From positions 32,001 through 96,000 of the forward strand of contig CAVVTZ010000005.1 in the NCBI GenBank assembly GCA_963751275.1: 64,000 nucleotides of DNA, read 5' to 3'. Made by a program: the position numbers and the translations under genes. Shown here piece after piece: positions 1 through 64,000 of the stretch. The first letter of the stretch is position 1. The number at the start of each line of letters is the position of its first letter. Source of the DNA: an uncultured Gemmatimonadaceae bacterium (GTDB lineage Bacteria; Gemmatimonadota; Gemmatimonadetes; Gemmatimonadales; Gemmatimonadaceae). The notes below the pieces were generated by a model. It made no database searches. It had not been told where the DNA came from and saw only the letters and a list, made by a program, of their open reading frames with translations.

Positions 1-360
1 GGCCCGACACCGCGGGCCCGGTCGGACAAGGTGCGAGGAGGAGCTGCCGGAAGTGCGCGAGCACCTGGCCGCCATCCGCCGGCGCAGCGCAGCGACGGCG
101 TGGACGCGTCGCCGGTGTCGACGACGCGCATCGCGCGCTGGAGTTGGAGATCGGCGACCTGCTCTTCGCCGTGCGTGAACCTGTGCGCGCAAGGCCGGCG
201 TCCACGCGGCCGTCGCGCTCGACCGGGCGAACGAGAAGTTCGTGGCGACGATTCGAGGCGGTCGAAGCCCTGGCCGCCAGCGCGGGCCTCGCGATCGGCG
301 AAGGCGGATCTCGCGGAGCTCGATGCGCTGTGGGACGAGGTGAAGCGCAGCGGATACGGC
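1..360 (+). CDS. mazG: 3' part of a MazG-family nucleoside triphosphate pyrophosphohydrolase (partial, frameshifted)
   Basis: Pieces across frames read [24 protein letters not shown] and [15 protein letters not shown], typical of the MazG C-terminal domain. The end is approximate. Confidence 0.65.
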
Positions 361-480
361 GGGAGCCGGTTGGCGGAACCGGTGAGGCACGACAACGCAT
401 GGTGTACGACTGGCGGCGTGTCGTCACCAAGCGTTGTCATGCCGCACCGGTTCCCGGCGATCGATTCCCGGCTCTGCAGT

Positions 481-1801
<1,321 letters not shown>

Positions 1802-1813
1802 AGAGGGACGGGC

Positions 1814-1842
1814 AAGCTAATCCTCCGCGAGGGAGAGTTCAA
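1814..1842 (-). promoter_or_regulatory. Sigma70-type promoter of asnS (TTGAAC-N17-TAGCTT)
   Basis: -35 at 1837-1842, -10 at 1814-1819, 17-nt spacer, 12 nt upstream of the ATG. Confidence 0.55.
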
Positions 1843-1898
1843 CGTTTTCGAGGTTCGTCGCTTGGTCTGGATCCTCTTGGCACGGTATGGTCACTGCC

Positions 1899-2099
1899 AC
1901 TGCTTCCACGCGGATGGCGCGGAGTACGCTGATTACGCGGATCGATCCAGACCGCTCAGTAGGCCAGCGAGTGCGGCGCGAAATGCCGGATCCGTTGCGA
2001 ACAACACGAGCCTGAGCTCGCTCCGTCGCGATTGACGCCGTGCTGCGCTTCGATCGAACCGCGTGATCCGCGTCTCCGCGCAATCCGCGTGGAAGCAGT
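1899..2099. repeat. Long imperfect inverted repeat (REP/MITE-like) between recG and asnS
   Basis: Arms 1899-1947 and 2052-2099. The outer 17 bp are perfect (ACTGCTTCCACGCGGAT), with 4 mismatches and 1 indel overall. Confidence 0.8.
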
Positions 2100-2131
2100 T
2101 GTTGTGAATGCTGCCGGCCACTCTGACGGGC

Positions 2132-4225
2132 TCACCCGACCCGGAACAACTCGATCGCCCTCGCATAACGCTCGCCGAGGCGGCGGCGGAGTTCGGCGTG
2201 CTCGGGGGCGCGCAATTCGGGATCCGTCGCGAGAAGCTCGGACGCGGCCGACATCGCCAGGGCGTTCAGCTCCACGTCGCGCATCGGGTCGGCCACCTTG
2301 AACATCGCTTCGCCGTGCTGGCGCTCGCCGAAGAGGTCGCCCATCCCGCGGCGGCGCAGGTCCTCTCGCGCGATCTCGAAGCCGTCGTCCGTCTCGACGA
2401 ATACCTTCAGCCGTTCGTGCACGTCAGGGCTCACATCGCCGAGCAGGACGCACCAACTCGCTTCGGCGCCGCGCCCCACGCGGCCGCGCAGCTGGTGGAG
2501 CTGTGAGAGCCCGAAGCGCTCGGGGTGCTCCACGAGCATCACCGAGGCGTTCGGCACGTCGATGCCGACCTCGATCACCGTCGTAGCGACGAGCACGTCG
2601 ATCGTCCCGTCGCGGAATTGCCGCATGATCGCGTCGCGCTCCGCCGCCGGGATCTTGCCGTGCAGCAGCGCCACGCGGCGCGAGGCGAAGGGGCCGGCCG
2701 CCAAAGTCTTCGCCATCGTGGTGGCGGCCTTCAGATCGCGCGTCTCCGATTCCTCGATCACCGGGTAGACCACGTACGCTTGCCGCCCGCGCCCGATCTC
2801 CGCGTCGATGAATTCCAGCACGGCGCCGCGCGCTTTGCCGGGGCGCATCGCCGTGCGCACCGGCTGGCGTCCGGGCGGCCGCTCGTCCAGCGTGCTCACG
2901 TCGAGGTCGCCGTACACCGTGAGCGCGAGCGAGCGCGGGATGGGCGTCGCGCTCAGCAGCAGCACGTCGGGACGCGCGCCCTTCTCGCCGAGCGCGGCGC
3001 GCTGCTCCACGCCGAAGCGGTGCTGCTCGTCGATCACCGCGAGGCCCAGGCGGCCGAAGGCGGTGCCCTGCTGCACGAGCGCGTGCGTGCCCACCGCGAC
3101 GAGCGGCGCCGCGCTCGCCAGCCTCGTTTCCGCCTCGCGCCGCTCCTTCGCCGCGAGCGAGCCGGTGAGCAGCACCGGCTGCATCCCCAGCGGCTCCAGC
3201 AGCCGCGCGAACGTGCGCGCGTGCTGCTCGGCGAGCAGTTCCGTGGGCGCCATGAACGCCGCCTGCCACCCGTTCTCCACCGCGAGCAGCGCGGCGAAGA
3301 GCGCGACGATCGTCTTGCCGCTCCCCACGTCGCCCTGCAGCAGGCGGTGCATCCGCCGCCCGCTGCACATGTCCGCCACGATCTCGCGCGTGACGCGCGT
3401 CTGCGCACCGGTCAACGCGAAGGGGAGCGACTCCTTCAGCCGCGTCGTGAGATCGCGCCGGTTCACGAACGTGATGCCATGCCGCTCCTCGCGCGCGAGC
3501 TCCTTGGCGCGATGATGCAGCAGCTGCACCGCGAACAGTTCTTCGAACGCGAAGCGGCTGCGCCCGCGATGCGCCTCGGCCACCGACGCCGGCCGGTGCA
3601 CCATGCGGAGCGCCTCGGGCAGCGCGGGCACGCCCGCGGCGCGCAGCAGGTCCGCGGGCAGCCACTCGCGCGCGAGCGGCAGCAGCGCGTCGAGATGCGT
3701 CTCGATGAGCGTGCGGATCTGCTTGAACGAGAGCCCTTCGGTGGCCGGATACACGGCGAGCACTCGGCCCCCGCTCGTCCCCTCGGAATTCGCGCCGAGG
3801 TTCACGAACTCGCGCGGCGCGAGCTGGCGCCCGTGATAGAAACGCACCGGCCCCGTGAGCAGCAGCACGTCGTCCTTCTGGATCACGCGGTCGAGGAAAG
3901 GCTGCCCCGGCCACGCCACCTCGATCATCCCGCTCTCGTCGCGCACCACCGCCTGGAAGACGCGCAGCGCCTTGCGCGTGGGGATGATCCCCTTGGAGAT
4001 CACCGTGCCGATGACGGTGACATCCATGCCGGTGGCGAGGCGCGCGATCGGCGTGACGGTGGTCGCGTCCTCATAGCGGTGCGGCAAGTGGTAGAGCAGA
4101 TCGCCGGCGGTGCGCAGGCCGAGCCGCATCAACTGGCCCGCGCGCACTTCGCCCACGCCTTTCAGGTAGCGGACGCCCGTGTCGAGGGCGAGCGCGGGAC
4201 GCGGCGCGGCCGGACCCGGGGCCAT
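2132..4225 (-). CDS. recG: ATP-dependent DNA helicase RecG
   Basis: YLKGVG wedge N-terminus, RLLQGDVGSGKT, DEQHRFGVEQR, SATPIPR, QLHQLRGRVGRG. The ATG overlaps the ftsY stop. Confidence 0.95.
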   Translation of the reverse strand: MAPGPAAPRPALALDTGVRYLKGVGEVRAGQLMRLGLRTAGDLLYHLPHRYEDATTVTPIARLATGMDVTVIGTVISKGIIPTRKALRVFQAVVRDESGMIEVAWPGQPFLDRVIQKDDVLLLTGPVRFYHGRQLAPREFVNLGANSEGTSGGRVLAVYPATEGLSFKQIRTLIETHLDALLPLAREWLPADLLRAAGVPALPEALRMVHRPASVAEAHRGRSRFAFEELFAVQLLHHRAKELAREERHGITFVNRRDLTTRLKESLPFALTGAQTRVTREIVADMCSGRRMHRLLQGDVGSGKTIVALFAALLAVENGWQAAFMAPTELLAEQHARTFARLLEPLGMQPVLLTGSLAAKERREAETRLASAAPLVAVGTHALVQQGTAFGRLGLAVIDEQHRFGVEQRAALGEKGARPDVLLLSATPIPRSLALTVYGDLDVSTLDERPPGRQPVRTAMRPGKARGAVLEFIDAEIGRGRQAYVVYPVIEESETRDLKAATTMAKTLAAGPFASRRVALLHGKIPAAERDAIMRQFRDGTIDVLVATTVIEVGIDVPNASVMLVEHPERFGLSQLHQLRGRVGRGAEASWCVLLGDVSPDVHERLKVFVETDDGFEIAREDLRRRGMGDLFGERQHGEAMFKVADPMRDVELNALAMSAASELLATDPELRAPEHAELRRRLGERYARAIELFRVG

Positions 4226-5160
4226 CAGTCGGCGCGCACGAGCTCCGCGGCGTAGCGCGCGGCGTCGAACGGCTCGAGGTCCGGCGCCTGCTCGCCCACG
4301 CCCACGAACTTCACCGGCACGTCGAGCGCCTCGTGCACCGCGAGCACAATGCCGCCGCGCGCGGTGCCGTCCATCTTCGTCACGACGACGCCCGTCACCG
4401 GCACCGCCTCGGCGAACGCCTTCGCCTGCGCCACCGCGTTCTGGCCGATCGTGCCGTCGAGCACGAGCAACGTCTCGTGCGGCGCCCCCGGCAGCCGCTT
4501 CGCCACCACCGTCGCGACCTTCTTGAGCTCCACCATGAGATCGCTCTGCGTGTGCAGGCGGCCGGCGGTGTCGATGATCACCACATCGATCGCGCGCGCC
4601 GTCGCCGCGTCGAGCGCGGCCCACGCCACCGCCGCCGGATCGCCGCCCGGCGTGCTGCCGACGAATTGCGCGCCCGTGCGCTCCGCCCACAGGCGCAGCT
4701 GGTCGATCGCGCCCGCGCGGTACGTGTCCCCCGCCGCCACGAGCACCGACTTCCCTTCGGCCGCGAAGCGCGCCGCGAGCTTGCCGATGAACGTCGTCTT
4801 CCCCGAGCCGTTCACGCCGACGATGAGCACCACGGTGGGCCCCGACGCCGCCGCGTGCAGCGACGGATCACTCCTCCCCGCGCGCAGCGCGCGTTCGATC
4901 ACCTCGCCGAGCGCCGCGCGGAACTCCTCGTCCGCCTTGATCTCGCCGCGTTTGGCGCGCGCCTCCACCTCGGCCACGAGCCGCAGACTCACGGGCACGC
5001 CGAAATCCGCCTCGAGCAGCAGCATCTCGAGCAGTTCGAGCGAACCCGCGATCCGCTCCCCGCGCACGAGCGCCCCCACGTCCAGGCGCGCCGTGTCCTT
5101 CAGGCGTTGCCAGAGCGATCGGGTCGGTAGGTCGCCGGCTCGGCGCTGGATACGGGGCAA
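4225..5160 (-). CDS. ftsY: Signal recognition particle receptor FtsY
   Basis: GVNGSGKTT, DTYRAGA, DTAGRL, TKMDGTARGG. TTG start is assumed. Confidence 0.93.
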   Translation of the reverse strand: MPRIQRRAGDLPTRSLWQRLKDTARLDVGALVRGERIAGSLELLEMLLLEADFGVPVSLRLVAEVEARAKRGEIKADEEFRAALGEVIERALRAGRSDPSLHAAASGPTVVLIVGVNGSGKTTFIGKLAARFAAEGKSVLVAAGDTYRAGAIDQLRLWAERTGAQFVGSTPGGDPAAVAWAALDAATARAIDVVIIDTAGRLHTQSDLMVELKKVATVVAKRLPGAPHETLLVLDGTIGQNAVAQAKAFAEAVPVTGVVVTKMDGTARGGIVLAVHEALDVPVKFVGVGEQAPDLEPFDAARYAAELVRAD

Positions 5161-5180
5161 GGTGGTCCGCGGGGTGAGAG

Positions 5181-6997
5181 TCAACGCAGCCCGGCGCGCC
5201 GCCGGAGGAGCCATTCGGAACAGAGTGCCGCGATCGCGACCAGGTACGGCCATCCCCGGTCGCGCAGCGGCGGCGCATCGCCCGGTGCGGGCGCGCTGCC
5301 CACGCCGGTACTACCCCCCTGCATCGCCGAAGTGCGCGGCAGCCATTCGCGCAATGCGTTCACCGCGATCACCGACGCGCCGCCCGGCGCCGACACATCG
5401 AACACGCCTTCGTCGAGCGGCGCACTCTCGGCGAACAACGCGCCGCCCGTGAAATGGAGCGTGAGCGTGTCCGCTCGCGCCGCGCCGCGCCGACGCACCA
5501 CCACCGTCACGTCCGGCGACTTCCCGCTCCCGCCCCGCCGCCACCGCACCGGCGCGCCGGCCCGGAGCAATCCGTTCACCGGCGCCGCGGCGCGCGGATC
5601 GCGCCGCTCGGCCGCGAGCCAATCCAATATACCGCCCCAGAGGGCATCGTACGCCGCCGCGCTCGCGCCGCCGCGGAACTTCCAGCGCCAGCTGCCCGGC
5701 GCACCGGACACGACCACGCGCCGGCCCCGCTCGGATCCCGCGATCGCCGGCCGCACGTCGTACCGCCGCGCGCGCGCAATGCCGAGCGCGTCCCATTCTC
5801 CCGACGGCGCCACATCCAATGCGGCGAGCGGCGGCAGACTGTCCCACGGGACGCCGGCGAGCGCGGCCGACACGGGCGACGCCGGCGCCGACACCGCGTA
5901 CCACTCGCCGGGCGCGGCGTCTCCTTCGGGCATGAGCAGCAGCGCACCGGTGGACGCCGCGCGCGGCGCGCCGAGGATCGCCGTGTCGCCGTGGATGATC
6001 GCGAGCGGCGCGGCGCGGAGCGCAGCACGCACTTCGGATTCCGCGACGGGCGCGAGCGTCCCTTCGCGCCGCCACGCGCCCGGCGCCACGCGGTAGAAGC
6101 CGCGCGCCGGCAGCGCGAGGGCGCCGCGCAGCACCGGCACGAGATAGCGGATCTCCTCGTCGGGCGCGGACGAGATGAACACCGCCCCCTCGGCGCGCGC
6201 CACGTCGAGCGTCACCACCGCGCTGTCGTTGCGCGGCTCGACGTCGCCCGCGGCGGCGACGCGCGCCGTGAGCAGCGCGGTGCCCGGCACCAGCGGCGCC
6301 GCGGCACGCACGGTGACGACTTCCTCGCCGTGTGCGGCCAGCGGAGCGGTCACGCGTGTCGCGAGCACGCGATCGCCGGCGCGCACCGTGACCGTGGCCG
6401 CCGGCACCGGCGCACCGCCGGCGCGCACCGTGATGCGCATCGCGATCGTGTCCCCGGCCACCGCGCCGGCCGGACTCTCGATCTCCGCCACCGCGGCATC
6501 GGGCGCTGCCCGGCGCGGCAGCATCTCCACGCGCGAATGCGCCGGCAGCGCGCCGAGCGTCGACGCATCGTCCAGCTCGCCGTCGGTGATGAGCACGAGC
6601 GGACGCCCGGCGGCGCGCGCGCGAATGACGGCGCCGAGCGCGCGCGTGGCCGCGTCGGCCGGCACGGAAGGCGGCGGCGCGGCGCGCAGCGAATCGCCGA
6701 AGAGCCAGAGCGTGTCGGGATGGAGCTCGCGCACGCGGGCCAGCGCCGCGCGCCACAGGGCGCTGTCGCCGCGTCGCAGGCTCGCCGAGACGTCGAGCGC
6801 CACGAGCGGATCGGGGCCGCGCGCCGGGCGCGCGCTCGCGCCCGCGACGAGCGCGAGCACGAGCGTGAGCGCGAGCGCCCGCAGCAGGATGGGCAGCGCG
6901 GCGGCCGGCGCCGCGCGAACGCCCGCGAGGAATGGCCGCGATACGAGAGGAGCGCGAGCGCGATTCCCGCCAGCGCGGAAAGAGCCCAGACGAGCAT
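5181..6997 (-). CDS. Membrane-anchored vWA-like / Ig-like protein (one frameshift near 6900)
   Basis: N-terminal TM segments, DVSAS (DxSxS) and LVLITDGE MIDAS-like motifs, CARDB-like PRNDSAVVTL, C-terminal TM ending EWLLRRRAGLR. Confidence 0.6.
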
Positions 6998-7050
6998 GGG
7001 GAGAAGCTACCCTGCGGGCGCGACGGCCGTTCCCGGCCGCCGCGCGGTGC

Positions 7051-8256
7051 TCAGTCCATCTGCCGGCGAATGAACGTCGGGATCTCCATGTCGTTCACGT
7101 CGGGCGCCTTGTCCGGCGACGACAGCGATTGCGGCGCTGCGGGTCCCGTGCCGGTGCGGCGCTGCGGTTCCACCGCCGGCCGCGCACCCGACGTGCCCGA
7201 CGCGCCCATCGTGCCCGTGCGCGACTGCGGACGCGGGAACGGGATGACCGGCGTCTGGCCGCCGCGCATGCCCGTCTCGGACGGCGCCGCATCCATCGAG
7301 CGGTCGAAGCCCGTCGCGATCACCGTGACGCGGATCTCCCCCTGCATCGCCGGCTCGTTCACCGCGCCGAAGATGATCTCGGCGTCGTCGCCCACGGCGT
7401 CGTGGATGATCTCGTTCACCTGGTGCACTTCGCCCAGCGTGAGGTCGGTGCCGCCGGTGATGTTCACCAGCACGCCGGTCGCGCCGGCGATCGACACGTT
7501 GTCGAGCAGCGGCGACGAGATCGCCTGCTGCGCCGCTTCCATCGCGCGGTTCTCGCCGCGGCCGATGCCCGTGCCCATGAGCGCCGAGCCGCCGTTCGCC
7601 ATCACCGTGCGCACATCCGCGAAGTCCACGTTCACGAGGCCGATCACGCTGATCAGGCTCGAGATACCCTGCGTCGCGTGGAGCAGCACTTCGTCGGCCT
7701 TCTTGAGCGCGTCGCCGATCGGGATCCCCTTCCCCACCACCGCGAGCAGCCGCTCGTTCGGCACGACGATCATCGCATCGACGAGACCGCGCATGTCGGC
7801 GATGCCCATTTCGGCCTGGCGCATCCGCTTCCGCCCCTCGAAGAGGAACGGCTTGGTGACGATGCCGATCGTGAGCGCGCCGCAGGACTTCGCGATCTCG
7901 CAGATCACCGGCGCCGCGCCGGTGCCCGTGCCGCCGCCCATGCCGCACGTGACGAAGACGAGGTCCGCGTCCTGCAGCATGCGCTCCATCTCGTCGCGGT
8001 TCTCTTCGATCGCCTGGCGGCCGATCTCGGGCCGCGCGCCGGCGCCGAGTCCGCGCGTCAGCTTCTTCCCGATCTGGAGCTTGACGTCGGATTTCGAAGC
8101 GAGCAGCGCCTGCGCGTCGGTGTTGACGGAGATGAACTCGACGCCGGTGAGATGCTCCTCGATCATTCGGTTCACGGCATTGCCACCGCCGCCACCGACG
8201 CCCACGACCTTCATGCGGGCGTTCTGCGAGGTGTTCTCTTCGAACTCGAAGGGCAT
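7051..8256 (-). CDS. ftsZ: Cell division protein FtsZ
   Basis: [23 protein letters not shown] tubulin motif, C-terminal [11 protein letters not shown]. Confidence 0.98.
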
Positions 8257-8380
8257 GGCGAGGAGAGCTCCGGAAGTGGAAAACCTCAACGGCCAATGTG
8301 CCAAGGCCGTTTTCGGCACCTACTGGCTCGAGCCTGAACCTGCGCCAATATAACGCTTTCCGCCGCGCAATGACACCCTT

Positions 8381-8551
8381 TGGGGACAAAAATCTTAATT
8401 GTGGATAACTCGGGGTGGAAAGGGGTGGATAGTTGTTTTTGGGCATTCGGAACGACTTTGAACGAAAAAGGCGAAAACGAGCGAATTGCGCCCCGGCGCC
8501 GAACGAGAGCCCCAGAATGGGTGCAGGAGAGCCGAATTGTTGTTAACCACA
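8381..8551. promoter_or_regulatory. Cluster of DnaA-box-like sites upstream of ftsZ
   Basis: Perfect TTATCCACA (minus strand) at 8400-8408. Degenerate boxes at 8381-8389, 8414-8422 and 8424-8432, plus TTAACCACA (+ strand) at 8543-8551. Candidate -10 TATATT at 8347-8352. Confidence 0.6.
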
Positions 8552-8647
8552 AGGACGGGAGCCGAATCGGCTCGCGGCGCTCTGGAGAGTCTCGGAGCGA
8601 ATTCGCCGGTTTTCGCCGAATTCGTTCAAAGTCGTTGCAGGTCTATG

Positions 8648-9913
8648 CTAGAAGAAATCCTGCAGCCAAACCTTGATCCGCTCGACGATCCCGTCCATGG
8701 AGCCCCCCCGCCGTCCCCGCCGGCTGCCGCCGGCGCTCCCGGATACTCCCATCGCCAGCCGCTGGGCGGCGTAGAGCGCCAGCCCCACCACCGTCGCGTA
8801 GCGCGACGACTCGACCGAATCCGCCAGTCCGCCCACGTTGTCCGCCGGGGATCCCACCCGGGCGCCCACGCCGAAACGGTCGCTGGCGAGTTCGGTCACG
8901 CCGTCGATCGCCGCCGCGCCGCCGGTGAGCACGATCCCCGCGCTCAACTTCCCGGCGTAGCCCGCCTGCGCGACCTTCGCATCCACCAGCTCGAAGATCT
9001 CGTCCATGCGCTGGTGGATGATGTGCGCGAGCAGCTCGCGCTTGATCTGCCGGTCGCCCTGCGCGCCGGTGCTCGGCAGCTGGATGATCTCCGGCGAGTG
9101 CGCCCACTTCGGCTCGTACGCACAGCCGAACTTCTCCTTCAGCCGCTCGGCGTCCGTTTGCGTCACGCCGAGTCCGTGCACGATGTCGTTCGTGACGCTG
9201 TTACCGCCGAACGCCACCGTGCCGAGGAAGCGGATCTTCCCGTCCTGGAAGATCGCGAGATCGGTGGTGCCGGCGCCCATCTCCACGAGCGCGACGCCGA
9301 GCTCCTTCTCATCGTCGGTGAGCACGGCGAACGCGCTCGCGAGCGGCTCGAGCACGAGCTCGCGCACGCGGTAGCCCGCGCGCTCCACCGCCTTGCGGAG
9401 GTTCATCGCGGGCGACGCGCCGATCGTCACGAGGTACATGTCCGTCTCGAGCCGCATGCCGATCATGCCGACGGGATCGCGGATCCCCTTCTCCTTGTCC
9501 ACCTGGTATTCCTGCGGCATGGCGTGCAGCAGCTCGCGGTCGGTGGGGATCGGCTGCGCGCGCGCCACCTCGTGCGCGCGTTCGACATCGGCGCGCGTCA
9601 CCTCTTCGCCGTTCACCGCGACCACGCCCTGGCTGGTCATCGCCTGCACGTGCTCGCCCGCGATGCCGGCGTACACGAATTCCACCTCGACGCCGGCCAT
9701 GCGTTCGGCGTCGGTCATCGCCTGCTGGATCGAGCGCGTGGTCTCCTCGATGTCGGACACGACGCCCTTGCGCAGGCCGGCGGTGCGCGCCGAGCCGACG
9801 CCGAGCACGCGGATGCTCGGGTGCTTCGGCAGATCGCCGACCACCTCGGCGATGATCGCCGTCGTCTTCGCGGAGCCAATGTCGAGCCCGGCGACCAATC
9901 GTTCAGGGTTCAT
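8648..9913 (-). CDS. ftsA: Cell division protein FtsA
   Basis: GLDIGSAK, EMGAGTTD, GIVLTGG, C-terminal amphipathic KVWLQDFF. Confidence 0.97.
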   Translation of the reverse strand: MNPERLVAGLDIGSAKTTAIIAEVVGDLPKHPSIRVLGVGSARTAGLRKGVVSDIEETTRSIQQAMTDAERMAGVEVEFVYAGIAGEHVQAMTSQGVVAVNGEEVTRADVERAHEVARAQPIPTDRELLHAMPQEYQVDKEKGIRDPVGMIGMRLETDMYLVTIGASPAMNLRKAVERAGYRVRELVLEPLASAFAVLTDDEKELGVALVEMGAGTTDLAIFQDGKIRFLGTVAFGGNSVTNDIVHGLGVTQTDAERLKEKFGCAYEPKWAHSPEIIQLPSTGAQGDRQIKRELLAHIIHQRMDEIFELVDAKVAQAGYAGKLSAGIVLTGGAAAIDGVTELASDRFGVGARVGSPADNVGGLADSVESSRYATVVGLALYAAQRLAMGVSGSAGGSRRGRRGGSMDGIVERIKVWLQDFF

Positions 9914-10615
9914 TGGAGTCGGGCGATGACCTGGTCACGGAAGCGGAGATCGAGCTCGGCCGGATGCGCGCCGCGGCGCGCGAGGTCCTGCTCGACGGGA
10001 ATGATATCCGAGAGACGGCTGGCGGTGACGTTCGGTTTCGCGCGCACGATGACGCCGTTCACCGCGAGCGTGATCTCGCCCGGCGACGCGCGGCGCGCGG
10101 CGCTGATCCGGTCGAAGAGCGCGGGGCTCGCCGCGCGCACGTCGGCGAGCAGGCGCACGAGCGCCGTGTCGAGATGCTCGAGCACGGGCAGATCCACCGC
10201 GACGCGGCTCGGATCGAGCGGCAAGAGACGGCCGTCGGCGTCGGCGGCCTGCAATCCCGAGGCCGACGGGACGAAGGCCACCGGCGAGCGTTCGCTCACC
10301 TGCACGACGAGCGTGCCGGGGAGTTTGCGCGAGATCGTCACGGCGCGCACGCCGGCGAGCGATGCGAGGCGCCGCTCGAGCGGACGGGTGTCGTCCCAGA
10401 CGCTGGCCGTGCTGTCGAGCCGGAGTCGCCGGTACGATGTCATCGGCTTGAATGTAATGCGTGCCGTTCACTTCCACCCGCCGCACCCGGAAGAAGGCGA
10501 GGTGCCTGAGGAGCGGCGGCGACCACCAGGGCGCCAGGAAGAGCGCGAGCGCGGCCACCGCGGCGGCGATCGCGCGCCACGGGATGCGCTTCGGCTCCGC
10601 CGCGGCGCGCGCCAT
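9910..10615 (-). CDS. ftsQ: Cell division protein FtsQ/DivIB (one frameshift near 10435)
   Basis: TM helix, FFRVRRVEVNG POTRA start, RKLPGTLVVQVSER, ELDLRFRDQVI. Lies between murC and ftsA. Confidence 0.85.
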
Positions 10616-11995
10616 TACGCCGCGGCCTTGAGCTGCGCGAGCAGCTCCGGCCCAGTGCGCGTGATGTCGCCGGCGCCGAGCGTGATCACCACGTCCCCTT
10701 CCCGCACGGCGGCGGTGAGCGCGGCCGCGAGCTGCTTGCGGTCGCCGCGCCACGCGAGCGGCGCGCCGGCGTCGCGCAGCGCGCGCACGATCAGCTCCGA
10801 CGAGACGCCGGCGATCGGCTGCTCGCGCGCCGGATAGATCTCGGTGAGGAAGATGGCGTCGGCCGTCGCCAGCGCCGCGCCGAACTCCGCGGCGAAATCG
10901 CGCGTGCGCGTGAAGAGGTGCGGCTGGAAGGCCGCGACGAGCCGCCGCCCCGGGAACGCGGCGCGCGCCGCCGCGAGCGTGGCGCGGATCTCGGTGGGAT
11001 GGTGCGCGTAGTCATCCACGATCGTCACGCCGCGCGCCGTCGCCCAGCCGCTGGAAGCGGCGCTCGACGCCGGTGAAATTCCCCAGCCCTGCGGCCAGGC
11101 GCGCCGCGTCGGCGCCGAGTGCGAGGCCCGAGGCGAGCGCGGCAAGCGCGTTGAGCACGTTGTGCACGCCGGGCACCTGCAGCGTCACCACCGGCAGCAC
11201 CTTGCCGTCGAACACCGGCGTCGAACGCGCGTCCCACCGTTCACCGGGCGTACGTCTCGCGCGACGAGGCGCGCATCCGGACTCGCAATGCCGTAGCGGA
11301 TCACCTGCGCCCCGGTCGCGGCGGGCACGGCGTTCGCGCCGGCATCGTCGCCGCACTGGATGCAGCGTGACCGCGTGCGACGCGAACTCGGCGAACGCGG
11401 CGCGGATCTCGTTCAGGTCGCGGTAGATGTCGAGATGATCCGCTTCGACGTTCGTGATCACCGCGATCTCGCAGCTGAGCGCGAGGAAGGAACGGTCATA
11501 TTCATCGGCCTCGACCACGAACAGTGCGTCGCCGCCGGCGCTGAGATTCCCCTGCCACGCGCCCACGCGGCCGCCCGCGACGCCGGTCGGGTTGAGCCCC
11601 GCGGCAGCGAGCGCTTCGGTGGTCATGACCGTGGTGGTCGTCTTACCGTGCGTGCCCGCGATGCCGATCACGTAGCTGCCCGACACCGCTTCGGCGAGCG
11701 CCTCGGCGCGGCGGATCACCGGGATGCCGAGCGCGCGCCCGCGCGCGAGCTCCGGATGATCGTGCGGCATGGCCGAGGTCACGATGAGCGCGCGCGAGGC
11801 GTCGGCGTGCGCGGCGTCATGGCCGGTGTGCACGGGAACGCCGAGGCGGTCGAGGTCCGGGCTGCCGCCCGCGGCGTCGCAGCCGGTGACGCGGGCGCCG
11901 CGGCGGGCGAAGAGTTCGGCCAGCGCGCTCATGCCCGCGCCGGCCGCCCCCACGAAGTGAATGGGGCGCGGATCGGAAGAATCGAGGAGTGACAT
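10615..11995 (-). CDS. murC: UDP-N-acetylmuramate--L-alanine ligase (frameshifted)
   Basis: IHFVGAAGAGMSALA, GTHGKTTT, VEADEYDRSFL, DDYAHHPTEI, FQPHLFTRT. Confidence 0.93.
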
Positions 11996-12032
11996 TCGGC
12001 GCTGCGAATATACGGCGCGCGCGCGGCTTACC

Positions 12033-13142
12033 TCAAGTGCGACGTTGCTTGAGGCGAGCGAGGGTAACTATCCGCCGCGCAATGTCCTCGGCCGCGTCGG
12101 GTCGCGCGCGGCGGCGCGCGGCGGCGGCGAGCGCACCGAGGCGCGAGGGGTCGGCCGAGAGCACGCCGACCTTGTTCGCGAGTCGGTCGAGCGTGAGTTC
12201 ATCCTGCGTGAGCACGACGCACGCGCCGGCGGCTTCGAGCGCGCGCGCGTTCGCGGTCTGGTGATCCGCCGCGGCGGTGGGCAGCGGGATAAGCACCGAC
12301 GGGATCCCCCACGCACAGAGTTCCGCGAGCGTGAGCGCGCCGGCGCGCGTGAGCGCGAGATCGGCCGCGGCGTACGCGTCGGCGATCGGAGCGAGATACG
12401 GACGCACCACGACGCTCGAGGAGGCGAGTTTCGCGTAGCGGTCATAGTCCGCCTTGCCCGTCGTCCAGATCACGCGGAGCGAGGCCGGGAGTCCGCGATC
12501 GATCCAACCAGCCATCGCGTCGTTGATCGCGCGCGCACCCTGGCTGCCGCCCACCACGAGCAGCACCGGCGGTCCGCTCTCGGGAAATCCCCACGCGCGG
12601 CGCGCGGCGGCGCGATCGGGGCGCGGCACCGGCGGCGGCTCGATGGGATTGCCGGTGTCCACGATCACGGAGGGATCGCTCACCTTGAGCGCGGCGGCGG
12701 CCTCGGGCACGCCGAGGAAGATCGCGCTCGCGCTGCGCGCGAAATACTTGGTGGTCATTCCCGGGGCGCTGTTCTGCTCCTGCAGCGCGATCGGGATGCG
12801 CCGCGAGCCGGCGAGGAAGAGCGCGGCGCCCGACGCGTAGCCGCCCGTGCCGACCACGACGTCCGGCGGATCCCGGAAGAACTCGCGGCTCAGCACGTTG
12901 CTCGAGGTGACGAGCCCGACGAGCGTCTTCCAATTCTCGAGGGGCTGCCGCCGGTAGAACGGGTGCAGGTCGAGCAGGAGGTACTCGTAGCCACTCGTGG
13001 GCAGGACATCCTTCTCGATGCCGCGCTGCGCGCCGATGAACAGCACGCGTGCACCGGGCTCGATGCGCACGAGCGCCTTCGCGATCGCGAGGCCGGGATA
13101 CAAATGCCCGCCGGTGCCGCCGCCGGCGAAGACGATGCGCAT
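12033..13142 (-). CDS. murG: Lipid I GlcNAc transferase MurG
   Basis: FAGGGTGGHLYP, GTGGYAS, EQNSAPG, GGSQGA, DHQTANA. Confidence 0.96.
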   Translation of the reverse strand: MRIVFAGGGTGGHLYPGLAIAKALVRIEPGARVLFIGAQRGIEKDVLPTSGYEYLLLDLHPFYRRQPLENWKTLVGLVTSSNVLSREFFRDPPDVVVGTGGYASGAALFLAGSRRIPIALQEQNSAPGMTTKYFARSASAIFLGVPEAAAALKVSDPSVIVDTGNPIEPPPVPRPDRAAARRAWGFPESGPPVLLVVGGSQGARAINDAMAGWIDRGLPASLRVIWTTGKADYDRYAKLASSSVVVRPYLAPIADAYAAADLALTRAGALTLAELCAWGIPSVLIPLPTAAADHQTANARALEAAGACVVLTQDELTLDRLANKVGVLSADPSRLGALAAAARRRARPDAAEDIARRIVTLARLKQRRT

Positions 13143-14320
13143 CAGCGCGCCACCGCGAGCGGATCGGTGGGCGGCCGCAGCGCGACGCGCTCGCGCGTGC
13201 TGCCGATGTTCACGAGGATCCCGGTCATGAGCATGGTGAGCACGAGATTCGTGCGGCCGTAGCTGACGAACGGGAGCGTCAGCCCGGTGGTCGGCAGCAG
13301 CCCGATCACCACGCCCAGATGCAGATACGCCGTGCTCACCGTGCAGAAGGTCATGCCCAGCGCGAGCAGTTGCTGGAAGGGCGTGCGCGCCTGCTTCGAG
13401 ATCCGGAAGCCGAGCCACGCGTAGAGCGCGAAGAGCGCCGTGACGCCGAAGAGACCGAGGAAGCCCCACTCCTCGCCAATGTTGCTGCCGATGAAGTCGT
13501 TGAAGGGGAACGGCAGGAAGCCGGTCTGCTGCTTCCCCTGCCCGAAGCCCACGCCGAAGAATCCGCCGGAGCCCACGGCGATCAGCGATTGCTTGAGCTG
13601 GTAGCTGGCCTCGGTGGGCGCCTTGCCGGGATCGAGGAAGGAGGTCATCCGCAGCAGCGCGTATTGCGCGCGCTCCACGAGCTTCCAGATGAGCGGCAGT
13701 GTGAGCGCGCCGAGCAGCAGCGCGTGGCCCAATCGCACGCCGCCGGCGAAGAGCACCACGCCCATGAGCAGCGCGAAGGTCATCACCATCGAGAGGTCGG
13801 GCTCGAGGATGACGAGAGCGCTCATCACGATGAGCACCACGACGAACGGGAGCAGCCCCGTGGTGAACCGCCGCAGCGCGTCCCCCTTCTTCACGACGAG
13901 CATCGCGGTCCACGCGATCACCGTGAACTTCGCGAACTCGGAGGGCTGGAAGGTGAGGCCGATGCGCAGCCAGCGGCGCGAGCCGTGGATCTTGGGCGCG
14001 ATGTATGGAATGCCGGGGATCACCGGGATGAGCAGCAACACGATGCTCAGTCCCAGCAGCGGCCACGCCCACCCGCGCCAGCGCTCGGCATCGGTCTTGG
14101 CGGCCAGCGCGAACGCGACGGTTCCGAGCCCCACGCCGCTGAGCTGGAGAAGGACATAGTAGGCGCTGCCATGCTTCTCGCTCACGGCCAGGAACTGGCT
14201 GGCGCTGTAGAGCACGGCCAGCCCGAAGGCGAGCAGCACCGCGCTCACGATCACCAGCGCGCGCGCCTCGACGCCCATGCGCCAGCGCTCGCGCGCCACG
14301 GGCGCCACGGGTGCGCTCAC
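13142..14320 (-). CDS. ftsW: SEDS peptidoglycan polymerase FtsW
   Basis: GSRRWL, FQPSEFAK, EPDL, YQLKQSLIAVGSGG, GLTLPFVSYG, multiple TM helices. Confidence 0.95.
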   Translation of the reverse strand: MSAPVAPVARERWRMGVEARALVIVSAVLLAFGLAVLYSASQFLAVSEKHGSAYYVLLQLSGVGLGTVAFALAAKTDAERWRGWAWPLLGLSIVLLLIPVIPGIPYIAPKIHGSRRWLRIGLTFQPSEFAKFTVIAWTAMLVVKKGDALRRFTTGLLPFVVVLIVMSALVILEPDLSMVMTFALLMGVVLFAGGVRLGHALLLGALTLPLIWKLVERAQYALLRMTSFLDPGKAPTEASYQLKQSLIAVGSGGFFGVGFGQGKQQTGFLPFPFNDFIGSNIGEEWGFLGLFGVTALFALYAWLGFRISKQARTPFQQLLALGMTFCTVSTAYLHLGVVIGLLPTTGLTLPFVSYGRTNLVLTMLMTGILVNIGSTRERVALRPPTDPLAVAR

Positions 14321-15691
14321 GCCGGTCTCGCCGCGAGGCGGCGGAACGCGTCGCCGCGCTGCAGATAGTTCTCGAACATGTCGTAGCTCGAGCAGGCCGG
14401 GCTGAGCAGCACCGCATCGCCCGGCGCCGCGAGCGCGCGCGCCCTCGCCATCACCGCCTCGAAATCGTTCGACATCAACTCCACGCGCACCGCGGCCTCG
14501 AGATCACGCACGATCTCCGGGCCCGCCTCGCCGTACGCGATCACGGCCTTCGCGTGACGCTGCAGCGGCTCGATGAGCGCGGTGTACGGTTCGCCCTTGT
14601 GCCGCCCGCCGAGCAGGACGATCGCGGGCCGCGTCATCCCCTCGATCGCGACCAGCGTCGAACTCACGTTCGTCGCCTTGGAGTCGTTGATCCACAGCAC
14701 GCCGCCGAACTCGCCCACGGTCTCGAGCCGGTGCGGCAGCGCGCGGAAGGAGCGCAGCCCCTCCGCGATCCGCCGGCGCGCGTCGGGCGAACGGTGCGCG
14801 TCGCTCAGGTCCATCACGCTCAGCGCCGCCGCGAGCGCGTTCGCCACGTTGTGATCGCCGAGGAGCGGCAGGTCGCGGCGCGCGAGCAGCGGCACGTCGC
14901 CCAGCACGAACAACTCGCCCGCGGCGCGGTCGTACCAGGCATCCTCCACGCTGTGCACCGAGAAGCAATGCACGTCACCGGACGGCCGCGCGCGGAACAT
15001 CGATTCCTTGTCGTCGGCGTTCAGGACGGTCTTGGAGGCGGCGTCGGAATTCCGGAAGAGCAGCAGCTTGTCGGCGTAGTAGTCCTCCACCGAGGCGTAC
15101 CGGTCGAGATGGTCGGGCGTGAGGTTCGTCAGCACGCCCACCGCCGGGCTTGATCGATGGCGTGTCGTGCAGCTGGAAGCTCGACATCTCGAGCACCATC
15201 ACCGACGGCGACTTCGGAGCCAGCGCGAGCGCGCACACGGCCGTGCCGATGTTCCCCGCCTCGACGGCGCCGGCTACGCCCACCGCGCGCAGCAGATGCG
15301 CGATGAGCGCGGTGGTGGTGGTCTTGCCGTTGGTGCCCGTGACCGCGACGTACGGGACGCCGGGCAGATAGCGCAGCCCGATCTCCACTTCGCTGACGAT
15401 CTCCACCCGGGCCTCTTGCGCGCGCGCGAGCGGCGGCGCATCCGGCGGGACGCCGGGCGATGCGACCACGACCGCCGCGCGCGCGATCCGGTCGAGATCG
15501 TGCCCGCCCGTGTCGACGGATACGCCGGCCGCGCGCAGCCGCGCCGCCGTGGCCTCGAGCGCCGCGCCCGTGCCGGCGTCCGACGCGTACACCCTGATCC
15601 CGTCGCGCGCCAGCAGCTCGGCGGCCGCCGCGCCGCTCTTCCCCAGCCCGATCACCGCCGTCTCCCCGGCGCGCCAGGCCGCGGGGATCAT
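14317..15691 (-). CDS. murD: UDP-MurNAc-L-Ala--D-Glu ligase (frameshift near 15145)
   Basis: GLGKSG, TGTNGKTTT, EMSSFQL, NLTPDHLDRY, NDSKATN, LLSPACSSYDMF. Confidence 0.94.
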
Positions 15692-16828
15692 CGCAGCTTC
15701 AGCGTGCTGAGCGCGATGAGCGCGCAGAGGATGCCGAGGATCCAGAACCGCACCACCACCTGCGACTCGCTCCACCCCTTCATCTCGAAGTGGTGATGCA
15801 CCGGCGCCCGCAGGAAGACGCGATGCGCACGGGCGTACTCCACCCCGTGTGCGCGCTTCCGCTGTTTGAACACCGCGCGCTGCAGGATCACCGAGACCGT
15901 TTCCGCCACGAACACGCCGCCGATCAGCACGAGCAGGAACTCCGACTTGAGGAGGATCGCCACGGCGCCGAGCGCGCCGCCGAGCGCGAGCGAGCCGGTG
16001 TCGCCCATGAAGATCTGCGCCGGATACGTGTTGTACCAGAGGAATCCGATGAGCCCGCCGATGATCGCGGCGCAGAACACGCTGAGCTCGCCGGCGCCCG
16101 GGAGATAGTAGATCTGCAGGTAGTGGCTCGTGTCCGAGCGGCCGATCACGTACGCGAACAGCCCGAAGGTCGCGAAGGCGATCGCCGAGAGGCCGGCGGC
16201 AAGGCCGTCGAGCCCGTCGGTGAGATTCACCGCGTTGCTCACGCCGGTCAGCACGAAGGCGACCCACGGCACGTACATCCACGCGAGCAGCGGCACCACG
16301 AGCACGTACTTGTAGAACGGCAGCGTGGTCGAGGCGCCGGGCAGATTCGACAGCGGATCGAGCCAGAGCCACGCGCCCAGCGCGATGCCGATCGCGACCT
16401 GCCCGAACAGCTTGTAGCGCTCGATGAGCCCCTGGTTCTTCTTCCCTTCGCGCTGCTGCCGCAGCTTGAGATAGTCGTCGGTGAACCCGATCGCGCCCAT
16501 CCACGCCGTGACGGCGATCGCGATCCAGACGTAGCGGTTGCTCGGGCCGCGCCCAGAGCACGGTGCCGAGCAGCGCGGAGACCAGGATGATCACGCCGCC
16601 CATCGTCGGCGTGTTGCCTTTGCTCTGATGCGAGTCGGGCGTTCCTTCGCGCACGCCCTGGTTCACCTTCATCGCGCGCAGCCGCGCGATGACCGCCGGA
16701 CCGATCAGGAACGCGATGAGCAGGCCGGTCATCGCCGCACCGGCGCTCCGGAACGTGATGTAGTTGAAGACGTTGAACACGCCGCAGTAGCGGCACGCGC
16801 CGGTGAGCTGCGTCAGGTAGTAGAGCAC
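15688..16828 (-). CDS. mraY: Phospho-MurNAc-pentapeptide transferase (frameshift near 16545)
   Basis: TPTMGG, GFTDDY, NAVNLTDGLDGL, FMGDTGSL, APVHHHFE. Confidence 0.95.
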
Positions 16829-18198
16829 TAGCGCACGGACCAGGCGTTGAGTTGCGGGAGGAGGCGTTCGAGCTGCACGCCGCGCGACGCTTTGAGAAGG
16901 ATAACCGCATCGCGCTGGAGGCGCGGCTCCAGCGCCGGCCAGAGGTCATCCACGTCGCGCGCGACCACCACCCGCGGGTCACCGCGCGCGGCGTCCCCGA
17001 GCGCCGCGCCGAGCTCGCCGATCCCGGCGATCAGCTCGGCATCGGAGGCGAGCGCGTAGCGGGCGACCTCGTCGTGCAGGCGTGCCGCGTGCGTGCCGAG
17101 CTCGCGCATGCCGCCGAGCACCGCCACGCGCTGGCGGCCGCCGCCGGCTTCCGCGAGCAGATCGAGCGCCGCGCGCATCGAGGCGGGGCTCGCGTTGTAC
17201 GCATCGTTGATCAGCGTCGCCTTGCCCAGCGCCTCCCACGACACGCGCATCTTCGAGAGCGTCGCGCCGGCCATGCCGCGCGCCGCATCCGCCGCGCTCA
17301 CGCCGCACTCGCGCGCGGCGGCGAGCGCGAGCATCGCGTTGCGCAGGTTGTGCGCGCCGCGCGCCGGCGGCCGCACGGTGGCGCCCTCGAACTCGATCTC
17401 GCCGAGTCCGCCGGCGCCCAGCGACCATCGCGTCGCGCGCACGTCGCCGCCGTCGAGCCCCGCCTGGATCACGCGGCGCACCCGGCCCTTCGCCGCGGCC
17501 GCGACCTCCGGCTGCGAGGCGGGCGTCACCGCGATCGCGGCGCCGTCGAGGATCGCGCTCTCCTCGCGCATCACGCCATCCAGACTGCCCAGTCCCTCGA
17601 GGTGCTCCTCGTCCACGCACGTCACGATCGCGAGGTCGGGCGCGGCGATCGCGCGCAGCCGCGCGATCTCCCCCGGCACGTTCATGCCCATCTCGATCAC
17701 CGCCACATCGCACTGGTCGGGCATCGCGAGCAGCGTGAGCGGCACGCCGATGAGATTGTTGAGGTTCCCGCTCGTGGCGTGCACCTCGAGCCGCGCACCG
17801 AGCGCGGCGGCGAGCAGGTCCTTCGTGGTCGTCTTCCCGGCGGAGCCGCCGACGCCGATCACGGGCCCGCCCCACGCGCGCCGGCGGAAATGCGCCAGCG
17901 CACCGAGCGCGGCGAGCGTGTCGCGCACCGCGAACACGGGCACGCCGAGGTGGCGCGTGAGCACGGGCCGGTCCACGACCACCGCCGCCGCCCCGGATGC
18001 GACCGCGCTCGCGAGGAAGTCGTGCGCGTCGAAGCGCTCGCCGCGCAGCGCCACGAAACAGTCGCCCGGCTGCAGCGCACGCGTGTCGGTGGTGATCGCG
18101 CGGACCGGCGCATGCCCCGCGGGCCGCGCTCCCGTGAGCTCCCGCGCCAGCGCCGCACCCACCCGGTCGAGCGTCCAGAACCCGACCGGAACGGTCAC
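16828..18198 (-). CDS. murF: UDP-MurNAc-tripeptide--D-Ala-D-Ala ligase
   Basis: GERFDAHDF, GSAGKTTTK, NLNNLIGVP, NDAYNASP, LLKASRG. Confidence 0.95.
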   Translation of the reverse strand: MTVPVGFWTLDRVGAALARELTGARPAGHAPVRAITTDTRALQPGDCFVALRGERFDAHDFLASAVASGAAAVVVDRPVLTRHLGVPVFAVRDTLAALGALAHFRRRAWGGPVIGVGGSAGKTTTKDLLAAALGARLEVHATSGNLNNLIGVPLTLLAMPDQCDVAVIEMGMNVPGEIARLRAIAAPDLAIVTCVDEEHLEGLGSLDGVMREESAILDGAAIAVTPASQPEVAAAAKGRVRRVIQAGLDGGDVRATRWSLGAGGLGEIEFEGATVRPPARGAHNLRNAMLALAAARECGVSAADAARGMAGATLSKMRVSWEALGKATLINDAYNASPASMRAALDLLAEAGGGRQRVAVLGGMRELGTHAARLHDEVARYALASDAELIAGIGELGAALGDAARGDPRVVVARDVDDLWPALEPRLQRDAVILLKASRGVQLERLLPQLNAWSVR

Positions 18199-19664
18199 GC
18201 GACGGCTCCGGTCAGCTCCGCGACGATCGCCTTCTCGTCGAAGGGAAGACGCGCGGCGCCGCGGACCTGGTAGGTCTCGTGTCCCTTCCCCGCGAGCAGG
18301 ATCACGTCGTCGTTCGCGCGGGCGATCTCGAGCGCGCGCGCGATCGCGAGGCGCCGGTCCTCGAGGCGCTCGTGATTGTCCTTGCGCATCCCACGCTCGA
18401 TGTCATCGAGGATCTCGTCGGGATCCTCGGTGCGCGGATTGTCGCTCGTGAGGATCGCGAAGTCCGCGCACCGCTCGGCGATCGCGCCCATGAGCGGGCG
18501 CTTGCCGCGGTCGCGGTCGCCGCCGCATCCGAAGACGACGATCAGCTTCTTGCGCGTGAACGGGCGCACCGCCGCCAGCGCACGTTCGAGCGCATCGGGC
18601 GTATGCGCGTAGTCGCGCAGCACGGTCGGGCACTCGTGGATCACCTCGAGGCGCCCCGGCACCTGCGGCACCGTGCGCAGCCGCGCCGCGATCGCGCTGA
18701 ACGTGAGGCCGAGATGCCACGCCGCACCGGCCGCGGCGAGCGCGTTGCGCACGTTGAAGTCGCCGATGAGCGGCAGACGCAGCGCGTGACGCTGCGTGCC
18801 CGCGCAGAGGCGCCATTCGCTGCCGCGCGGCTGGTAGTGCACCGCCTCGGCGCGCACCGTCGCCACGGGATTCAGCCCGAAGGTGATCAGGCACGGCGCC
18901 GGCGGCAGATGCTCCCACGCCGGATCGTCGATGTTGATCACCGCCGCGCCGCGCGGCGTGAGGTACTCGATGAGCCGCGCCTTCGCCGCGAAGTACGCTT
19001 CCATCGTCGCGTGATAATCGAGATGGTCGCGCGTGAGATTCGTGAACACCGCGGCCTCGAACTTGAGCCCATCGATGCGGCGCTGGTCGAGCGAGTGCGA
19101 CGAGACCTCCATCGCGACCGACCGCACGCCCTGGTCCACGAGGGAGCGCAGCACGCGCTGCAGCTCCACCGGTCCGGGCGTGGTGAGTCCCGCGCCGCCT
19201 TCCACGGGCGTGCCCGCGCTGCCGAGGAGCACGCCCAGCGTGCCGATCGACGCGGAGCGCGCGCCGGGCGCATCGAGCAGGTGCCGGAGGATCCCGACCG
19301 TGGTGGTCTTGCCGTTCGTGCCGGTGACCGCCGCGATGCGCAGCGCGTTCGCCGGCTCCTCGAACGCCGCGGCCGCCGCGATCGCCGCGGCCCGCCGTCC
19401 CTCGCGCACCACGATCGACGGCAACGCGGTGCGTCCCGCCTGCTCCACGATCACGGCCGACGCGCCGCGGCCGGCCGCGTCCTCGAGGTACTCGTGGCCA
19501 TCCTGCATCGAGCCGCGTACCGCAATGAACATCGAGCCGGTCGTCACCGCGCGGCTGTCATCGGTGATGTCCCCCGCGCGTTCCGGGAGCGCGCCCGTGA
19601 TCTCGACGAGCAGGCCGGCTCGCTTGAGCGCGTCGGCCACGCGCGCCATGGGGAACGGCTTCAC
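18195..19664 (-). CDS. murE: UDP-MurNAc-dipeptide--meso-DAP ligase
   Basis: TGTNGKTT, MEVSSH, NLTRDHLDYH, DYAHTPDA, SDNPR (DAP-specific motif), AGKGHE. Confidence 0.95.
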   Translation of the reverse strand: MKPFPMARVADALKRAGLLVEITGALPERAGDITDDSRAVTTGSMFIAVRGSMQDGHEYLEDAAGRGASAVIVEQAGRTALPSIVVREGRRAAAIAAAAAFEEPANALRIAAVTGTNGKTTTVGILRHLLDAPGARSASIGTLGVLLGSAGTPVEGGAGLTTPGPVELQRVLRSLVDQGVRSVAMEVSSHSLDQRRIDGLKFEAAVFTNLTRDHLDYHATMEAYFAAKARLIEYLTPRGAAVINIDDPAWEHLPPAPCLITFGLNPVATVRAEAVHYQPRGSEWRLCAGTQRHALRLPLIGDFNVRNALAAAGAAWHLGLTFSAIAARLRTVPQVPGRLEVIHECPTVLRDYAHTPDALERALAAVRPFTRKKLIVVFGCGGDRDRGKRPLMGAIAERCADFAILTSDNPRTEDPDEILDDIERGMRKDNHERLEDRRLAIARALEIARANDDVILLAGKGHETYQVRGAARLPFDEKAIVAELTGAVA

Positions 19665-21667
19665 GGCGCGCTCTCCAGCCGCACGAGCGTGCCCGCCTTG
19701 AGCGCGACGCCCGCAGCGGGCACCGTCCCCGACGCCGCGACGCCGACGCCTCCGACCTGCACCCGGAATCCGGCGCGATGGAGCATCAACACCGCGGCGC
19801 GCAGATTCAGGCCCCGGACGGCCGGCACCGCGTGCACGCCGAGCGCCGGGCCGCTCGCCTGAGCGACGGTGCCGACGTCGAAGCTCACGGAGGGATCGCT
19901 CCGCGTTCCGGGCGCCTCGCTCGGCGCCGCGGGCGGCGCGTCGGTGTCATTCGCGGTGGCGAGGGCCGAGGCACCCGGAACGAGGCGCGCATCGACCGGG
20001 GCGAGCGATTCCGCCGCCAAGGCATTCCGGTCCAGCGACGCATCGCGCGAGGCGAGCGCCGCTTCGATCACCAGCTTCGACACGGGCGCCGCCGCCCGGC
20101 CGCCGAAATACTGCCGCGGCGGATCGTCGAGCTTCACCAGCATCACGTACTGCGGATGCTCGGCGGGGAAGAGCGCGACGAACGACGCCGTGTAGTGTCC
20201 CGCGGTGTAGCCGTTGTGCGTGCCCGGCGCCGCGCGGCGCGACGTGCCGCTCTTGCCCGCGATCTGGAAGCCGCGGATCGCCGCGCTCATGCCGGTGCCG
20301 AGGTCCACCACGTCCACCATCATGCTCCGCACCTGGGCCGCGGACGCGGCGTCGATCACGCGGCGCACGACGCGCCGCTGGTGGCGGTAGAGCACCGTGC
20401 CGTCGGGCGCGCGGATCTCCTTCACCAAGGCCGGCTCGAGGAGCTCGCCGCCGTTCGCGATCGGCACGTAGGCCGCCGCGAGTTGCAGCGGCGTGACCGC
20501 CACCTCGTAGCCCATCGCGAGCGACTGCGGCGATTGACGGGACCATGCCGCCGGTGCGCGCAGTGTGCCCGGCGCCTCCGAGGGGAACGGCACCCCGGTC
20601 ACGGTGCCGAAGCCGAAATCGCGCAGCGCGCCGTATTCCTCGTGCACGGAGAAGCGCGACGCGAACTTCCCGATGCCGATGTTGCTGGACCACTTGATCA
20701 CCTCGCGCAGGCTCAACGACGCCGCGGGATGCTCGTCGGTGATCGTGCGGCCGGCGACGGTCCACTTGCCGCCCTCGGTATTCACGCGGTCGTCGGGCTG
20801 AGCGCGTCCGGCGGTGAGCAGCGACGCCGCGATGAGCGGCTTGAGCGTCGAGCCCGGCTCGAAGGGCTCGGTGAGGGCGGGGCTGCCGGCCGAGCGCGGA
20901 TCGCGCCGGCGGCTCGCCATCGCGCGGATCTCGCCGTCCTCGGGATCGAGCACCACCAGGTCGCCGCCGCTCGCGCCGCTCGCCGACACGGCGGAGTCGA
21001 GCGCGCGCTGGGCGATCTCCTGCAGCTCTTCGTTGATCGTGAGCACCACCACATCGCCCGCGCGCGGCGGCAGCGCGGTATCGCCGGCGAGCACGAAGCG
21101 GCCGCCGCGCGTGAGCCGCTCGAGCGTCGCGCGGCCCGGCGTGCCGTGCAGCACCGTGTCGAGCGCGAGCTCCAGGCCATCCACCGGCGCGCCGGCGCCG
21201 TCGACCACGCCCACCACGCGGCGCGTCGCCTCATGCTCCGTGTACACGCGCTCGAGCGCGGGCTCGGCGTACACCCCGCGCATCGCGATGAACTTCGCGG
21301 CGGAAGCCGGCGCGTAGAGACCGGGGAACTGCACCCAGGCGAGCGCGGTGTCGAGGGCGCGGCGCATCACGTCGCGCGGCACGCCCATCCGGTTCATGGC
21401 GATCATCGCGCTGTCGGCGTGCACGATCTCGCGCGGCGCGACGGCGATGCGCACCGAACTCCGGGTCACGGCGAGGGGGCGGCCGCGCGCATCGAAGATG
21501 TCGCCGCGCCGCGCGGGCAGGTCCACCGGCTTCAGATGCTGGGCGTCGGAGCGCGCCTCCCAGAGTCCCCCCTGCCACAGTTGCACTTGTCCCGCGCGCC
21601 CGACGAGCGCGATCGCAAAGAGGACAAGGAGCGCATGCAACAGCGCGAGGCGGCTGGGGCGAAGCAT
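19661..21667 (-). CDS. ftsI: Class B penicillin-binding protein with C-terminal PASTA-like domain
   Basis: RGDIFD dimerisation motif, STLK (SxxK), SSN (SxN), KSGT. Position in the dcw cluster. Confidence 0.92.
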   Translation of the reverse strand: MLRPSRLALLHALLVLFAIALVGRAGQVQLWQGGLWEARSDAQHLKPVDLPARRGDIFDARGRPLAVTRSSVRIAVAPREIVHADSAMIAMNRMGVPRDVMRRALDTALAWVQFPGLYAPASAAKFIAMRGVYAEPALERVYTEHEATRRVVGVVDGAGAPVDGLELALDTVLHGTPGRATLERLTRGGRFVLAGDTALPPRAGDVVVLTINEELQEIAQRALDSAVSASGASGGDLVVLDPEDGEIRAMASRRRDPRSAGSPALTEPFEPGSTLKPLIAASLLTAGRAQPDDRVNTEGGKWTVAGRTITDEHPAASLSLREVIKWSSNIGIGKFASRFSVHEEYGALRDFGFGTVTGVPFPSEAPGTLRAPAAWSRQSPQSLAMGYEVAVTPLQLAAAYVPIANGGELLEPALVKEIRAPDGTVLYRHQRRVVRRVIDAASAAQVRSMMVDVVDLGTGMSAAIRGFQIAGKSGTSRRAAPGTHNGYTAGHYTASFVALFPAEHPQYVMLVKLDDPPRQYFGGRAAAPVSKLVIEAALASRDASLDRNALAAESLAPVDARLVPGASALATANDTDAPPAAPSEAPGTRSDPSVSFDVGTVAQASGPALGVHAVPAVRGLNLRAAVLMLHRAGFRVQVGGVGVAASGTVPAAGVALKAGTLVRLESAP

Positions 21668-22042
21668 CTAGGGCGTGCGCGGCGTCCGGCGAAGGATGAC
21701 GAGCTCGGTGTCGTTCGGAACGTGCATGTGGAGGCGGCTCTCAGCGACCGGCGCCAGCTTCGCCCTGCTCGAGAGGTCCCGAATGTCGCTCTCGAGCTGC
21801 GAACGCTGCGCATCGAGCTGCGTGCGCCGGGCTTCCAGCGCCTGTAGTTCGACCGCCTGCGCGCGGCCCACTGCCCTCCTCCAAATGACGCCCAACGACA
21901 GCAGGAGGAAACCGAGGATGAGCAGCGCGACCCACGTCCGTCCGCGCGGCGCCCGTCCTCCGGCGCGGCGCCGTTTCCCGGTGCGGGACGGCTCTCCCCG
22001 TGGCGGCGTCGCGCCGCCCCCTGCTACTCGGCCTTTCGCCAT
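21668..22042 (-). CDS. ftsL: Cell division protein FtsL
   Basis: Basic N-tail, one TM helix and a leucine-zipper coiled coil. Lies between rsmH and ftsI. Confidence 0.8.
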   Translation of the reverse strand: MAKGRVAGGGATPPRGEPSRTGKRRRAGGRAPRGRTWVALLILGFLLLSLGVIWRRAVGRAQAVELQALEARRTQLDAQRSQLESDIRDLSSRAKLAPVAESRLHMHVPNDTELVILRRTPRTP

Positions 22043-22974
22043 GCGCGGAGCCGCGCGCTCCGGGCGCGCGGGTTGCCTGCAATCTCGAGTGCGTCCGCCA
22101 CCGCGGCTTTTCGCGTGAGCGTCGTGCCGAGCGCATGCCCGCGGCAGGTGCACACCGGCTGCCGCGGCGGACAGACGCACGCCGCGCTCCACTGGCGGAA
22201 GCCGTGCTTCACGAGCCGGTCCTCCCCCGAGTGGTAGCTAATGACCACCAGTGTCCCTCCCGGCAGCAACTGGTCGCGCAGCATGGGCAGCGCGGTCTCG
22301 AGCCCGGCGAGCTCGTCATTCACCGCGATCCGCACGGCCTGGAAGAGGCGTGCGAAGTCCGGTGGTCCGGTGCGCGGACCGAGCGCACCGCGGATCGCGC
22401 CCACGAGATCGTCGCTCGTCGCATACGGGCGCGTGGCGCGGCGGCGGATGATCTCGCGCGCCAGCCGGCCGGCGCGCGGCTCGTCGGCGTAGTCGCGGAA
22501 GGCGTGCGTGAGTTCCGCTTCATCGGCGCGGTCGAGCCACGCGGCGGCGGTCTCGGCGCTGTCGTCTCCCATGCGCATGTCGAGGGGCGCGCCTTCGCGG
22601 AAGGAGAAGCCGCGCGCGCCGTCGTCGAGCTGGTGCGACGAGACGCCGAGGTCCAGCAGGATCCCGTCGAATCCATCGCCCGCCGCCGCGGCGACGGCGC
22701 GCTCGTCGGAGAAGTTCGCGAGCACGGCGTCGAAAGCGCCGCTCCGTTCATAGGCGGCGAGGCGCTCGCGCGCCACGGCGATCGCGCGCGGATCGCGGTC
22801 GAACCCGGTGACGCGCGCGCCGCGCTCGAGCAGGGCGAGCGCGTGCCCGCCCCCGCCGAGCGTGCCGTCGAGGACGCGGCGCGCTCCGGAGAGGTGCTCC
22901 ACGACCGTGGCCGCGAGCACCGGGGCGTGGTACCCGCTCGCCCACTCGGATCGTGCCGCCGGCGCACCGCTCAT
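22024..22974 (-). CDS. rsmH: 16S rRNA m4C1402 methyltransferase
   Basis: HAPVL, DGTLGGGGH, DLGVSSHQLD, PLDMRM, SYHSGEDR, NPRARSARLR. Confidence 0.97.
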   Translation of the reverse strand: MSGAPAARSEWASGYHAPVLAATVVEHLSGARRVLDGTLGGGGHALALLERGARVTGFDRDPRAIAVARERLAAYERSGAFDAVLANFSDERAVAAAAGDGFDGILLDLGVSSHQLDDGARGFSFREGAPLDMRMGDDSAETAAAWLDRADEAELTHAFRDYADEPRAGRLAREIIRRRATRPYATSDDLVGAIRGALGPRTGPPDFARLFQAVRIAVNDELAGLETALPMLRDQLLPGGTLVVISYHSGEDRLVKHGFRQWSAACVCPPRQPVCTCRGHALGTTLTRKAAVADALEIAGNPRARSARLRAWRKAE

Positions 22975-23000
22975 TCAGGACCTCGCTGTGGCGCAAACGA

Positions 23001-23031
23001 CGAGCGCCCGCCGGAACCCGGCGGGCGCTCG
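23001..23031 (-). terminator. 14-bp GC hairpin between the TPR gene and rsmH (terminator-like, weak U-tract)
   Basis: CGAGCGCCCGCCGG-AAC-CCGGCGGGCGCTCG perfect stem, followed on the minus strand by TCGTTT. Confidence 0.45.
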
Positions 23032-23054
23032 CGCGTCGGGCCCAGCGGCGTCCG

Positions 23055-24861
23055 TCACTTGCAGAATTTCTTCAACTGTCCGTCGACGGCCGGGGTGTAC
23101 TGCTGCAGCGCGGAGAGGATCTGCTGCGCCACCTTCGGGTCGATCGACCCGCCGGCGGCGACGTTGATCTGCGCGATGAGCAGGTAGTCCTGCGCCTCGT
23201 GCGCGAGATCGCACCGCTTCGCGTTGACGTTCGCGCGCACCGCCAGATCGCCCACGGAGAACGCCGCGAGACCCTTCACGAACTTGGCCTGGGCGCTCGG
23301 CGCGATGCTGTCATCGAGCGACAGGATCGCGACGGCGCGCTTGTAGTCCTCCGCGTTCTGCGGCTGGGCCGCCTTGGCCGCCTTGAACGCCTGGTTGCCC
23401 ACGACGAGCAGCAGCTGCTTGCCCGCGATCATGGAATCGGCGCTGAGCTGCTGGGCCCAATGCGCGGAATCCACCGCTGATTTCGGACTCTTCGGATCGC
23501 CCTTCGGCGGCTTCAGCGCCAGCCGGATCGCGGCCACCGCTTGGTCGGGGCGCTGCAGATCGATGAGCGCCTGCGCCGCGAGGATGTACGAGTGGCTGTT
23601 GGTGGAGTCGAGCTTGATGAGCTGGTTCGCCGCATCGAGCGCGGCCTGCGGATTGCCGCTCAGCCGCTGCACCTGCGAACTCAGGCCCCACAACGTGGGA
23701 TTGAGCGGGAACTTGGCGAGGCCGGCGGCCGTCTCGGTCGCGGCCATCTTCACCTCGCCGAGGCGGGCGTACGCCGCGGTCTGGCGGATGAAGAACGTGG
23801 TGTCGGCCGCCGACGTATCGACCTTCACCATCTCGTCGCCGATCTGCGTCGCGCGGCGCATGTCCGCGGTGTCGCCCGTGGCGAGCAGGATCTGCCACTC
23901 GAGCTTGATCGAGATCCGGGTCGCCCGGATTCTCCTCGACCGCCTTCATGATGATCGGCTTGGCGGCCGGCGCGTAACCGCTCGCGCCGATCTTGATCAC
24001 CACGTCGGAGACGAGCTGCGGATTCTTCGGGTCGATCGCGATGAGATTGCCCCACGCTTCGACGGCCTTGGTGAGGTAGAACCGCGTGCTGTCGGACTGG
24101 CCGGCGGCTTTCGCCGCCTGGCCACGCTTGCGGTACTCCTCGCCGAGCATCGTCCACGCGAGCTTGTTGCGCGGATCCAGCTCCGTGACCCGCAGCGCCA
24201 CCGCGACGATCGAGTCGCTCGAGTAGTCCTTCTTGATCCACGCGTTCGCGAGGCAGATGCGGCCCACCGTGGAGGCGGGATAGACCGCGATCGCCGCGCG
24301 CGCCGACGCGATGGCGCCGTCCAGATCGTTGTTCTGCGTCTTGTGGAGGCAGGCGACGAAATCGGGCACCTCTTTGCGCGCCGCCTGGAAGGACTTGGAC
24401 ACCTGCGAGGCGACGTCGCCGAGCTTCGTGCCCGACGCCGGCGGGAGCGGCTGCGACATGTCGATGGAGCCGGTCACGAAGAAGCGCGTGTCGAGCTTGT
24501 ACGCGTTGCCCGTCTTCACCACGTTGCCCTCGAGATACTCCTCGGTGCGGAGCGTGGTCGCGAGCAGGCGCGCGGTCAGCCCGTCGGGCGCGCTGTCGCA
24601 GCTGAAGCCGGAGGCTTCGAGGTTCGCGCAGACGGTGGTCTTCGCGATCACCGCGAGCTGCTTCACGCTCACATCGGAGGCAATGCGCTGCCGCACTTCC
24701 TCGGACGCCTGGGGACCCAGTCCCTTCTCGTTGCCGCGGAACGGCACGACCATGAGACGGGGCACCTCCTCGCCGGCGCGCTGCGCGGCGAGCGAGCCCA
24801 GCGGGGCGAGCGCGGCAGCGGCGACGAGCACCGCGACGAGTGAGCACTGAGCACGATTCAT
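23055..24861 (-). CDS. Secreted TPR-repeat protein with TolB-N/CsgG-like N-terminal domain (frameshift near 23910)
   Basis: Signal peptide ending LAAQ, RLMVVPF...YLEGNVVK...KLDTRF alpha/beta pattern, TPR-like helices with ELDPRN, AIDPKN and KLDSTN turns. Confidence 0.65.
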
Positions 24862-24939
24862 TGCCTTCACGGGCGACGACCTCCGAATGTGTACACTGAA
24901 TACCCCCGCCGTGACGCTGCGGCTCCGGCGGGACACCAA

Positions 24940-25013
24940 TGGGCGAAGAGGGATTCGAACCCCCGACATCCTGCGTGTAAGGCAGGCGCTCTAACCAGCT
25001 GAGCTATTCGCCC
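24940..25013 (-). tRNA. tRNA-Val (anticodon UAC), CCA not encoded
   Basis: GGGCGAATAGCTCAGCTGGTTAGAGCG-CCTGC-CTTACAC-GCAGG-ATGTCGGGGGTTCGAATCCCTCTTCGCCCA folds as a cloverleaf. Confidence 0.96.
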
Positions 25014-25086
25014 AACGCAACCGCCGGCGACGGCCCCACGCGCCGCGCATCGCGCGGGGCCGGGGCCGCCCGAGACTGCGGAGAAA

Positions 25087-25257
25087 TTACGTGAGAATGG
25101 CCACCGGAACCAGCACGCAATAGCCGATCACAAGGAGCACCGGGGCGATCGTGTCGCCGCCACGGACCAGGTCCGCATAACCGCCGGCGAGCGCGAGCGC
25201 CGCGAGCGACCACCAGATCGCGGCCTTGATGCGTGGAGTCGATTCCGTTTTCTGCAT
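25087..25257 (-). CDS. Small 56-aa two-TM membrane protein
   Basis: MQKTESTPRIKAAIWWSLAALALAGGYADLVRGGDTIAPVLLVIGYCVLVPVAILT, directly after a consensus promoter. Confidence 0.7.
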   Translation of the reverse strand: MQKTESTPRIKAAIWWSLAALALAGGYADLVRGGDTIAPVLLVIGYCVLVPVAILT

Positions 25258-25266
25258 AAGTTGTAA

Positions 25267-25295
25267 AGGATAGACCCCCCCGCTGGCAGTGTCAA
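25267..25295 (-). promoter_or_regulatory. Sigma70 promoter TTGACA-N17-TATCCT
   Basis: Perfect -35 at 25290-25295, -10 at 25267-25272, 17-nt spacer. Confidence 0.8.
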
Positions 25296-25314
25296 GCAAC
25301 GGCGCGGCGCGCAG

Positions 25315-26358
25315 TTAGGACCTCGTAACGCCTTCGGGAGGCTCCTCGTCGCCCGGCGGCCGCGGCGGGGGGATCGCACTCGCCAGGAGCGCCTCGATCG
25401 CGCTCTGCCGCGCCGCCCGCTCGGTGGCCTCTTCGGACGCCAGCATCGCGTCCAGGCGACGCCGGTCGCGCCGCCGTCGCGCCGAGTACAGCGGGATCAG
25501 CAGGAGCCCGAGGACCGATGCGAGCACGGTGATGTTCGCGAGCAGCGCGAGCGCGCCGTACCGGCGCATCGTGCGCGCGCGCCAATCCTTCTCGAACGAC
25601 GCCGCCGTGAGACCGTACGCCTCGCGCATCGCCTTGTCCATCGACCCGGTCGCGCGCCACCGCTCCAGGAAGAGCGACAGCCCGCGCACGGTGTCGATCT
25701 GCGCGAGATCGGCGACGGCCCGGTACGCGAGCGCGTATGCGGTGCCCGCCCGCACGGCGCCGCCGGTGAAGCCGGCATCGAGCGAATCGAGCGGTGGCAT
25801 GCCGCCGAGCACGAGGCCCACGCTCGCGGCGAGCACTTCGTCGCGCGCCCACTCGCGCGCGCAATAGCTGGCGTAGCCCTCATCGAACCAGCGCGGCGGC
25901 AGGTCGCCCATGGTCTCGAACAAGGCGAGATGCGCGAGCTCGTGCCGCAGCACGGACACCGGCTCACCGGCATCCGAGCCCGCGTGACTCCCCTGCATCA
26001 CGATCCGGCGCTCCGAGGGGATCGCGATCGCCGCGCCCCACTCCGGCGCGCCGGCGCCCGTCCACTCGCGGAACTGCCGCGCGCCCGGAGCGATCGCGAT
26101 GAGCACCGCGTCCCGCGGACGCGGCAGGCCCGGGAACGTGTCGCGCGCGGCCGCGCTGTCGAGCAGCGTGCGCGCGAGCGGCAGGTCGGCATCGCCCGCC
26201 ATGATCGTGAAGCGTCCGGCGGTGAGGCGCGTCATCTTCCCGTCCTGCGCGCGCGCGCCCGCCGGCGCGGCGAGCGCCAGCAGCAGCGCTACGATGAACG
26301 CGAGGGAGTGCCGCCGTCCTCGACGTGCTTGAGCATCTCGCCGCAGCGCTTCCCCCAT
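25315..26358 (-). CDS. Exported, C-terminally anchored peptidase MA-family (gluzincin) metallopeptidase; start uncertain
   Basis: Signal peptide (AFIVALLLALAAPAGARAQ), HELAH zinc motif followed by PRWFDEGYA, C-terminal TM and basic tail. Confidence 0.75.
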   Translation of the reverse strand: MGEALRRDAQARRGRRHSLAFIVALLLALAAPAGARAQDGKMTRLTAGRFTIMAGDADLPLARTLLDSAAARDTFPGLPRPRDAVLIAIAPGARQFREWTGAGAPEWGAAIAIPSERRIVMQGSHAGSDAGEPVSVLRHELAHLALFETMGDLPPRWFDEGYASYCAREWARDEVLAASVGLVLGGMPPLDSLDAGFTGGAVRAGTAYALAYRAVADLAQIDTVRGLSLFLERWRATGSMDKAMREAYGLTAASFEKDWRARTMRRYGALALLANITVLASVLGLLLIPLYSARRRRDRRRLDAMLASEEATERAARQSAIEALLASAIPPPRPPGDEEPPEGVTRS

Positions 26359-27150
26359 GGATTGAACTTGTTGGCGGCGAGTCCGTCGCGCCACGCCTGC
26401 TTCGCATCCTCCTGCTTGCCGTCGAACCAGAGCGCGCGGCCCAACTCGTAGTACGCTTCGATCAGGTTCGGCCCGATCGCGAGCGTCTTCCGGAAGAAGG
26501 TCTGCGCATCCTCGTACATCTCGCGCTCGGCATACGTGAGCCCCAGGTAGAAATGCGCGTAGAGCGTCGCCTTCCGGTCGTTGTCGAGGCGGATCGCCTT
26601 GGAGAGATGCTCGATCGCCTCGCCGAAGATCTTCTTCTTCAGGCAGATGTATCCGAGGTTGATGCGCGCCAGCGAGTTCGTCGGCTGGCGCATGAGCACC
26701 TTCTGGAAGTTGAGCAGCGCCTCGTCGTACTTCTCCTGCAGCATCTGCGCCCAGCCGAGCAGCGACTCGGTCTGCGGATCGTTCGGCGACAGCTCGAGCG
26801 CCTTGAGCAGCGCCTTCTCCGCGCCTTCGTGATCGCCGAGCGAGATGAGGCTCCATCCCTTCTCGATGAAGGTCGACGCGCCGATGTGGTCGGCGACCAC
26901 CGGTCGCTCGCTCACGAACTCCGGCGCGTTCGAGGGCGCGGTGGATTGCTGCAGCTGCTTCCACCGCTCGACGAGCTTCTTCACATCATCGCGCAGCGCG
27001 GTCATCTCGTGCGATCTCCTGCTCCGTCTGCTTGAACAGGCTGATGATCTCGCCCTTGATCGCGTCGCGCGCGTCCGGCGCGCCCGCGTCCTCGAGGCGG
27101 GCGGCGATCGCGTCGTACTGCTGGCGCAGGCTGTTCGCGTCGTCAGTCAT
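26289..27150 (-). CDS. Coiled-coil plus TPR protein (frameshift near 27010)
   Basis: N-terminal heptad region, then about 5 TPRs (KALELSPND, NLGYICLKK, YLGLTYAER, ELGRALWFDG). Confidence 0.8.
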
Positions 27151-27620
27151 GCGTCGCCGCCTTCACCGCTTTCTTGAGTTCGACCCGCTCGCTCGAGTTG
27201 AGCAGATGCGGCACATCCAGGAAGATGATGAGTCCGTCGTCCTGGCGCACGAGGCCGCGGAGATACTCGGCCTTGAGCCCGCGGAAGACCTTCGGCGGTT
27301 CGGCGACCCGGTCCGCCGGGATCGTCGCCACTTCGAGCACGGCATCCACGATCGCGCCGATCCATTCGTCGCCGGTGGCGAAGATGATGATCCGCGTCTC
27401 CGGCCGCGGATCGCGCCGCTCGAGACCGAATCGCGCGCGCAGGTCCACGACCGGCACCACTTTCCCCTGATGCTCGATCACGCCCTCGAGCCAGCCGGGC
27501 AGGTTCGGCAGCACGGTGGGCTTCGCGTAGCGCAGCACGCGCTCCACCGCCGCCACATTCGCCGGCGAAGCGGTCGTCGCCGAGGCGGAACGTCACGACC
27601 TGCTGGAGGGCGCCGGTCAT
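27143..27620 (-). CDS. cheW: CheW (frameshift near 27560)
   Basis: QVVTFRLG, LPNLPGWLEGVIEHQGKVVPVVDLR, GAIVDAVLEV. Confidence 0.88.
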
Positions 27621-28084
27621 GCGCGCGCTCCGAGGCACGCGCGCACGAGCGCGTCGGGATCGCACACCGCCACGAGCTCCGCGCCGCGTGGCAGCACGCC
27701 CGAGAGCACCGGCTCCGCCGACGCGGGGCCGGGCACCGGGCGCAACGACGCGATATCGGCGAGGATCACATCCTCCACGTCGTCCACGATCACGCCCACG
27801 CGGCCGCCGCGGCCGCGCACGACGAGCGTGACCTCGTCCCCCGCGCCGCTCCGCGCGATGCCGAATACCTGCTCCGCCGCGTACACCGGCAGCCGCGCGC
27901 CGCGATACTGCGCCACGCCCGCCATGTCGCGCGGCATGCCCGGCAGCGAATGGCGCTCGAGCGCTTCCACGGCTTCCTCCGCGTTCGCGAGCGGCATGGC
28001 GAAGAACTCCTTCCCCACGCGGAAGAGCAGGAATTCCGCGAGCCCGGTGAGCGGAGCGGCCGGCGCGGCATCGATGGGCGTCAT
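27617..28084 (-). CDS. cheW: CheW
   Basis: FLLFRVGKEFFAMPL, GVAQYRGARLPV, VGVIVDDVEDV. Confidence 0.85.
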   Translation of the reverse strand: MTPIDAAPAAPLTGLAEFLLFRVGKEFFAMPLANAEEAVEALERHSLPGMPRDMAGVAQYRGARLPVYAAEQVFGIARSGAGDEVTLVVRGRGGRVGVIVDDVEDVILADIASLRPVPGPASAEPVLSGVLPRGAELVAVCDPDALVRACLGARA

Positions 28085-29217
28085 GTCCTCTCCTTGCGCG
28101 TGACCGGGCGGCCGGCGCGTGCGGGCGTGGAGGGCGGCCGCCGCGCCGCGACGGTCTCGGCGATCGCGGCCGCGATCTCTCCCAGGGCGACGACGCGCGT
28201 CGCGCCCCCCGCCGCCGCGGCGGCCTGCGGCATGCCGAAGATGATCGAGGTCGCGCGATCCTGCGCGATGCCGGTCCCGCCGGCGTCGCGGATCGCGCGC
28301 AGTCCCTCGGCGCCATCGCGCCCCATGCCCGTGAGTACGACGCCGATCGCCGCGCCGCCCAGGCACTCGGCGGCCGAGCGGAAGAGCGGATCGGCCGCGG
28401 GGCGCACGCCCCAGATCGGTGGTCCATCGTCGAGCGCGAGCGCGGGGCCATCGGCGCCCGCCCGCAGGCGCAGGTGGCGTCCGCCGGGGGCGATGTACAC
28501 GTGGCCGCGGCGCAGCAACTGGCCATCTTCGGCCTCGCTCACCGGCATGCGGCTGTGCGCGTTGAGGCGCTCGGCGAGACTGCGCGTGAAGCCGGCGGGC
28601 ATGTGCTGCACGACGACGACGGCGGCGTCGAGCGTGCGCGGGAGCGCGGGGATCACTTCGGCGAGCGCGCGCGGTCCGCCGGTGGAACTCGCGATGGCCA
28701 CGACGCAAGCGGCGGCGGCGCTGGCCGGCGCTCCGCGCACTTCGGCCGACGGGATCCGCCGCGCCGATCCGGCTTCCGTGAACGCCGCGACGCCGCGGAG
28801 ATTCACCTCGGCGGCGGCGCGGAGCGCCTCGAGCAGCGGACCGCGCACCGTCGCGAGATCGAGGCTGATCGGGCCGGATGGTTTCTTCAGGAAATCCACG
28901 GCGCCGAGTTCCAGGGCGCGGAACACGGGATCGTTCGGCCCGCCGGTGGCCGCGCCGCTCAGCATCACGACCGGCCGCGGCGATTCCTGCATGATCCGCT
29001 CGAGCGCGGCGAGGCCATCGAGCTCCGGCATCTCGATGTCCATCGTCACGATGTCGGGCTCGAGCGCGCGCACCTTCTTGAGCGCGTCGGCGCCGTGGCG
29101 CGCCGTGCCCACCACGCGGAACTCGCCCGACCCGTCGATGAGATCGACGACGAGCTTGCGCATGAAGGCGCTATCGTCCACCACCAGCACGGTGCGCAGG
29201 GCGCTAGAGCTCGACAT
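28081..29217 (-). CDS. cheB: Response-regulator methylesterase CheB
   Basis: REC domain (VVDDSAFMR, TMDIEMP) plus the STGGP / QHMP / GMGRDG Ser-His-Asp triad. Confidence 0.96.
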   Translation of the reverse strand: MSSSSALRTVLVVDDSAFMRKLVVDLIDGSGEFRVVGTARHGADALKKVRALEPDIVTMDIEMPELDGLAALERIMQESPRPVVMLSGAATGGPNDPVFRALELGAVDFLKKPSGPISLDLATVRGPLLEALRAAAEVNLRGVAAFTEAGSARRIPSAEVRGAPASAAAACVVAIASSTGGPRALAEVIPALPRTLDAAVVVVQHMPAGFTRSLAERLNAHSRMPVSEAEDGQLLRRGHVYIAPGGRHLRLRAGADGPALALDDGPPIWGVRPAADPLFRSAAECLGGAAIGVVLTGMGRDGAEGLRAIRDAGGTGIAQDRATSIIFGMPQAAAAAGGATRVVALGEIAAAIAETVAARRPPSTPARAGRPVTRKERT

Positions 29218-29687
29218 TGCCCCTCGCCATCGAGCGCACTTCGACGCGCCCGTCACCCGTGTGGAAGTACACGCTGCGGCCGTGTCCGCCACCGACGTCC
29301 TCGCCGATCACCGGGATGCGCGCGAGCGCGAGCGCCTTGCGACTCGCCAGGAGATTGCGCTCGCCGATCTGCATGCCGGTGGAGGAAAGCAGCGACGTGA
29401 ACATGCTGGCGCCGCCGACGAGGCGCGCGGTGATGCGGCGGTCCAGCGCGCCCAGCGCGCGCATCTCGCTCGAGGAGCAGCGGCACCGCGGAGGACGGGA
29501 ACTTCGCGCGATTGCTGCGGTCGCGCGCCATCGAGTCGCTGGGCAGCAGCACGTGCGCCAGGCCGCCCACCTGCGCCTCGGGGTCGTGGAGCACGATGGC
29601 CACACAGCTCCCCAGGCCGATGCTGGCGATGACCGCATCCCCCTGCGCGACCGCGGCGTCGGCGACGTGCACGCGGATCTCCTTCAC
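29204..29687 (-). CDS. cheD: Chemoreceptor glutamine deamidase CheD (frameshift near 29470)
   Basis: GLGSCVAI, GGLAHVLLP, GGASMF, IGERN, EDVGGGHGRSV. Confidence 0.93.
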
Positions 29688-30505
29688 GACGCCCGGCGGA
29701 AGATGCGCTCGCGCGCATCCACGACCTCGAAGCGCGACCGCGCGGGGCCGGTGAGCGTCTCGACTTTGCCCTGGAAGAGCAGGCCGCCGGGGGCGAGCGC
29801 GTCGTGGAACTTCTCGAGCAGCGCCTCCTGGGAGCGGCGGTCGAAGTAGATCGTGACGTTGCGGCAGACGATGAGCTCGAACGGGCCGCCGGGCGGCGGA
29901 TCGGCGAGCAGGTCGTGCCGGCCCAGGCGGACGAGCGCGCGCACGGCCGGCGCGATGGCGTACGGCCCGTCGCCGGGGAAGTACGCGGCCCGCAGGTCGG
30001 CGGGCACGTCGGGCAGCGTGGACGCGTCGTACACGGCGCGCTCCGCCGCCTCGAGGCTAGCCGCGTCGATGTCCGTGCCGACGATCTCCACCGCGCGCGC
30101 CTTCTTGCCGAGCGCGGCGAGACGACGGTGCACGAGGATCGCGAGCGTGTAGGTCTCCTCGCCGCTCGCGCAGCCGGCGCTCCAGATGCGCAGCGGCGTG
30201 CGCGCCGCGGTGATCAGCGGCGCGAGCACTTCCGTGTCCAGCGCCGCCCACGCCTCCGGGTTCCGGAAGAAGCGCGTCACGTTGATGGTGAGCGCATCGA
30301 GGAGACGGTCGTACTCGGCGCCGTCGCTGTCGAGCACGCGCGCGTAGTCGCGGTAGGTGTGCACGCCGCGCGCGCGCATGCGCACCGCGATCCGGCGGCG
30401 CAGGCACTTCTCCTTGTAGCTCGCGCAGCCGAAGCCGCGCTCGCGCGTGATCTTGGCGGTGAGCGCCGCGAAATCCGCGTCGGACAAGGCGGTGCCGGCC
30501 GTCAT
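29684..30505 (-). CDS. cheR: Protein-glutamate O-methyltransferase CheR
   Basis: TINVTRFFRN, RIWSAGCASGEE, GTDID, IVCRNVTIYF. Confidence 0.95.
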   Translation of the reverse strand: MTAGTALSDADFAALTAKITRERGFGCASYKEKCLRRRIAVRMRARGVHTYRDYARVLDSDGAEYDRLLDALTINVTRFFRNPEAWAALDTEVLAPLITAARTPLRIWSAGCASGEETYTLAILVHRRLAALGKKARAVEIVGTDIDAASLEAAERAVYDASTLPDVPADLRAAYFPGDGPYAIAPAVRALVRLGRHDLLADPPPGGPFELIVCRNVTIYFDRRSQEALLEKFHDALAPGGLLFQGKVETLTGPARSRFEVVDARERIFRRAS

Positions 30506-32127
30506 GCGGGCATCGTCCTCACGAGATCGAGGTTCGTGCGGATCACTTCGTTCTCGGGGTTGAGCGCGAGCGCACGCTCCCAGTAGGCGAGCGCCTGGTC
30601 CTTCTCCTGCCACTTGAAGCGGATGTTGCCGAGCTTGAAGTACACGTCATCGCCGAGCGCCGGGTCGAGCTTGATCGCACGCTGGAACGCCTCGAGCGCC
30701 TCGTCGTAGCGCGAGCTGCGATAGAGGCAGTCGCCGAGGTTCTTGAACAGCTGCGGGATCGAGCCATCCTCGTGCAGGCCGCGCTCGGCCGCCTGCGCGG
30801 CGGCGGCCATGTCGCCGCGTCGCTCGTGCACCGCCGCGAGCGTGTTGTAGAGCACCGCGGCGTGCGGATGCAATTCGACGCCCTCGTTCACGATCTCGAG
30901 CGCGCGGTCGAGCTCGCCGGTGAGCGCGGCGGCGAGCGCCGCATAGTGGAACCACGCCGGCGATGGCGGGCGCTTCCCCCAGAGCAGCCGCGATGCGGTG
31001 AGCAGCGCATCGGCCTCATCCACGTCGCCGCTCTTGAGCGCGAGCACGCCGAGCGACGTGCGGATGCGCGGATCGTCCTGGCCGCCGCGCTGGATCGCCT
31101 CCTGCAGCGCCTCGCGCGCGTCGTCGTAGTGGCCCATGCGCTCGAGCGCGTAGGCGAGGTTGTGGAAGATCGCCGGGCGCACATTGGGCTGCGCGCCGGC
31201 CTCGCGCAGCGTGAGCACGGCCTCGGACCACTTCCCCTCGCGCATCGCGACGAGCCCGAGATAGAATCGCGCGGGGACGTCGGTCTCGTTCAGCTCCACC
31301 ACGCGGCGGAACTCGCGCGTGGCCTCCTCGAACATCGCGGTCTTGTAGAACGCGACGCCGAGGTTGCGGTGCTCCTCCACGCGCGCCTCGCGCACGCCGT
31401 CATCCACCGGGCGCGACTTGCCGGCGCGGTGGAGGAAGCCCGCGGTCGCGAGCGCGTACAGCGCCTTCCCCACCTCGAACTCGCCGATCCCCGAGGCGTC
31501 GATGAGCGTCGTGACGTCGCGGCGGCCATCGATGAGCGGGATCAGCTGCTCCTGCGTCGGCGTCAGCTGCGCCTCGCTCTGCGACAGGCGCGCGCGGTCC
31601 ACTTCGAAGATGATGTCGAAGCTCGGCACCTTCTTCTCGATCAGGCTCCACTCGTCCACGCGCCGCGCGCCTTCCAGCAGCAGCGACTCGGGATTGATCG
31701 ACACGAGGACGTCGTGCTCCTCGGGGCGCATGTCGGCCTCGAAGCTGAACGTCCCCTGCGTCCACGTGAAGAGGTAGTACACCGCCTCCTCGATCTGCAC
31801 GCGGATGTAGCGGTGCAGCTCCTCGCGCGTGAGGATCTGCTGCTCGATGAGGATCTCGCCGAGCCGCTTGCCGCGGTGCGCCTTGCTCTGCGCCTCGATC
31901 GCGACGTCGAGCTCGAGCTGCGTGACCACGCCGTGCTTCACGAGCAGGTCGCCAAGGCGGTCGCGGCGGTTGACGATGGACGCGTACGAGATGCGCCCGC
32001 GGTCGAAGAAGATGTAGCCGAAGTTGTTCCGATCGGCGACCGACAGGCAGCCGGTCTTCTGCCCCATGGCGAGGAGCTGCAGGACGTCGGGGAGCGACGC
32101 CTCCTTGAGACTGCCCTTGATCGCCAT
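30502..32127 (-). CDS. DUF4388 (PATAN-like) + tandem MshEN-like motif + TPR protein
   Basis: GSLKEASLPDVLQLL..KTGCL, RLGDLLVKHGVV..L...I..Q, FTWTQGTFSF, LLLEGARRVDEW, C-terminal TPR array. Confidence 0.85.
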   Translation of the reverse strand: MAIKGSLKEASLPDVLQLLAMGQKTGCLSVADRNNFGYIFFDRGRISYASIVNRRDRLGDLLVKHGVVTQLELDVAIEAQSKAHRGKRLGEILIEQQILTREELHRYIRVQIEEAVYYLFTWTQGTFSFEADMRPEEHDVLVSINPESLLLEGARRVDEWSLIEKKVPSFDIIFEVDRARLSQSEAQLTPTQEQLIPLIDGRRDVTTLIDASGIGEFEVGKALYALATAGFLHRAGKSRPVDDGVREARVEEHRNLGVAFYKTAMFEEATREFRRVVELNETDVPARFYLGLVAMREGKWSEAVLTLREAGAQPNVRPAIFHNLAYALERMGHYDDAREALQEAIQRGGQDDPRIRTSLGVLALKSGDVDEADALLTASRLLWGKRPPSPAWFHYAALAAALTGELDRALEIVNEGVELHPHAAVLYNTLAAVHERRGDMAAAAQAAERGLHEDGSIPQLFKNLGDCLYRSSRYDEALEAFQRAIKLDPALGDDVYFKLGNIRFKWQEKDQALAYWERALALNPENEVIRTNLDLVRTMPA

Positions 32128-34059
32128 TACCGGAGATCCTCGATCGCGCGGCCCGACACGTCAGGCCAGTCCCACACGACCTTCTCCTCGTCGAGGAAGA
32201 AGCTGTCGGCCTCGCGGCCATCGATCACGCGCGCCGGCGCGGGCGCGAAGCCGCCGCCCTCGAGCTCCTTCCGCGCGAACGACGCGTTGAGCGGCACGCC
32301 CACGACGCCGGCCGCCTTCACGAGGCGGTCCACCGTGGCCGCGAGCTCATCGACGTTGGCCACCGCGCGCGCCGAGAGGAAATCGACGAGCACGCGGTCG
32401 GCGTGCTGCCCCGACGCGGCGAGCATGCGCGCATAGAGCTTCTCGCGCAGCGAATGGTCGGGCGGCTGGATCTCGACCACGAGCCCGCCCTCGAAGCGCG
32501 AGCGCAGCCGGTCCTCGAGGCGCTCGATCTGCCGCGGCGCGCGGTCGGCGCCGAGCACGATCTGCTTGCCGGCCGAGTAGAGGCTGTTGAAGACGTGGAA
32601 CAGTTCCTCCTGCGTGCGCTCGCCCGTGGCGCAGAGCTGCACGTCGTCGATCAAGAGCGCATCCACGAGGCGGTAGCGCGCGCGCCACCGCTCGATGGTG
32701 CCTTCCTGCAGCGCGGCGATCAGCTCGTCGATGAACTGCTGCGCGTTCACGCACGCGACCGGCCGCGCGCCGCCGCCCGCCGCGATCATCTCGTTCGCGA
32801 GCGCGTGCAGCAGATGCGTGACGCCCACGCCGGGCGGCCCGTACAGGAAGAGCGGATTGTACTTCCGCCCGGGTTCGAGCACGACCGTGTCCGCCGCGTG
32901 CACCGCGAGCTGGTTGGAGGGCCCCACCTCGAACGTCGCGCGCGTGAGGTCCGGATCGGGTCCCGGCGGCGGCTCGGCGCCCCCCATCTGCCGCGCGACC
33001 AGCAGCTCCGCCTCGCCCACGCGCTCGGGATCCTTGAACACCTCCGACTCCGCGAGCACCGGATCGAACCGCATCGCCTCCTGTTCGAGTGCGCGCAGCC
33101 GCGCGATCGACGCTTCGTAGCCCTGCAGCAGCGCGTCGACGTCGGGCTCCTCCGTCTGCTCGAGCGTGCGCTCGAGGAGCGTCGTGCCGTAACCCAGCTG
33201 GTGCCAGTACGTCATCGCCTCCACCACGCGCACGCGCCAGGTGTCGATGTGCTGCGCCACCACGTCGCTGAGGTCGGAGAGGAAGCTCGCGAACTCCTGG
33301 CCGCGCGCCGGCGCCTGCGCCATCACCGGGGCCGGCATCGGGCTTCTCACCGAGCAGCTCGCGCACGTTCCGCACCGTCACCTCGGCCTCGCCCAGCGTC
33401 TGGCAGGCGATGAGGCGGTTGAGCGCGCCCTGCAGCTCGCGCACGTTGGAGAAGTTCATGCGCGCCACTTCGTCGAGCACGCCAGGCTCGAACGCCGCCT
33501 GGCGCTCCTCGCACTTCGCGCGCAGGATCGCGACGCGCGTCTCGTAGTCGGGCAGCCCGACATCCACGACCAGGCCGCCGGCGAAGCGCGAGATGAGCCG
33601 CTCGTCGAGGTCCGCGATCTCGTTCGGCGGCCGGTCGCTCGTGAGGATGATCTGCTTCCCCGCGCGCTGCAGCGCGTTGAAGAGGCGCAGCATCTCGCTC
33701 TGCGTCTCGCGCCGGCCGGCGAGGAACTGCACGTCATCCAGCAGCAGGATGTCCACGTCCTGGAAGCGCTGCTTGTAGTTCTCGATCGTGCCCGACGACA
33801 CGGCGGCCGTGAGCTCCTCGACGAACTCGTCGAGCGTGATGTACAGCGAGCGCAGGCTGGGCTGCAGCTGGATCGCCAGGTGGCCCACGGCGATCATGAG
33901 GTGCGTCTTGCCGAGCCCCGAGCTGCTGTAGATGAAGAGCGGGTTGTACGCCGTGCCGGGCGCCTGGGCCACGGCCTTCGCGGCGGAGACCGCGAGACGA
34001 TTGGCCGACCCGACGATGTAGTTCTCGAAGCGATAGCGCGGATCGAGCTCCACCGTCAC
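32127..34059 (-). CDS. Tandem DnaA/Hda-family AAA+ protein lacking DnaA domains I and IV (one frameshift near 33340)
   Basis: Repeat 1: YRFENYIVGSANRLA, YNPLFIYSSSGLGKTHL, LLLDDVQF, RLISRF, NVRELQGAL. Repeat 2: FEVGPSNQLA, YNPLFLYGPPGVGVTHL, LLIDDVQL, RLRSRFEGGL. Confidence 0.85.
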
Positions 34060-34665
34060 CGGCTCCCCGCGGGCGCCGCGGCGCTCAGCCGCCGCAGGAC
34101 GAGCTCGCGCGATGCCGCGCAGCGTCTCGAACACGCCCGCGCCGTGCAGCGCGTCCGCCGCGAAGGACGGCACGCCGCGAAAATTCAGCGCGTCCTCCAG
34201 CGCGGGCACGCCGAGGATCATCTCCGACGGCAGGTCCTGCTTGTTGTACTGGATCACGAGCGGCATGGTGCGCACGTCGATGCCGTGCTCGGCCGCGTTC
34301 GTGTGCAGGTCCTGCATGCTCTCGATGTTCTCCTGCAGCTGGCGCGCCTGGCTGTCGGCCACGAACACCACGCCGTCGGCGCCCTGCAGCACGAGCTTCC
34401 GGGTGGTGTGGTAGTACACCTGGCCCGGCACCGTGTAGAGCTGGAAGCGCGTGGTGAATCCGGAGATCATCCCGAGATCGAGCGGCAGGAAGTCGAAGAA
34501 GAGCGTGCGGTCGGTCTGCGTGGCGAGCGAGACCATCTTCCCTTTCCGGTCGCGCGGCACCTGCTCGTAAATGTAATGCAGGTTCGTCGTCTTCCCCGAA
34601 CGGCCGGGGCCGTAGTAGACGATCTTGCAGGTGATCTCGCGGGTGGCGTAGTTGACGAGGGACAC
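34056..34665 (-). CDS. mglA: MglA-family Ras-like small GTPase (frameshift near 34110)
   Basis: KIVYYGPGRSGKTTNL, RTLFFDF, YTVPGQVYY, GADGVVFVADS, NKQD. Confidence 0.93.
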
Positions 34666-34672
34666 GGCGCGC

Positions 34673-35188
34673 TCAGGAAGTCGGGGGGACGATCGCGTCC
34701 CCGTTGGCGGCGCCGGCGGGCACGCGGCCGAAGAGCGCCGCGAGACTCCGCGCGAGATCCTGCTCGAGGCTCGCGGCCGCGAGCGGCGGTCCGTCGGCGC
34801 GCGGCGGCACCACCGTGGCGAGGCGCGCCGAGAGCGTGCCGAAGAACACGCGCACCAGGCCGAGTGAACTCTCGTCGCCGAACGCCGTCAGAAGGATGAA
34901 CGCGTCGCGCGCCGTGCGCACCTCGCCGATGAACACGTGGCGGTCGCGGCCGGCATGATAGAGCTCGCGGAAGGGCTTCCCGTCGAGTTCGCGGCCGAGC
35001 TGGCCGGCCGACGCATGGATGCCGGCGGCGAGCGCGCACGCCGCCATCACATCCACCGCGCGCGTGAAACCGAACTGGCCCAGCACCTGGCCGCTCGGGT
35101 GCAGCAGCAGCGCGAAGAGCACGCGCGCGTCGTCCACGAACTCCTGGAGCGGCGCCTCCACCCAGGCTTCGGCGACGTGGGTCTTCAC
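34673..35188 (-). CDS. Divergent roadblock/LC7 protein, MglB-like
   Basis: ALLLHPSGQVLGQFG, ALAAGIHASAGQLG, FRELYHAG, FGDESSLGLVR. Immediately upstream of mglA. Confidence 0.75.
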   Translation of the reverse strand: MKTHVAEAWVEAPLQEFVDDARVLFALLLHPSGQVLGQFGFTRAVDVMAACALAAGIHASAGQLGRELDGKPFRELYHAGRDRHVFIGEVRTARDAFILLTAFGDESSLGLVRVFFGTLSARLATVVPPRADGPPLAAASLEQDLARSLAALFGRVPAGAANGDAIVPPTS

Positions 35189-35532
35189 GTGAGCGACTCC
35201 ACGCTCTGGAGCATCGCGCCGCGGATGAGCCCGATGTGCGCGCGCGGCTCGGCGAGCGTGATGATCACGAGTCCCTCGCGGCCGACCACGCACACGTGGC
35301 CGTCGGTGGCCTCCAGCTGGAGGAAGGTCACCTGCCCCAACCCCGCCGCCTGCGACGACAGGCGCGCGCGCCGGTAGAGCGCGGCCGCGAGCGCCGCGAC
35401 GACGCTCTCCGGCACCCCCACCTGGACGTTCGAATCCACGATGATCCCGTCGCGCTCGCCCACCACGAGGCAACCCAGCACGCCGCGCTGGCGGATGAGC
35501 GTCGCGAGGAGATCCTCGAACGGGGAGCTCAT
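35185..35532 (-). CDS. Roadblock/LC7 domain protein (MglC-like)
   Basis: GVLGCLVVGERDGIIV, VAALAAAL, LEATDGHV, IGLIR; 115 aa. Confidence 0.85.
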   Translation of the reverse strand: MSSPFEDLLATLIRQRGVLGCLVVGERDGIIVDSNVQVGVPESVVAALAAALYRRARLSSQAAGLGQVTFLQLEATDGHVCVVGREGLVIITLAEPRAHIGLIRGAMLQSVESLT

Positions 35533-36374
35533 CCGACCTCCGACAGCCACATCGTGGCGCGGCGCACGCAGCGGTCGAGCACGCGCCGCACGAATCCGAG
35601 CGGCATCGCGTGCGATGCCGCGACGAGCACCATCGAGTCGTCGAGCGCCGGCGCGATCGCGACCACGGCGACATCGGTCTCGTACAGGACGAGCTTCCAC
35701 TCGCCGAGATCGAGATGGCGCACGGTGCGCTGCGCATCATCGCGCACGCCGGAGAGCTGCGCGCCCACCTCCTGCGCGACGTCCTCGCCGGTGGCGCTCA
35801 CGTAGGCGCCCGCGGTCACGAGGCCATCGGAGTTGAGCAGGAGCGCCGTCTGCTCGCCGTCGCCCAGGATGTCGGCGAACAGGAAGTGCGCTTCCTCCTC
35901 TACGCGACGCTGCGCCGCCTCGAGCTCGGCGGGCCCCGGTTCGCTCGCGCCGTTGCCCGCGAGCCGCGCGTAGCGCAGCAGGCGGCGCACCATGCGCAGC
36001 GCCGTCGAGATCGACGCGTCGGAGCGGTCGCCCGACGCCGCGGCGCTGAGGTGGTCCTCCGCCTCCTCGAGTTTCCCCTGCTTGTACAGGACGTAGCCCA
36101 TGCCCTTGCGCGCGCCGACGTGGTTCGGCGCGAGGCGCAGCACCATGTCCCACTCGTCGAACGCCTGCTCGAGCTCGTTGCGGTCCACGCAGATGCGCGC
36201 GAGCAGATCGTGCGCGTCGGCGTTGTGCGCATGGCGCTCGAGGCCGCGCGTCGCGACGCGCAGCGCGAGATCGAGCTGCCCGCCCTTCCGCAGCGCTTCG
36301 CCGAGCTGCAGGAAGACCAGGCTCGACGGGTCGCGGGCGAGTTCGTCGCTGAGGCGGCGGATCTCGTCAGACAT
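35529..36374 (-). CDS. TPR + roadblock/LC7 fusion protein
   Basis: N-terminal TPRs (DPSSLVFLQLGEALRK..., LAPNHVGARKGMG) and C-terminal ALLLNSDGLV...MPLGFVRR roadblock pattern. Confidence 0.75.
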   Translation of the reverse strand: MSDEIRRLSDELARDPSSLVFLQLGEALRKGGQLDLALRVATRGLERHAHNADAHDLLARICVDRNELEQAFDEWDMVLRLAPNHVGARKGMGYVLYKQGKLEEAEDHLSAAASGDRSDASISTALRMVRRLLRYARLAGNGASEPGPAELEAAQRRVEEEAHFLFADILGDGEQTALLLNSDGLVTAGAYVSATGEDVAQEVGAQLSGVRDDAQRTVRHLDLGEWKLVLYETDVAVVAIAPALDDSMVLVAASHAMPLGFVRRVLDRCVRRATMWLSEVG

Positions 36375-37773
36375 CGCCGAGCTCCTTCATCGCATTCCGC
36401 AGTCGCGCGGCCGCATCGGCCACGGCACGCACGTGCGAGGTGTCGGGGGCATCCGGCGCGAGGCGCTGGTAGCGCTCCCAGCCGGCGACGGCGTCCGCGA
36501 GATCGCCGCGCGACGCGGCGCAGGCGCCCAGCAGCAGGTACAGCGCGGGATTGAGCGCGTCGCGCTCGAGCGCCGCGCTCACCGTCTCCAACGCATCGTC
36601 CACCTGCCCCCCCTTGAGCTGGGCCCGCGCGAGCACGATCCGCGCCTCGACGGAGCCGTTGCTCGCGGCGACAGCCGCGGTCGCGGCATGCACCGCCTCA
36701 TTGACGTGGCCATCGCGGAGCGCCGCGTGCGCGCGCTCGAGATGCGCCAACGCATCGTCGCCTTCGCGCGCGACGGTCTGCGTCATCCGGGTCGTGCGCG
36801 TCGCGCGCACGGGCCGCGGGGGCGGCGGCGGCGCGGACGGTGGCGCGGGCGGCGGCGCGGCCACCGGCTCGGCCGCCGGCGCGGCGTCGGGCGGCGTCAT
36901 CACCGACGCGCGATGCATCCCCGTGTGCTCGAGCGACGGCACGTGCAGCAGCGATCCGGGCAGCGACACGACGTCCGGCGCTTCGGCGGCGCGCGCGGGC
37001 GGCGTCGCGCGGCGCGGCGGCAGCGACGGCGGAGGCGGCGGCGTGCCCGTGCCCGGCCGCAGCTCGACGATCCCGGTGGTCACCAGCCCGTAGATCACGC
37101 GCGCCACGTCGAACTCGCTCATCGACGTCGAGTTCGAGATCTCGCGCAGATCGCGCGATCCGTCGATCTGCGCGAGCACTTCCCACTCCTTGGGCAGCAG
37201 GTCGAGCGCGCCGGCGTGATCGGTGTCCACGCTCGAGAGCACCGGGACCACGCCGAGGTGCGGCACCTTCCCTTCGATGAGCGACCACTCATCGATGCGG
37301 CGCGCGCCTTCCATGAGCAGCGACTCGGTGGAGATGCGGATGTCCGCCTCCACCGGCGCGTCCGTCACCTCGCCTTCCTCGAAGGAGAAGAAGCCTTCGC
37401 GCCACGACATCATCTCGAAGACCACTTCTTCCACCTGGATGCGCACCTGGCGCTCCAGCTCCTTGCGCGAGAGCGCGCCGGCCTCGACGAGGATCGCGCC
37501 GAGTTGCCGCTTGTCCCCCTCGCGCCGCTGCTGTTCGCGCATGCGCGTGAGATCGCCCTCGGTGATCTTGCCCGCGCGCAGCAGCAGTTCGCCCAACCGG
37601 TGCGGATTGCTGCGGATGGACGCCGAGAGCACGCCGCCCCGGTCGAAGTACACGGTACCCTGGTTGTCGCGCAGCACCGACGTGACGGTGAGCGTCCCGG
37701 TCTTCCGGCTCAGGTCCAGCAGCTGGAAGACATCGTGGATGCCGAGCTCGCGGAGCGGGCCTTCGATCGCCAT
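36367..37773 (-). CDS. DUF4388 + MshEN-like + Pro-rich linker + TPR protein
   Basis: GPLRELGIHDVFQLL..KTGTL, RLGELLLRAG, WREGFFSF, LLMEGARRIDEW, C-terminal TPRs. Confidence 0.85.
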   Translation of the reverse strand: MAIEGPLRELGIHDVFQLLDLSRKTGTLTVTSVLRDNQGTVYFDRGGVLSASIRSNPHRLGELLLRAGKITEGDLTRMREQQRREGDKRQLGAILVEAGALSRKELERQVRIQVEEVVFEMMSWREGFFSFEEGEVTDAPVEADIRISTESLLMEGARRIDEWSLIEGKVPHLGVVPVLSSVDTDHAGALDLLPKEWEVLAQIDGSRDLREISNSTSMSEFDVARVIYGLVTTGIVELRPGTGTPPPPPSLPPRRATPPARAAEAPDVVSLPGSLLHVPSLEHTGMHRASVMTPPDAAPAAEPVAAPPPAPPSAPPPPPRPVRATRTTRMTQTVAREGDDALAHLERAHAALRDGHVNEAVHAATAAVAASNGSVEARIVLARAQLKGGQVDDALETVSAALERDALNPALYLLLGACAASRGDLADAVAGWERYQRLAPDAPDTSHVRAVADAAARLRNAMKELGDV

Positions 37774-40490
37774 CAGCTGGCCTCCTGGCGATGCCGGAAG
37801 ATCCGGAGCAGGTCGGACGCCGTGCGCATCTCGCGCCGCGCGTTCTTGCCGAACTCGCCGTCGGGCTCGAGCTCCACGACGCGTTCCCATTCGCCGATCG
37901 CTTCGCGATAGCGGTGCTGGTCGGCCAGCAGCACGCCATGCAGGAAGAGCGCGCCCACGTGCCGCGGGTCGAAGCGCAGCACGCGCTCGATGGAGATGGC
38001 GGCGTCGCGCGGCCGGTCCAGCTCCAGCAGCGTCTCGGCGAGCACGAGCAGCGCCTCCACGTTGTACGGGTCGCGGCGCAGCAGGTCCACGAGCGGCGAG
38101 AGCGCGTCCTTCGCGCGGCCGAAGCGCCGGCGCACCTGCGCGAGCGCGAGGGTCGCCTCGACGTACGTGGGCACCGCGTCCAGCGCCGCGAGCAGTTCGG
38201 TCTCGGCGCCGGTCGCATCGTCCCGCTCGGCGAGCAGCCGGCCGAGTTCGTAGTGCACCACGGCGACGTCCGGATCGAGATCGAGCGCGTTCTTGTACGC
38301 CGCGATCGCCCCCTCCACGTCGCCGGCGGCGCGCGCCACATTGCCGAACTGGCGCAGCACATCGGCGCGCGCCGGCGCCAGCCGCCGCGCGTTCTTGAGC
38401 AGCTCGCGCGCCGCCGCCGGATCGCCCGCGTCGGCGCGCGCGCTGGCCACCAACAGGATCGATTCGACGGTGGATGGATCCGCGAGCAGCAGTTCCTCCG
38501 CCACCGCGCGCGCCTGCTCGGAGCGTCCCAGCAGCAGCAGCGCCCGCGTCTCGCCCGCGAGCGCGCGCGGCGCGTTGGCCGTGACGCTCCGCGCGTTCTT
38601 GTACCGCTCGAGCGCCTCGCCGTGCAGCCCCTGCCGGAGGAAGATGTCGCCGAGCAGGATCAGCCCTTCGCCGGTGTTCGCGCCGCGCACGAGCGCGCGG
38701 TTCACCTCGGCAGCCGCGCGGTCGAGCATCCCCTTCGAGAGATACTCCACCGCCATCGCGTACGCCGTCTCGAGCGGCGCGGCGGCGGTCTCCACCGGCG
38801 GCGGCGTGAGCGGCTTCAGCTCCGTGAACAGCGCATCGAGCCGCGCGGAGTCGAAGGCGAACGTCTCCACCGCCTGCTCCACGCGCTGCGCGTCGCCCAG
38901 CGCGGGGGCGATGGAGAGATCGGGATCCTCGTACTCGAGATCGATCGCGAGCTCGAACTTCTGGCGCACGTAGAACGGATCCAGCTCCAGCGCGCGGCGC
39001 GTGGCGCGCAGCGCCCCCTCGAAGTCGCCGAGGTTCGAGAGCGTGAAGCCGAGGTTGTAGTGCGCCTCGGCGTAGTTGGGCCGCGTGTGGATCGCGCGGC
39101 CGAAGGCGTTGCGCGCGTCCTCGTACTTCTTGAGCTCGGCGAGCACGAGGCCGATGCCGTTCCACGCCACCGGCTGCTCGGGATCCACCGTGAGTCCCTG
39201 GCGGTACGCCTCGAGCGCGAGCTGCAGCCGCTTCCCCTGGTAGAGCAGCAGCGCGAGGTTGAGCCACGCCTTCACGAAACCCGGATGCGCGGCGAGCGCG
39301 GCGCGGAACGCATTGATCGCGGCGTCGGTGTTGCCGCCGTGGTACTCGGCGACGCCGAGGTTGTTGTGCGCGATGGCGTACGCCCCGTCGAGCGCCAGGG
39401 CGCGACGGTAGCTCTCCGCGGCTTCGCGATGCCGGCCCTCCTGATGCAGCGCGACCCCGCGCTCGCACCAGAGCTTGGGGCTCTCACTCTCCTCTTCGAG
39501 CAGCCGGTCGTACAACTCGATCGCCGACTTCGGATCGCGCTTGAGCAGGTGTACTTCGGCCATCGCCTGCAGCACCAGCGCGCGGTCTTCCTCCCGCTCG
39601 AGGGCGAGCCGGTATTCCCGCAGCGCCTCGGCGTAGTAGCCCTTCTGCCGGAAGGCGAGGCCGAGGTTGTAGTGCGCGAGCCCGCCCTCCGCCGCGACCT
39701 CCATCTGCGACGAGCGCCGCTCGTGCCGCTGCGGTACGAGCTCCTCGTACTTCGCGGCGTTGTAGCGGTCGATCGACAGGTTCGCCTGCGCGCGCGAGAG
39801 CGAGGGGTTGAGCTGGATCGCGCGCTTCGTGGAGGCGCGCGCCTCCTCGTGGCGGCCGAGGTCGCCGAGGACGAAGCCGAGCAGGTAGTGCGCGTCCGAG
39901 TTGTCCGGGTTGATGTCGATCGAGCGGCGGAGCGCGACGAGCGCCTCCTCGTTCAGTCCGCGGTTGTAGAGCACCTCGCCGATGTAGAAGCTGATGAGCG
40001 GGCTCTTCGGCTCCAGCGCCAGCGCGCGCTCGAACCAGCGCTGCGCGTGCTCGAGATCGCCGCTCGCCTTCTCCGCGAGGCCGAGCTGCACGATCGCGCC
40101 GGCGTCATTGGGATGATGCTCGAGGATCGCGGTGAACTCGGCGACCGCCTCGGGCACGTCGCCGAGCGCGGCGTAGGCGCGTCCCAGCTCCCAGCGCGCG
40201 TCGCGGTCGTGCGGATGCGAGCGGAGCCGGTCGCGCAACTCGGCGACGCGCCGGTCGTAATAGCCGGTGTTGAAGTACGCGACCTCGAGATTGCGCTGCG
40301 CCACCTGCATCTTGGGGTCCAGCTCCAGCGCCTGCTCGAACGACGATACCGCTTCGGCGTACATCCCCTTGTTGTAATAGAGGACGCCGAGGTTGTTGTG
40401 CGCCCCCGCATCGGATGGATCGATGCGCCGCGCGAACGACCGCAGGATGTCACGGTCGCGCTGCGACACGGGGGACAAGGGGCTCGTCAC
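37773..40490 (-). CDS. Large cytoplasmic multi-TPR protein (905 aa)
   Basis: Repeated AHNNLGV / AHYNLG / AWNGIG ... ALELDP TPR units over nearly the whole length. No signal peptide. Confidence 0.9.
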   Translation of the reverse strand: MTSPLSPVSQRDRDILRSFARRIDPSDAGAHNNLGVLYYNKGMYAEAVSSFEQALELDPKMQVAQRNLEVAYFNTGYYDRRVAELRDRLRSHPHDRDARWELGRAYAALGDVPEAVAEFTAILEHHPNDAGAIVQLGLAEKASGDLEHAQRWFERALALEPKSPLISFYIGEVLYNRGLNEEALVALRRSIDINPDNSDAHYLLGFVLGDLGRHEEARASTKRAIQLNPSLSRAQANLSIDRYNAAKYEELVPQRHERRSSQMEVAAEGGLAHYNLGLAFRQKGYYAEALREYRLALEREEDRALVLQAMAEVHLLKRDPKSAIELYDRLLEEESESPKLWCERGVALHQEGRHREAAESYRRALALDGAYAIAHNNLGVAEYHGGNTDAAINAFRAALAAHPGFVKAWLNLALLLYQGKRLQLALEAYRQGLTVDPEQPVAWNGIGLVLAELKKYEDARNAFGRAIHTRPNYAEAHYNLGFTLSNLGDFEGALRATRRALELDPFYVRQKFELAIDLEYEDPDLSIAPALGDAQRVEQAVETFAFDSARLDALFTELKPLTPPPVETAAAPLETAYAMAVEYLSKGMLDRAAAEVNRALVRGANTGEGLILLGDIFLRQGLHGEALERYKNARSVTANAPRALAGETRALLLLGRSEQARAVAEELLLADPSTVESILLVASARADAGDPAAARELLKNARRLAPARADVLRQFGNVARAAGDVEGAIAAYKNALDLDPDVAVVHYELGRLLAERDDATGAETELLAALDAVPTYVEATLALAQVRRRFGRAKDALSPLVDLLRRDPYNVEALLVLAETLLELDRPRDAAISIERVLRFDPRHVGALFLHGVLLADQHRYREAIGEWERVVELEPDGEFGKNARREMRTASDLLRIFRHRQEAS

Positions 40491-41107
40491 GCGATCCGGA
40501 TGGCGCGCAGGATCACGCGCAGCGAAGCGAAGTCCGGCAGCAGCAGGAAGAAGCCGCGCAGATGGTCCGCCTGGTCATCGAACAGGAACTGCGTCTCCAC
40601 CGCGAACACCGTGTCGCGGTCGGCGCCGAACTGCGCGTGCGCCGTCGTGAGCACCGCGGCCGACATGTCCACCACGAGACTCGGCGGCGAGGGCAGCAGC
40701 ATGAGACCCAGGAAATCGCTGAGCGCGTTGAGATACGCGCCGCTCAGGATGTTGCCGGCTTCCTTCAGCGCGCTCTGTTCGAGCTCGGCGAAGGGCGCGG
40801 ACGTGTCGCGCGGCCGCCGGAGCATCAGCTGGGCGAGGCGGATCGCCGTGCTGCGCGGGAAGACGAGCAGCGAGCGCCCCGTCAGGTCGCCGAGCATCTG
40901 CATCATCACGGCCGCGATCGGCTCCTCTTCATCCGCGATCTGCTGCGGCACGTCCTCGAGCGCCGCGATCGTGATGTGCGGCACCGAGATCATGATCCGG
41001 CTGTTGGTCATGAGCGAGAGCGCGGTGGCGGCGTGGCCGGCGCCGATGCTCGCCGTCTCGCGGAGCGCGTCGAGCTCCTTCGGCGTCAGGGAGAGAAGGT
41101 CGGACAT
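40487..41107 (-). CDS. cheC: CheC-family CheY-P phosphatase
   Basis: DALRETASIGAGHAATALS, SALKEAGNIL, YLNALSDFL, PSPPSLVVDM. Confidence 0.92.
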   Translation of the reverse strand: MSDLLSLTPKELDALRETASIGAGHAATALSLMTNSRIMISVPHITIAALEDVPQQIADEEEPIAAVMMQMLGDLTGRSLLVFPRSTAIRLAQLMLRRPRDTSAPFAELEQSALKEAGNILSGAYLNALSDFLGLMLLPSPPSLVVDMSAAVLTTAHAQFGADRDTVFAVETQFLFDDQADHLRGFFLLLPDFASLRVILRAIRIA

Positions 41108-41117
41108 GCGCGCTCCG

Positions 41118-42984
41118 CTAGAGTAGACTGCCGACATCGAGGATCAGCGACGGCGCCCCATCCGAGAGGATCGTGGCCCCGCTGAACAGTGCCATCCCGC
41201 CGCGCACCGGATCGAACTGCTTGACCACGATGTCCTGCTGTCCGGCCAGTTCATCCACCACGAGCGCGGCGTGCTTCTCGCCGACCTCCACGATCACCAC
41301 CTGCTGCATCGGCGCCGCCGAGGCGGCCAGCGACAGCCGGTTCCGCAGCCGCACCACCGGCAGCACGTCCTCGCGCAGGATGATGGCCTCGCGGCCGCGC
41401 ACGGTGCGCACGCTCGCCGCATCCAGCTCCACCGTCTCGGTCACGTGCGTCATCGGCACGGCGTACGTCTCCTCGCCCACCTTGGCGAGCATCGCCCGCA
41501 CGATCGCGAGCGTGAGCGGCAGCCGCGCGGTGACGGTGGTGCCTTCGCCCGACACCGTCCTGATCTCGACCGATCCGCCCAGCGCGCGCACGCGCGTGAG
41601 CACCACGTCGATCCCTACGCCGCGTCCCGACAGATCGGTCACCCGCTCCGCCGTCGAGAAGCCCGGGCGCGAGATGAGCCGCACGAGCTCCTCGTCCGGC
41701 AGCGCTTTCACCGTCGAGAGCACGAGGCCCATCGTGCGCGCCTTCGCGAGCACCTTCGCCCGGTCGATCCCGCGGCCGTCGTCGCTCACGCGGATCGTGA
41801 CCGCCGAGCGCTCGCGCGAGATCATGAGCTTGAGCGCGCCCTCGCGCGGCTTGCCCGCCGCCTCGCGCTCGGCCGGCATCTCGATCCCGTGGTCCACCGC
41901 GTTGCGCAGCAAGTGCATGATCGGCTCGCCGATCTCGTCGAGCATCGAGCGGTCGAGCTCGCTCTCCTGCCCCTCCACCGTGAACGAGACCTCCTTGTGC
42001 AGCGCCCGCGCCGCGTCGCGCACGAGGCGCGGGAAACGGTCGAACACCTGCGCCACGGGCACCATGCGGCAGCGCATGATCTCGTCCTGCATCTCGCCGA
42101 TGAGCCGCGCGCCCTGCGCGACAGTCTCCTCGAGCGCGGGATCGCCCGCCGCGCCGGCCATCTGCTGCAGCTGCCCGCGCGCGATCACGAGCTCGCCCAC
42201 CAGGTTCATCAACGCATCGAGGCGCGTGAGCTCGATGCGCACGTGTCGCGTGCCGCCCGCCGACGGTTCGGCCGCGGGCGCGACGCTCACCGCGGCGCCG
42301 TCGATCGTCACGCTCGCGACGTCCCCCGCCGTGCGCAGCGCCTCCGCCACCAACGAAGGCTCCACGCTCGGCGCGAGACGGATCGTGAACTCGCGCTCGA
42401 ATTCTTCGCGCTGCAGCGCCGCCAGCGCGGGTTCCACCGCCACCACCTTCCCGTACTCCGCCGCCCGCTTCACCACCAGGAACGCCCGCGCCCCCTTGAG
42501 CGCGATCCCCTCCTTCAGCACGACGCGAATGCTGATCCCGCGCTTGCCGCGGTACTTCGCGACCTTCGCCTCGGGCTTGCGCCGGCCGGCAGCCGCCGGC
42601 CGCGCCCCTTCGGCGTAGTCCTTGAGCTTCCGAGCCATCGCCAGCGCCGCCGGATCGTCGGCCTTCCCCGCCACCGCCGACGCGATCGCCTTCTCCAACG
42701 CGTCCACGCCCTTGAACAGCAGGTCCATCAGGTCGGGTGTCACCCGGCGCACCTTCTGCCGCACGCCGTCGAGCAGCGACTCCAGTCTCGTGCGCCAGCG
42801 CCGTCACGCCGGTGTAGCCCATCGTCGCGCTCATCCCCTTCACGCTGTGCACCGCGCGGAACATCCACGCCACCGGCTCGGTGGCGCGCGGCGCGCGCTC
42901 GAGCGAGAGCAGGAGATGGTTGATCGCCGAGAGCTGCTCGCGGCTCTCCGTGCGGAACAGGTCGGCGTAGCGCGTGAGGTCCAT
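41118..42984 (-). CDS. cheA: Histidine kinase CheA (frameshift near 42790)
   Basis: Hpt FRAVHSVKGMSA, Firmicute-type P2, LDALMNLVGELV, HLLRNAVDHGIE, DDGRG, SGRGVG, CheW-like P5. Confidence 0.95.
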
Positions 42985-43002
42985 GCGGCCGGCCCCGGAA
43001 CG

Positions 43003-43371
43003 TCAGCGCGAGCCGACACCCGCTGCACGGCCTCCAGCACGCGGCTCGGCTGGAACGGCTTCACCACGAAGTCCTTCGCGCCCGCCTGGATCGCCTCCAC
43101 CACGAGCGCCTGCTGGCCCATGGCGCTGCACATGAGGATCCTCGCGTTCGGATCGAACTTCGTGATCTCGCGCACGGCATCGATGCCGCCCATGTCGGGC
43201 ATCACGATGTCCATCGTGACGAGGTCGGGCTGAAGCTTGCGTATACTGCGCCACGGCCTGCGCCCCCGTCTCGGCTTCGCCGACGACGTCGAAGCCCGAC
43301 TGCTGGAGGATGTCGCTGATCATCGTCCGCATGAAGATCGCGTCGTCACAGACCAGTACCGTATGGGACAC
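43003..43371 (-). CDS. cheY: CheY, Bacillus/Thermotoga type (frameshifted)
   Basis: VLVCDDAIFMR, TMDIVMPDMGGI, CSAMGQQALVVEAIQAGAKDFVVKPF. Confidence 0.93.
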   Translation of the reverse strand: MSHTVLVCDDAIFMRTMISDILQQSGFDVVGEAETGAQAVAQYTQASARPRHDGHRDARHGRHRCRARDHEVRSEREDPHVQRHGPAGARGGGDPGGREGLRGEAVPAEPRAGGRAAGVGSR

Positions 43372-43384
43372 CGTTACCTCTCGG

Positions 43385-43819
43385 TTAAGCGAGCACGTGC
43401 GAGAGAAGATCATGAATGTCGAGCACGATCACGACGCCGCCCTCATGCGTGCCGAGGGCGCGCACCGCGCCGCCGGCCTGCACGTCGAGCGGCGCCGGCT
43501 CCAGCCCTGCGTCCGGCGCGGCCTGCACCTCCAGCACCTCGTCCACCATCGCCCCCACCAGCTTCGGCCCATGCTCGATCAGCATCACCGCGCCGCCCGC
43601 CGGCGCGGTGCGCACCTTGAGCGCCACACCGAGATCGATCACCGTCACGATCGCGCCGCGCACGTTGAGCAGCCCCACCACCGACTTCGGCGCGCCGGGC
43701 AGGCGCGTCGCCGGCCGCGTGCGCAGGATCTCGCGCACCGCGCCCAGGTCGATCCCGTACGACGTGTCCCCCAGCCGGAAGACCACCAGCCGGCGGGCGG
43801 AGATGTCAGTCGGAGACAC
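43385..43819 (-). CDS. cheW: CheW
   Basis: LVVFRLGDTSYGI, RLPGAPKSVVGLLNVRGAIVTVIDL, GAMVDEV. Confidence 0.92.
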   Translation of the reverse strand: MSPTDISARRLVVFRLGDTSYGIDLGAVREILRTRPATRLPGAPKSVVGLLNVRGAIVTVIDLGVALKVRTAPAGGAVMLIEHGPKLVGAMVDEVLEVQAAPDAGLEPAPLDVQAGGAVRALGTHEGGVVIVLDIHDLLSHVLA

Positions 43820-44818
43820 GGTAGAAGCCAAATTGGGCCAGCGGATCCGGGTCGAGTGGCGTGTCCGTCCCCGCGGCCGCAGCGAGCGAGCGCGCGAGGT
43901 CCTCGGGCAGCGGAGCGCGGAGATCGATCGACTCCCCGGTCACCGGATGCGGAAAGATCAGCCAGGCCGCGTGGAGGAAGTGTCGCTTCGGCGGCAGCGC
44001 CAGCAGACGCCGCGCCCCGCCTCCGCCGTACACGTCATCTCCCGCCACCGGATGGCCGATCGACGCGAGATGGACGCGGATCTGATGCGTGCGCCCCGTG
44101 TGCAGATGCGCGCGCAACAGATCAGCTGCGTCGAACCGGGCGAGCCGGACGAAATCCGTCCGCGCCGCCCTTCCGGTACTGACGATTGCCATGCGCCTTC
44201 GGTCTCGCGGACTGCGCGCGACCGGACGGTCCACCGTGATCCGGTCCGTCTCGAGGTGCCCCCACGCCAGAGCGGCATAGCGCCGCGACGATCTTCCGTT
44301 GCGCGATCGCCCCCGAGAGCGCCTGTGCGCGCGGTCGGTCTTCGCGACCACCAGGAGCCCCGACGTGTCCTTGTCGAGGCGGTGGACGATCCCCGCCCGC
44401 TCGCCGCCGGCGGCCGCCGCCAGCGCGCTGGCCGCGCCCCTTGAGCGCGTTCACGAGCGTGCCCGTCCAGTTCCCGGGCGCCGGATGCACGACCATCCCC
44501 GCCGGCTTGTCCACGACGAGCACATCCGTCGTCCTCGAAGACGATCGTGAGCGGGAAGTTTCTCCGCGCCCACCTCGCGCGCGCGCGCTCGCTGGGATCT
44601 CCACCACGATCACGTCGCCCGGCTCGGCCTGGAAGCTCGCCTTCTCGCGCTTCCCCGTCGACGAGCACGGCTCCCGTCGCGATCAGCGTCGCCGCCTGCG
44701 TGCGGGAGAGGTCGAGCCGGCGGGCGACGAGCAGATCGAGGCGGACATCGCTGTCCGCCTCGGCCGTCCACTGCTCGCGGCGCCCGGGCACGAGGCCCGG
44801 CGCGGGCGGCTCGCTCAT
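43806..44818 (-). CDS. rluD: RluA/RluD-family pseudouridine synthase (frameshifted)
   Basis: S4 domain (RLDLLVA..SRTQA), VVDKPAGMVVHPAPG, LHTGRTHQIRVH, HFLHA. Confidence 0.85.
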
Positions 44819-45356
44819 GTGCTGCGCTCGGAGATCACCGACGGCGTCCCGCCCGGCACGTGCGAGCCCTGCTCCTTCCTGCCAGAGCACGCAGCGCGAG
44901 CAGCACCGCGCCGCAGCTCACGCGCCATGTCCGCCACGTTGAACGTCGGCCAGCGCGAGCGCGCCGACGCCGACGTCGATGAAGTCCACGACGCCCGCGC
45001 CGAGCGCAGCCGGTCGATCAGGTTGCCGAGCGCGCCGCCGCACGACGATCGCGAGCGCGGAGACGCGGCACCAGTCGCCCGCGCTGCGTGTGCGGAGCAT
45101 CCCACGAGGATGACGATCGCGCCACGGTGAGCACGATGAAGATCCAGCGCGACCAGGCGCCGAGGTAGAGCCCGAACGCCGCGCCCTGGTTGTAGACCAG
45201 GCGCAGCTGGATCGCAGTCGCCGATCACCTGCGCGCGGCACGTAGCGACGGCACGAGCTCCGCGACCGCGAGCAGCTTCGTGATGACATCGGCGACGCAC
45301 GATCACCGAGGCGATCCACGCCGAAGAGGAGGCGCGTTACGCCTGCTTCTTGCCAT
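44815..45356 (-). CDS. lspA: Lipoprotein signal peptidase II (frameshifted)
   Basis: Fragments LVYNQGAAFG, GGALGNLIDRL, VVDFIDVG, WPTFNVAD. Confidence 0.85.
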
Positions 45357-45762
45357 TCTCTTCCCGCTGCTTGCAGGCGATGCAGAAGCGCGCGTGCGGC
45401 AGCGCGTCGAGCCGGTCGAAGTCGATCTCCTCGCCGCAGCTGTGGCACTTGCCCGAACGTCTCGGGCGAGCGGTAGAGGCGGCGCAACGCCTCGTCGATG
45501 TGCCAGAGGAACCGCCCTTCCTGGCTCGCGAACAGGAACGCCTTCTCGCGCTCCATGGCGTCGGTGCCCTGGTCGGCCATGTGGAACGAGTACGACGAGA
45601 GGTCGCCGTCGGCGCCCTGCGGCGTCGAGCCGAAGGTCTCGTCGTAGTGGCCGAGTTCCTTCAGCACGCGCTGACGCTCTTCGAGCAGCCGCTTCTCGAA
45701 GTGCGCGAGCTGCTTCTTGCTCATCGGCTTGAACTTCTCTTCGCCGCCCGTGTCGGCGCCAT
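45337..45762 (-). CDS. DksA/TraR C4 zinc-finger protein (frameshifted; start approximate)
   Basis: Coiled coil with HMADQGTDAMERE tip, IDEALRRL, then CHSC...RLDALPHARFCIAC. Confidence 0.85.
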
Positions 45763-45764
45763 CG

Positions 45765-48700
45765 TCAGCGTCCCTCGTGAGAGCGAGGTGTGCGGTCATG
45801 CCGTCGAGCTCGAGGGCGATGGCCGATGGATCGCCGAGAGAGCGTCGCGTGACAACCGATCGTCTCGCGGGCGAGCACTTCGCCGGCGATCCACTGCCGG
45901 TGCTGCTCGCGCGACCGCCGCACGCGTCGGGGCCCGGCGACCTACAGCCGGATCCGGTCGCTCACCGCGAGCCCCGCGTCCTTCCGCAGCCGCTGCACGC
46001 GGCTCACGATTTCCCGTGCAATACCCTCGGCGCGCAGCTCCGGTGTCACGCGTCGTGTCGATCGCCGCGAAGACGCGCGCCGTCCTCCTGCACCACCAGC
46101 GTCGCCCGCTCGCGCGGCGGTGGATCGTGACGTCGTCGGCCGTGAGGCGGTGGTGCGTGCCGTCCACGCCGATGATCGACCGGCTCGCCGCGCTCGAAGC
46201 GCGCAGCATGTCCGTGGACGAGCGCGGCCACCGCCTGCGGCGGCGCGCGGCGTCGTCCTTGCCGAACCGCTGGCCGAGCGCGCGAAAGTTCGGCTTCGCC
46301 TCGAGCGACACGAGCGCGTCGGCGCTCGTCGCCAACTCCACCGACTTCACGTTCAGCTCTGCGGCCAGCAGCGGCACCAGCGCCGCACGAGTCGACGCCA
46401 CCGGTCCGCGTGCCGCGGCAGCACGCAGACCATCCGGCGCGAGCGGCTGGCGCACGTTGACGCCCGCCGTCCTCGCGCGCGCGCGCGGCCAGCGTGGCGA
46501 GCGTGCGCATCTCGCGCCATCGCCTGCTTCGAGGTCGGCGCCTCGGCGCAAACGGCAGCGGACGGACGTACGGCGCCACGTGCACCGACTCGCCGGTGAG
46601 CTCGCGGTGCATCCAGTCCGTGAGGAACGGCGCGAACGGCGCCAGCAGCCGGCAGTCACGATGAGCACCTCGTGCAGCGTCGCGAACGCCGCGCGGCTGT
46701 CCGGCGCTCGTCACGTCGTAGAACCGCTCGCGCGATTGAGCCGCACGTACCAGTTCGACACGTCGTCCGTCACGAACTCCATCACGACGCGCGCGGCGCG
46801 CCGTGGCGTCGTAGCCCGTCCAGCAGCGCGGTCGCCTCGCGCCTCGACCGTCGCGAGCCGCGAGAGCAGCCAGCGGTCCGGCGCGCGGCCGCGCCGCCGG
46901 CGCCGGATCGGCGCGGCGGGCGCCCAGCCAAGTCGGCGTACAGCGCGAAGAGGTCGTACAGGTTCTTGAGCGTGATCAGGAAGCGGCCCGCCGTCTCGCG
47001 GATCACCGACTCGTCGAAGCTGCGCGGCATCCACACCTGGCTCGAGGTGAGCAGGAACAGCCGCACCGCGTCGGCGCCGTGCTTCGCATCACCGCCATCG
47101 GCTCCACGACGTTGCCGCGGCTCTTCGACATCTTCTGCCCGTTCGCGTCGAGCACCAGCTCGTTCACGACCACGTTCCGGTACGGCGATGCCAGCGGGTT
47201 CGCCGCGGTGCGCGGCGCCCGGCGCGGCGTCGTCGCGGCGCGTCCCGCGGCGGCCAGCGCGTCGCCGACGCCCGTCGCGATCGCGAGCAGCGAGTAGAAC
47301 CACCCGCGCGTCTGGTCCACGCCCTCGGCGATGAAGTCCGCCGGGAAGTGCGCGCGCGAACTCGCTCTCGTTCTCGAACGGATAGTGCCACTGCGCGAAC
47401 GGCATCGAGCCCGAGTCGAACCAGGTGTCGATCACCTCGCGGCGCGCGGCGCATCGTGCCGCCGCCCGCGTGCGCGCGGCCACGTGTACGCGTCGATGAA
47501 CGGCTTGTGCGGATCGAAATCGGCCGGCAGCGCGCTGCCCCGATCGCGCCGCGAGCTCGGCGTAGCTGCCCGATCACCTCGACGTGCCGCGGATCCGCGT
47601 CGCACACCCACACCGGGAGCGGCGTGCCCCAGTAGCGGTCGCGCGAGAGCGCCCAGTCGACGTTGTTCTCCAGCCACTCGCCGAAGCGCCCGCTGCCCGA
47701 CCTCCGGCGGGTGCCAGTCGATCGCGCGCGTTGAGCGCGAGCATCCGGTCCTTGACCGCCGTCGTGCGGACGAACCACGACTCGCGCGCGTAGTAGAGCA
47801 GCGGCGTGTCGCAGCGCCAGCAGTGCGGATAGGAGTGCTCGATCGTGCCCGCTTTCCAGAGCACGCCGCGCCCTTCAGCTCCTCGATGATCGCCGGCGTC
47901 GGCGTCCTTCACGAACATGCCCGCCGACCACGGGCAGGTCCGCCGGGAATTCGCCCGCGCGTCGTCCACCGGGCTGCAGCAGCGCCAGCCCGTGCCGCTT
48001 GCCCGCCGCGTAGTCGTCCGCGCCGAACGCCGGCGCCATGTGCACCACCCCGCTGCCGTCCTCCGCCGACACGAAGATCTCGCCGACGATGATCTCGTGT
48101 CTCGCCCTCGGGATACGGCAGCCAGTCGAGCGGACGCTTGTACGTGCGGCCCGACGAGCTCAGTGCCCGGGAATCGCGACACGATCTCCCACCGATCCGC
48201 CCAGTCCTCGCCGAGCACGGCCGGCGCGCGCGATTCGGCCATGATGAGACCGGGCTCGCTCTTCGCCTTGCGCTTGACCTCGACGTACGTGAACTCCGGA
48301 TTCACCGCGAGCGCGACGTTCGAGACGAGCGTCCACGGCGTCGTGGTCCACACGAGGATTCGGACCGGACTCGGTCGATTCCGACTCCCGACTCCCGAAC
48401 AGGCTCAAGCTCGAGCATCAGGTACACGCTCGGATCTTCGACGTCGTCGTACCCCTGCGCCACTTCGTGCGACGAGAGCGCCGTCCCGCACCGCGGGCAG
48501 TACGGCAGGATCTTGTGCCCGACGTACAGCAGCCCCCGCGTCGTGCAGCGTCTGCGAGCGCCCACCACACACTCTCGATGTAGTCGTTCGAGTACGTGAC
48601 GTACGGATCGGAGTAGTCGAGCCAGTAGCCGATGCGCGCGCTCAGCCGCTCCCACTCGCCCTTGTACTTCCACACGCTCTCGCGGCACTTCGCGTTGAAC

Positions 48701-49057
48701 TCCGCCACGCCGTACTTCTCGATCTCGGGCTTGCCGTTGAGGCCGAGCTGCTTTCTCGACCTCGATCTCCACCGGCAGCCCGTGCGTGTCCCAGCCCGCT
48801 TTGCGCAGCACGTGGCGTCCCTTCATCACCTGGTAGCGGCAGAAGAGATCCTTGATCGTGCGCGAGAACACGTGGTGGATGCCGGGGCGGCCGTTCGCCG
48901 TGGGCGGGCCCTCGAAGAAGACGAAGTCCTTCGCGCCCTCGCGCTCGCGGATCGTGCGCGCGAGCAGATCCTCCGCCGTCCAGCGGGCGAGCATCTCGAG
49001 CTCCAGCGCGTCGGCGGTCTGGTCCGCGGGGGGAACGCGGAAACGGGGCGCGGTCAC
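45765..49057 (-). CDS. ileS: Isoleucine--tRNA ligase, type 2 (many frameshifts)
   Basis: [74 protein letters not shown]. Confidence 0.92.
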
Positions 49058-49934
49058 AGGCGCTCCAGCACGCCGCGCACGAGCGCCGTGAGTTGGGTTC
49101 GGCCGCATTCGCCACCGCGACGATCCGCTCGAGCGTCACCGGCTCGAGCGTGTCGGGGATGCACAGATCGGTGATCATCGAGATGCCGAGCACCTTCATC
49201 CCGCCGTGCACCGCGACGATCACCTCGGGCACGGTGGACATCCCCACCACGTCCGCGCCGAGCGCGCGCAGCATGCGGTACTCCGCGCGCGTCTCGAAGC
49301 TCGGCCCCGTCACCGCGGCGTAGACGCCCTCGCGCAGCGTGATCGCCGTTCTGCCGTCGCCACGCGCGCGCGCGATCGCGCAACGCCCGCGTCGTACGGC
49401 GCGGACATGTCGGGGAAGCGCGGGCCCAGCGACGTCGTCGTTCGGGCCGATCAGCGGATTGTCGCCGAGCAGGTTGATGTGATCGCCGATGAGCATCAGA
49501 TCGCCGGCGCGATATTCGGGATTCAGCGCGCCGCACGCGTTGGAGACGATCAGCGTGCGCGCGCCGAGTTCGCGCATCACGCGCACCGGGAAGCTCACCT
49601 GCTGCGCGGTGTAGCCCTCGTACAAATGGAAGCGCCCTTGCATCGCGACGACGCTCTTCCCGCCGAGCGTGCCGCCAATGAGCCGGCCCGCGTGCGACTC
49701 CACGGTGGAGAGCGGGAATCCGGGGATCGACTCGTACTCGATCGCGACGGGATCCGCGATCTCGCGCGCGAGCGCGCCCAGTCCCGTGCCGAGGATGATG
49801 CCGACGGCGGGCGCAACGGCGAAGCGGTCGCGCACCGCGGCGGCCGCGACAGCGATCGCGGCCCGCGTGTGAGCATGCTGGGGAGGCGCGACGCCGAGCG
49901 TCCGGGGGTCGTCGAGCCTGTACGGCTGCTTCAT
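49054..49934 (-). CDS. punA: Purine nucleoside phosphorylase, trimeric type (frameshifted)
   Basis: GIILGTGLG, QGRFHLYEGY, GPSFETRAE, GADVVGMSTVPE. Confidence 0.92.
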
Positions 49935-50605
49935 TCCTTGACGAGCGACTCCAGCCAGGCGGGGGTCTTCACGTGGCCGCGCGTGTCGGTCGCGGCCTCG
50001 CTCTCCGCGCTCGCGCGCCGCGGAGCCGCCGGAGCCGCCGGAGCCGGCGGCGCCGGCGGTGCGCCGGACGCGGCGGGCGCAGCCGGAGCAGCGGGTGCGG
50101 CGGGATTCGCCGGAGCCGCGGGCTTCGCCGGTGCCGCCGGCGGCGCGTGCAGCGCGCCGAGCTCCGCGAGCTGCCGCTCGATCACCGCGCGCAGTTGCGC
50201 GATGTACGTCACGCGCGACTTGTCGAGCCCGACCAATTCCGATTCGAGCCGCCGCACTTCCCCCTTCGCCGCATCCACGAGACGCTCAGCATCCGCGCGC
50301 GCCTCGCGCAGGATCAGCTGCGCTTCGCGGTCGGCCTGCTCGCGCATCTCGGAGCGCAGCTGCTGCGCGCTCACGAGCGCGTCGTTCAGCGCCTTGTCGC
50401 GCTCGCGGAACGCGCGCAGCTGCTCGTGGAAGCCGCGCGCCTTCGCGTCGAGCTCCTGGTTCAGCTTCGTCAGACGCTCGAGCTCGTCGGCCACCTGATT
50501 GCGGAAGTCCTCGACCTTCTGCGCGTCAAAGCCGCGGAAGGCCTTGCTCCCGAAATCGTAGCGCCGGATGTCGAGCGGGGTCAGATGGAAAGATTCGTCG
50601 GTCAT
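49931..50605 (-). CDS. divIVA: DivIVA-domain protein
   Basis: LTPLDIRRYDF..FRGFD..VEDF N-terminal domain, long coiled coil, Pro/Ala-rich tail. Confidence 0.88.
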   Translation of the reverse strand: MTDESFHLTPLDIRRYDFGSKAFRGFDAQKVEDFRNQVADELERLTKLNQELDAKARGFHEQLRAFRERDKALNDALVSAQQLRSEMREQADREAQLILREARADAERLVDAAKGEVRRLESELVGLDKSRVTYIAQLRAVIERQLAELGALHAPPAAPAKPAAPANPAAPAAPAAPAASGAPPAPPAPAAPAAPRRASAESEAATDTRGHVKTPAWLESLVKE

Positions 50606-51285
50606 GTGCCTCTCGCTCCAAACAGGACGGTGCCCAACCGGACCATCGTCGCTCCTTCTTCCACCGCGATCTCGAAATCGTTCGACATGCCCATCGAGAG
50701 CACCGACGCCGGATGTCCGGCGGCGATCAACAGATCCCGGGCCTCGCGCGCGCCGCGGAACACCGTTCGCAGCGTGCGTTCGTTCGCATCGAGCGGCGCC
50801 ATCGTCATCACACCCGCCACGCGCACGCCCGCCCTTCGCGTGAATCGTTCGGCCTCCGCCGCGAGTTCCGCGGGCGGGAAGCCGCCCTTCGATTCTTCGC
50901 CCACGACACTCACCTGCACCAGCGACTCGATCGCGCGATGCTGCGCCACGCCGAACTCGCTGATCGCATCCGCCAGCCGCGCGCTGTCCACCGACTGCAC
51001 GAGCGCGAAATGGCCGGTCTCCTTCACCTTGTTGCGCTGCAGGTGGCCGATGAGATGCCACCGCACCGCGACTGTCACCGCATCCATCTTCGCGCGCGCT
51101 TCCTGCACGCGATTCTCACCCACATCGTGCAGGCCGGCGCCGTACGCCGCCTCGACCGCGTCGGGACCGTGCGTCTTCGTCACCGCCACGATCGTGACGT
51201 GTTGCCCATGTCCGCCGCGGGACACCGCCGCTTCGATCCGGCCCTGCACCTCCGCCAGCCGGCCGGCGAGGTCCTGGAAATCCAT
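50602..51285 (-). CDS. yggS: PLP homeostasis protein YggS/PROSC
   Basis: VAVTKT, GENRVQE, WHLIGHLQRNK, LSMGMSNDFE, VRLGTVLFG. Confidence 0.95.
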   Translation of the reverse strand: MDFQDLAGRLAEVQGRIEAAVSRGGHGQHVTIVAVTKTHGPDAVEAAYGAGLHDVGENRVQEARAKMDAVTVAVRWHLIGHLQRNKVKETGHFALVQSVDSARLADAISEFGVAQHRAIESLVQVSVVGEESKGGFPPAELAAEAERFTRRAGVRVAGVMTMAPLDANERTLRTVFRGAREARDLLIAAGHPASVLSMGMSNDFEIAVEEGATMVRLGTVLFGARGT

Positions 51286-51293
51286 AAGGCATT

Positions 51294-51322
51294 AAGCTAT
51301 CGAAACTTACACCGCGAATCAA
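51294..51322 (-). promoter_or_regulatory. Sigma70-type promoter of yggS (TTGATT-N17-TAGCTT)
   Basis: -35 at 51317-51322, -10 at 51294-51299, 8 nt from the ATG. Lies within the 3' end of the upstream gene. Confidence 0.55.
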
Positions 51323-53210
51323 GAGAATCGGCAGGAATGGCCTTTCGGGCCGCCTTCAGGTACCCCGCCGGGCAGCCGACGATCGCCATCCAGGTGCGCG
51401 CGGTGCCATCGATCGCGCCATCCGGCGGCAGCGCCGGCTCGCCGAATTCATGGACGAATTCGCGAGCCGCGAGCGTGTCCACGAGCGGCATGCCCGGCCC
51501 CACCCGTACAGCAGACGAGTCGGCCCGCACGAACGTCAGCCCGCGGAGCATCCACTCGCCACCCGCCATCGCGCGCGTGGAAGAATCGGCGACGACGGTG
51601 AACGCGAGCGGACGCCCCCCGCCTCGCGCGTTCACGTCGAGCGAACGGAGCGGTTGCGTGCTGTCCGCGATCACGATCGCGTACCGGCGCGCGGTCTGCG
51701 CGCGATACCAGTCCTGATAGAGGAAACCCCAGAGGAGCACGGCGACATCCGGACGCTCGTGCTCCGCGATCTGCGCGTACCAGGAGAGGAACGTGTCGTC
51801 GTCCGCCGACGTGAGCAGCACGGCATTCCTGGGCGCGCCCCAGAGCATGGCGCGCGACACGGTGTGCGCCGCATCGCGCTCGACGCTCCGCGCACGGTCC
51901 ATCGCGCTCCAATTGAGCGCGAGCGGCAGCGCGGCCACCGCGACGCCCACCATGGCCGCGCGTGGCGCGAACCTCCGCGCGAGCGCCACCGCGCCGATCC
52001 CCGCCCACGCGCCCCACGTCCAGAAGGCGAGCGCGAAGAAATAGTCGCGCTCGCGCACTTCGTGCCGCACATCGGCCGGGAGGATCCCGTAGCCGAGCGA
52101 ATATCCGGGATAGAAGTTCAGATACGCGACAAGGCCAATGCTCGCGCCCACAAAGAGCACGAGGAACGCGAGCCAGCTGCGCCGGTCGAGCCGCCGGTGC
52201 GTCACCGATCCGAACACACCGAGTGCGATGAACAGCAGCGTGATCGCCGTTCTCGCGACCGCGGGCGCCGCGCGCGGCGCGAGGCTGAGCGCCACTTGCC
52301 AGTCCGCGTACTCGAAGAAGTTCACCAGCTGCAGCCACACGGGCGCGTTCCGCGGCCAGAGCGCGAACGATCCGAACTGCCGCCGCCCGATCACGTCCCA
52401 CACCGCCTGCAGTGTGCGCGGGTCGTTCTCATTGAGCGCCGGATCATGCCGCGCTCTCAGCATGAGAATGAGGCACGCGGAGAGCGCGATGACGACAGAG
52501 AGCGCCGTGCGCCAGGAGCGCGAACGCAGGACGACGCCGAGGCCTAGCACCAGGCCTGCCGTCACGATCGGCCCGCTCGCCCGCCCCATGCCGATCGCGA
52601 GCACGAATACGCCACCCAGCAGCGCCATGGTCTCCCATCGCCAGCCGCCGCCGTTCTGTCGTCCCGCGAGTACGATCGCCGCCGGCGCCGCGACGAGCGC
52701 GCTCAAGTGCATCGGCACCGCGAGCGCCATCGCGTACGCCGTGAGCGCGACCCATCTCGCATCGCCGTCGCGCCCCGCGCGCTCCGCCGCGAGCAGCATC
52801 GCCGTCGCGAGCAGCAACGCGGTGGCGTACGCCTCCGTCTCCGTGGCGCTCGACCACACGGTGCTCATCCCCCCCGCGCAGAGGGCCGCCGCGAACGCCA
52901 TCACCGCGTCCTTCGTGACGCGCGCGACGAACAGCGCGAGCGCGCCCGCCGCGAGCGCTGTCGCGAATCCGGAGAGCAGCGTGGCGGCGCGCGCCACCGG
53001 CACTGCGCCGAGCAGCACCACCCATGCGCGGCCGATGGTGATGTACAGCGGCGTCGCCGGCGGATGCGGGATCCCCCACGACGCCACCGCGGCGATGAAT
53101 TCCCCGCTGTCCCAGAAGGTGACGCCCGGCAATGCGGTGGCCCAGTACGCGGCGGCGAGCACCGCCACCGCCGCCGCAGCCGCGAGGGCCGCCGGCGACG
53201 GACGCGCTAC
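51297..53210 (-). CDS. DUF2723 / TMEM260-like polytopic membrane protein (putative GT-C glycosyltransferase); start uncertain
   Basis: VTFWDSGEFIAAV..GIPHPPATPLY, WSSATETEAY, EVRERDYFF, DDDTF, many TM helices. Confidence 0.8.
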   Translation of the reverse strand, partial: VARPSPAALAAAAAVAVLAAAYWATALPGVTFWDSGEFIAAVASWGIPHPPATPLYITIGRAWVVLLGAVPVARAATLLSGFATALAAGALALFVARVTKDAVMAFAAALCAGGMSTVWSSATETEAYATALLLATAMLLAAERAGRDGDARWVALTAYAMALAVPMHLSALVAAPAAIVLAGRQNGGGWRWETMALLGGVFVLAIGMGRASGPIVTAGLVLGLGVVLRSRSWRTALSVVIALSACLILMLRARHDPALNENDPRTLQAVWDVIGRRQFGSFALWPRNAPVWLQLVNFFEYADWQVALSLAPRAAPAVARTAITLLFIALGVFGSVTHRRLDRRSWLAFLVLFVGASIGLVAYLNFYPGYSLGYGILPADVRHEVRERDYFFALAFWTWGAWAGIGAVALARRFAPRAAMVGVAVAALPLALNWSAMDRARSVERDAAHTVSRAMLWGAPRNAVLLTSADDDTFLSWYAQIAEHERPDVAVLLWGFLYQDWYRAQTARRYAIVIADSTQPLRSLDVNARGGGRPLAFTVVADSSTRAMAGGEWMLRGLTFVRADSSAVRVGPGMPLVDTLAAREFVHEFGEPALPPDGAIDGTARTWMAIVGCPAGYLKAARKAIPADSLDSRCKFR

Positions 53211-54007
53211 GCGCGTAGCGACACCGCCGCCTGTTCGGCCGTCACGCGCGGCGTGACACCGGACAACAGGCTCCGCAACTCCTCCGGCGTCACGTCGCGG
53301 CGCAGTCGTCCATGCTCCGCCACCGACACCTGGCGCGTCTCCTCGGACACGACGATCGCGATCGCGTCGGTCTCCTCGCTCAAGCCCAGCGCGGCGCGAT
53401 GTCGCGTGCCCAGCGTGCGATCCGTCGGGTCGTTCGCCGTGAGCGGCAGGATGCAGCCCGCGCCGATGATGGTGTCGCCGCGGATGATCACCGCGCCATC
53501 GTGCAGCGGCGAGTGCGGCGTGAAGATCGTTTCGAGCAGTCCCGCGGAGACCCGCGCGAGCACCGGCGTGCCCGTCAGCGCGTAATCGCCCAACCGCACC
53601 CCGCGCTCCACCGCGATCAGCGCGCCCGTGCCGGACTTGGCCAGCCGCTCCACCGCATCGGTCACCTGCGTCGCGATCTGGGTCGTCGCACGGCGGCGCA
53701 GCAATCGCATGGCGCGCGACTGCCCCAGATGCGCCAGCGCCGCGCGCAATTCGGGCTGGAAGAGCACGAGCGCCGCGAACGCACCGTACGTGAAGACGAT
53801 CCCCAGTAGATAGGTGATCATCGTCAGCTTGAAGATCCAGGCGAACGCGTACGCGAGCACCAACACGACGATCCCCACCAGCATCTGCAGCGCGCGCGTG
53901 CCCTCGAACAGCAGCAGCAGCCGGTAGATCACGAGCGCCGCGACACCGATCTCGATCAGGTCGCGCCAGCTGAAGCTCAGAAAGCGCAGCATCGCGAATC
54001 CGCTCAC
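53207..54007 (-). CDS. cdaA: Membrane diadenylate cyclase CdaA/DacA
   Basis: 3 TM helices, FQPELR, SPLHDGA and LGTRHRAA catalytic motifs, VSEETR. Confidence 0.92.
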   Translation of the reverse strand: MSGFAMLRFLSFSWRDLIEIGVAALVIYRLLLLFEGTRALQMLVGIVVLVLAYAFAWIFKLTMITYLLGIVFTYGAFAALVLFQPELRAALAHLGQSRAMRLLRRRATTQIATQVTDAVERLAKSGTGALIAVERGVRLGDYALTGTPVLARVSAGLLETIFTPHSPLHDGAVIIRGDTIIGAGCILPLTANDPTDRTLGTRHRAALGLSEETDAIAIVVSEETRQVSVAEHGRLRRDVTPEELRSLLSGVTPRVTAEQAAVSLRA

Positions 54008-54876
54008 GCGCCGCCCCCCGCCTGCAGCACTGACCACGCCACGTCCAGTGCGCGGCGCGCCGCGAGCACGTCGTGCACGCGGAACACACGCGCCCCCGCG
54101 GCCAGGCCGAGCACGTTCACGGCGTTGGTGCCCTCCGCGCGCTGCGACGGATCATCACCCGGCGTGCCCACCACGCGCTTGCGCGACACGCCGAGCACGA
54201 GCGGATAGCCCAGCGCCGCGAACTCGCGCAGATGCGCGAGCAGCGCCAGCGAGTGCTCGGGGCGCTTCGAGAATCCGATGCCGGGATCCACCGCGATCGC
54301 CGTCGCCGCCACGCCCGCGCGCTCGGCGAGCGCCACGCGCGCGACCAGCTCGCCGATCACCTCGGTCACCACGCGGTCGTAATGCGCGTGCTCGTACGTG
54401 GACATGTCGCTCACGGTGCCGCGCGAATGCATCACGATCACGCCGGCGCCGCTCTTCGCGCATACGTCCGCCATGCGCTTGTCCAACCGCAGCCCCGACA
54501 CGTCGTTCACGATGTCCGCGCCGGCGGCGAGCGACGCCTCCGCGACATCCGCCTTCACCGTGTCCACCGAGAGCGGCAGATCGGGGAATCGCGCCCGCAC
54601 GCGCTCGATCACCGGCAGCACGCGCTGCGATTCCTCCGCGGCGCTCACGGCCTTCGCTCCCTGCGGCCGCGTACTCTCGCCGCCGATGTCGAGCATGTCG
54701 GCGCCCTCCGCCACCATCCGCCCGGCGTGCGCGAGCGCGGCGTCGGGCGCGAGGAAAGTCCCGCCGTCGCTGAAGCTGTCCGGCGTCACGTTGAGGATCC
54801 CGAGAATGAACGGCCGGTCGAGGCGGAGCGCGCGGCCGCGCATGACCCAGGCCGCGCGCTCGCCCACGTGCGTCAC
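54004..54876 (-). CDS. folP: Dihydropteroate synthase
   Basis: GILNVTPDSFSDGG, DIGGESTRP, DPGIGF, GVSRK, RVHDV. Confidence 0.95.
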   Translation of the reverse strand: MTHVGERAAWVMRGRALRLDRPFILGILNVTPDSFSDGGTFLAPDAALAHAGRMVAEGADMLDIGGESTRPQGAKAVSAAEESQRVLPVIERVRARFPDLPLSVDTVKADVAEASLAAGADIVNDVSGLRLDKRMADVCAKSGAGVIVMHSRGTVSDMSTYEHAHYDRVVTEVIGELVARVALAERAGVAATAIAVDPGIGFSKRPEHSLALLAHLREFAALGYPLVLGVSRKRVVGTPGDDPSQRAEGTNAVNVLGLAAGARVFRVHDVLAARRALDVAWSVLQAGGGA

Positions 54877-56876
54877 GCGGGCGCGACCTCGGGGCCGCCG
54901 AGCAGCCCGGGCTTGGGCTTCGCCACGATGGGAGCCGCCGGCGGTGCGGCCGACACCGGTCCCGCCGGCCGCGGCGGCAGCGGCGGCAACATGCCGCCCT
55001 TCACGAGGATCTCGATGTCCTCGCTCGTGAGCGTCTCGCGCTCCAGCAGCGCCTCCGCCATGCGGCGGTGGAGATCCGCGTTCTCCGTGAGCACGCGGCG
55101 CGCGCGCTCGTACGCCTCGCCGAGCAGACGCGTCACCTCGGCGTCCACGATCTGCGCCGTCTTCTCCGACACCTCGCGCCGATGCCCCATGTCGCGGCCG
55201 AGGAAGACTTCCTGTTCGTTGTCGCCCACGAGGATCGGGCCGATCGCCTCGGAAAGTCCCCACTGGCTCACATAGCGCCGTGCGAGCGACGTCACCATCT
55301 GGATGTCGCTCTGCGCGCCGGTGGTCACGTTGTCCTGGCCGAAGGTGAGTTCCTCCGCCACGCGGCCGCCGTAGCCCATGACCATCCGCGCGAGCAGCTG
55401 CTTCCGCGAGATGGAGTAGCGATCCTCGGACGGCAGCGTGACCGCCACGCCGAGCGCGCGCCCGCGCGGCATGATCGTGACCTTGTGCATCGGGTCGTTG
55501 CCCGGCGTCATGATCGCGCACACCGCGTGCCCCGCTTCGTGGTACGCGGTCATCTTCTTCGTCTCGGCGTTCATCACCATCGACTTGCGCTCGGCGCCGA
55601 GCATGACCTTGTCCTTCGCTTCCTCGAGATCGGCCGGGTACACCTTGTCGTGATTGTGCCGCGCCGCGAGCAGCGCCGCTTCGTTCACGAGGTTCGCCAG
55701 ATCGGCGCCCGACATGCCGGGCGTGCCCCGCGCGATGATGCCCACTTCCACATCCTCGCTCACCGGCACCTTGCGCAGATGCACCTTCAGGATCTCCTCG
55801 CGGCCGCGCAGGTCGGGGAGATCCACGATCACCTGGCGGTCGAAGCGTCCCGGGCGCAGCAGCGCGGGATCGAGCACATCGGGGCGGTTGGTGGCCGCGA
55901 TGAGGATCACGCCTTCGTTCGACTCGAAGCCGTCCATTTCCACGAGCAGCTGGTTGAGCGTCTGCTCGCGTTCGTCGTGCCCGCCGCCGAGTCCGGCGCC
56001 GCGATGCCGGCCCACCGCGTCGATCTCATCGATGAAGATGATGCACGGCGCGTGTGCCTTCCCCTGCTCGAACAGGTCGCGCACGCGGCTCGCGCCGACG
56101 CCCACGAACATCTCGACGAAATCGGATCCCGACATGGAGAAGAACGGCCGCCCCGCTTCGCCGGCCACGGCGCGCGCGAGCAGCGTCTTGCCCGTGCCCG
56201 GCGATCCGACGAGCAGCACGCCCTTGGGCAGGCGGCCGCCGAGCCGCGTGAACTTCTGCGGATCCTTCAGGAACTCGATGATCTCCTGCAGCTCTTCCTT
56301 CGCCTCTTCCACGCCCGCGACATCGAGGAAGGTGACCTTCGGCGACTCGCCGCTGAGCAGCTTCGCCTTGCTCTTCCCGAAGCTGAACGCCTTCGCGCCT
56401 CCCGCCTGCATCTGGCGGATGATGTAGATCCAGAGGCCGAACATCAGCAGGATCGCGAGCGGCATCAGGTACGTGCCGATCCCCTGGCGCCCTTCGGCCG
56501 AGCGCACGCTCACGTTCTTGTTGCGGAGCCGCTCGGATTCCTTGGGATCGTTCGCCACCGGCAGCCGCACGATGAACTTCGACACATCGCGCGCCGCCAC
56601 CTTGTCGTGCGCGGGCACGTGCACCTTCGTGCGGAAATCGCCGGTGATCAGCTTGCCGTCCTCGATCGTCACGGCGCTGATGTTATCGGCGTCGAGCTGC
56701 TGACTGTACGTCGAATAGTCGACCTCGGTCGCGGTCTCGCGGCTCGCCCAGCTCCACTGGTAGAGCACGATGGCGACGATGACCATGAGCAGCCAGAACG
56801 AGAGCGTCTTGGAGAAACGCCCCCAATCGAAATCGCGGGAGGGTGGTGTGCGCGGAGTTGGTGTGCGGTCGGCCAT
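54873..56876 (-). CDS. ftsH: ATP-dependent zinc metalloprotease FtsH
   Basis: 2 TM helices, [29 protein letters not shown]. Confidence 0.98.
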
Positions 56877-57430
56877 TACTTCAGACTCGCGATATAGGGC
56901 AAGTGACGGAAATCCTCAGCGTGATCCAGCCCGTAGCCCACGAGGAACTCGTTGGGTGCATCGAACCCCACGTAGCGCACAGGGTGCCGCAGGTGCTCGG
57001 CGATGTGCTTGTGGAGCAGCGCGCAGATCGCCAGCGATTTGGGCTGGCGGGTGGCGAGCCGGTCCCACAGGACGCCGATGGTACGCCCTGAATCTACTAT
57101 GTCTTCCACCAAAATGATGTGCTTTCCCGACAAATCGGTCTCGGGGTCGTAGACCATTTGGACGTCACCGCTGGATGCCATGGCGTGGCCATAGCTCGAC
57201 GCGACGACGAAATCGACCTGGATGGGCCGGTGAATCTCGCGCACGAGGTCGCCGAGGAAGATGAAGCTCCCCTTGAGCAGCCCCAGCACGAGCAGCGGAC
57301 TGTCCGGATAGTCGGCCGTGATCGCGGCGCCCAGTTCGCGCACACGATGCGCGATCGCCGGCGCATCGTAGACGATCCGGCGCACGGCACGGCCAGCGAG
57401 ACGGGGATCAGCGGTCGTCGAGAGGTTCAC
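56876..57430 (-). CDS. hpt: Hypoxanthine phosphoribosyltransferase
   Basis: LLKGSFIF, ILVEDIVDSGRT, FLVGYGLD. tilS-hpt-ftsH synteny. Confidence 0.94.
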   Translation of the reverse strand: MNLSTTADPRLAGRAVRRIVYDAPAIAHRVRELGAAITADYPDSPLLVLGLLKGSFIFLGDLVREIHRPIQVDFVVASSYGHAMASSGDVQMVYDPETDLSGKHIILVEDIVDSGRTIGVLWDRLATRQPKSLAICALLHKHIAEHLRHPVRYVGFDAPNEFLVGYGLDHAEDFRHLPYIASLK

Positions 57431-58703
57431 AGAAGTATCGCACCACCGGCCGTCCGGACCGGGCGGTCGCCGCGAGACTGCGGCGTACTCCGGGGATCCA
57501 TACGATCTCCTCGCCGGCGAGCACCACCGGCCAACCCGCGCGGCGGCCGGCATTGATGCCGGCGTCGCGCAGCAACCCCTTCACCTTGCGCGGCGCATCG
57601 GCGCCCAGCGGCGTCATCCGGTCGCCCGGCCGCCACGGCCGCGCTACGAGAGAAACCCCCAAGGGCAGCTCCGCGTTCCAGAGCGAGTCGCCGCCATCCG
57701 CCGCGCGGCGGAATCGCCACCCACCCATCGCGATCGCATCGCCCGCGAGCGGTACCTGCCGTCCGCCGTCCACCGTCGCCCGTGCTGTTCGGAGCACTAC
57801 CGTTCCGCGATGCAGGAGCGCCTCGAATCCACCGGACAACTGGATCCGTGCACCCGCCTTCCCCTCGCGCGTCAGCGCCGCGAGGCGCCCGGCACCCCGC
57901 CGGTCCAGCGCGATGCCGCTCCGCGCGGCGATGGCCGGCCAGAGCAAGGCGAGTCCTTTCGCATCATAGCGGACAAGCGGATCGCGGGCAACCAGCGTGA
58001 CGCGTCCATCCGACGTCACCGGCAGCACGTTCGCGGCGAAGTGCTCCACCTCGCGGCGGAGTTCCGCGGCGCGCTCCGAGAGCCGCAGCATGTCGAGCGA
58101 GAAGCCCGGCCGCGCACGCTCGAGTGCGGGGCGCAGATCCAGGCGGATCCGGTTGCGCAGATGGCGGCGCGAGACGTTCGTCGGATCCTCCATCCACCGC
58201 AGGTCGTGGGAGCGTGCGTACGCGAGCACCGCCTCCCCGTCGCACACGAGGAGCGGACGCAGCACGGGCGATTCGGCGTACAACCCGGCGAGACCGCGCG
58301 CGCCGCTGCCGCGCAGGATGCGCATGAGCACGGTCTCGATCTGATCCTCTCGCGTATGCGCGGTGGTCACCGCTGCGCCGAGCTCCGCGGCCACGCTGCG
58401 CAGGAACGCCCACCGCGCGGCGCGCCACGCCGCTTCCGTGCGCGCCGCGGCCTTCGCGCGGCCGCGCCGCACTGGCAGCCCCAGCGCCTTCGCCTCGCGC
58501 GCGACCATCTCGGCTGCCCGCGTCGCCGCGGCGCCGGTGCCGTGATCGAAGGTCGCGACCGCCGTCACGAGGCTGGGATGTTCGCGCGCCATCGCCTGCA
58601 TCAGCACCATTGAATCCCGCCCGCCCGAGATCGCGAGCACGACCGGCGCGCCGGGCGCGAACCGGCCGATCGCCTCCTCCACTGTCCGTCGCGAGTCGGT
58701 CAC
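57408..58703 (-). CDS. tilS: tRNA(Ile)-lysidine synthase
   Basis: SGGRDS PP-loop, TAHTREDQIET, EDPTN..RNRIR, C-terminal WRPGDR...EIVWIPG. Confidence 0.93.
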   Translation of the reverse strand: MTDSRRTVEEAIGRFAPGAPVVLAISGGRDSMVLMQAMAREHPSLVTAVATFDHGTGAAATRAAEMVAREAKALGLPVRRGRAKAAARTEAAWRAARWAFLRSVAAELGAAVTTAHTREDQIETVLMRILRGSGARGLAGLYAESPVLRPLLVCDGEAVLAYARSHDLRWMEDPTNVSRRHLRNRIRLDLRPALERARPGFSLDMLRLSERAAELRREVEHFAANVLPVTSDGRVTLVARDPLVRYDAKGLALLWPAIAARSGIALDRRGAGRLAALTREGKAGARIQLSGGFEALLHRGTVVLRTARATVDGGRQVPLAGDAIAMGGWRFRRAADGGDSLWNAELPLGVSLVARPWRPGDRMTPLGADAPRKVKGLLRDAGINAGRRAGWPVVLAGEEIVWIPGVRRSLAATARSGRPVVRYFCEPLDDR

Positions 58704-58819
58704 AACTACCAACCTACGCGCTCCACCCCTCCCGCTCCACTGGCGCGGCAATGCCATCCAACCCTACATTTCCCCCGTCGGTATCGAAGCCATCTTCCGT
58801 CAGCCTCCTCTCCGTGGAT

Positions 58820-59002
58820 ATGGAAACTTCCGGCACGCTTGGCACACTGTGGGTCGGTCTCGGCCTCGGCGGATTCTACATCGCGCTCATCTGGGTGAAC
58901 ACGCTCCTCGGCATGGTGCTGACCCCGCTTTTCCTGCTGCCCGCCACCTTCTTGATGGACAAGAAGAAGAAGGCCGGATCGGCCGCGCCCGGAAAGCACT
59001 GA
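58820..59002 (+). CDS. Small 60-aa membrane protein
   Basis: METSGTLGTLWVGLGLGGFYIALIWVNTLLGMVLTPLFLLPATFLMDKKKK...: hydrophobic hairpin plus basic tail, GC-rich third codon positions. Confidence 0.6.
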   Translation: METSGTLGTLWVGLGLGGFYIALIWVNTLLGMVLTPLFLLPATFLMDKKKKAGSAAPGKH

Positions 59003-59095
59003 CACCACCGCCACCGCGATTCTCGTAGTGCATAGCGGGGCGGGCGTTACTGTCCGCCCCGTTCGTCGTTTTCTACCCAACCGGCACAGGAGCGC

Positions 59096-59698
59096 ATGCG
59101 CATGCTGATCCTCATCGGCGTCATCGTCATCGTCGGTTTCTGGTTCGTCAGCGCCTACAACGGGCTGATCTCGCTCAAGAACCAGGTGGCCAACGCGTGG
59201 AAGCAGATCGACGTCCAGCTCAAACGGCGGCATGATCTCATTCCGAACCTCATCGAGTCCGTGAAGGGCGCGATGAATTTCGAGAAGTCCACGCTCGAGG
59301 CGGTCGTCCAGGCGCGCAACACGGCGATCGCGGCCGGCACGGGCGGCGGCGCGGGGCTCCCGAACGCCCAGCAGGTGCAGCAGACCGCCGCCGCCGAGGG
59401 GCAGCTCACCGGCGCGCTCGGCCGCCTGTTCGCCGTGGTGGAAGCCTACCCCGATCTCAAGGCGACCGGGAACATCAAGGCGCTCCAGGAGGAGCTGACG
59501 AGCACCGAGAACAAGATCGCGTTCTCGCGCCAGCTCTACAATGACACGGCCACCGAGTACAACACCAAGCAGCAGCAGTTCCCGACGAGCCTCGTGGCGG
59601 GGATGGCCGGCGCGAGCGCGGCGTCGCTGTGGGAGATCACGGACGCGGCGGAGCGCGAGGTGGTGAAGGTCGATCTGGGGATGAATCCCAAGTCGTGA
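59096..59698 (+). CDS. lemA: LemA family protein
   Basis: YNGL..AWKQIDVQLKRRHDLIPNL, EAYPDLKA, STENKIAFSRQLYN. AGGAG Shine-Dalgarno. Confidence 0.95.
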   Translation: MRMLILIGVIVIVGFWFVSAYNGLISLKNQVANAWKQIDVQLKRRHDLIPNLIESVKGAMNFEKSTLEAVVQARNTAIAAGTGGGAGLPNAQQVQQTAAAEGQLTGALGRLFAVVEAYPDLKATGNIKALQEELTSTENKIAFSRQLYNDTATEYNTKQQQFPTSLVAGMAGASAASLWEITDAAEREVVKVDLGMNPKS

Positions 59699-60741
59699 GC
59701 GACGAACCGGTCAATCTCTTCGCCCAGCAGGCCGCGAACCGCCGGCGGTCCAAGTGGCTGGTGATCTGGTTCGTGATGTTCTTCCTCTGGCTCGGCTTCG
59801 GCGCCGACGCCATCCAGTACTGGATGGCGAAGAGCGCGCATCCCGACCGGCCGGCGCATTTCTCGCCGGTGTTCGGGATCATCCTCGGCTTGATCGCGAT
59901 GGCCTTCGCGTGGTCGGCGTGGAAGAACGGACCGCGGCGCGTGCTGGCCGCCACCAACGCGCGCGAAGTCATCGATCCGCAGACGCCCGAGGAGAAACAG
60001 CTGGTGAACGTCGTGGAAGAGATGGCCGTCGCGTCGGGCATCCCGCGGCCGCGCATCTGGATCGTGCCGGATCCGGATCCCAACGCGTTCGCGACGGGGC
60101 ACGATGAGCAGGGCGCCAACATCGCGGTGACGCAGGGGCTGCTCGGCACGCTCTCACGCGATGAGCTGCAGGCGGTGATCGGTCACGAGATGGGCCACAT
60201 CAAGAATCTCGACGTGCGGCTGATGACCCTGCTCGCCGCGTTGGTTGGCGCGATCGCGCTCGTGGCGCAGGGATCCATGCGCATGGGGATCCTGCCGGGC
60301 GGCAGCAGCGGCAGCCGCGACCGGAATGACAGCAAGAGCGACAACTCCGGCCTGGGCATGATCCTGATGGTGCTCTGGGTGGTGAGCTGGATCCTGGCGC
60401 CGATCATCGTGCGCGCGCTCGCGCTGGGTGTGAGCCGTGACCGCGAGTATCTCGCCGACGCGATGAGCGCGCAGTTCACGCGCAATCCGGGTTCGCTCGC
60501 GAGCGCGCTCGAGAAGATCGACGCCGCGAGCGAGCCCACGAAGGCGATCCCGAGCGGAACGGCGCATCTCTGCATCGCCGATCCGCTCGGCCGGAGCGTG
60601 AACGACCGCCAGGGATTCCTGTCCAACGTCTTCGGCACGCACCCGCCGATCGCGATGCGCATCGCGCGGCTGAAGGCGATGGCCTACCAGGAGATGAAGC
60701 GCACCGGCACCTTCGTTCCTCCGGACGCCGCTACGGCGTGA
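59695..60741 (+). CDS. htpX: M48 family (HtpX-like) membrane metalloprotease
   Basis: PNAFATG, HEMGH, SRDREYLAD, THPP. Paired with lemA. Confidence 0.88.
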   Translation: MSDEPVNLFAQQAANRRRSKWLVIWFVMFFLWLGFGADAIQYWMAKSAHPDRPAHFSPVFGIILGLIAMAFAWSAWKNGPRRVLAATNAREVIDPQTPEEKQLVNVVEEMAVASGIPRPRIWIVPDPDPNAFATGHDEQGANIAVTQGLLGTLSRDELQAVIGHEMGHIKNLDVRLMTLLAALVGAIALVAQGSMRMGILPGGSSGSRDRNDSKSDNSGLGMILMVLWVVSWILAPIIVRALALGVSRDREYLADAMSAQFTRNPGSLASALEKIDAASEPTKAIPSGTAHLCIADPLGRSVNDRQGFLSNVFGTHPPIAMRIARLKAMAYQEMKRTGTFVPPDAATA

Positions 60742-61417
60742 GCCGGAAGCTGAACTCCTGACGGACCAGGATGCGCACGCGGTGGCCGTTGGTCGCCGCG
60801 GGAATGAAGCGCCAGGTCGATAGCGCGCGGCGCGCGGACGCCTCGAACAGATCATCGCCGCCGCTCTCGAAGGTGACGCTCGCCGGTTCCACGTGGCCAA
60901 GCGTGTCCACTACGAACCGGGCGACCACCGCGCCGGCGACGCGCAAGTTGCGCAGTATCGGCGGGTAGACAGGAGGCGCGTTGCCGCTGAGCGGATGCGC
61001 GAGCTGGTCAGCGGTCTCGTAGATGCAGTCCACGCAGCCGCTCTCGCCGGTGCCGGGGCCCGAGCCGGTGGCGCCGCCTGGTGTGCCGATCGGAAACGCG
61101 ATCGGCGGGACGTCCGGATCTGCGCCCGTGCCAATGACCGGTGTGACCGCCGGGTCCGGGATGTTCGGGATCCGGATGCAATCGACGCAGCGCGGCGGCG
61201 GCGTGCCCGGCGCGACCGCACCACGAGGCGGCGTGGGCGTGATCGGTGTGTAGATGATGCCTGTCGGCGTGACCGCAACGTGGGCATTCGCCGCCGCGGC
61301 GCCGAGCGTCGCCCACGTCACCCCGCCGATCAGGACGACGTGCGCGGCGACGCTCGCCGCCGTCCCGAACGCGCTCCGCTCGCGCGCCCGCTTCGATTCG
61401 ATCAGTCCCGTGAACAT
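60731..61417 (-). CDS. TonB-family energy transducer
   Basis: SVAAH (SxxxH) TM helix, Pro-rich linker, C-terminal PVYP...VVARFVVDTLG...WRFIPA..G. Confidence 0.85.
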   Translation of the reverse strand: MFTGLIESKRARERSAFGTAASVAAHVVLIGGVTWATLGAAAANAHVAVTPTGIIYTPITPTPPRGAVAPGTPPPRCVDCIRIPNIPDPAVTPVIGTGADPDVPPIAFPIGTPGGATGSGPGTGESGCVDCIYETADQLAHPLSGNAPPVYPPILRNLRVAGAVVARFVVDTLGHVEPASVTFESGGDDLFEASARRALSTWRFIPAATNGHRVRILVRQEFSFRLTP

Positions 61418-61551
61418 GTGCGGTCTCCCGCGCTGAGGTGTGAGTCACAGTCCCCAGTGTGAGAGTACCGCGCACGGGTTTCACCCTCGTGACGGCCGGA
61501 TTACGTGAGGCTCGCGAACGGATTACGTTCGCGTGAAGCGGCGCCGGAGCG

Positions 61552-62400
61552 CTACGCGCGCTCGAAGAGCACGAACATCGTCATCCGCCGGATGGCTTCC
61601 TTCTTCTTCGCCGACTGGAAGAGCGCCATGAACTTGATCATCCACATCATGGCCATCTCGCGATCGAGCCGCGTGGATTCCAGCAGCGACGAGCGCCATT
61701 CCTTAACGCGCCAGCCGTGCGGCCGGAAGAATTCGGTGCTCCCTTCGGGGCCGAACTTGAACGGCGCGTTCTGCTTCAGCGTCGGGCTTTTCAGCCACCG
61801 GTCCATCATCTTGAGCAGCATGGGGCTCGCGAGGTCGATCGACCACCAGGTGAACGACGGCACGGCGTGCAGATCGTCCGCGAGCGCCGCCACCTGCTCT
61901 TCGCTGAGATAGATCAGGAGCCCCTCGGTGACCACGAGCACGCGCTGCGACTCCGCGCCAATGCGCTGGAAGAGCGCCTGGCGCGTTGCGCGATCGGTGA
62001 GATCCGTCGTCACCGCCTCGTAGCGGCAGCGCGGCGTCTGTCCTTTCATCATGTCCGTCTTGTAATTCAGGATGCCGGGCAGATCGACATCGATCCACCG
62101 AAGCGTGGGCGGCAGCTCCATGCGCCAGGGCCGCGCGTCGAGGCCGGCCGCGAGGTTCACGACCGTGTCCGCGCCGTCGCGGATCGCGGCCATGATGAAC
62201 TCGTCGAACACCTGCGTGCGCACGATCATCGCCCACGCCATCTGGCGTCCGCGCTTGATCCCGTTCACGATCGCCTCGCCCTTCTCCCCCGCCAGCCGCC
62301 GCGCGTACGGATCCTTGAAGAGCGCATCCGGCCGCTCCGTTTCCATCGCGCGATATACCGCGACCCAGCGGGCGGTGTCTGATACGTTCTCAACGGTCAT
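61552..62400 (-). CDS. SAM-dependent methyltransferase, LCM/TcmP family
   Basis: SDTARWVAVYRA.E, FKDPYA, VVNLAAGLDARPWR, TEGLLIYL. Confidence 0.88.
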   Translation of the reverse strand: MTVENVSDTARWVAVYRAMETERPDALFKDPYARRLAGEKGEAIVNGIKRGRQMAWAMIVRTQVFDEFIMAAIRDGADTVVNLAAGLDARPWRMELPPTLRWIDVDLPGILNYKTDMMKGQTPRCRYEAVTTDLTDRATRQALFQRIGAESQRVLVVTEGLLIYLSEEQVAALADDLHAVPSFTWWSIDLASPMLLKMMDRWLKSPTLKQNAPFKFGPEGSTEFFRPHGWRVKEWRSSLLESTRLDREMAMMWMIKFMALFQSAKKKEAIRRMTMFVLFERA

Positions 62401-62412
62401 TCGAAGCTCCGT

Positions 62413-62520
62413 GTTCGCGGGGCGCGGGGCGCGGGACGCGCCGCGGGAAGCGCAACCGAGTGTGAATCCATTGAGCTGTTCTCGCGTCCCGCGGCGCATC
62501 CCGCGTCCCGCGTCCCGAAC
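62413..62520. repeat. Inverted array of GGGACGC-type heptamers
   Basis: Left arm 62413-62452 and right arm 62483-62520 are imperfect reverse complements. Confidence 0.7.
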
Positions 62521-62599
62521 GTTGATCGTGCACGTGCCTCCCAGGAACAACGAAGCGGACCCAACCATGAGTCCGCTCGATGATCGCGACCCGCGCGGA

Positions 62600-62821
62600 T
62601 CAGCTCTTATGCCGAAACGTGATCCGACCTCTCGTGAGATCATACGGACTGACCTCGATCCGCACCCGGTCGCCCGCGAGGACGCGGATGCGGAACCGGC
62701 GCATGTTGCCGCCGAGGGTCGTCAGGACTGTGTGGTCTTCACTCACCGCGACGCGAAAGGTCGCGTTGGGGAGTACTTCGGTGACCGTGCCTTCCAGCTC
62801 GATCGCGTCCTTCTTCGCCAT
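62600..62821 (-). CDS. infA: Translation initiation factor IF-1
   Basis: [24 protein letters not shown]...IRVLAGDRV...[13 protein letters not shown]. Confidence 0.96.
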
Positions 62822-62833
62822 CCGGAGCGGCGC

Positions 62834-63028
62834 TTAGCGGGCGTTACGCTGCGCGCGGGCGCTGCGCTGACGCGCGGCCTCCGCCTTCTTCTGGCGTGCC
62901 TCGCTGGGCTTCACATAGAAGCGCTTCTTGCGCACGTCCTTCAGCACACCCGCGCGAATGACCTTGCGCTGGAACTGCTTGAGCGCGACTTCGATCCGGT
63001 CGTTCTCACCCAGAATGATTTCGACCAC
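62834..63028 (-). CDS. rpsU: 30S ribosomal protein bS21
   Basis: IEVALKQFQRKV..AGVLKDVRKKRFYVKPSEAR. Confidence 0.9.
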   Translation of the reverse strand: MVEIILGENDRIEVALKQFQRKVIRAGVLKDVRKKRFYVKPSEARQKKAEAARQRSARAQRNAR

Positions 63029-63085
63029 GATTTACCCGTCCTCTTGAATTAGGCTCTCGGCCATCGGTACACCCGTAGACGCACA

Positions 63086-63114
63086 AAGTTACCCCCCGAT
63101 ACCCCGAAAGGCAA
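63086..63114 (-). promoter_or_regulatory. Sigma70-type promoter of rpsU-infA (TTGCCT-N17-TAACTT)
   Basis: -35 at 63109-63114, -10 at 63086-63091. Confidence 0.5.
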
Positions 63115-63115
63115 T

Positions 63116-63142
63116 GCGGGCGGGGACTTAGCCCCCGCCCGC
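63116..63142 (-). terminator. 10-bp GC hairpin downstream of citrate synthase
   Basis: GCGGGCGGGG-ACTTAGC-CCCCGCCCGC. Confidence 0.4.
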
Positions 63143-63200
63143 CCCATCCGCCGCGCCCGCCGTCGAAAGCCGGGCGCCGAGAGCTGATGTCCGCCGTTGG

Positions 63201-64000
63201 CTACTTCTTGAACCCCGGGTAATTCCGCTCCGCCGGCCCCGTGTAGATCTGCCGTGGACGCGCGATCTTCTGCTCCTTGTCCAGCAGCATCTCCTCCCAC
63301 TGCGCCAGCCAGCCCGCGGTGCGCGCGATCCCGAACAACACGGTGAAGAAATCGGTCGGGAAGCGCATCGACCGGTAGATCAGTCCCGTGTAGAAATCCA
63401 CGTTCGGGTACAGCTTGCGGCTCGTGAAGTAATCGTCGCTCAGCGCGATCCGCTCCAGCTCCAGCGCGATCTCGAGGTCCTTGTCGATCCCGACCTCCTT
63501 GAACACATCGTCCGCCAGCTTCTTCACGATGCGCGCGCGCGGATCGTAGCTCTTGTACACGCGGTGGCCGAAGCCCATCAGCCGCTGTCCCTTGCCGCTC
63601 TTCACCTCTTCGATGAACGCCGGCACGTTCTTCGGGTGCTCGATCTCCTCGATCATGCGCAGCACCTGCTCGTTCGCGCCGCCGTGCAGCGGGCCGAACA
63701 GCGCCGCGATCCCCGCCGCGACCGCCGAGAACGGATCCACGTGCGACGAACCCACCGCGCGCACCGCGTTCGTCGAGCAATTCTGCTCGTGGTCGGCGTG
63801 CAGGATGAAGAGCACCTCCAGCGCCTTCGCGAACACCGGGCGCGCCTCGTACTTCGGCTCGCTCATGCGCGCGACCATCGACAGGAAGTTCTCGCAGTAC
63901 GGCAGCGCGTTGTCGGGATACACGAACGGCATCCCCTTCACGTGCCGGTAGGTGAACGCCGCGAGCGTCGGGACCTTGGCCAGGAGCCGCACGATCGAGA
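63201..64000 (-). CDS. gltA: Citrate synthase (5' end outside the window)
   Basis: LHADHEQNCST, GPLHGGANE, LMGFGHRVYK, YPNVDFY. Confidence 0.96.
   Translation of the reverse strand, partial: SIVRLLAKVPTLAAFTYRHVKGMPFVYPDNALPYCENFLSMVARMSEPKYEARPVFAKALEVLFILHADHEQNCSTNAVRAVGSSHVDPFSAVAAGIAALFGPLHGGANEQVLRMIEEIEHPKNVPAFIEEVKSGKGQRLMGFGHRVYKSYDPRARIVKKLADDVFKEVGIDKDLEIALELERIALSDDYFTSRKLYPNVDFYTGLIYRSMRFPTDFFTVLFGIARTAGWLAQWEEMLLDKEQKIARPRQIYTGPAERNYPGFKK

Follow-up and report, generated by a model that had tools for sequence, protein, structure and literature searches.

In Myxococcus, MglA recruits PilB via the TPR protein SgmX (PMC11580455), and the Frz and MglA polarity systems are encoded separately (PMC4316618). 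The Myxococcus Dif pathway, a che-like system with CheC and CheD, controls exopolysaccharide (PMC2577667). In cyanobacteria, PilB1 and PilC are bound by PATAN domains, and the PATAN partners known from experiment are pilus motor parts only. The MshEN motif of MshE/PilB-type ATPases is given in PMC5013675 as a tandem 24-residue motif. No paper describing a che/MglA cluster such as the one reported below was found.

The window, a stretch of 64,000 nucleotides of DNA from an uncultured Gemmatimonadota bacterium (genome of 14 contigs, 83% marker completeness), carries 19 closely packed genes of one orientation on the minus strand at positions 25315-43831, as determined from third-position GC phase and Pfam. 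The cluster opens with cheW-cheY-cheA-cheC, continues with eight non-che genes (TPR, PATAN-TPR, TPR-Roadblock, Roadblock, MglB-like, mglA, tandem DnaA-domain-III ATPase and PATAN-TPR) and ends with cheR-cheD-cheB-cheW-cheW, a TPR gene and a peptidase gene. All members named in a preliminary description of this DNA were recovered, although its count of 18 genes requires correction to 19 as the last two genes differ in frame; both are separate ORFs in relatives. The first of these encodes a TPR protein of 238 amino acids (26289..27005; Pfam TPR families) and has a counterpart in 15 of the 17 loci of relatives. The second (25315..26298, upper limit approximate) encodes a protein with a hydrophobic N-terminus that scored 31.8 bits to Pfam Peptidase_MA_2, slightly below the cut-off of 32.4 bits, and 37.7 bits in one relative; it was matched in 11 of the 17 loci and is counted only tentatively as part of the system.

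Most of the junctions read from ORF coordinates in the window were overlaps of 1-20 nt, in agreement with the overlapping or abutting genes described earlier: 20 nt at cheA/cheC, 4 nt at cheC/TPR, TPR/PATAN-a, TPR-Roadblock/Roadblock and Roadblock/MglB-like, 8 nt at PATAN-a/TPR-Roadblock and 1 nt at ATPase/PATAN-b, with a gap of 7 nt at MglB-like/mglA. Three junctions were compared with those of 10 relatives; other rows of the automatic table include mis-mapped values. All 10 relatives had PATAN-a/TPR-Roadblock at -8 or -11 nt and Roadblock/MglB-like at -4 or -1 nt, and nine of them had TPR-Roadblock/Roadblock at -4 nt.

Comparison with a same-genus genome (88% identity across 19.1 kb) located 1-nt insertions at 43242 in cheY, whose 3' end is affected by more indels (43016-43001); at 42785 within the P1 region of cheA, leaving Hpt in one frame and the remaining Pfam domains in another; at 34108, removing the stop codon of mglA; at 33327, dividing the ATPase gene; and at 29467, breaking cheD. 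Additional 1-nt insertions were found at 27560, disturbing the 5' end of the third cheW, and at 27008. The frame shifts in cheY and cheA were directly visible in a three-frame read. The earlier gene list therefore holds for the presence of these genes but not for their integrity in this assembly. Five genes (cheY, cheA, mglA, the ATPase gene and cheD) out of frame within 18.5 kb could signify genuine frameshifts and an operon that is degenerating in this organism. Such decay is considered highly improbable, since approximately 28 more isolated non-3n indels relative to the same-genus genome occur in the window outside the cluster, one of them (15148) at the site of the N-terminal truncation of the murD ORF, and ileS is likewise fragmented. 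Moreover, the same-genus genome is broken at different sites (36047, 31260 and 31003), third-position GC bias is unaltered across every break, and low marker completeness despite few contigs is a feature of this genome and also of genome G005 (1 contig, 89%). Given the similar indels in murD and the fragmented ileS, the frame breaks in the operon are read as assembly errors rather than decay.

Gene order was retained in 15 of 17 relatives' loci, representing three families. Of five loci further removed, from more distant families or a public Gemmatimonadota chromosome, four also retained it. In at least six families the eight-gene block remains flanked by cheC and cheR, with stop and start codons that overlap. 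The preliminary description held that a block not conserved beside che genes in relatives would refute it, and the block proved to be conserved within the che genes. Two of the 17 loci have lost che; in both, PATAN-b still follows mglA, as it does, directly or behind the ATPase gene, in all 17.

The chemosensory genes include three copies of cheW (43385..43831, Pfam CheW E 2.9e-28; 27617..28105, start approximate, E 1.3e-21; 27143..27600, E 7.2e-29 from model position 16), cheY (43003..43377, 3' end approximate; three-frame read with Pfam Response_reg on the C-terminal piece) and cheA (41118..42984; P1 Hpt, P2, dimerisation, HATPase and CheW-like domains by Pfam and three-frame read). The remainder are cheC of the CheY-P phosphatase family (40487..41137; Pfam CheC, E 8.7e-18), cheR (29684..30613, true start probably near 30505; Pfam CheR, E 1.3e-50, and CheR_N), cheD (29204..29690, 5' end approximate; Pfam CheD on the 3' piece) and cheB with REC and methylesterase domains (28081..29200, start approximate; CheB_methylest, E 1.4e-66, and Response_reg). 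Neither the cluster nor the contig that carries it contains an MCP gene. The label "receptor-less" applied earlier thus suits the operon but not the genome, which has three MCP genes unlinked to the cluster; unlinked MCPs were also present in 5 of 5 good relatives. The CheA of the cluster is the sole H-kinase_dim match in the genome. Among 41 relatives (including, for the CheA and PilT counts, the unpublished genome G012), CheA was found in 38 and as a single match in 32, and those compared with fetched loci fall in the cluster.

The closest solved structure to the intact CheY of the same-genus genome is Thermotoga maritima CheY (4iga, E 9.6e-50). A relative's CheC gave its best NCBIfam match to CheC_Thtogales (175 bits, below the 250-bit cut-off) and its CheD matched CheD models, the closest curated CheC and CheD models being those of Thermotogales. 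The Bacillus/Thermotoga-like make-up proposed earlier is borne out by these matches. With its CheC, CheD, P2-bearing CheA and T. maritima-like CheY, the cluster could be taken for an ordinary class F1 flagellar chemotaxis operon into which unrelated genes were inserted by chance, and in four flagellated relatives (G017, G019, G020 and G035) the only CheA match lies in the cluster. Against this, neither this genome (83% complete) nor 33 of the 41 relatives, including 24 of the 30 with completeness of at least 90%, yielded the export gate protein FlhA, which was detected in eight relatives only; chance insertion also fits poorly with the persistence of the cheC-block-cheR arrangement across families. 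An ordinary flagellar operon is accordingly regarded as very unlikely. Most carriers have no flagella and a single CheA. The cluster CheY may additionally serve flagella in the four flagellated relatives, and its close likeness to the flagellar CheY of T. maritima suggests that a FliM-type target is possible. PilT-family ATPases scored above cut-off in 41 of 41 relatives, and their presence is not discriminating since it extends to the three genomes without CheA.

The product of mglA (34056..34665, 3' end approximate, from the same-genus copy) is a Ras-like GTPase that aligned over its full length with M. xanthus MglA (241 bits) and retains the P-loop, TDRTLFFDF and PGQ segments; mglA is a separate gene of 199-203 aa in most relatives. 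Adjoining it upstream is the MglB-like Roadblock gene (34673..35188), with M. xanthus MglB as best PDB sequence match (6h5b, E 1.6e-6), and the earlier assignment of an MglA/MglB pair is upheld. A second, stand-alone mglB-mglA pair adjoins dnaX-recR, and as its MglA is nearer to that of Myxococcus (285 bits), the MglA of the cluster is a dedicated paralogue. Two further Roadblock proteins are encoded: one of 115 aa (35185..35532; Pfam Robl_LC7), for which PDB matches were limited to generic Roadblock chains (E 0.005), and a TPR-Roadblock protein (35529..36374; Pfam TPR_19 and, at residues 175-251, Robl_LC7). The 905-aa TPR protein (37773..40490), a candidate scaffold or effector, contains 11 TPR_2 stretches among its Pfam TPR matches, and no SgmX model was present among the 25 of 32 NCBIfam families listed for it. 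Similarity of the TPR proteins was of the generic TPR kind only.

Both PATAN-TPR proteins matched Pfam DUF4388: PATAN-a (36367..37776, E 4.6e-32), which has a Pro/Ala-rich linker, and PATAN-b (30502..32127, E 7e-39). The NCBIfam c-di-GMP motif NF053729 scored 46.6 bits in PATAN-b, above the cut-off of 38 bits, and 32.6 bits, below it, in PATAN-a; the MshE-related motif also exceeded the cut-off in PATAN-b of 4 of 4 relatives tested. The motif of PATAN-b, at residues 57-111, fits the tandem 24-residue pattern of the RLGxx..G..L..Q type given in PMC5013675. It lies within the PATAN domain, whereas MshEN is N-terminal on a secretion ATPase; its spacer is of 7 residues rather than 5 and the second-motif glycine is replaced by glutamine. 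PATAN-b is thus a putative binder that probably reads c-di-GMP, and the cyclic-dinucleotide input suggested earlier has a basis at family level.

Taken together, these data favour, with moderate confidence, a chemosensory pathway with a dedicated MglA/MglB output module that steers type IV pili, encoded in one operon. The unlinked MCPs and three CheW proteins would control CheA, which would phosphorylate CheY, with CheC removing the phosphate and CheR, CheB and CheD effecting receptor adaptation. Phosphorylated CheY would act upon products of the cheC-cheR block in place of a flagellar switch. At the core of the block, the diverged MglA would be paired with an MglB-type GAP, and the two other Roadblock proteins might act as co-GAP, GEF or scaffold. 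The large TPR proteins may be SgmX-like effectors of MglA-GTP, and the PATAN domains of the PATAN-TPR proteins could contact the pilus extension motor in the manner of cyanobacterial PATAN with PilB1 and PilC. Chemical cues would thereby choose the pole of type IV pilus activity, and with it twitching direction or reversals. Alternatively, the MglA block may be a general localisation device whose output is gliding, exopolysaccharide or biofilm control, or c-di-GMP-dependent attachment. The Dif precedent, the c-di-GMP motif of PATAN-b and the conserved TPR and exported-looking peptidase genes at the operon end are consistent with such an output. It is nonetheless thought unlikely, given that the experimentally known PATAN partners belong to the pilus motor, that the best-known direct route from MglA leads to PilB (PMC11580455) and that no polysaccharide genes were identified in the cluster by Pfam.

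The gene downstream of mglA encodes a tandem DnaA-domain-III AAA+ ATPase (32127..34060, approximately 643 aa if intact), a single ORF of 596-690 aa in all but one of 11 intact relatives, the exception measuring 572 aa. Pfam Bac_DnaA matched both halves; no Pfam family other than AAA-type ones, and no DnaA domain I or IV, was found. The N-terminal half aligned with domain III of Bacillus subtilis DnaA (E 3.1e-56), and the AlphaFold2 model, comprising two AAA+ modules in one chain with a helical region between them, matched 8bv3 in Foldseek (TM 0.94). The first half preserves Walker A, Walker B and the arginines of box VII; the second P-loop in this genus reads GVT, not GKT (lysine to valine). 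The two halves group as separate clans, both lying outside the radiation of the DnaA proteins sampled, those of Gemmatimonadota included, and a separate DnaA-like match lies on contig C7 of this genome. Of 151 genomes sampled across the phylum, 98 (the unpublished G086 and G125 among them) have the ATPase, and in two distant families it consists of one AAA+ module only. It is missing from some che-bearing clusters, such as locus L021, and so is not essential to the che-MglA link; CheA was present in 3 of 5 ATPase-negative genomes. The ATPase is a lineage-specific accessory, and we propose that it uses ATP to switch or time the MglA cycle.

The cluster occupies the same site in 3 of 3 families, after yggS-divIVA-ileS and directly before mraW-ftsI-mur-ftsW. 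In the window, divIVA lies at approximately 50195-50584, the interval from it to cheW holds ileS and approximately 2 kb without Pfam matches, and downstream of the cluster are two TPR genes followed by mraW-ftsI-murE-murF-mraY-murD-ftsW. This setting, together with the nearness of the ATPase to true DnaA domain III and its retained first P-loop and box VII arginines, lends some substance to a module that sets cell-cycle-linked polarity (division site, budding pole or pole maturation) rather than motility, in which the ATPase would signal or affect the state of replication. The budding or asymmetric division envisaged earlier was based on position alone, which is conserved but says little on function, as synteny within a class can be inherited without a functional link. 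Furthermore, CheR, CheB and CheD imply adaptation over seconds to minutes, typical of taxis; the DNA-binding domain IV was not found by Pfam; the ATPase is absent from some otherwise complete clusters and has one module in two distant families; and known MglA and PATAN systems target pili or gliding. A role in cell-cycle polarity is therefore doubtful.

The cluster recalls the known Frz-MglA and PATAN-PilB themes. Its tandem ATPase resembles DnaA domain III, the AAA+ core of the replication initiator, and the DnaA inactivator Hda; the N-terminal half superposes on DnaA domain III in the predicted model, and the protein differs in carrying two AAA+ modules per chain. The class F1 systems of Bacillus and Thermotoga share CheC, CheD, a CheA with P2 and the CheY type but not the eight non-che genes within the operon. 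Cyanobacterial Tax/Pix systems with PatA-type (PATAN-REC) regulators likewise encode PATAN inside a che-type gene set, where it is the output domain towards the pilus motor; here PATAN is borne on TPR repeats instead of a receiver domain, CheY is a separate protein, the cluster encodes MglA and MglB and lacks a receptor, and one PATAN has an MshEN-type motif. The Frz-MglA/MglB(/MglC/RomR)-SgmX system of M. xanthus has in common a che-type pathway above a Ras-like MglA, a Roadblock GAP and TPR effectors. The che and polarity genes that are apart in Myxococcus (PMC4316618) are interleaved here in one operon, in which the che genes include none of the CheA-CheY fusion, double-receiver protein or receptor of Frz, and to which two PATAN-TPR proteins, three Roadblock proteins and the tandem DnaA-type ATPase are added.

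The cluster lies on the minus strand and, read from 43831 down to 25315, consists of 19 genes. Because the G+C content of the window is approximately 70% over its whole 64 kb, genes were called by third-position GC phase and subsequently assigned using Pfam. The series opens with cheW, cheY, cheA and cheC, followed by a block encoding a 905-aa TPR protein, a first PATAN (Pfam DUF4388)-TPR protein (PATAN-a), a TPR-Roadblock protein, Roadblock proteins of 115 and 171 aa, a small GTPase, a protein with two Bac_DnaA domains (the ATPase) and a second PATAN-TPR protein (PATAN-b). It closes with cheR, cheD, cheB, two further copies of cheW, a 238-aa TPR gene and a gene for a Peptidase_MA_2-like protein. 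The gene list agrees with that of the preliminary description; its count of 18 does not, since the final TPR and peptidase genes had been merged. Pfam resolves cheA into Hpt, P2, dimerisation, HATPase and CheW-like domains.

According to the ORF coordinates, adjacent genes of the cluster mostly overlap by 1-20 nt or are separated by a 7-nt gap. Junctions within the central block ranged from -11 to +4 nt in almost all of the 10 relatives examined; the automatic junction table was mis-mapped at several che junctions and the central-block values alone were used. A scan for consensus patterns, yielding weak matches, found no terminator-like site on the coding strand within the cluster and two on the opposite strand, fewer than the mean of 4.6 for shuffled sequence. 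One promoter-like site, also a weak consensus match, lies just past the peptidase stop (25295-25267). Two further TPR-containing ORFs are located between the cluster and mraW (23055-24969), preceded by a 345-nt gap and this promoter-like site; the first of these ORFs shares just 26% identity with its counterpart in the related genome G007. At the other end, the stretch from ileS to the first cheW (43958-45799, approximately 1.9 kb) has a weak coding signal and three isolated indels relative to a same-genus genome, with no Pfam match and no similarity to the stretch at the equivalent position in G007.

Several genes of the cluster are interrupted in the assembly. In a three-frame read of 42600-43450, frame shifts are visible both in cheY and within the cheA Hpt domain, and Pfam places the Hpt domain and the remainder of CheA in different frames. 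No stop codon separates the GTPase frame from the first DnaA-like module, and the second such module lies in a different frame from the first. Alignment with the same-genus genome (colinear, with 88% identity across 19.1 kb) identified isolated 1-nt insertions at 43242, 42785, 34108, 33327 and 29467, all coinciding with frame-broken gene sites, in addition to 27560 and 27008. Approximately 28 more isolated indels of a length not divisible by three are found in the remainder of the window. That at 15148 is the point where the murD frame loses its N-terminal part, single-nucleotide indels occur at 16548 and throughout the window, the mraY ORF is short, and ileS, upstream of the cluster, is fragmented with indels across 45799-49000. 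The same-genus genome has breaks of its own, at different sites, and third-position GC indicates that the coding signal is unbroken across every frame break. Both assemblies combine few contigs with low marker completeness (14 contigs and 83% for the window genome; one contig and 89% for the same-genus genome). Real decay of the operon, which would also break its reading frames, is highly improbable; the breaks in the cluster read as assembly errors because indels occur window-wide, murD and ileS are also split, the same-genus genome is broken elsewhere and the coding signal is continuous. Frameshift errors seem to be numerous in this assembly, so gene calls in the window genome should be treated with caution. 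The open frame at 32347-34665 was considered as a real mglA-ATPase fusion and rejected, as a stop is present in most relatives, same-genus genomes included.

Conservation was assessed with 22 protein pieces from the window, compared against 20-kb stretches surrounding mglA in 17 relatives belonging to three families of the order. The whole gene order was kept in 15 of the 17 loci, one cheW, cheR or the peptidase gene being occasionally missing. One locus (L021) has neither ATPase, cheD nor tail. In two others (L018 and L026) the che genes are gone and mglA followed by PATAN-b is kept, together with cheR and the TPR gene in one of the two. As even these che-less loci keep the pair, PATAN-b follows mglA in 17/17 loci, directly or past the ATPase gene. 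Full order was also observed in four of five further loci, drawn from four other families of the class and the Gemmatimonadota chromosome CP070666.1, and the circuit stays together across at least six families of Gemmatimonadota. Two relatives possess an extra gene for a 265-aa AAA_22 ATPase between cheB and the next cheW (L025:3145-3942, minus strand; L013:15797-16594, plus strand), which is absent from the window; the best NCBIfam model for the L025 protein is the XrtA/PEP-CTERM-associated ATPase, under its cut-off.

A profile of the tandem ATPase (E up to 1e-90) matched 98 of the 151 genomes sampled from the phylum, the unpublished genomes G086 and G125 included. Counts by family were 21/31, 69/71, 2/2, 1/1, 1/1, 2/2 and 1/16, with no match at the same threshold in five other families (26 genomes in total). 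A contig search with the ATPase alignment returned mostly true DnaA genes; the best 80 of 591 relatives were kept, which supplied outgroup sequences and a view confined to the phylum. In one distant family, locus L130 (G143:C7:1-17000) has the ATPase, PATAN-b and the peptidase alone of the cluster, with no mglA or che gene in the preceding 11 kb, so that the ATPase and PATAN-b may function as a pair independently of MglA.

Conservation extends to the chromosomal position: in all three families examined the cluster is followed by mraW-ftsI-murE-murF-mraY-murD-ftsW and preceded by ftsH-cdaA-yggS-divIVA-ileS. The upstream cdaA gene (53207-54037), near ftsH and tilS, encodes a CdaA-type diadenylate cyclase with a DAC domain, which adds a c-di-AMP synthase to the neighbourhood. 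A cluster seated between divIVA and ftsI might have a role linked to the cell cycle or to division, and the DnaA fold of its ATPase would suit such a role; this explanation is considered unlikely. The reading favoured here, with moderate confidence, is that the che genes and the MglA block form a chemosensory pathway in which the block would steer the pilus motor.

Closest curated models for the che proteins are those of Thermotogales for CheC and CheD and of haloarchaea for CheA and CheY, all under their cut-offs. The intact CheY of the same-genus genome matches T. maritima CheY with E = 9.6e-50. The che set as a whole is Bacillus/Thermotoga-like. Identity to the window sequences across the order is 83-99% for the last 72 residues of CheY, far above the 41-89% of CheA. 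Class F1 of the Wuichet and Zhulin scheme reportedly combines CheC and CheD with a CheA that has a P2 domain, and is said to serve a flagellum or archaellum. The cluster shares CheC, CheD and the P2 domain of CheA with this class (Pfam). It differs with regard to the machine served: FlhA (FHIPEP) was not found in the window genome, which is 83% complete, and occurs in only 8/41 relatives, or 6/30 among those at least 90% complete. The N-termini of the block proteins are conserved, and none could be called as a FliM-like CheY-binding peptide.

The window genome has a single CheA, that of the cluster. CheA was detected in 38 of 41 relatives, as a single match in 32, and those matches that were compared with the fetched loci of relatives all fell at cluster coordinates. 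Retraction ATPases of the PilT family were above the NCBI cut-off in 41/41 relatives, several in each (the unpublished G012 is counted in both surveys). A flagellar role for the cluster is ruled out in most carriers because FlhA was not found in most of them. An ordinary flagellar operon, which the class F1 features would suggest, is accordingly a very improbable account of the cluster as a whole. Four relatives (G017, G019, G020 and G035) possess FlhA and have the cluster CheA as their sole match, so the pathway may serve both machines there. Some other non-flagellar output is considered unlikely.

Three MCP genes are present in the window genome, all outside the cluster and each set among housekeeping genes; they encode HAMP-MCP proteins of 577 and 511 aa and a GAF-MCP protein of 794 aa. 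All five near-complete relatives have 2-4 MCP genes, none near the cluster. The term receptor-less, used previously for this locus, is therefore apt for the operon and incorrect for the pathway.

The cluster GTPase aligns over residues 1-187 with residues 1-185 of M. xanthus MglA (6hjh; E = 6.1e-71, 241 bits), and T. thermophilus 3t12 was matched as well. The segments GPGRSGKT, TDRTLFFDF and TVPGQ align to identical segments of the solved protein. Residues G19, K25, T26, R53 and Q82 are invariant among 17 sequences, positions 53 and 82 being what we take to be the hydrolytic arginine and glutamine. The protein can be assigned from its sequence to the MglA family, group 1 type, and GTP hydrolysis is predicted. 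Most relatives have mglA as a gene of its own, with a product of 199-203 aa. The 171-aa Roadblock protein, encoded 7 nt upstream of mglA, matches Pfam Robl_LC7 and has M. xanthus MglB as its best PDB match, a weak similarity (E = 1.6e-6) on which it is designated a putative MglB-type GAP. Generic Roadblock chains were the sole PDB matches of the 115-aa Roadblock protein. A second mglA-like match was observed in all 41 genomes searched. It was inspected in G007, where it belongs to a stand-alone Roadblock-GTPase (mglB-mglA) pair after dnaX-recR (L113:5394-6662), and in the window genome (approximately 84042-84515 on contig C12). As the stand-alone MglA scores higher against Myxococcus MglA (285 bits) than the cluster copy does (241 bits), the latter is regarded as a diverged, dedicated paralogue.

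PF14332 (DUF4388) scored 133.1 and 111 bits in the two PATAN proteins against a cut-off of 25 bits. Both proteins run on into TPR repeats without a Response_reg domain, and differ in this from PatA-type regulators, where PATAN is joined to a receiver. Residues 57-111 of PATAN-b match NCBIfam NF053729, an MshE-related c-di-GMP motif, with 46.6 bits against a cut-off of 38, and PATAN-b of all four relatives tested scored 50.6-56.2 bits. PATAN-a reached 32.6 bits, under the cut-off, and its counterparts from two relatives were not matched. The MshEN motif is described as a tandem 24-residue motif with a 5-residue spacer (PMC5013675). The PATAN-b translation contains the 24-residue motif twice, with a spacer of 7 residues rather than 5 and a glycine of the second copy replaced by glutamine. 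PATAN-b is likely to be a c-di-GMP sensor, and is proposed as a candidate for that function. Its AF2 model is confident (mean pLDDT 87.7); TPR proteins alone were among the Foldseek matches listed, leaving the PATAN/MshEN part uninformed. For the 905-aa TPR protein, the NCBIfam SgmX model was absent among the 25 listed of 32 families, and the TPR part of PATAN-b from one relative gave a faint 20.6 bits to that model, the cut-off of which is 1800.

Among 11 intact relatives the ATPase is a single ORF, 596-690 aa long in 10 and 572 aa in the other, with a start that overlaps or abuts the mglA stop. Bac_DnaA matches it in two stretches (379.7 bits), and its matches to NCBIfam DnaA are confined to model positions 103-343 (of 437). 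It shares AAA+ domain III with DnaA, whereas DnaA domains I and IV were not found, AAA-type families being the only matches at Pfam E up to 0.01. The N-terminal module matches B. subtilis DnaA domain III with E = 3.1e-56, and Foldseek superposed 233 residues on the structure of that domain (TM 0.94). The AF2 model (mean pLDDT 83.9, pTM 0.44) has module 1, a disordered linker, a helical middle of approximately 100 residues, module 2, a disordered stretch and a short conserved C-terminal helix. In two distant families the ATPase has a single AAA+ module and the middle region. Module 1 keeps Walker A, Walker B and the box VII arginines. The P-loop lysine of module 2 is present in 10 of 12 aligned proteins and replaced by arginine in one; the same-genus row and the window (32127-33350) both have valine, and the second module may be degenerate in the genus of the window.

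A tree was constructed from the ATPase halves and DnaA domain III of 72 other loci (95 rows, quick search, SH-aLRT only, unrooted), leaving out L076, the rows of the window genome and rows of less than approximately 180-195 aligned residues. Each half formed one clan (SH-aLRT 100) on a long branch and neither grouped with the two DnaA rows from Gemmatimonadaceae; flags were raised for several long branches and for rows with unusual composition, and the tree does not settle the sister status of the halves or the root. At least six ESM Atlas clusters of 593-663 aa correspond to this protein, named just "DnaA/Hda family" and with Gemmatimonadota as the commonest phylum. The tandem ATPase could constitute a new kind of nucleotide switch on the MglA cycle, its modules closing on ATP like protomers of the DnaA filament and timing or gating reversals; alternatively it could co-assemble with DnaA-ATP, so that replication status would be read jointly with chemosensory and c-di-GMP input at pole choice. 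Either version is speculative and quite improbable. If true, it would directly link the fold of the replication initiator to a Ras-like polarity GTPase at the molecular level. The tandem ATPase would represent reuse of the DnaA motor domain outside replication.

In the proposed pathway to the pilus motor, the receptors, CheW and CheA would fix the level of CheY-P, which would be reset by CheC, CheR, CheB and CheD. CheY-P would act on the block, which would set the site of MglA-GTP build-up, with PATAN-b reading c-di-GMP; MglA-GTP together with the TPR and PATAN-TPR proteins would then direct the pilus motor. Elements of this scheme have been described in other bacteria. Recruitment of PilB by MglA through the 14-TPR protein SgmX is described in Myxococcus (PMC11580455), and in Synechocystis PATAN is described as the output domain of che-like systems, binding PilB1 and PilC (10.1101/2021.06.11.447907). 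The same source reports that MglA/MglB genes often adjoin PATAN genes and that some PATAN proteins have a GspE_N domain. A survey of small GTPases places group 1 MglA in Gemmatimonadetes, with occasional PATAN neighbours, and has mglA encoded away from its partners in Myxococcus and Bdellovibrio (PMC4316618).

The operon combines a complete candidate circuit in overlapping genes, namely kinase, CheY, phosphatase, adaptation enzymes, GTPase, GAP, Roadblocks, scaffolds and a likely c-di-GMP sensor, and yields a short, defined list of proteins for pairwise testing. Non-flagellated Gemmatimonadota are common in soils and the phylum is poorly studied; the circuit would offer these organisms a plausible means of directed surface movement. 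In Myxococcus, the link from phosphorelay to polarity GTPase is still being solved piecemeal, its parts being scattered over the chromosome. The Frz system of that organism has a CheA-CheY fusion kinase, a double-receiver output protein and a cytoplasmic receptor in its cluster; in contrast, the CheA described here has no receiver domain, and the cluster has no double-receiver gene and no MCPsignal match. A full-text literature search, with most subscription journals outside its reach, found no description of an operon uniting che genes, MglA, PATAN and a DnaA-type ATPase. The connections of che to MglA and of PATAN to pili, and the occurrence of PATAN beside MglA/B, are already known themes; what is new is their union in one conserved operon, together with the tandem DnaA-type ATPase.

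Follow-up and report, generated by a model that had tools for sequence, protein, structure and literature searches.

The window, meaning the whole 64,000-nucleotide stretch of DNA analysed here, carries a chemosensory operon that encloses a gene for a two-headed DnaA-type AAA+ protein (Table 1). The source of the gene is a soil bacterium. In transcription order, the operon encodes CheW, CheY, CheA, CheC, a 933-aa TPR protein and a second PATAN protein, followed by a block of Roadblock, mglA, AAA+ and PATAN-TPR genes, and then CheR, CheB, CheW and a further TPR protein. The Roadblock genes of this block are one TPR-Roadblock gene (35529-36374) and two genes for Roadblock proteins (35185-35532 and 34673-35206), all on the minus strand. 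The PATAN domain encoded downstream of the AAA+ gene contains an insertion (residues 57-111) that matches an MshE-related c-di-GMP-binding motif (NF053729, 46.6 bits against a cut-off of 38).

Table 1. Features at the AAA+ locus, in window positions.
Feature	Position	Strand	Basis or remark
Chemosensory operon enclosing the AAA+ gene	26292..43939	-	Pfam, cheY/cheA frames, synteny
PATAN(DUF4388)-TPR gene	30502..32127	-	DUF4388 7e-39 plus TPRs; TAATG overlap with the AAA+ gene
Two-headed DnaA-type AAA+ gene	32127..34059	-	One extra base breaks the frame here; intact relatives 641-643 aa (P0001/P0002, L037/L041)
Conserved C-terminal tail, FFLDEEKVVWDWPDVSGRAIEDLR (EK.VW.WP....R.IEE.R)	32130..32201	-	Predicted flexible, pLDDT 46-69
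Head 2, Bac_DnaA core: GVGVT (Walker A), DDVQL (Walker B), RLRSRF (box VII)	32472..32945	-	Pfam 4.3e-50, residues 136-293 of the 407-aa ORF
Helical linker domain, family-specific	32934..33311	-	P0001 residues about 250-375
C-run (CCCC, coding strand) with one extra base; frameshift between heads	33328..33331	-	
Head 1, Bac_DnaA core: GLGKT (Walker A), DDVQF (Walker B), RLISRF (box VII)	33562..34047	-	Pfam 3.2e-57, residues 207-368 of the 772-aa ORF
mglA (Ras-like GTPase)	34056..34665	-	1e-69 to M. xanthus MglA 6hjh
Three Roadblock/LC7 (MglB-like) genes	34673..36374	-	Pfam Robl_LC7; order kept in relatives

The interval of the AAA+ gene is covered by two minus-strand ORFs in different frames, 32347..34665 (772 aa) and 32127..33350 (407 aa), each of which contains one Bac_DnaA match. 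The gene starts with GTG at 34059 within GGTGA and stops within TAATG at 32129-32125. The encoded protein begins directly at the N terminus of an AAA+ module of the Bac_DnaA (domain III) type, followed by a helical linker, a second Bac_DnaA module and a conserved C-terminal tail. Pfam analysis of P0001, an intact and 99% identical relative, at E values up to 1 returned Bac_DnaA twice and gave no match to DnaA_N or Bac_DnaA_C. The β-clamp-binding motif is of the QL[SD]LF type, and none was seen when the N terminus, M/V-T-V-E/D-L-D-P-R-Y-R-F (MTVELDPRYRF), was read by eye. The lid of head 1, with sensor II (NVRELQGAL), comes after the core and reaches about 33345. In head 2, the Walker A Val is encoded by GTC (32820-32822, minus strand) and the lid carries NVDEL instead of sensor II. 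The original prediction, made from the letters of the DNA, had described just such a gene, with two domain III copies and a helical linker fused in about 640 aa and no domain I, domain IV or clamp motif; the result expected of an HMM scan was obtained, and the motifs listed for both heads are all present in the sequence.

The linker consists of predicted helices (AF2 pLDDT 84-97) and contains the conserved motifs FL, WR, W..EG..T..LE and FRDP. Taken alone, it gave 0 Foldseek matches at E up to 0.001, and the best Z obtained against 48,161 chains with VIA-align was 5.7 (EzrA, rmsd 10.3), which lies under the tool's meaningful level for helical bundles. The predicted AF2 model of the whole protein had a pTM of 0.54 and does not define how the two heads lie relative to each other. 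The tail, earlier described as acidic/aromatic, is present but runs 10 residues further than had been noted, ending ...SFFLDEEKVVWDWPDVSGRAIEDLR. Its second Trp is found in 173/182 family sequences and its Pro in 163/182.

The reading frame is broken between the heads by an extra base at 33328, and across the C-run the intact P0001 reads ...GEKPDAGPVMAQAPARGQEF. The original prediction had repaired this one indel, which was confirmed, but the window has another extra base, at about 34108, which disrupts the 3' end of mglA. The first base is missing from the contigs of 4/4 sequencing runs, these being assembled contigs of relatives about 92-95% identical and not of the same strain, and the best run shared no more than 0.23 of sampled words. 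The second is missing in 3/3 covering runs. The alignment of the window to L037 has a gap at 33327, and the second base is likewise a gap against L037. In the window as assembled, the mglA frame continues into head 1; the 4-base GTGA overlap that had been proposed to couple mglA to the AAA+ gene is therefore in frame only in relatives, while the TAATG coupling to the DUF4388 gene stands.

An assembly error is the most likely cause of the frame break in the AAA+ gene, because mglA, cheY, cheA and the true dnaA of the same assembly are frame-broken too, as are its T2SSE genes. It could be that the frameshift is real in the strain, which would leave either a fresh pseudogene or two polypeptides, namely head 1 ending in a nonsense tail, and the linker with head 2 made from an internal start. 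The extra base is indeed present in the assembled window, the second frame offers GTG and ATG codons near 33350 and 33338, and the sequencing runs compared came from relatives. However, with frame breaks in five or more further conserved genes of the assembly, the essential dnaA among them, with the extra base falling within a homopolymer run, and with all relatives examined lacking it, a real frameshift is judged quite improbable. The same is suggested by related MAG loci, two of which (L038 and L040) are frame-broken in the AAA+ gene while two others (L037 and L041) are intact, and by the in-frame codon usage (GC3 0.94), which is maintained on either side of the break.

As judged from sequence matches, the two-headed fusion is conserved across Gemmatimonadota, within an order and beyond it. 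Full-length matches in one frame occur throughout families f1-f3 of the order, and shorter forms were found in f4, f5, f7 and f8. A tail-motif scan of the genomes of 185,579 species gave 356 confirmed stretches, and 79 of the best 80 had Gemmatimonadota-type titles; the pattern used, [SD][RE]EKxVW[DE]W, is narrow and misses divergent tails, and does not bound the range of the family. On the strength of this conservation, a pseudogene or a decaying dnaA was rejected, in agreement with the original prediction. Two giant relatives carry an MshEN c-di-GMP-type domain ahead of two DnaA modules in one chain. One-headed forms consist of head 1, linker and tail, with 81/87 matches measuring 383-401 aa, and lidless and short-linker forms retain the tail. 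Two one-headed variants (L130 and L131) have lost box VII and have degenerate tails, and their PATAN-TPR proteins are full length. In some relatives (L120), the AAA+ gene is cleanly absent and the rest of the operon is retained; certain lineages can thus do without it. The parts that persist in all natural architectures are head 1, the linker domain and the flexible C-terminal EK.VW.WP peptide. The natural series from two-headed through lidless and one-headed to absent is a ready-made domain-deletion experiment, showing which parts to test first.

Motif conservation was tallied in 182 family sequences. All five motifs (Walker A, Walker B, sensor I, box VII and sensor II) were found in head 1 of 150/182, as against 32/182 for head 2. 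In head 1, Walker A and Walker B were each retained in 180/182 sequences, sensor II in 170/182 and box VII in 161/182. The box VII Arg of head 2 was kept in 161/182, but its sensor II in just 71/182, and a typical head 2 usually retains Walker A and Walker B and is missing sensors I and II. The Walker A lysine of head 2 is present in 152/182 sequences and is replaced by Val in 12/182, every one within one clade of 13 tips. Conservation of the K-to-V change, which the original prediction had put forward for checking, was thus not found, and its description of the second module as catalytically dead suits the clade of the window but not the family in general. Head 2 is a degenerate copy that probably has a regulatory role. 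The box VII arginine of head 1 was kept in 15/16 representatives whose head 2 had lost the lysine, so that a simple scheme in which the finger of head 1 serves head 2 fails. Box VII and sensor I are missing from head 1 itself in a divergent subclade, and a division of labour in which head 1 works and head 2 regulates is therefore not universal.

The genome has its own dnaA-dnaN pair, of intact type, on contig C7, where the real dnaA carries Bac_DnaA_C in a shifted frame of L001. A dnaA beside dnaN elsewhere in the genome had been anticipated; the AAA+ gene lies instead between mglA and the PATAN-TPR gene. Head 1 is 50% and head 2 47% identical to domain III of the genome's own DnaA. A Foldseek search with the model matched each head to B. 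subtilis DnaA domain III (8bv3) with a TM of 0.94 and 44% identity, and the best solved-structure matches of the heads were all DnaA domain III (8bv3, 8btg, 2z4r, 2hcb, 3r8f). Each head is thus domain III-like by sequence and fold, head 1 has all five motifs, and the DnaA-type fold with its box VII arginine places the protein in the initiator clade of AAA+ proteins (DnaA/DnaC/Orc type). Unlike DnaA, however, the protein has two heads per chain, lacks domain I/II and the DnaA-box-binding domain IV, and reads GG after box VII where the DnaA sequences compared have Trp-Gly. The helical linker, the C-terminal EK.VW.WP peptide and a place in a signalling operon, between mglA and the PATAN-TPR gene, set it further apart from DnaA and mark it as a member of the Gemmatimonadota Che/MglA/PATAN operon. 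The DnaA equivalog model TIGR00362 gave 517.7 bits against a cut-off of 343.9, a score summed from two partial matches (profile positions 103-337 of 437), and this explains why some sources name the protein 'chromosomal replication initiator protein DnaA'. A cut-off passed in this way, together with the DnaA naming, can distort the prediction of origins and the counting of dnaA genes in genomes of Gemmatimonadota.

Hda has one head, of some 230 aa, and carries a clamp-binding motif at its N terminus. The AAA+ protein resembles Hda/HdaA in having a DnaA-type module without domains I and IV, but it has two heads, no clamp motif and another gene context, and it scored below the cut-off of the Hda model TIGR03420 (169.7 against 194.8 bits); other Hda models gave 37-75 bits against cut-offs of 268-307. 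The tandem (type II) AAA+ proteins p97, NSF and Rix7 also have two modules per chain with unequally conserved catalytic motifs; these are of the classic clade, however, whereas the present protein is of the initiator type, and nothing suggests closed hexameric double rings. Whole-chain Foldseek comparison with p97 and Rix7 gave TM values of 0.24-0.30 and rmsd values of 21-27 Å, and the heads match DnaA far better. For a defence-system reading, the NCBIfam rows were no more than faint (IteA 20.9 bits against 510; DS8 17.9 against 790).

The surroundings of the gene also have known counterparts. In the available part of the literature on Myxococcus xanthus, the Frz chemosensory system is described as acting on the MglA/MglB/MglC/RomR polarity module. 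The window likewise brings a Che-type pathway together with Roadblock proteins and a bona fide MglA, which in both cases has TPR proteins around it, but here the genes form one operon that also contains PATAN-TPR proteins and a DnaA-type ATPase. The c-di-GMP receptors with an MshEN domain, found at the N terminus of MshE/PilB-type ATPases, have parallels in the motif of the neighbouring PATAN-TPR protein and in the fusions of the two giant relatives; the AAA+ protein of the window, however, itself has no MshEN domain, and c-di-GMP binding is predicted for the PATAN-TPR protein. Among 20 loci chosen for long contigs and spread, mglA was directly upstream of the AAA+ gene in 18/20 and the PATAN-TPR gene directly downstream in 20/20. 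The phyletic pattern of the PATAN-TPR gene mirrors that of the AAA+ gene, both being found in the same 2/23 f7 genomes (G116 and G159). Where the AAA+ gene is present, the PATAN-TPR protein extends at least to residue 534 of 541 (25/25 loci), whereas at loci without it the PATAN-TPR protein is 430-496 aa long and is missing its last one or two TPRs (3/3, all in family f1 and thus kin rather than independent cases).

On balance, and with moderate confidence, the AAA+ gene is best explained as encoding a conserved descendant of DnaA domain III that serves outside replication, as an ATP switch or scaffold in the Che / MglA-Roadblock / PATAN-TPR operon, and is tethered to the PATAN-TPR protein. 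This gene context agrees with the earlier suggestion that an initiator fold was co-opted for a switching or scaffolding role. Head 1 would be a working nucleotide site, as the presence of the five catalytic motifs in most members suggests, and the retention of these motifs is hard to explain without catalysis. Head 2 would be degenerate and probably regulatory, the P-loop lysine being lost as well in the clade of the window. By analogy with other DnaA-type modules, the protein may self-associate in an ATP-dependent manner and use its box VII arginine in trans; we infer both ATP turnover and oligomerisation. Co-variation points to the tail as a possible tether, with the final TPRs of the PATAN-TPR protein as its docking site. 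In that case the pathway, which would steer polarity or pilus-type motility, would take ATP as an input in addition to MglA-GTP and, probably, c-di-GMP. More tentatively, and with a lower probability, the DnaA-type module may have been turned into a third nucleotide switch, one that forms a short DnaA-like filament on ATP, is held by EK.VW.WP on the final TPRs of the c-di-GMP-sensing PATAN-TPR protein and gates MglA-GTP under the chemosensory kinase. The second head would in that case be a built-in partner evolving towards a pseudo-ATPase.

Other functions of the AAA+ protein were weighed against this. A static scaffold, bridging MglA/Roadblock and PATAN-TPR with nucleotide at most structural and no ATP cycle, would account for the degenerate head 2 of most members, for head 1 of the divergent subclade and for the one-headed variants without box VII; the head 1 tallies for Walker A, Walker B, sensor II and box VII argue the other way, and this reading is considered unlikely. 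A nucleic-acid-handling ATPase, whose heads keep the initiator's grip on single-stranded DNA, might for example anchor the polarity module to the nucleoid or handle pilus-imported DNA. The DnaA domain III fold holds single-stranded DNA in solved complexes, one of which, 3r8f, was among the structures matched; downstream of Walker B, both heads have a basic residue within a G-[KR]-x-E/R-T-Q stretch that has a predicted role in this grip, and pilus-type T2SSE ATPases are present in the genome. The protein is, however, without a DNA-recognition domain and its conserved neighbours are all signalling proteins, which makes such a function distinctly unlikely.

Least probable of all is a regulator of replication, either Hda-like or capping filaments of the true DnaA, which would donate an arginine finger or block oligomerisation and so couple polarity to initiation, as the original prediction had also envisaged. 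The resemblance of both heads to the genome's own DnaA would make physical cross-talk possible, the box VII arginines are kept in both, and the TIGR00362 model gives 517.7 bits. That total is two partial matches added together, however, the Hda model stays below its cut-off, and domain I, domain IV and the clamp-binding motif are lacking. Moreover, the AAA+ gene is never beside dnaA-dnaN but within the Che/MglA/PATAN operon, it can be cleanly missing while the remaining operon is kept, and its loss tracks a change in its constant partner, the PATAN-TPR signalling protein. The proposed link to replication is therefore unsupported.

No published description of a two-headed DnaA-type ATPase beside MglA was found in the literature, and none that combines 'DnaA-like' with MglA. 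DnaA is unmentioned in the available portions of the literature found on MglA, Roadblock and chemosensory systems, including those of M. xanthus. DUF4388 and MglA come together in one preprint, also available in part, whose subject is PATAN regulators and the motor of pili. In the accessible portion of one survey, PATAN is placed near some group 1 and 5 mglA genes and DnaA does not appear (Wuichet and Sogaard-Andersen 2014, PMC4316618).

The non-replicative switch or scaffold favoured here would give the MglA field an unstudied component. The established tasks of DnaA-type ATPases are to load the replication machinery and to regulate it. A conserved, phylum-wide family that retains the motor without the DNA-reading parts, placed between a Ras-like polarity GTPase and a PATAN-TPR scaffold within a chemosensory operon, would extend the DnaA fold to cell-polarity or motility signalling. 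If the more tentative three-switch proposal is true, it would also be the first demonstrated case of an initiator-clade AAA+ protein that acts in protein signalling alone.

The DNA sequence bore out the tandem DnaA paralogue of the original prediction, and all of the motifs listed for it were present. The gene (AAA gene: head 1, helical linker, head 2 and a C-terminal EK.VW.WP tail) lies in a region of 70% G+C and is spread over two open reading frames, ORF 1 and ORF 2. ORF 1 begins with MglA and runs without a stop into a Bac_DnaA match (Pfam, 3.2e-57), and ORF 2 encodes a helical region followed by another Bac_DnaA match (4.3e-50) and the tail. The predicted domain content was recovered from P0001, an intact, near-identical relative of the product, in which Pfam (E up to 1) matched Bac_DnaA twice, alongside generic AAA models, and found neither DnaA_N nor Bac_DnaA_C.

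Coordinates of features in the window and on other contigs of its genome (C7, C9)
Feature	Position	Strand	Remark
AAA gene	32127..34059	minus	GTG start at 34059, inside GGTGA; 3' end TAATG
ORF 1	32347..34665	minus	772 aa; frame differs from ORF 2
ORF 2	32127..33350	minus	407 aa
Val codon in head 2 GVGVT	32822-32820		GTC
C-run between the heads	33328-33331		four C in the window
Paired one-base difference	33856-33859		LQPSLR in the window
Extra base in mglA	34108
PATAN-TPR gene	30505-32127
Second PATAN-domain gene	36400-37780		between the 933-aa TPR and TPR-Roadblock genes
Frame-split mglA	34100-34115
Frame-split cheA	42780-42800
Frame-split cheY	43270-43300
Frame-split T2SSE genes	C7:519371-521699
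True dnaA	C7 (L001 about 2040-2080)		split over two frames
Weak Bac_DnaA match (L004)	C9:2194-2502		27.1 bits; profile positions 23-125; 269-aa frame

The break between the two frames was compared with related sequences. P0001 and a second relative, P0002 (both 643 aa, 98-99% identical to ORF 2), read uninterrupted through the junction as ...GEKPDAGPVMAQAPARGQEF... and need three C in the C-run between the heads. In contigs of relatives from four public runs, all from strains other than that of the window, one base was absent at 33328 in 4/4 runs and at 34108 in 3/4, these three being all the runs that cover the site. The same two extra bases were absent from L037, a locus on a public Gemmatimonadaceae MAG chromosome (91.7% nucleotide identity), where the ORF is intact at 643 aa and both the GTGA and TAATG overlaps are present. 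A single fused gene is thus seen in P0001, P0002 and L037, and in a further locus (L041) with an intact ORF of 641 aa; in two others, L038 and L040, the AAA gene is frame-broken. The repair of one indel that had been foreseen holds for the base between the heads, but a second extra base was found in mglA, and because it disrupts the end of that gene the mglA frame continues into head 1.

An intact dnaA next to dnaN had also been expected elsewhere. The pair was located, with dnaN after dnaA, but dnaA itself is split: one frame encodes DnaA_N plus the AAA+ domain, and the other encodes sensor II together with the domain IV helix-turn-helix. Many conserved genes of this assembly (Gemmatimonadaceae-type, 14 contigs, 83% complete) are likewise split by single-base indels. 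Since the essential gene dnaA is broken in the same manner, assembly indels are favoured, which argues for the frame break in the AAA gene being an artefact. It could be that the break is genuine in the window's strain, a reading helped by the foreign origin of the runs compared, and this is considered quite improbable. With genes split in this way, gene calling on this assembly has to tolerate frameshifts. At a separate site the relatives omit one base and insert one three bases later; this alters one codon (LQPQLR in P0001) and represents a true variant or else a further assembly-error pair.

An AlphaFold2 model of the protein (81-sequence alignment) had a mean pLDDT of 90.6 and a pTM of 0.54, with low confidence at residues 242-270 and 603-616 and in the tail. 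The best Foldseek match was 8bv3 (DnaA domain III; TM 0.94, 44% identity), followed by 8btg, 2z4r, 3r8f, 1l8q and 2hcb, whereas double-ring AAA+ proteins matched the two-headed protein poorly. The linker modelled alone was helical (pLDDT 84), and structure searches with it gave no convincing structural relative. Heads 1 and 2 are 50% and 47% identical, respectively, to the genome's own DnaA. The NCBIfam Hda model scored 169.7 bits, under its cut-off of 194.8, and the DnaA equivalog cut-off (343.9 bits) was exceeded, at 517.7, only because two partial matches sum, which accounts for the name 'chromosomal replication initiator protein DnaA' that members carry in several sources. The genome has a fourth Bac_DnaA match, a weak one, in the L004 protein, which may be DnaC/IstB- or Hda-like.

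Conservation was studied in a motif set of 182 sequences of 560-740 aa, which are kin; P0170, P0259 and a small number of others are outliers. A word-index search listed its best 120 matches (111/120 of 600-710 aa, these 111 skewed to close relatives), and an exhaustive search supplied about 70 more long representatives with identity down to 32%.

Motifs retained in each head among the 182 related sequences
Motif	Head 1	Head 2
Walker A Lys	180/182	152/182 (Val in 12)
Walker B	180/182	159/182
Sensor I Asp	165/182	86/182
Box VII Arg	161/182	161/182
Sensor II Arg	170/182	71/182
All five	150/182	32/182

The fusion was found to be conserved among these sequences. The same was not true of the Val in head 2 Walker A, as most sequences keep Lys, and Val (with Ile in one case) is confined to a single 13-tip clade (support 1.0, FastTree, 182 sequences) made up of the window's closest relatives. 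About seven Lys/non-Lys changes were counted over the tree by parsimony (midpoint root). Taken together, the motif tallies and the tree indicate that the replacement is local and that an incomplete head 2 is the common condition of the family. The head 1 box VII Arg was retained in 15 of the 16 representatives without the head 2 Lys; one divergent subclade lacks box VII and sensor I in head 1. The outlier P0170 (673 aa) carries two Bac_DnaA heads and Bac_DnaA_C (4.2e-24), and is predicted to be a tandem-headed DnaA that retains DNA binding, an architecture unlike the family studied here.

A search of 201 genomes of the phylum, with the unpublished-flagged G057, G097, G157 and G182 included in the tallies, gave full-length, one-frame matches in families f1, f2 and f3, matches covering residues 2 to about 535 in f4 and in two f7 genomes, and DnaA-level scores only in the remaining classes. 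Scanning the genome collection for the tail pattern returned 379 stretches, 356 of them confirmed; 79 of the best 80 confirmed stretches bear Gemmatimonadota-type titles, and source names and Atlas clusters likewise indicate Gemmatimonadota. The one other title among the best 80 belongs to a 14.7-kb 'Thermoleophilaceae' MAG contig (DATNBJ010000148.1, L086), an assignment that could reflect a binning error or transfer.

The AAA gene sits within a minus-strand operon that encodes, in order of transcription, CheW, CheY, CheA, CheC, a 933-aa TPR protein, a second PATAN protein, a TPR-Roadblock protein, two Roadblock proteins, MglA, the AAA protein, PATAN(DUF4388)-TPR, CheR, CheB, CheW and a TPR protein. 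The MglA is close to that of M. xanthus (1e-69). In 20 loci chosen from the 201-genome search for long contigs and taxonomic spread, PATAN-TPR lay directly downstream of the AAA gene in every case and mglA directly upstream in 18, the PATAN-TPR adjacency being kept and the mglA adjacency lost in two f7 loci. PATAN-TPR was present in 35/38 genomes of f1, 95/96 of f2, 3/3 of f3, 4/4 of f4, 1/1 of f5 and 3/3 of f8, and in 0/11 of f6, 2/23 of f7 and 0/21 of f9-f12; in f7 it occurs in the very two genomes that carry the AAA gene. The second PATAN gene was found at the equivalent place in 16/20 related loci (tblastn, PATAN-TPR query).

Residues 57-111 of PATAN-TPR, which form a helical insertion in its PATAN domain, have two repeats of the RLG..L....G/Q......L......Q type. 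With the NCBIfam model of an MshE-related c-di-GMP-binding motif they score 46.6 bits, above the cut-off of 38, which suggests a c-di-GMP input into the operon. Two giant relatives of the AAA protein, P0164 (1990 aa) and P0169 (1876 aa), have an N-terminal MshEN (c-di-GMP-type) domain followed by a DnaA head, about 1200 Glu/Ala/Leu-rich residues that probably form a coiled coil, and then another DnaA head, in which sensor II is intact; both proteins lack the EK.VW.WP tail.

The original prediction linked the polarity module to replication initiation. What speaks for such a role of the AAA protein is sequence similarity to DnaA and nothing further. A literature search found no paper mentioning a DnaA-type protein together with MglA; a survey of prokaryotic small GTPases (PMC4316618) places PATAN near some mglA genes, and DnaA goes unmentioned in passages of its main text.

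Natural variants of the locus differ in the parts that they keep. In L034, L035, L036 and L022 an acidic spacer replaces the head 2 lid, and L035 and L036 additionally lack Walker A and B in head 2; all four retain the tail. L117 (genome G084) encodes a lidless head 1, linker, acidic spacer and tail, and the linker is almost missing from L132 (G180). L129 (G049) encodes a one-headed, 392-aa protein of head 1, linker and tail, a form that makes up a stable subfamily with 87 matches (81/87 at 383-401 aa); L130 and L131 are also one-headed, with degenerate motifs and tails. The AAA gene is missing from L118, L119 and L120. L120 retains the Roadblock genes, MglA and PATAN-TPR, and L118 MglA and PATAN-TPR, while L119 has lost the entire MglA block. 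In these three loci PATAN-TPR measures 430-496 aa, compared with 541, the last one or two TPR motifs having gone via three different routes, and it extends to at least residue 534 in 25/25 loci with the AAA gene. Because the AAA gene and these TPRs co-vary, and because the tail is flexible and conserved, one interpretation is that the C-terminal tail of the AAA protein would dock on the terminal TPRs of PATAN-TPR.
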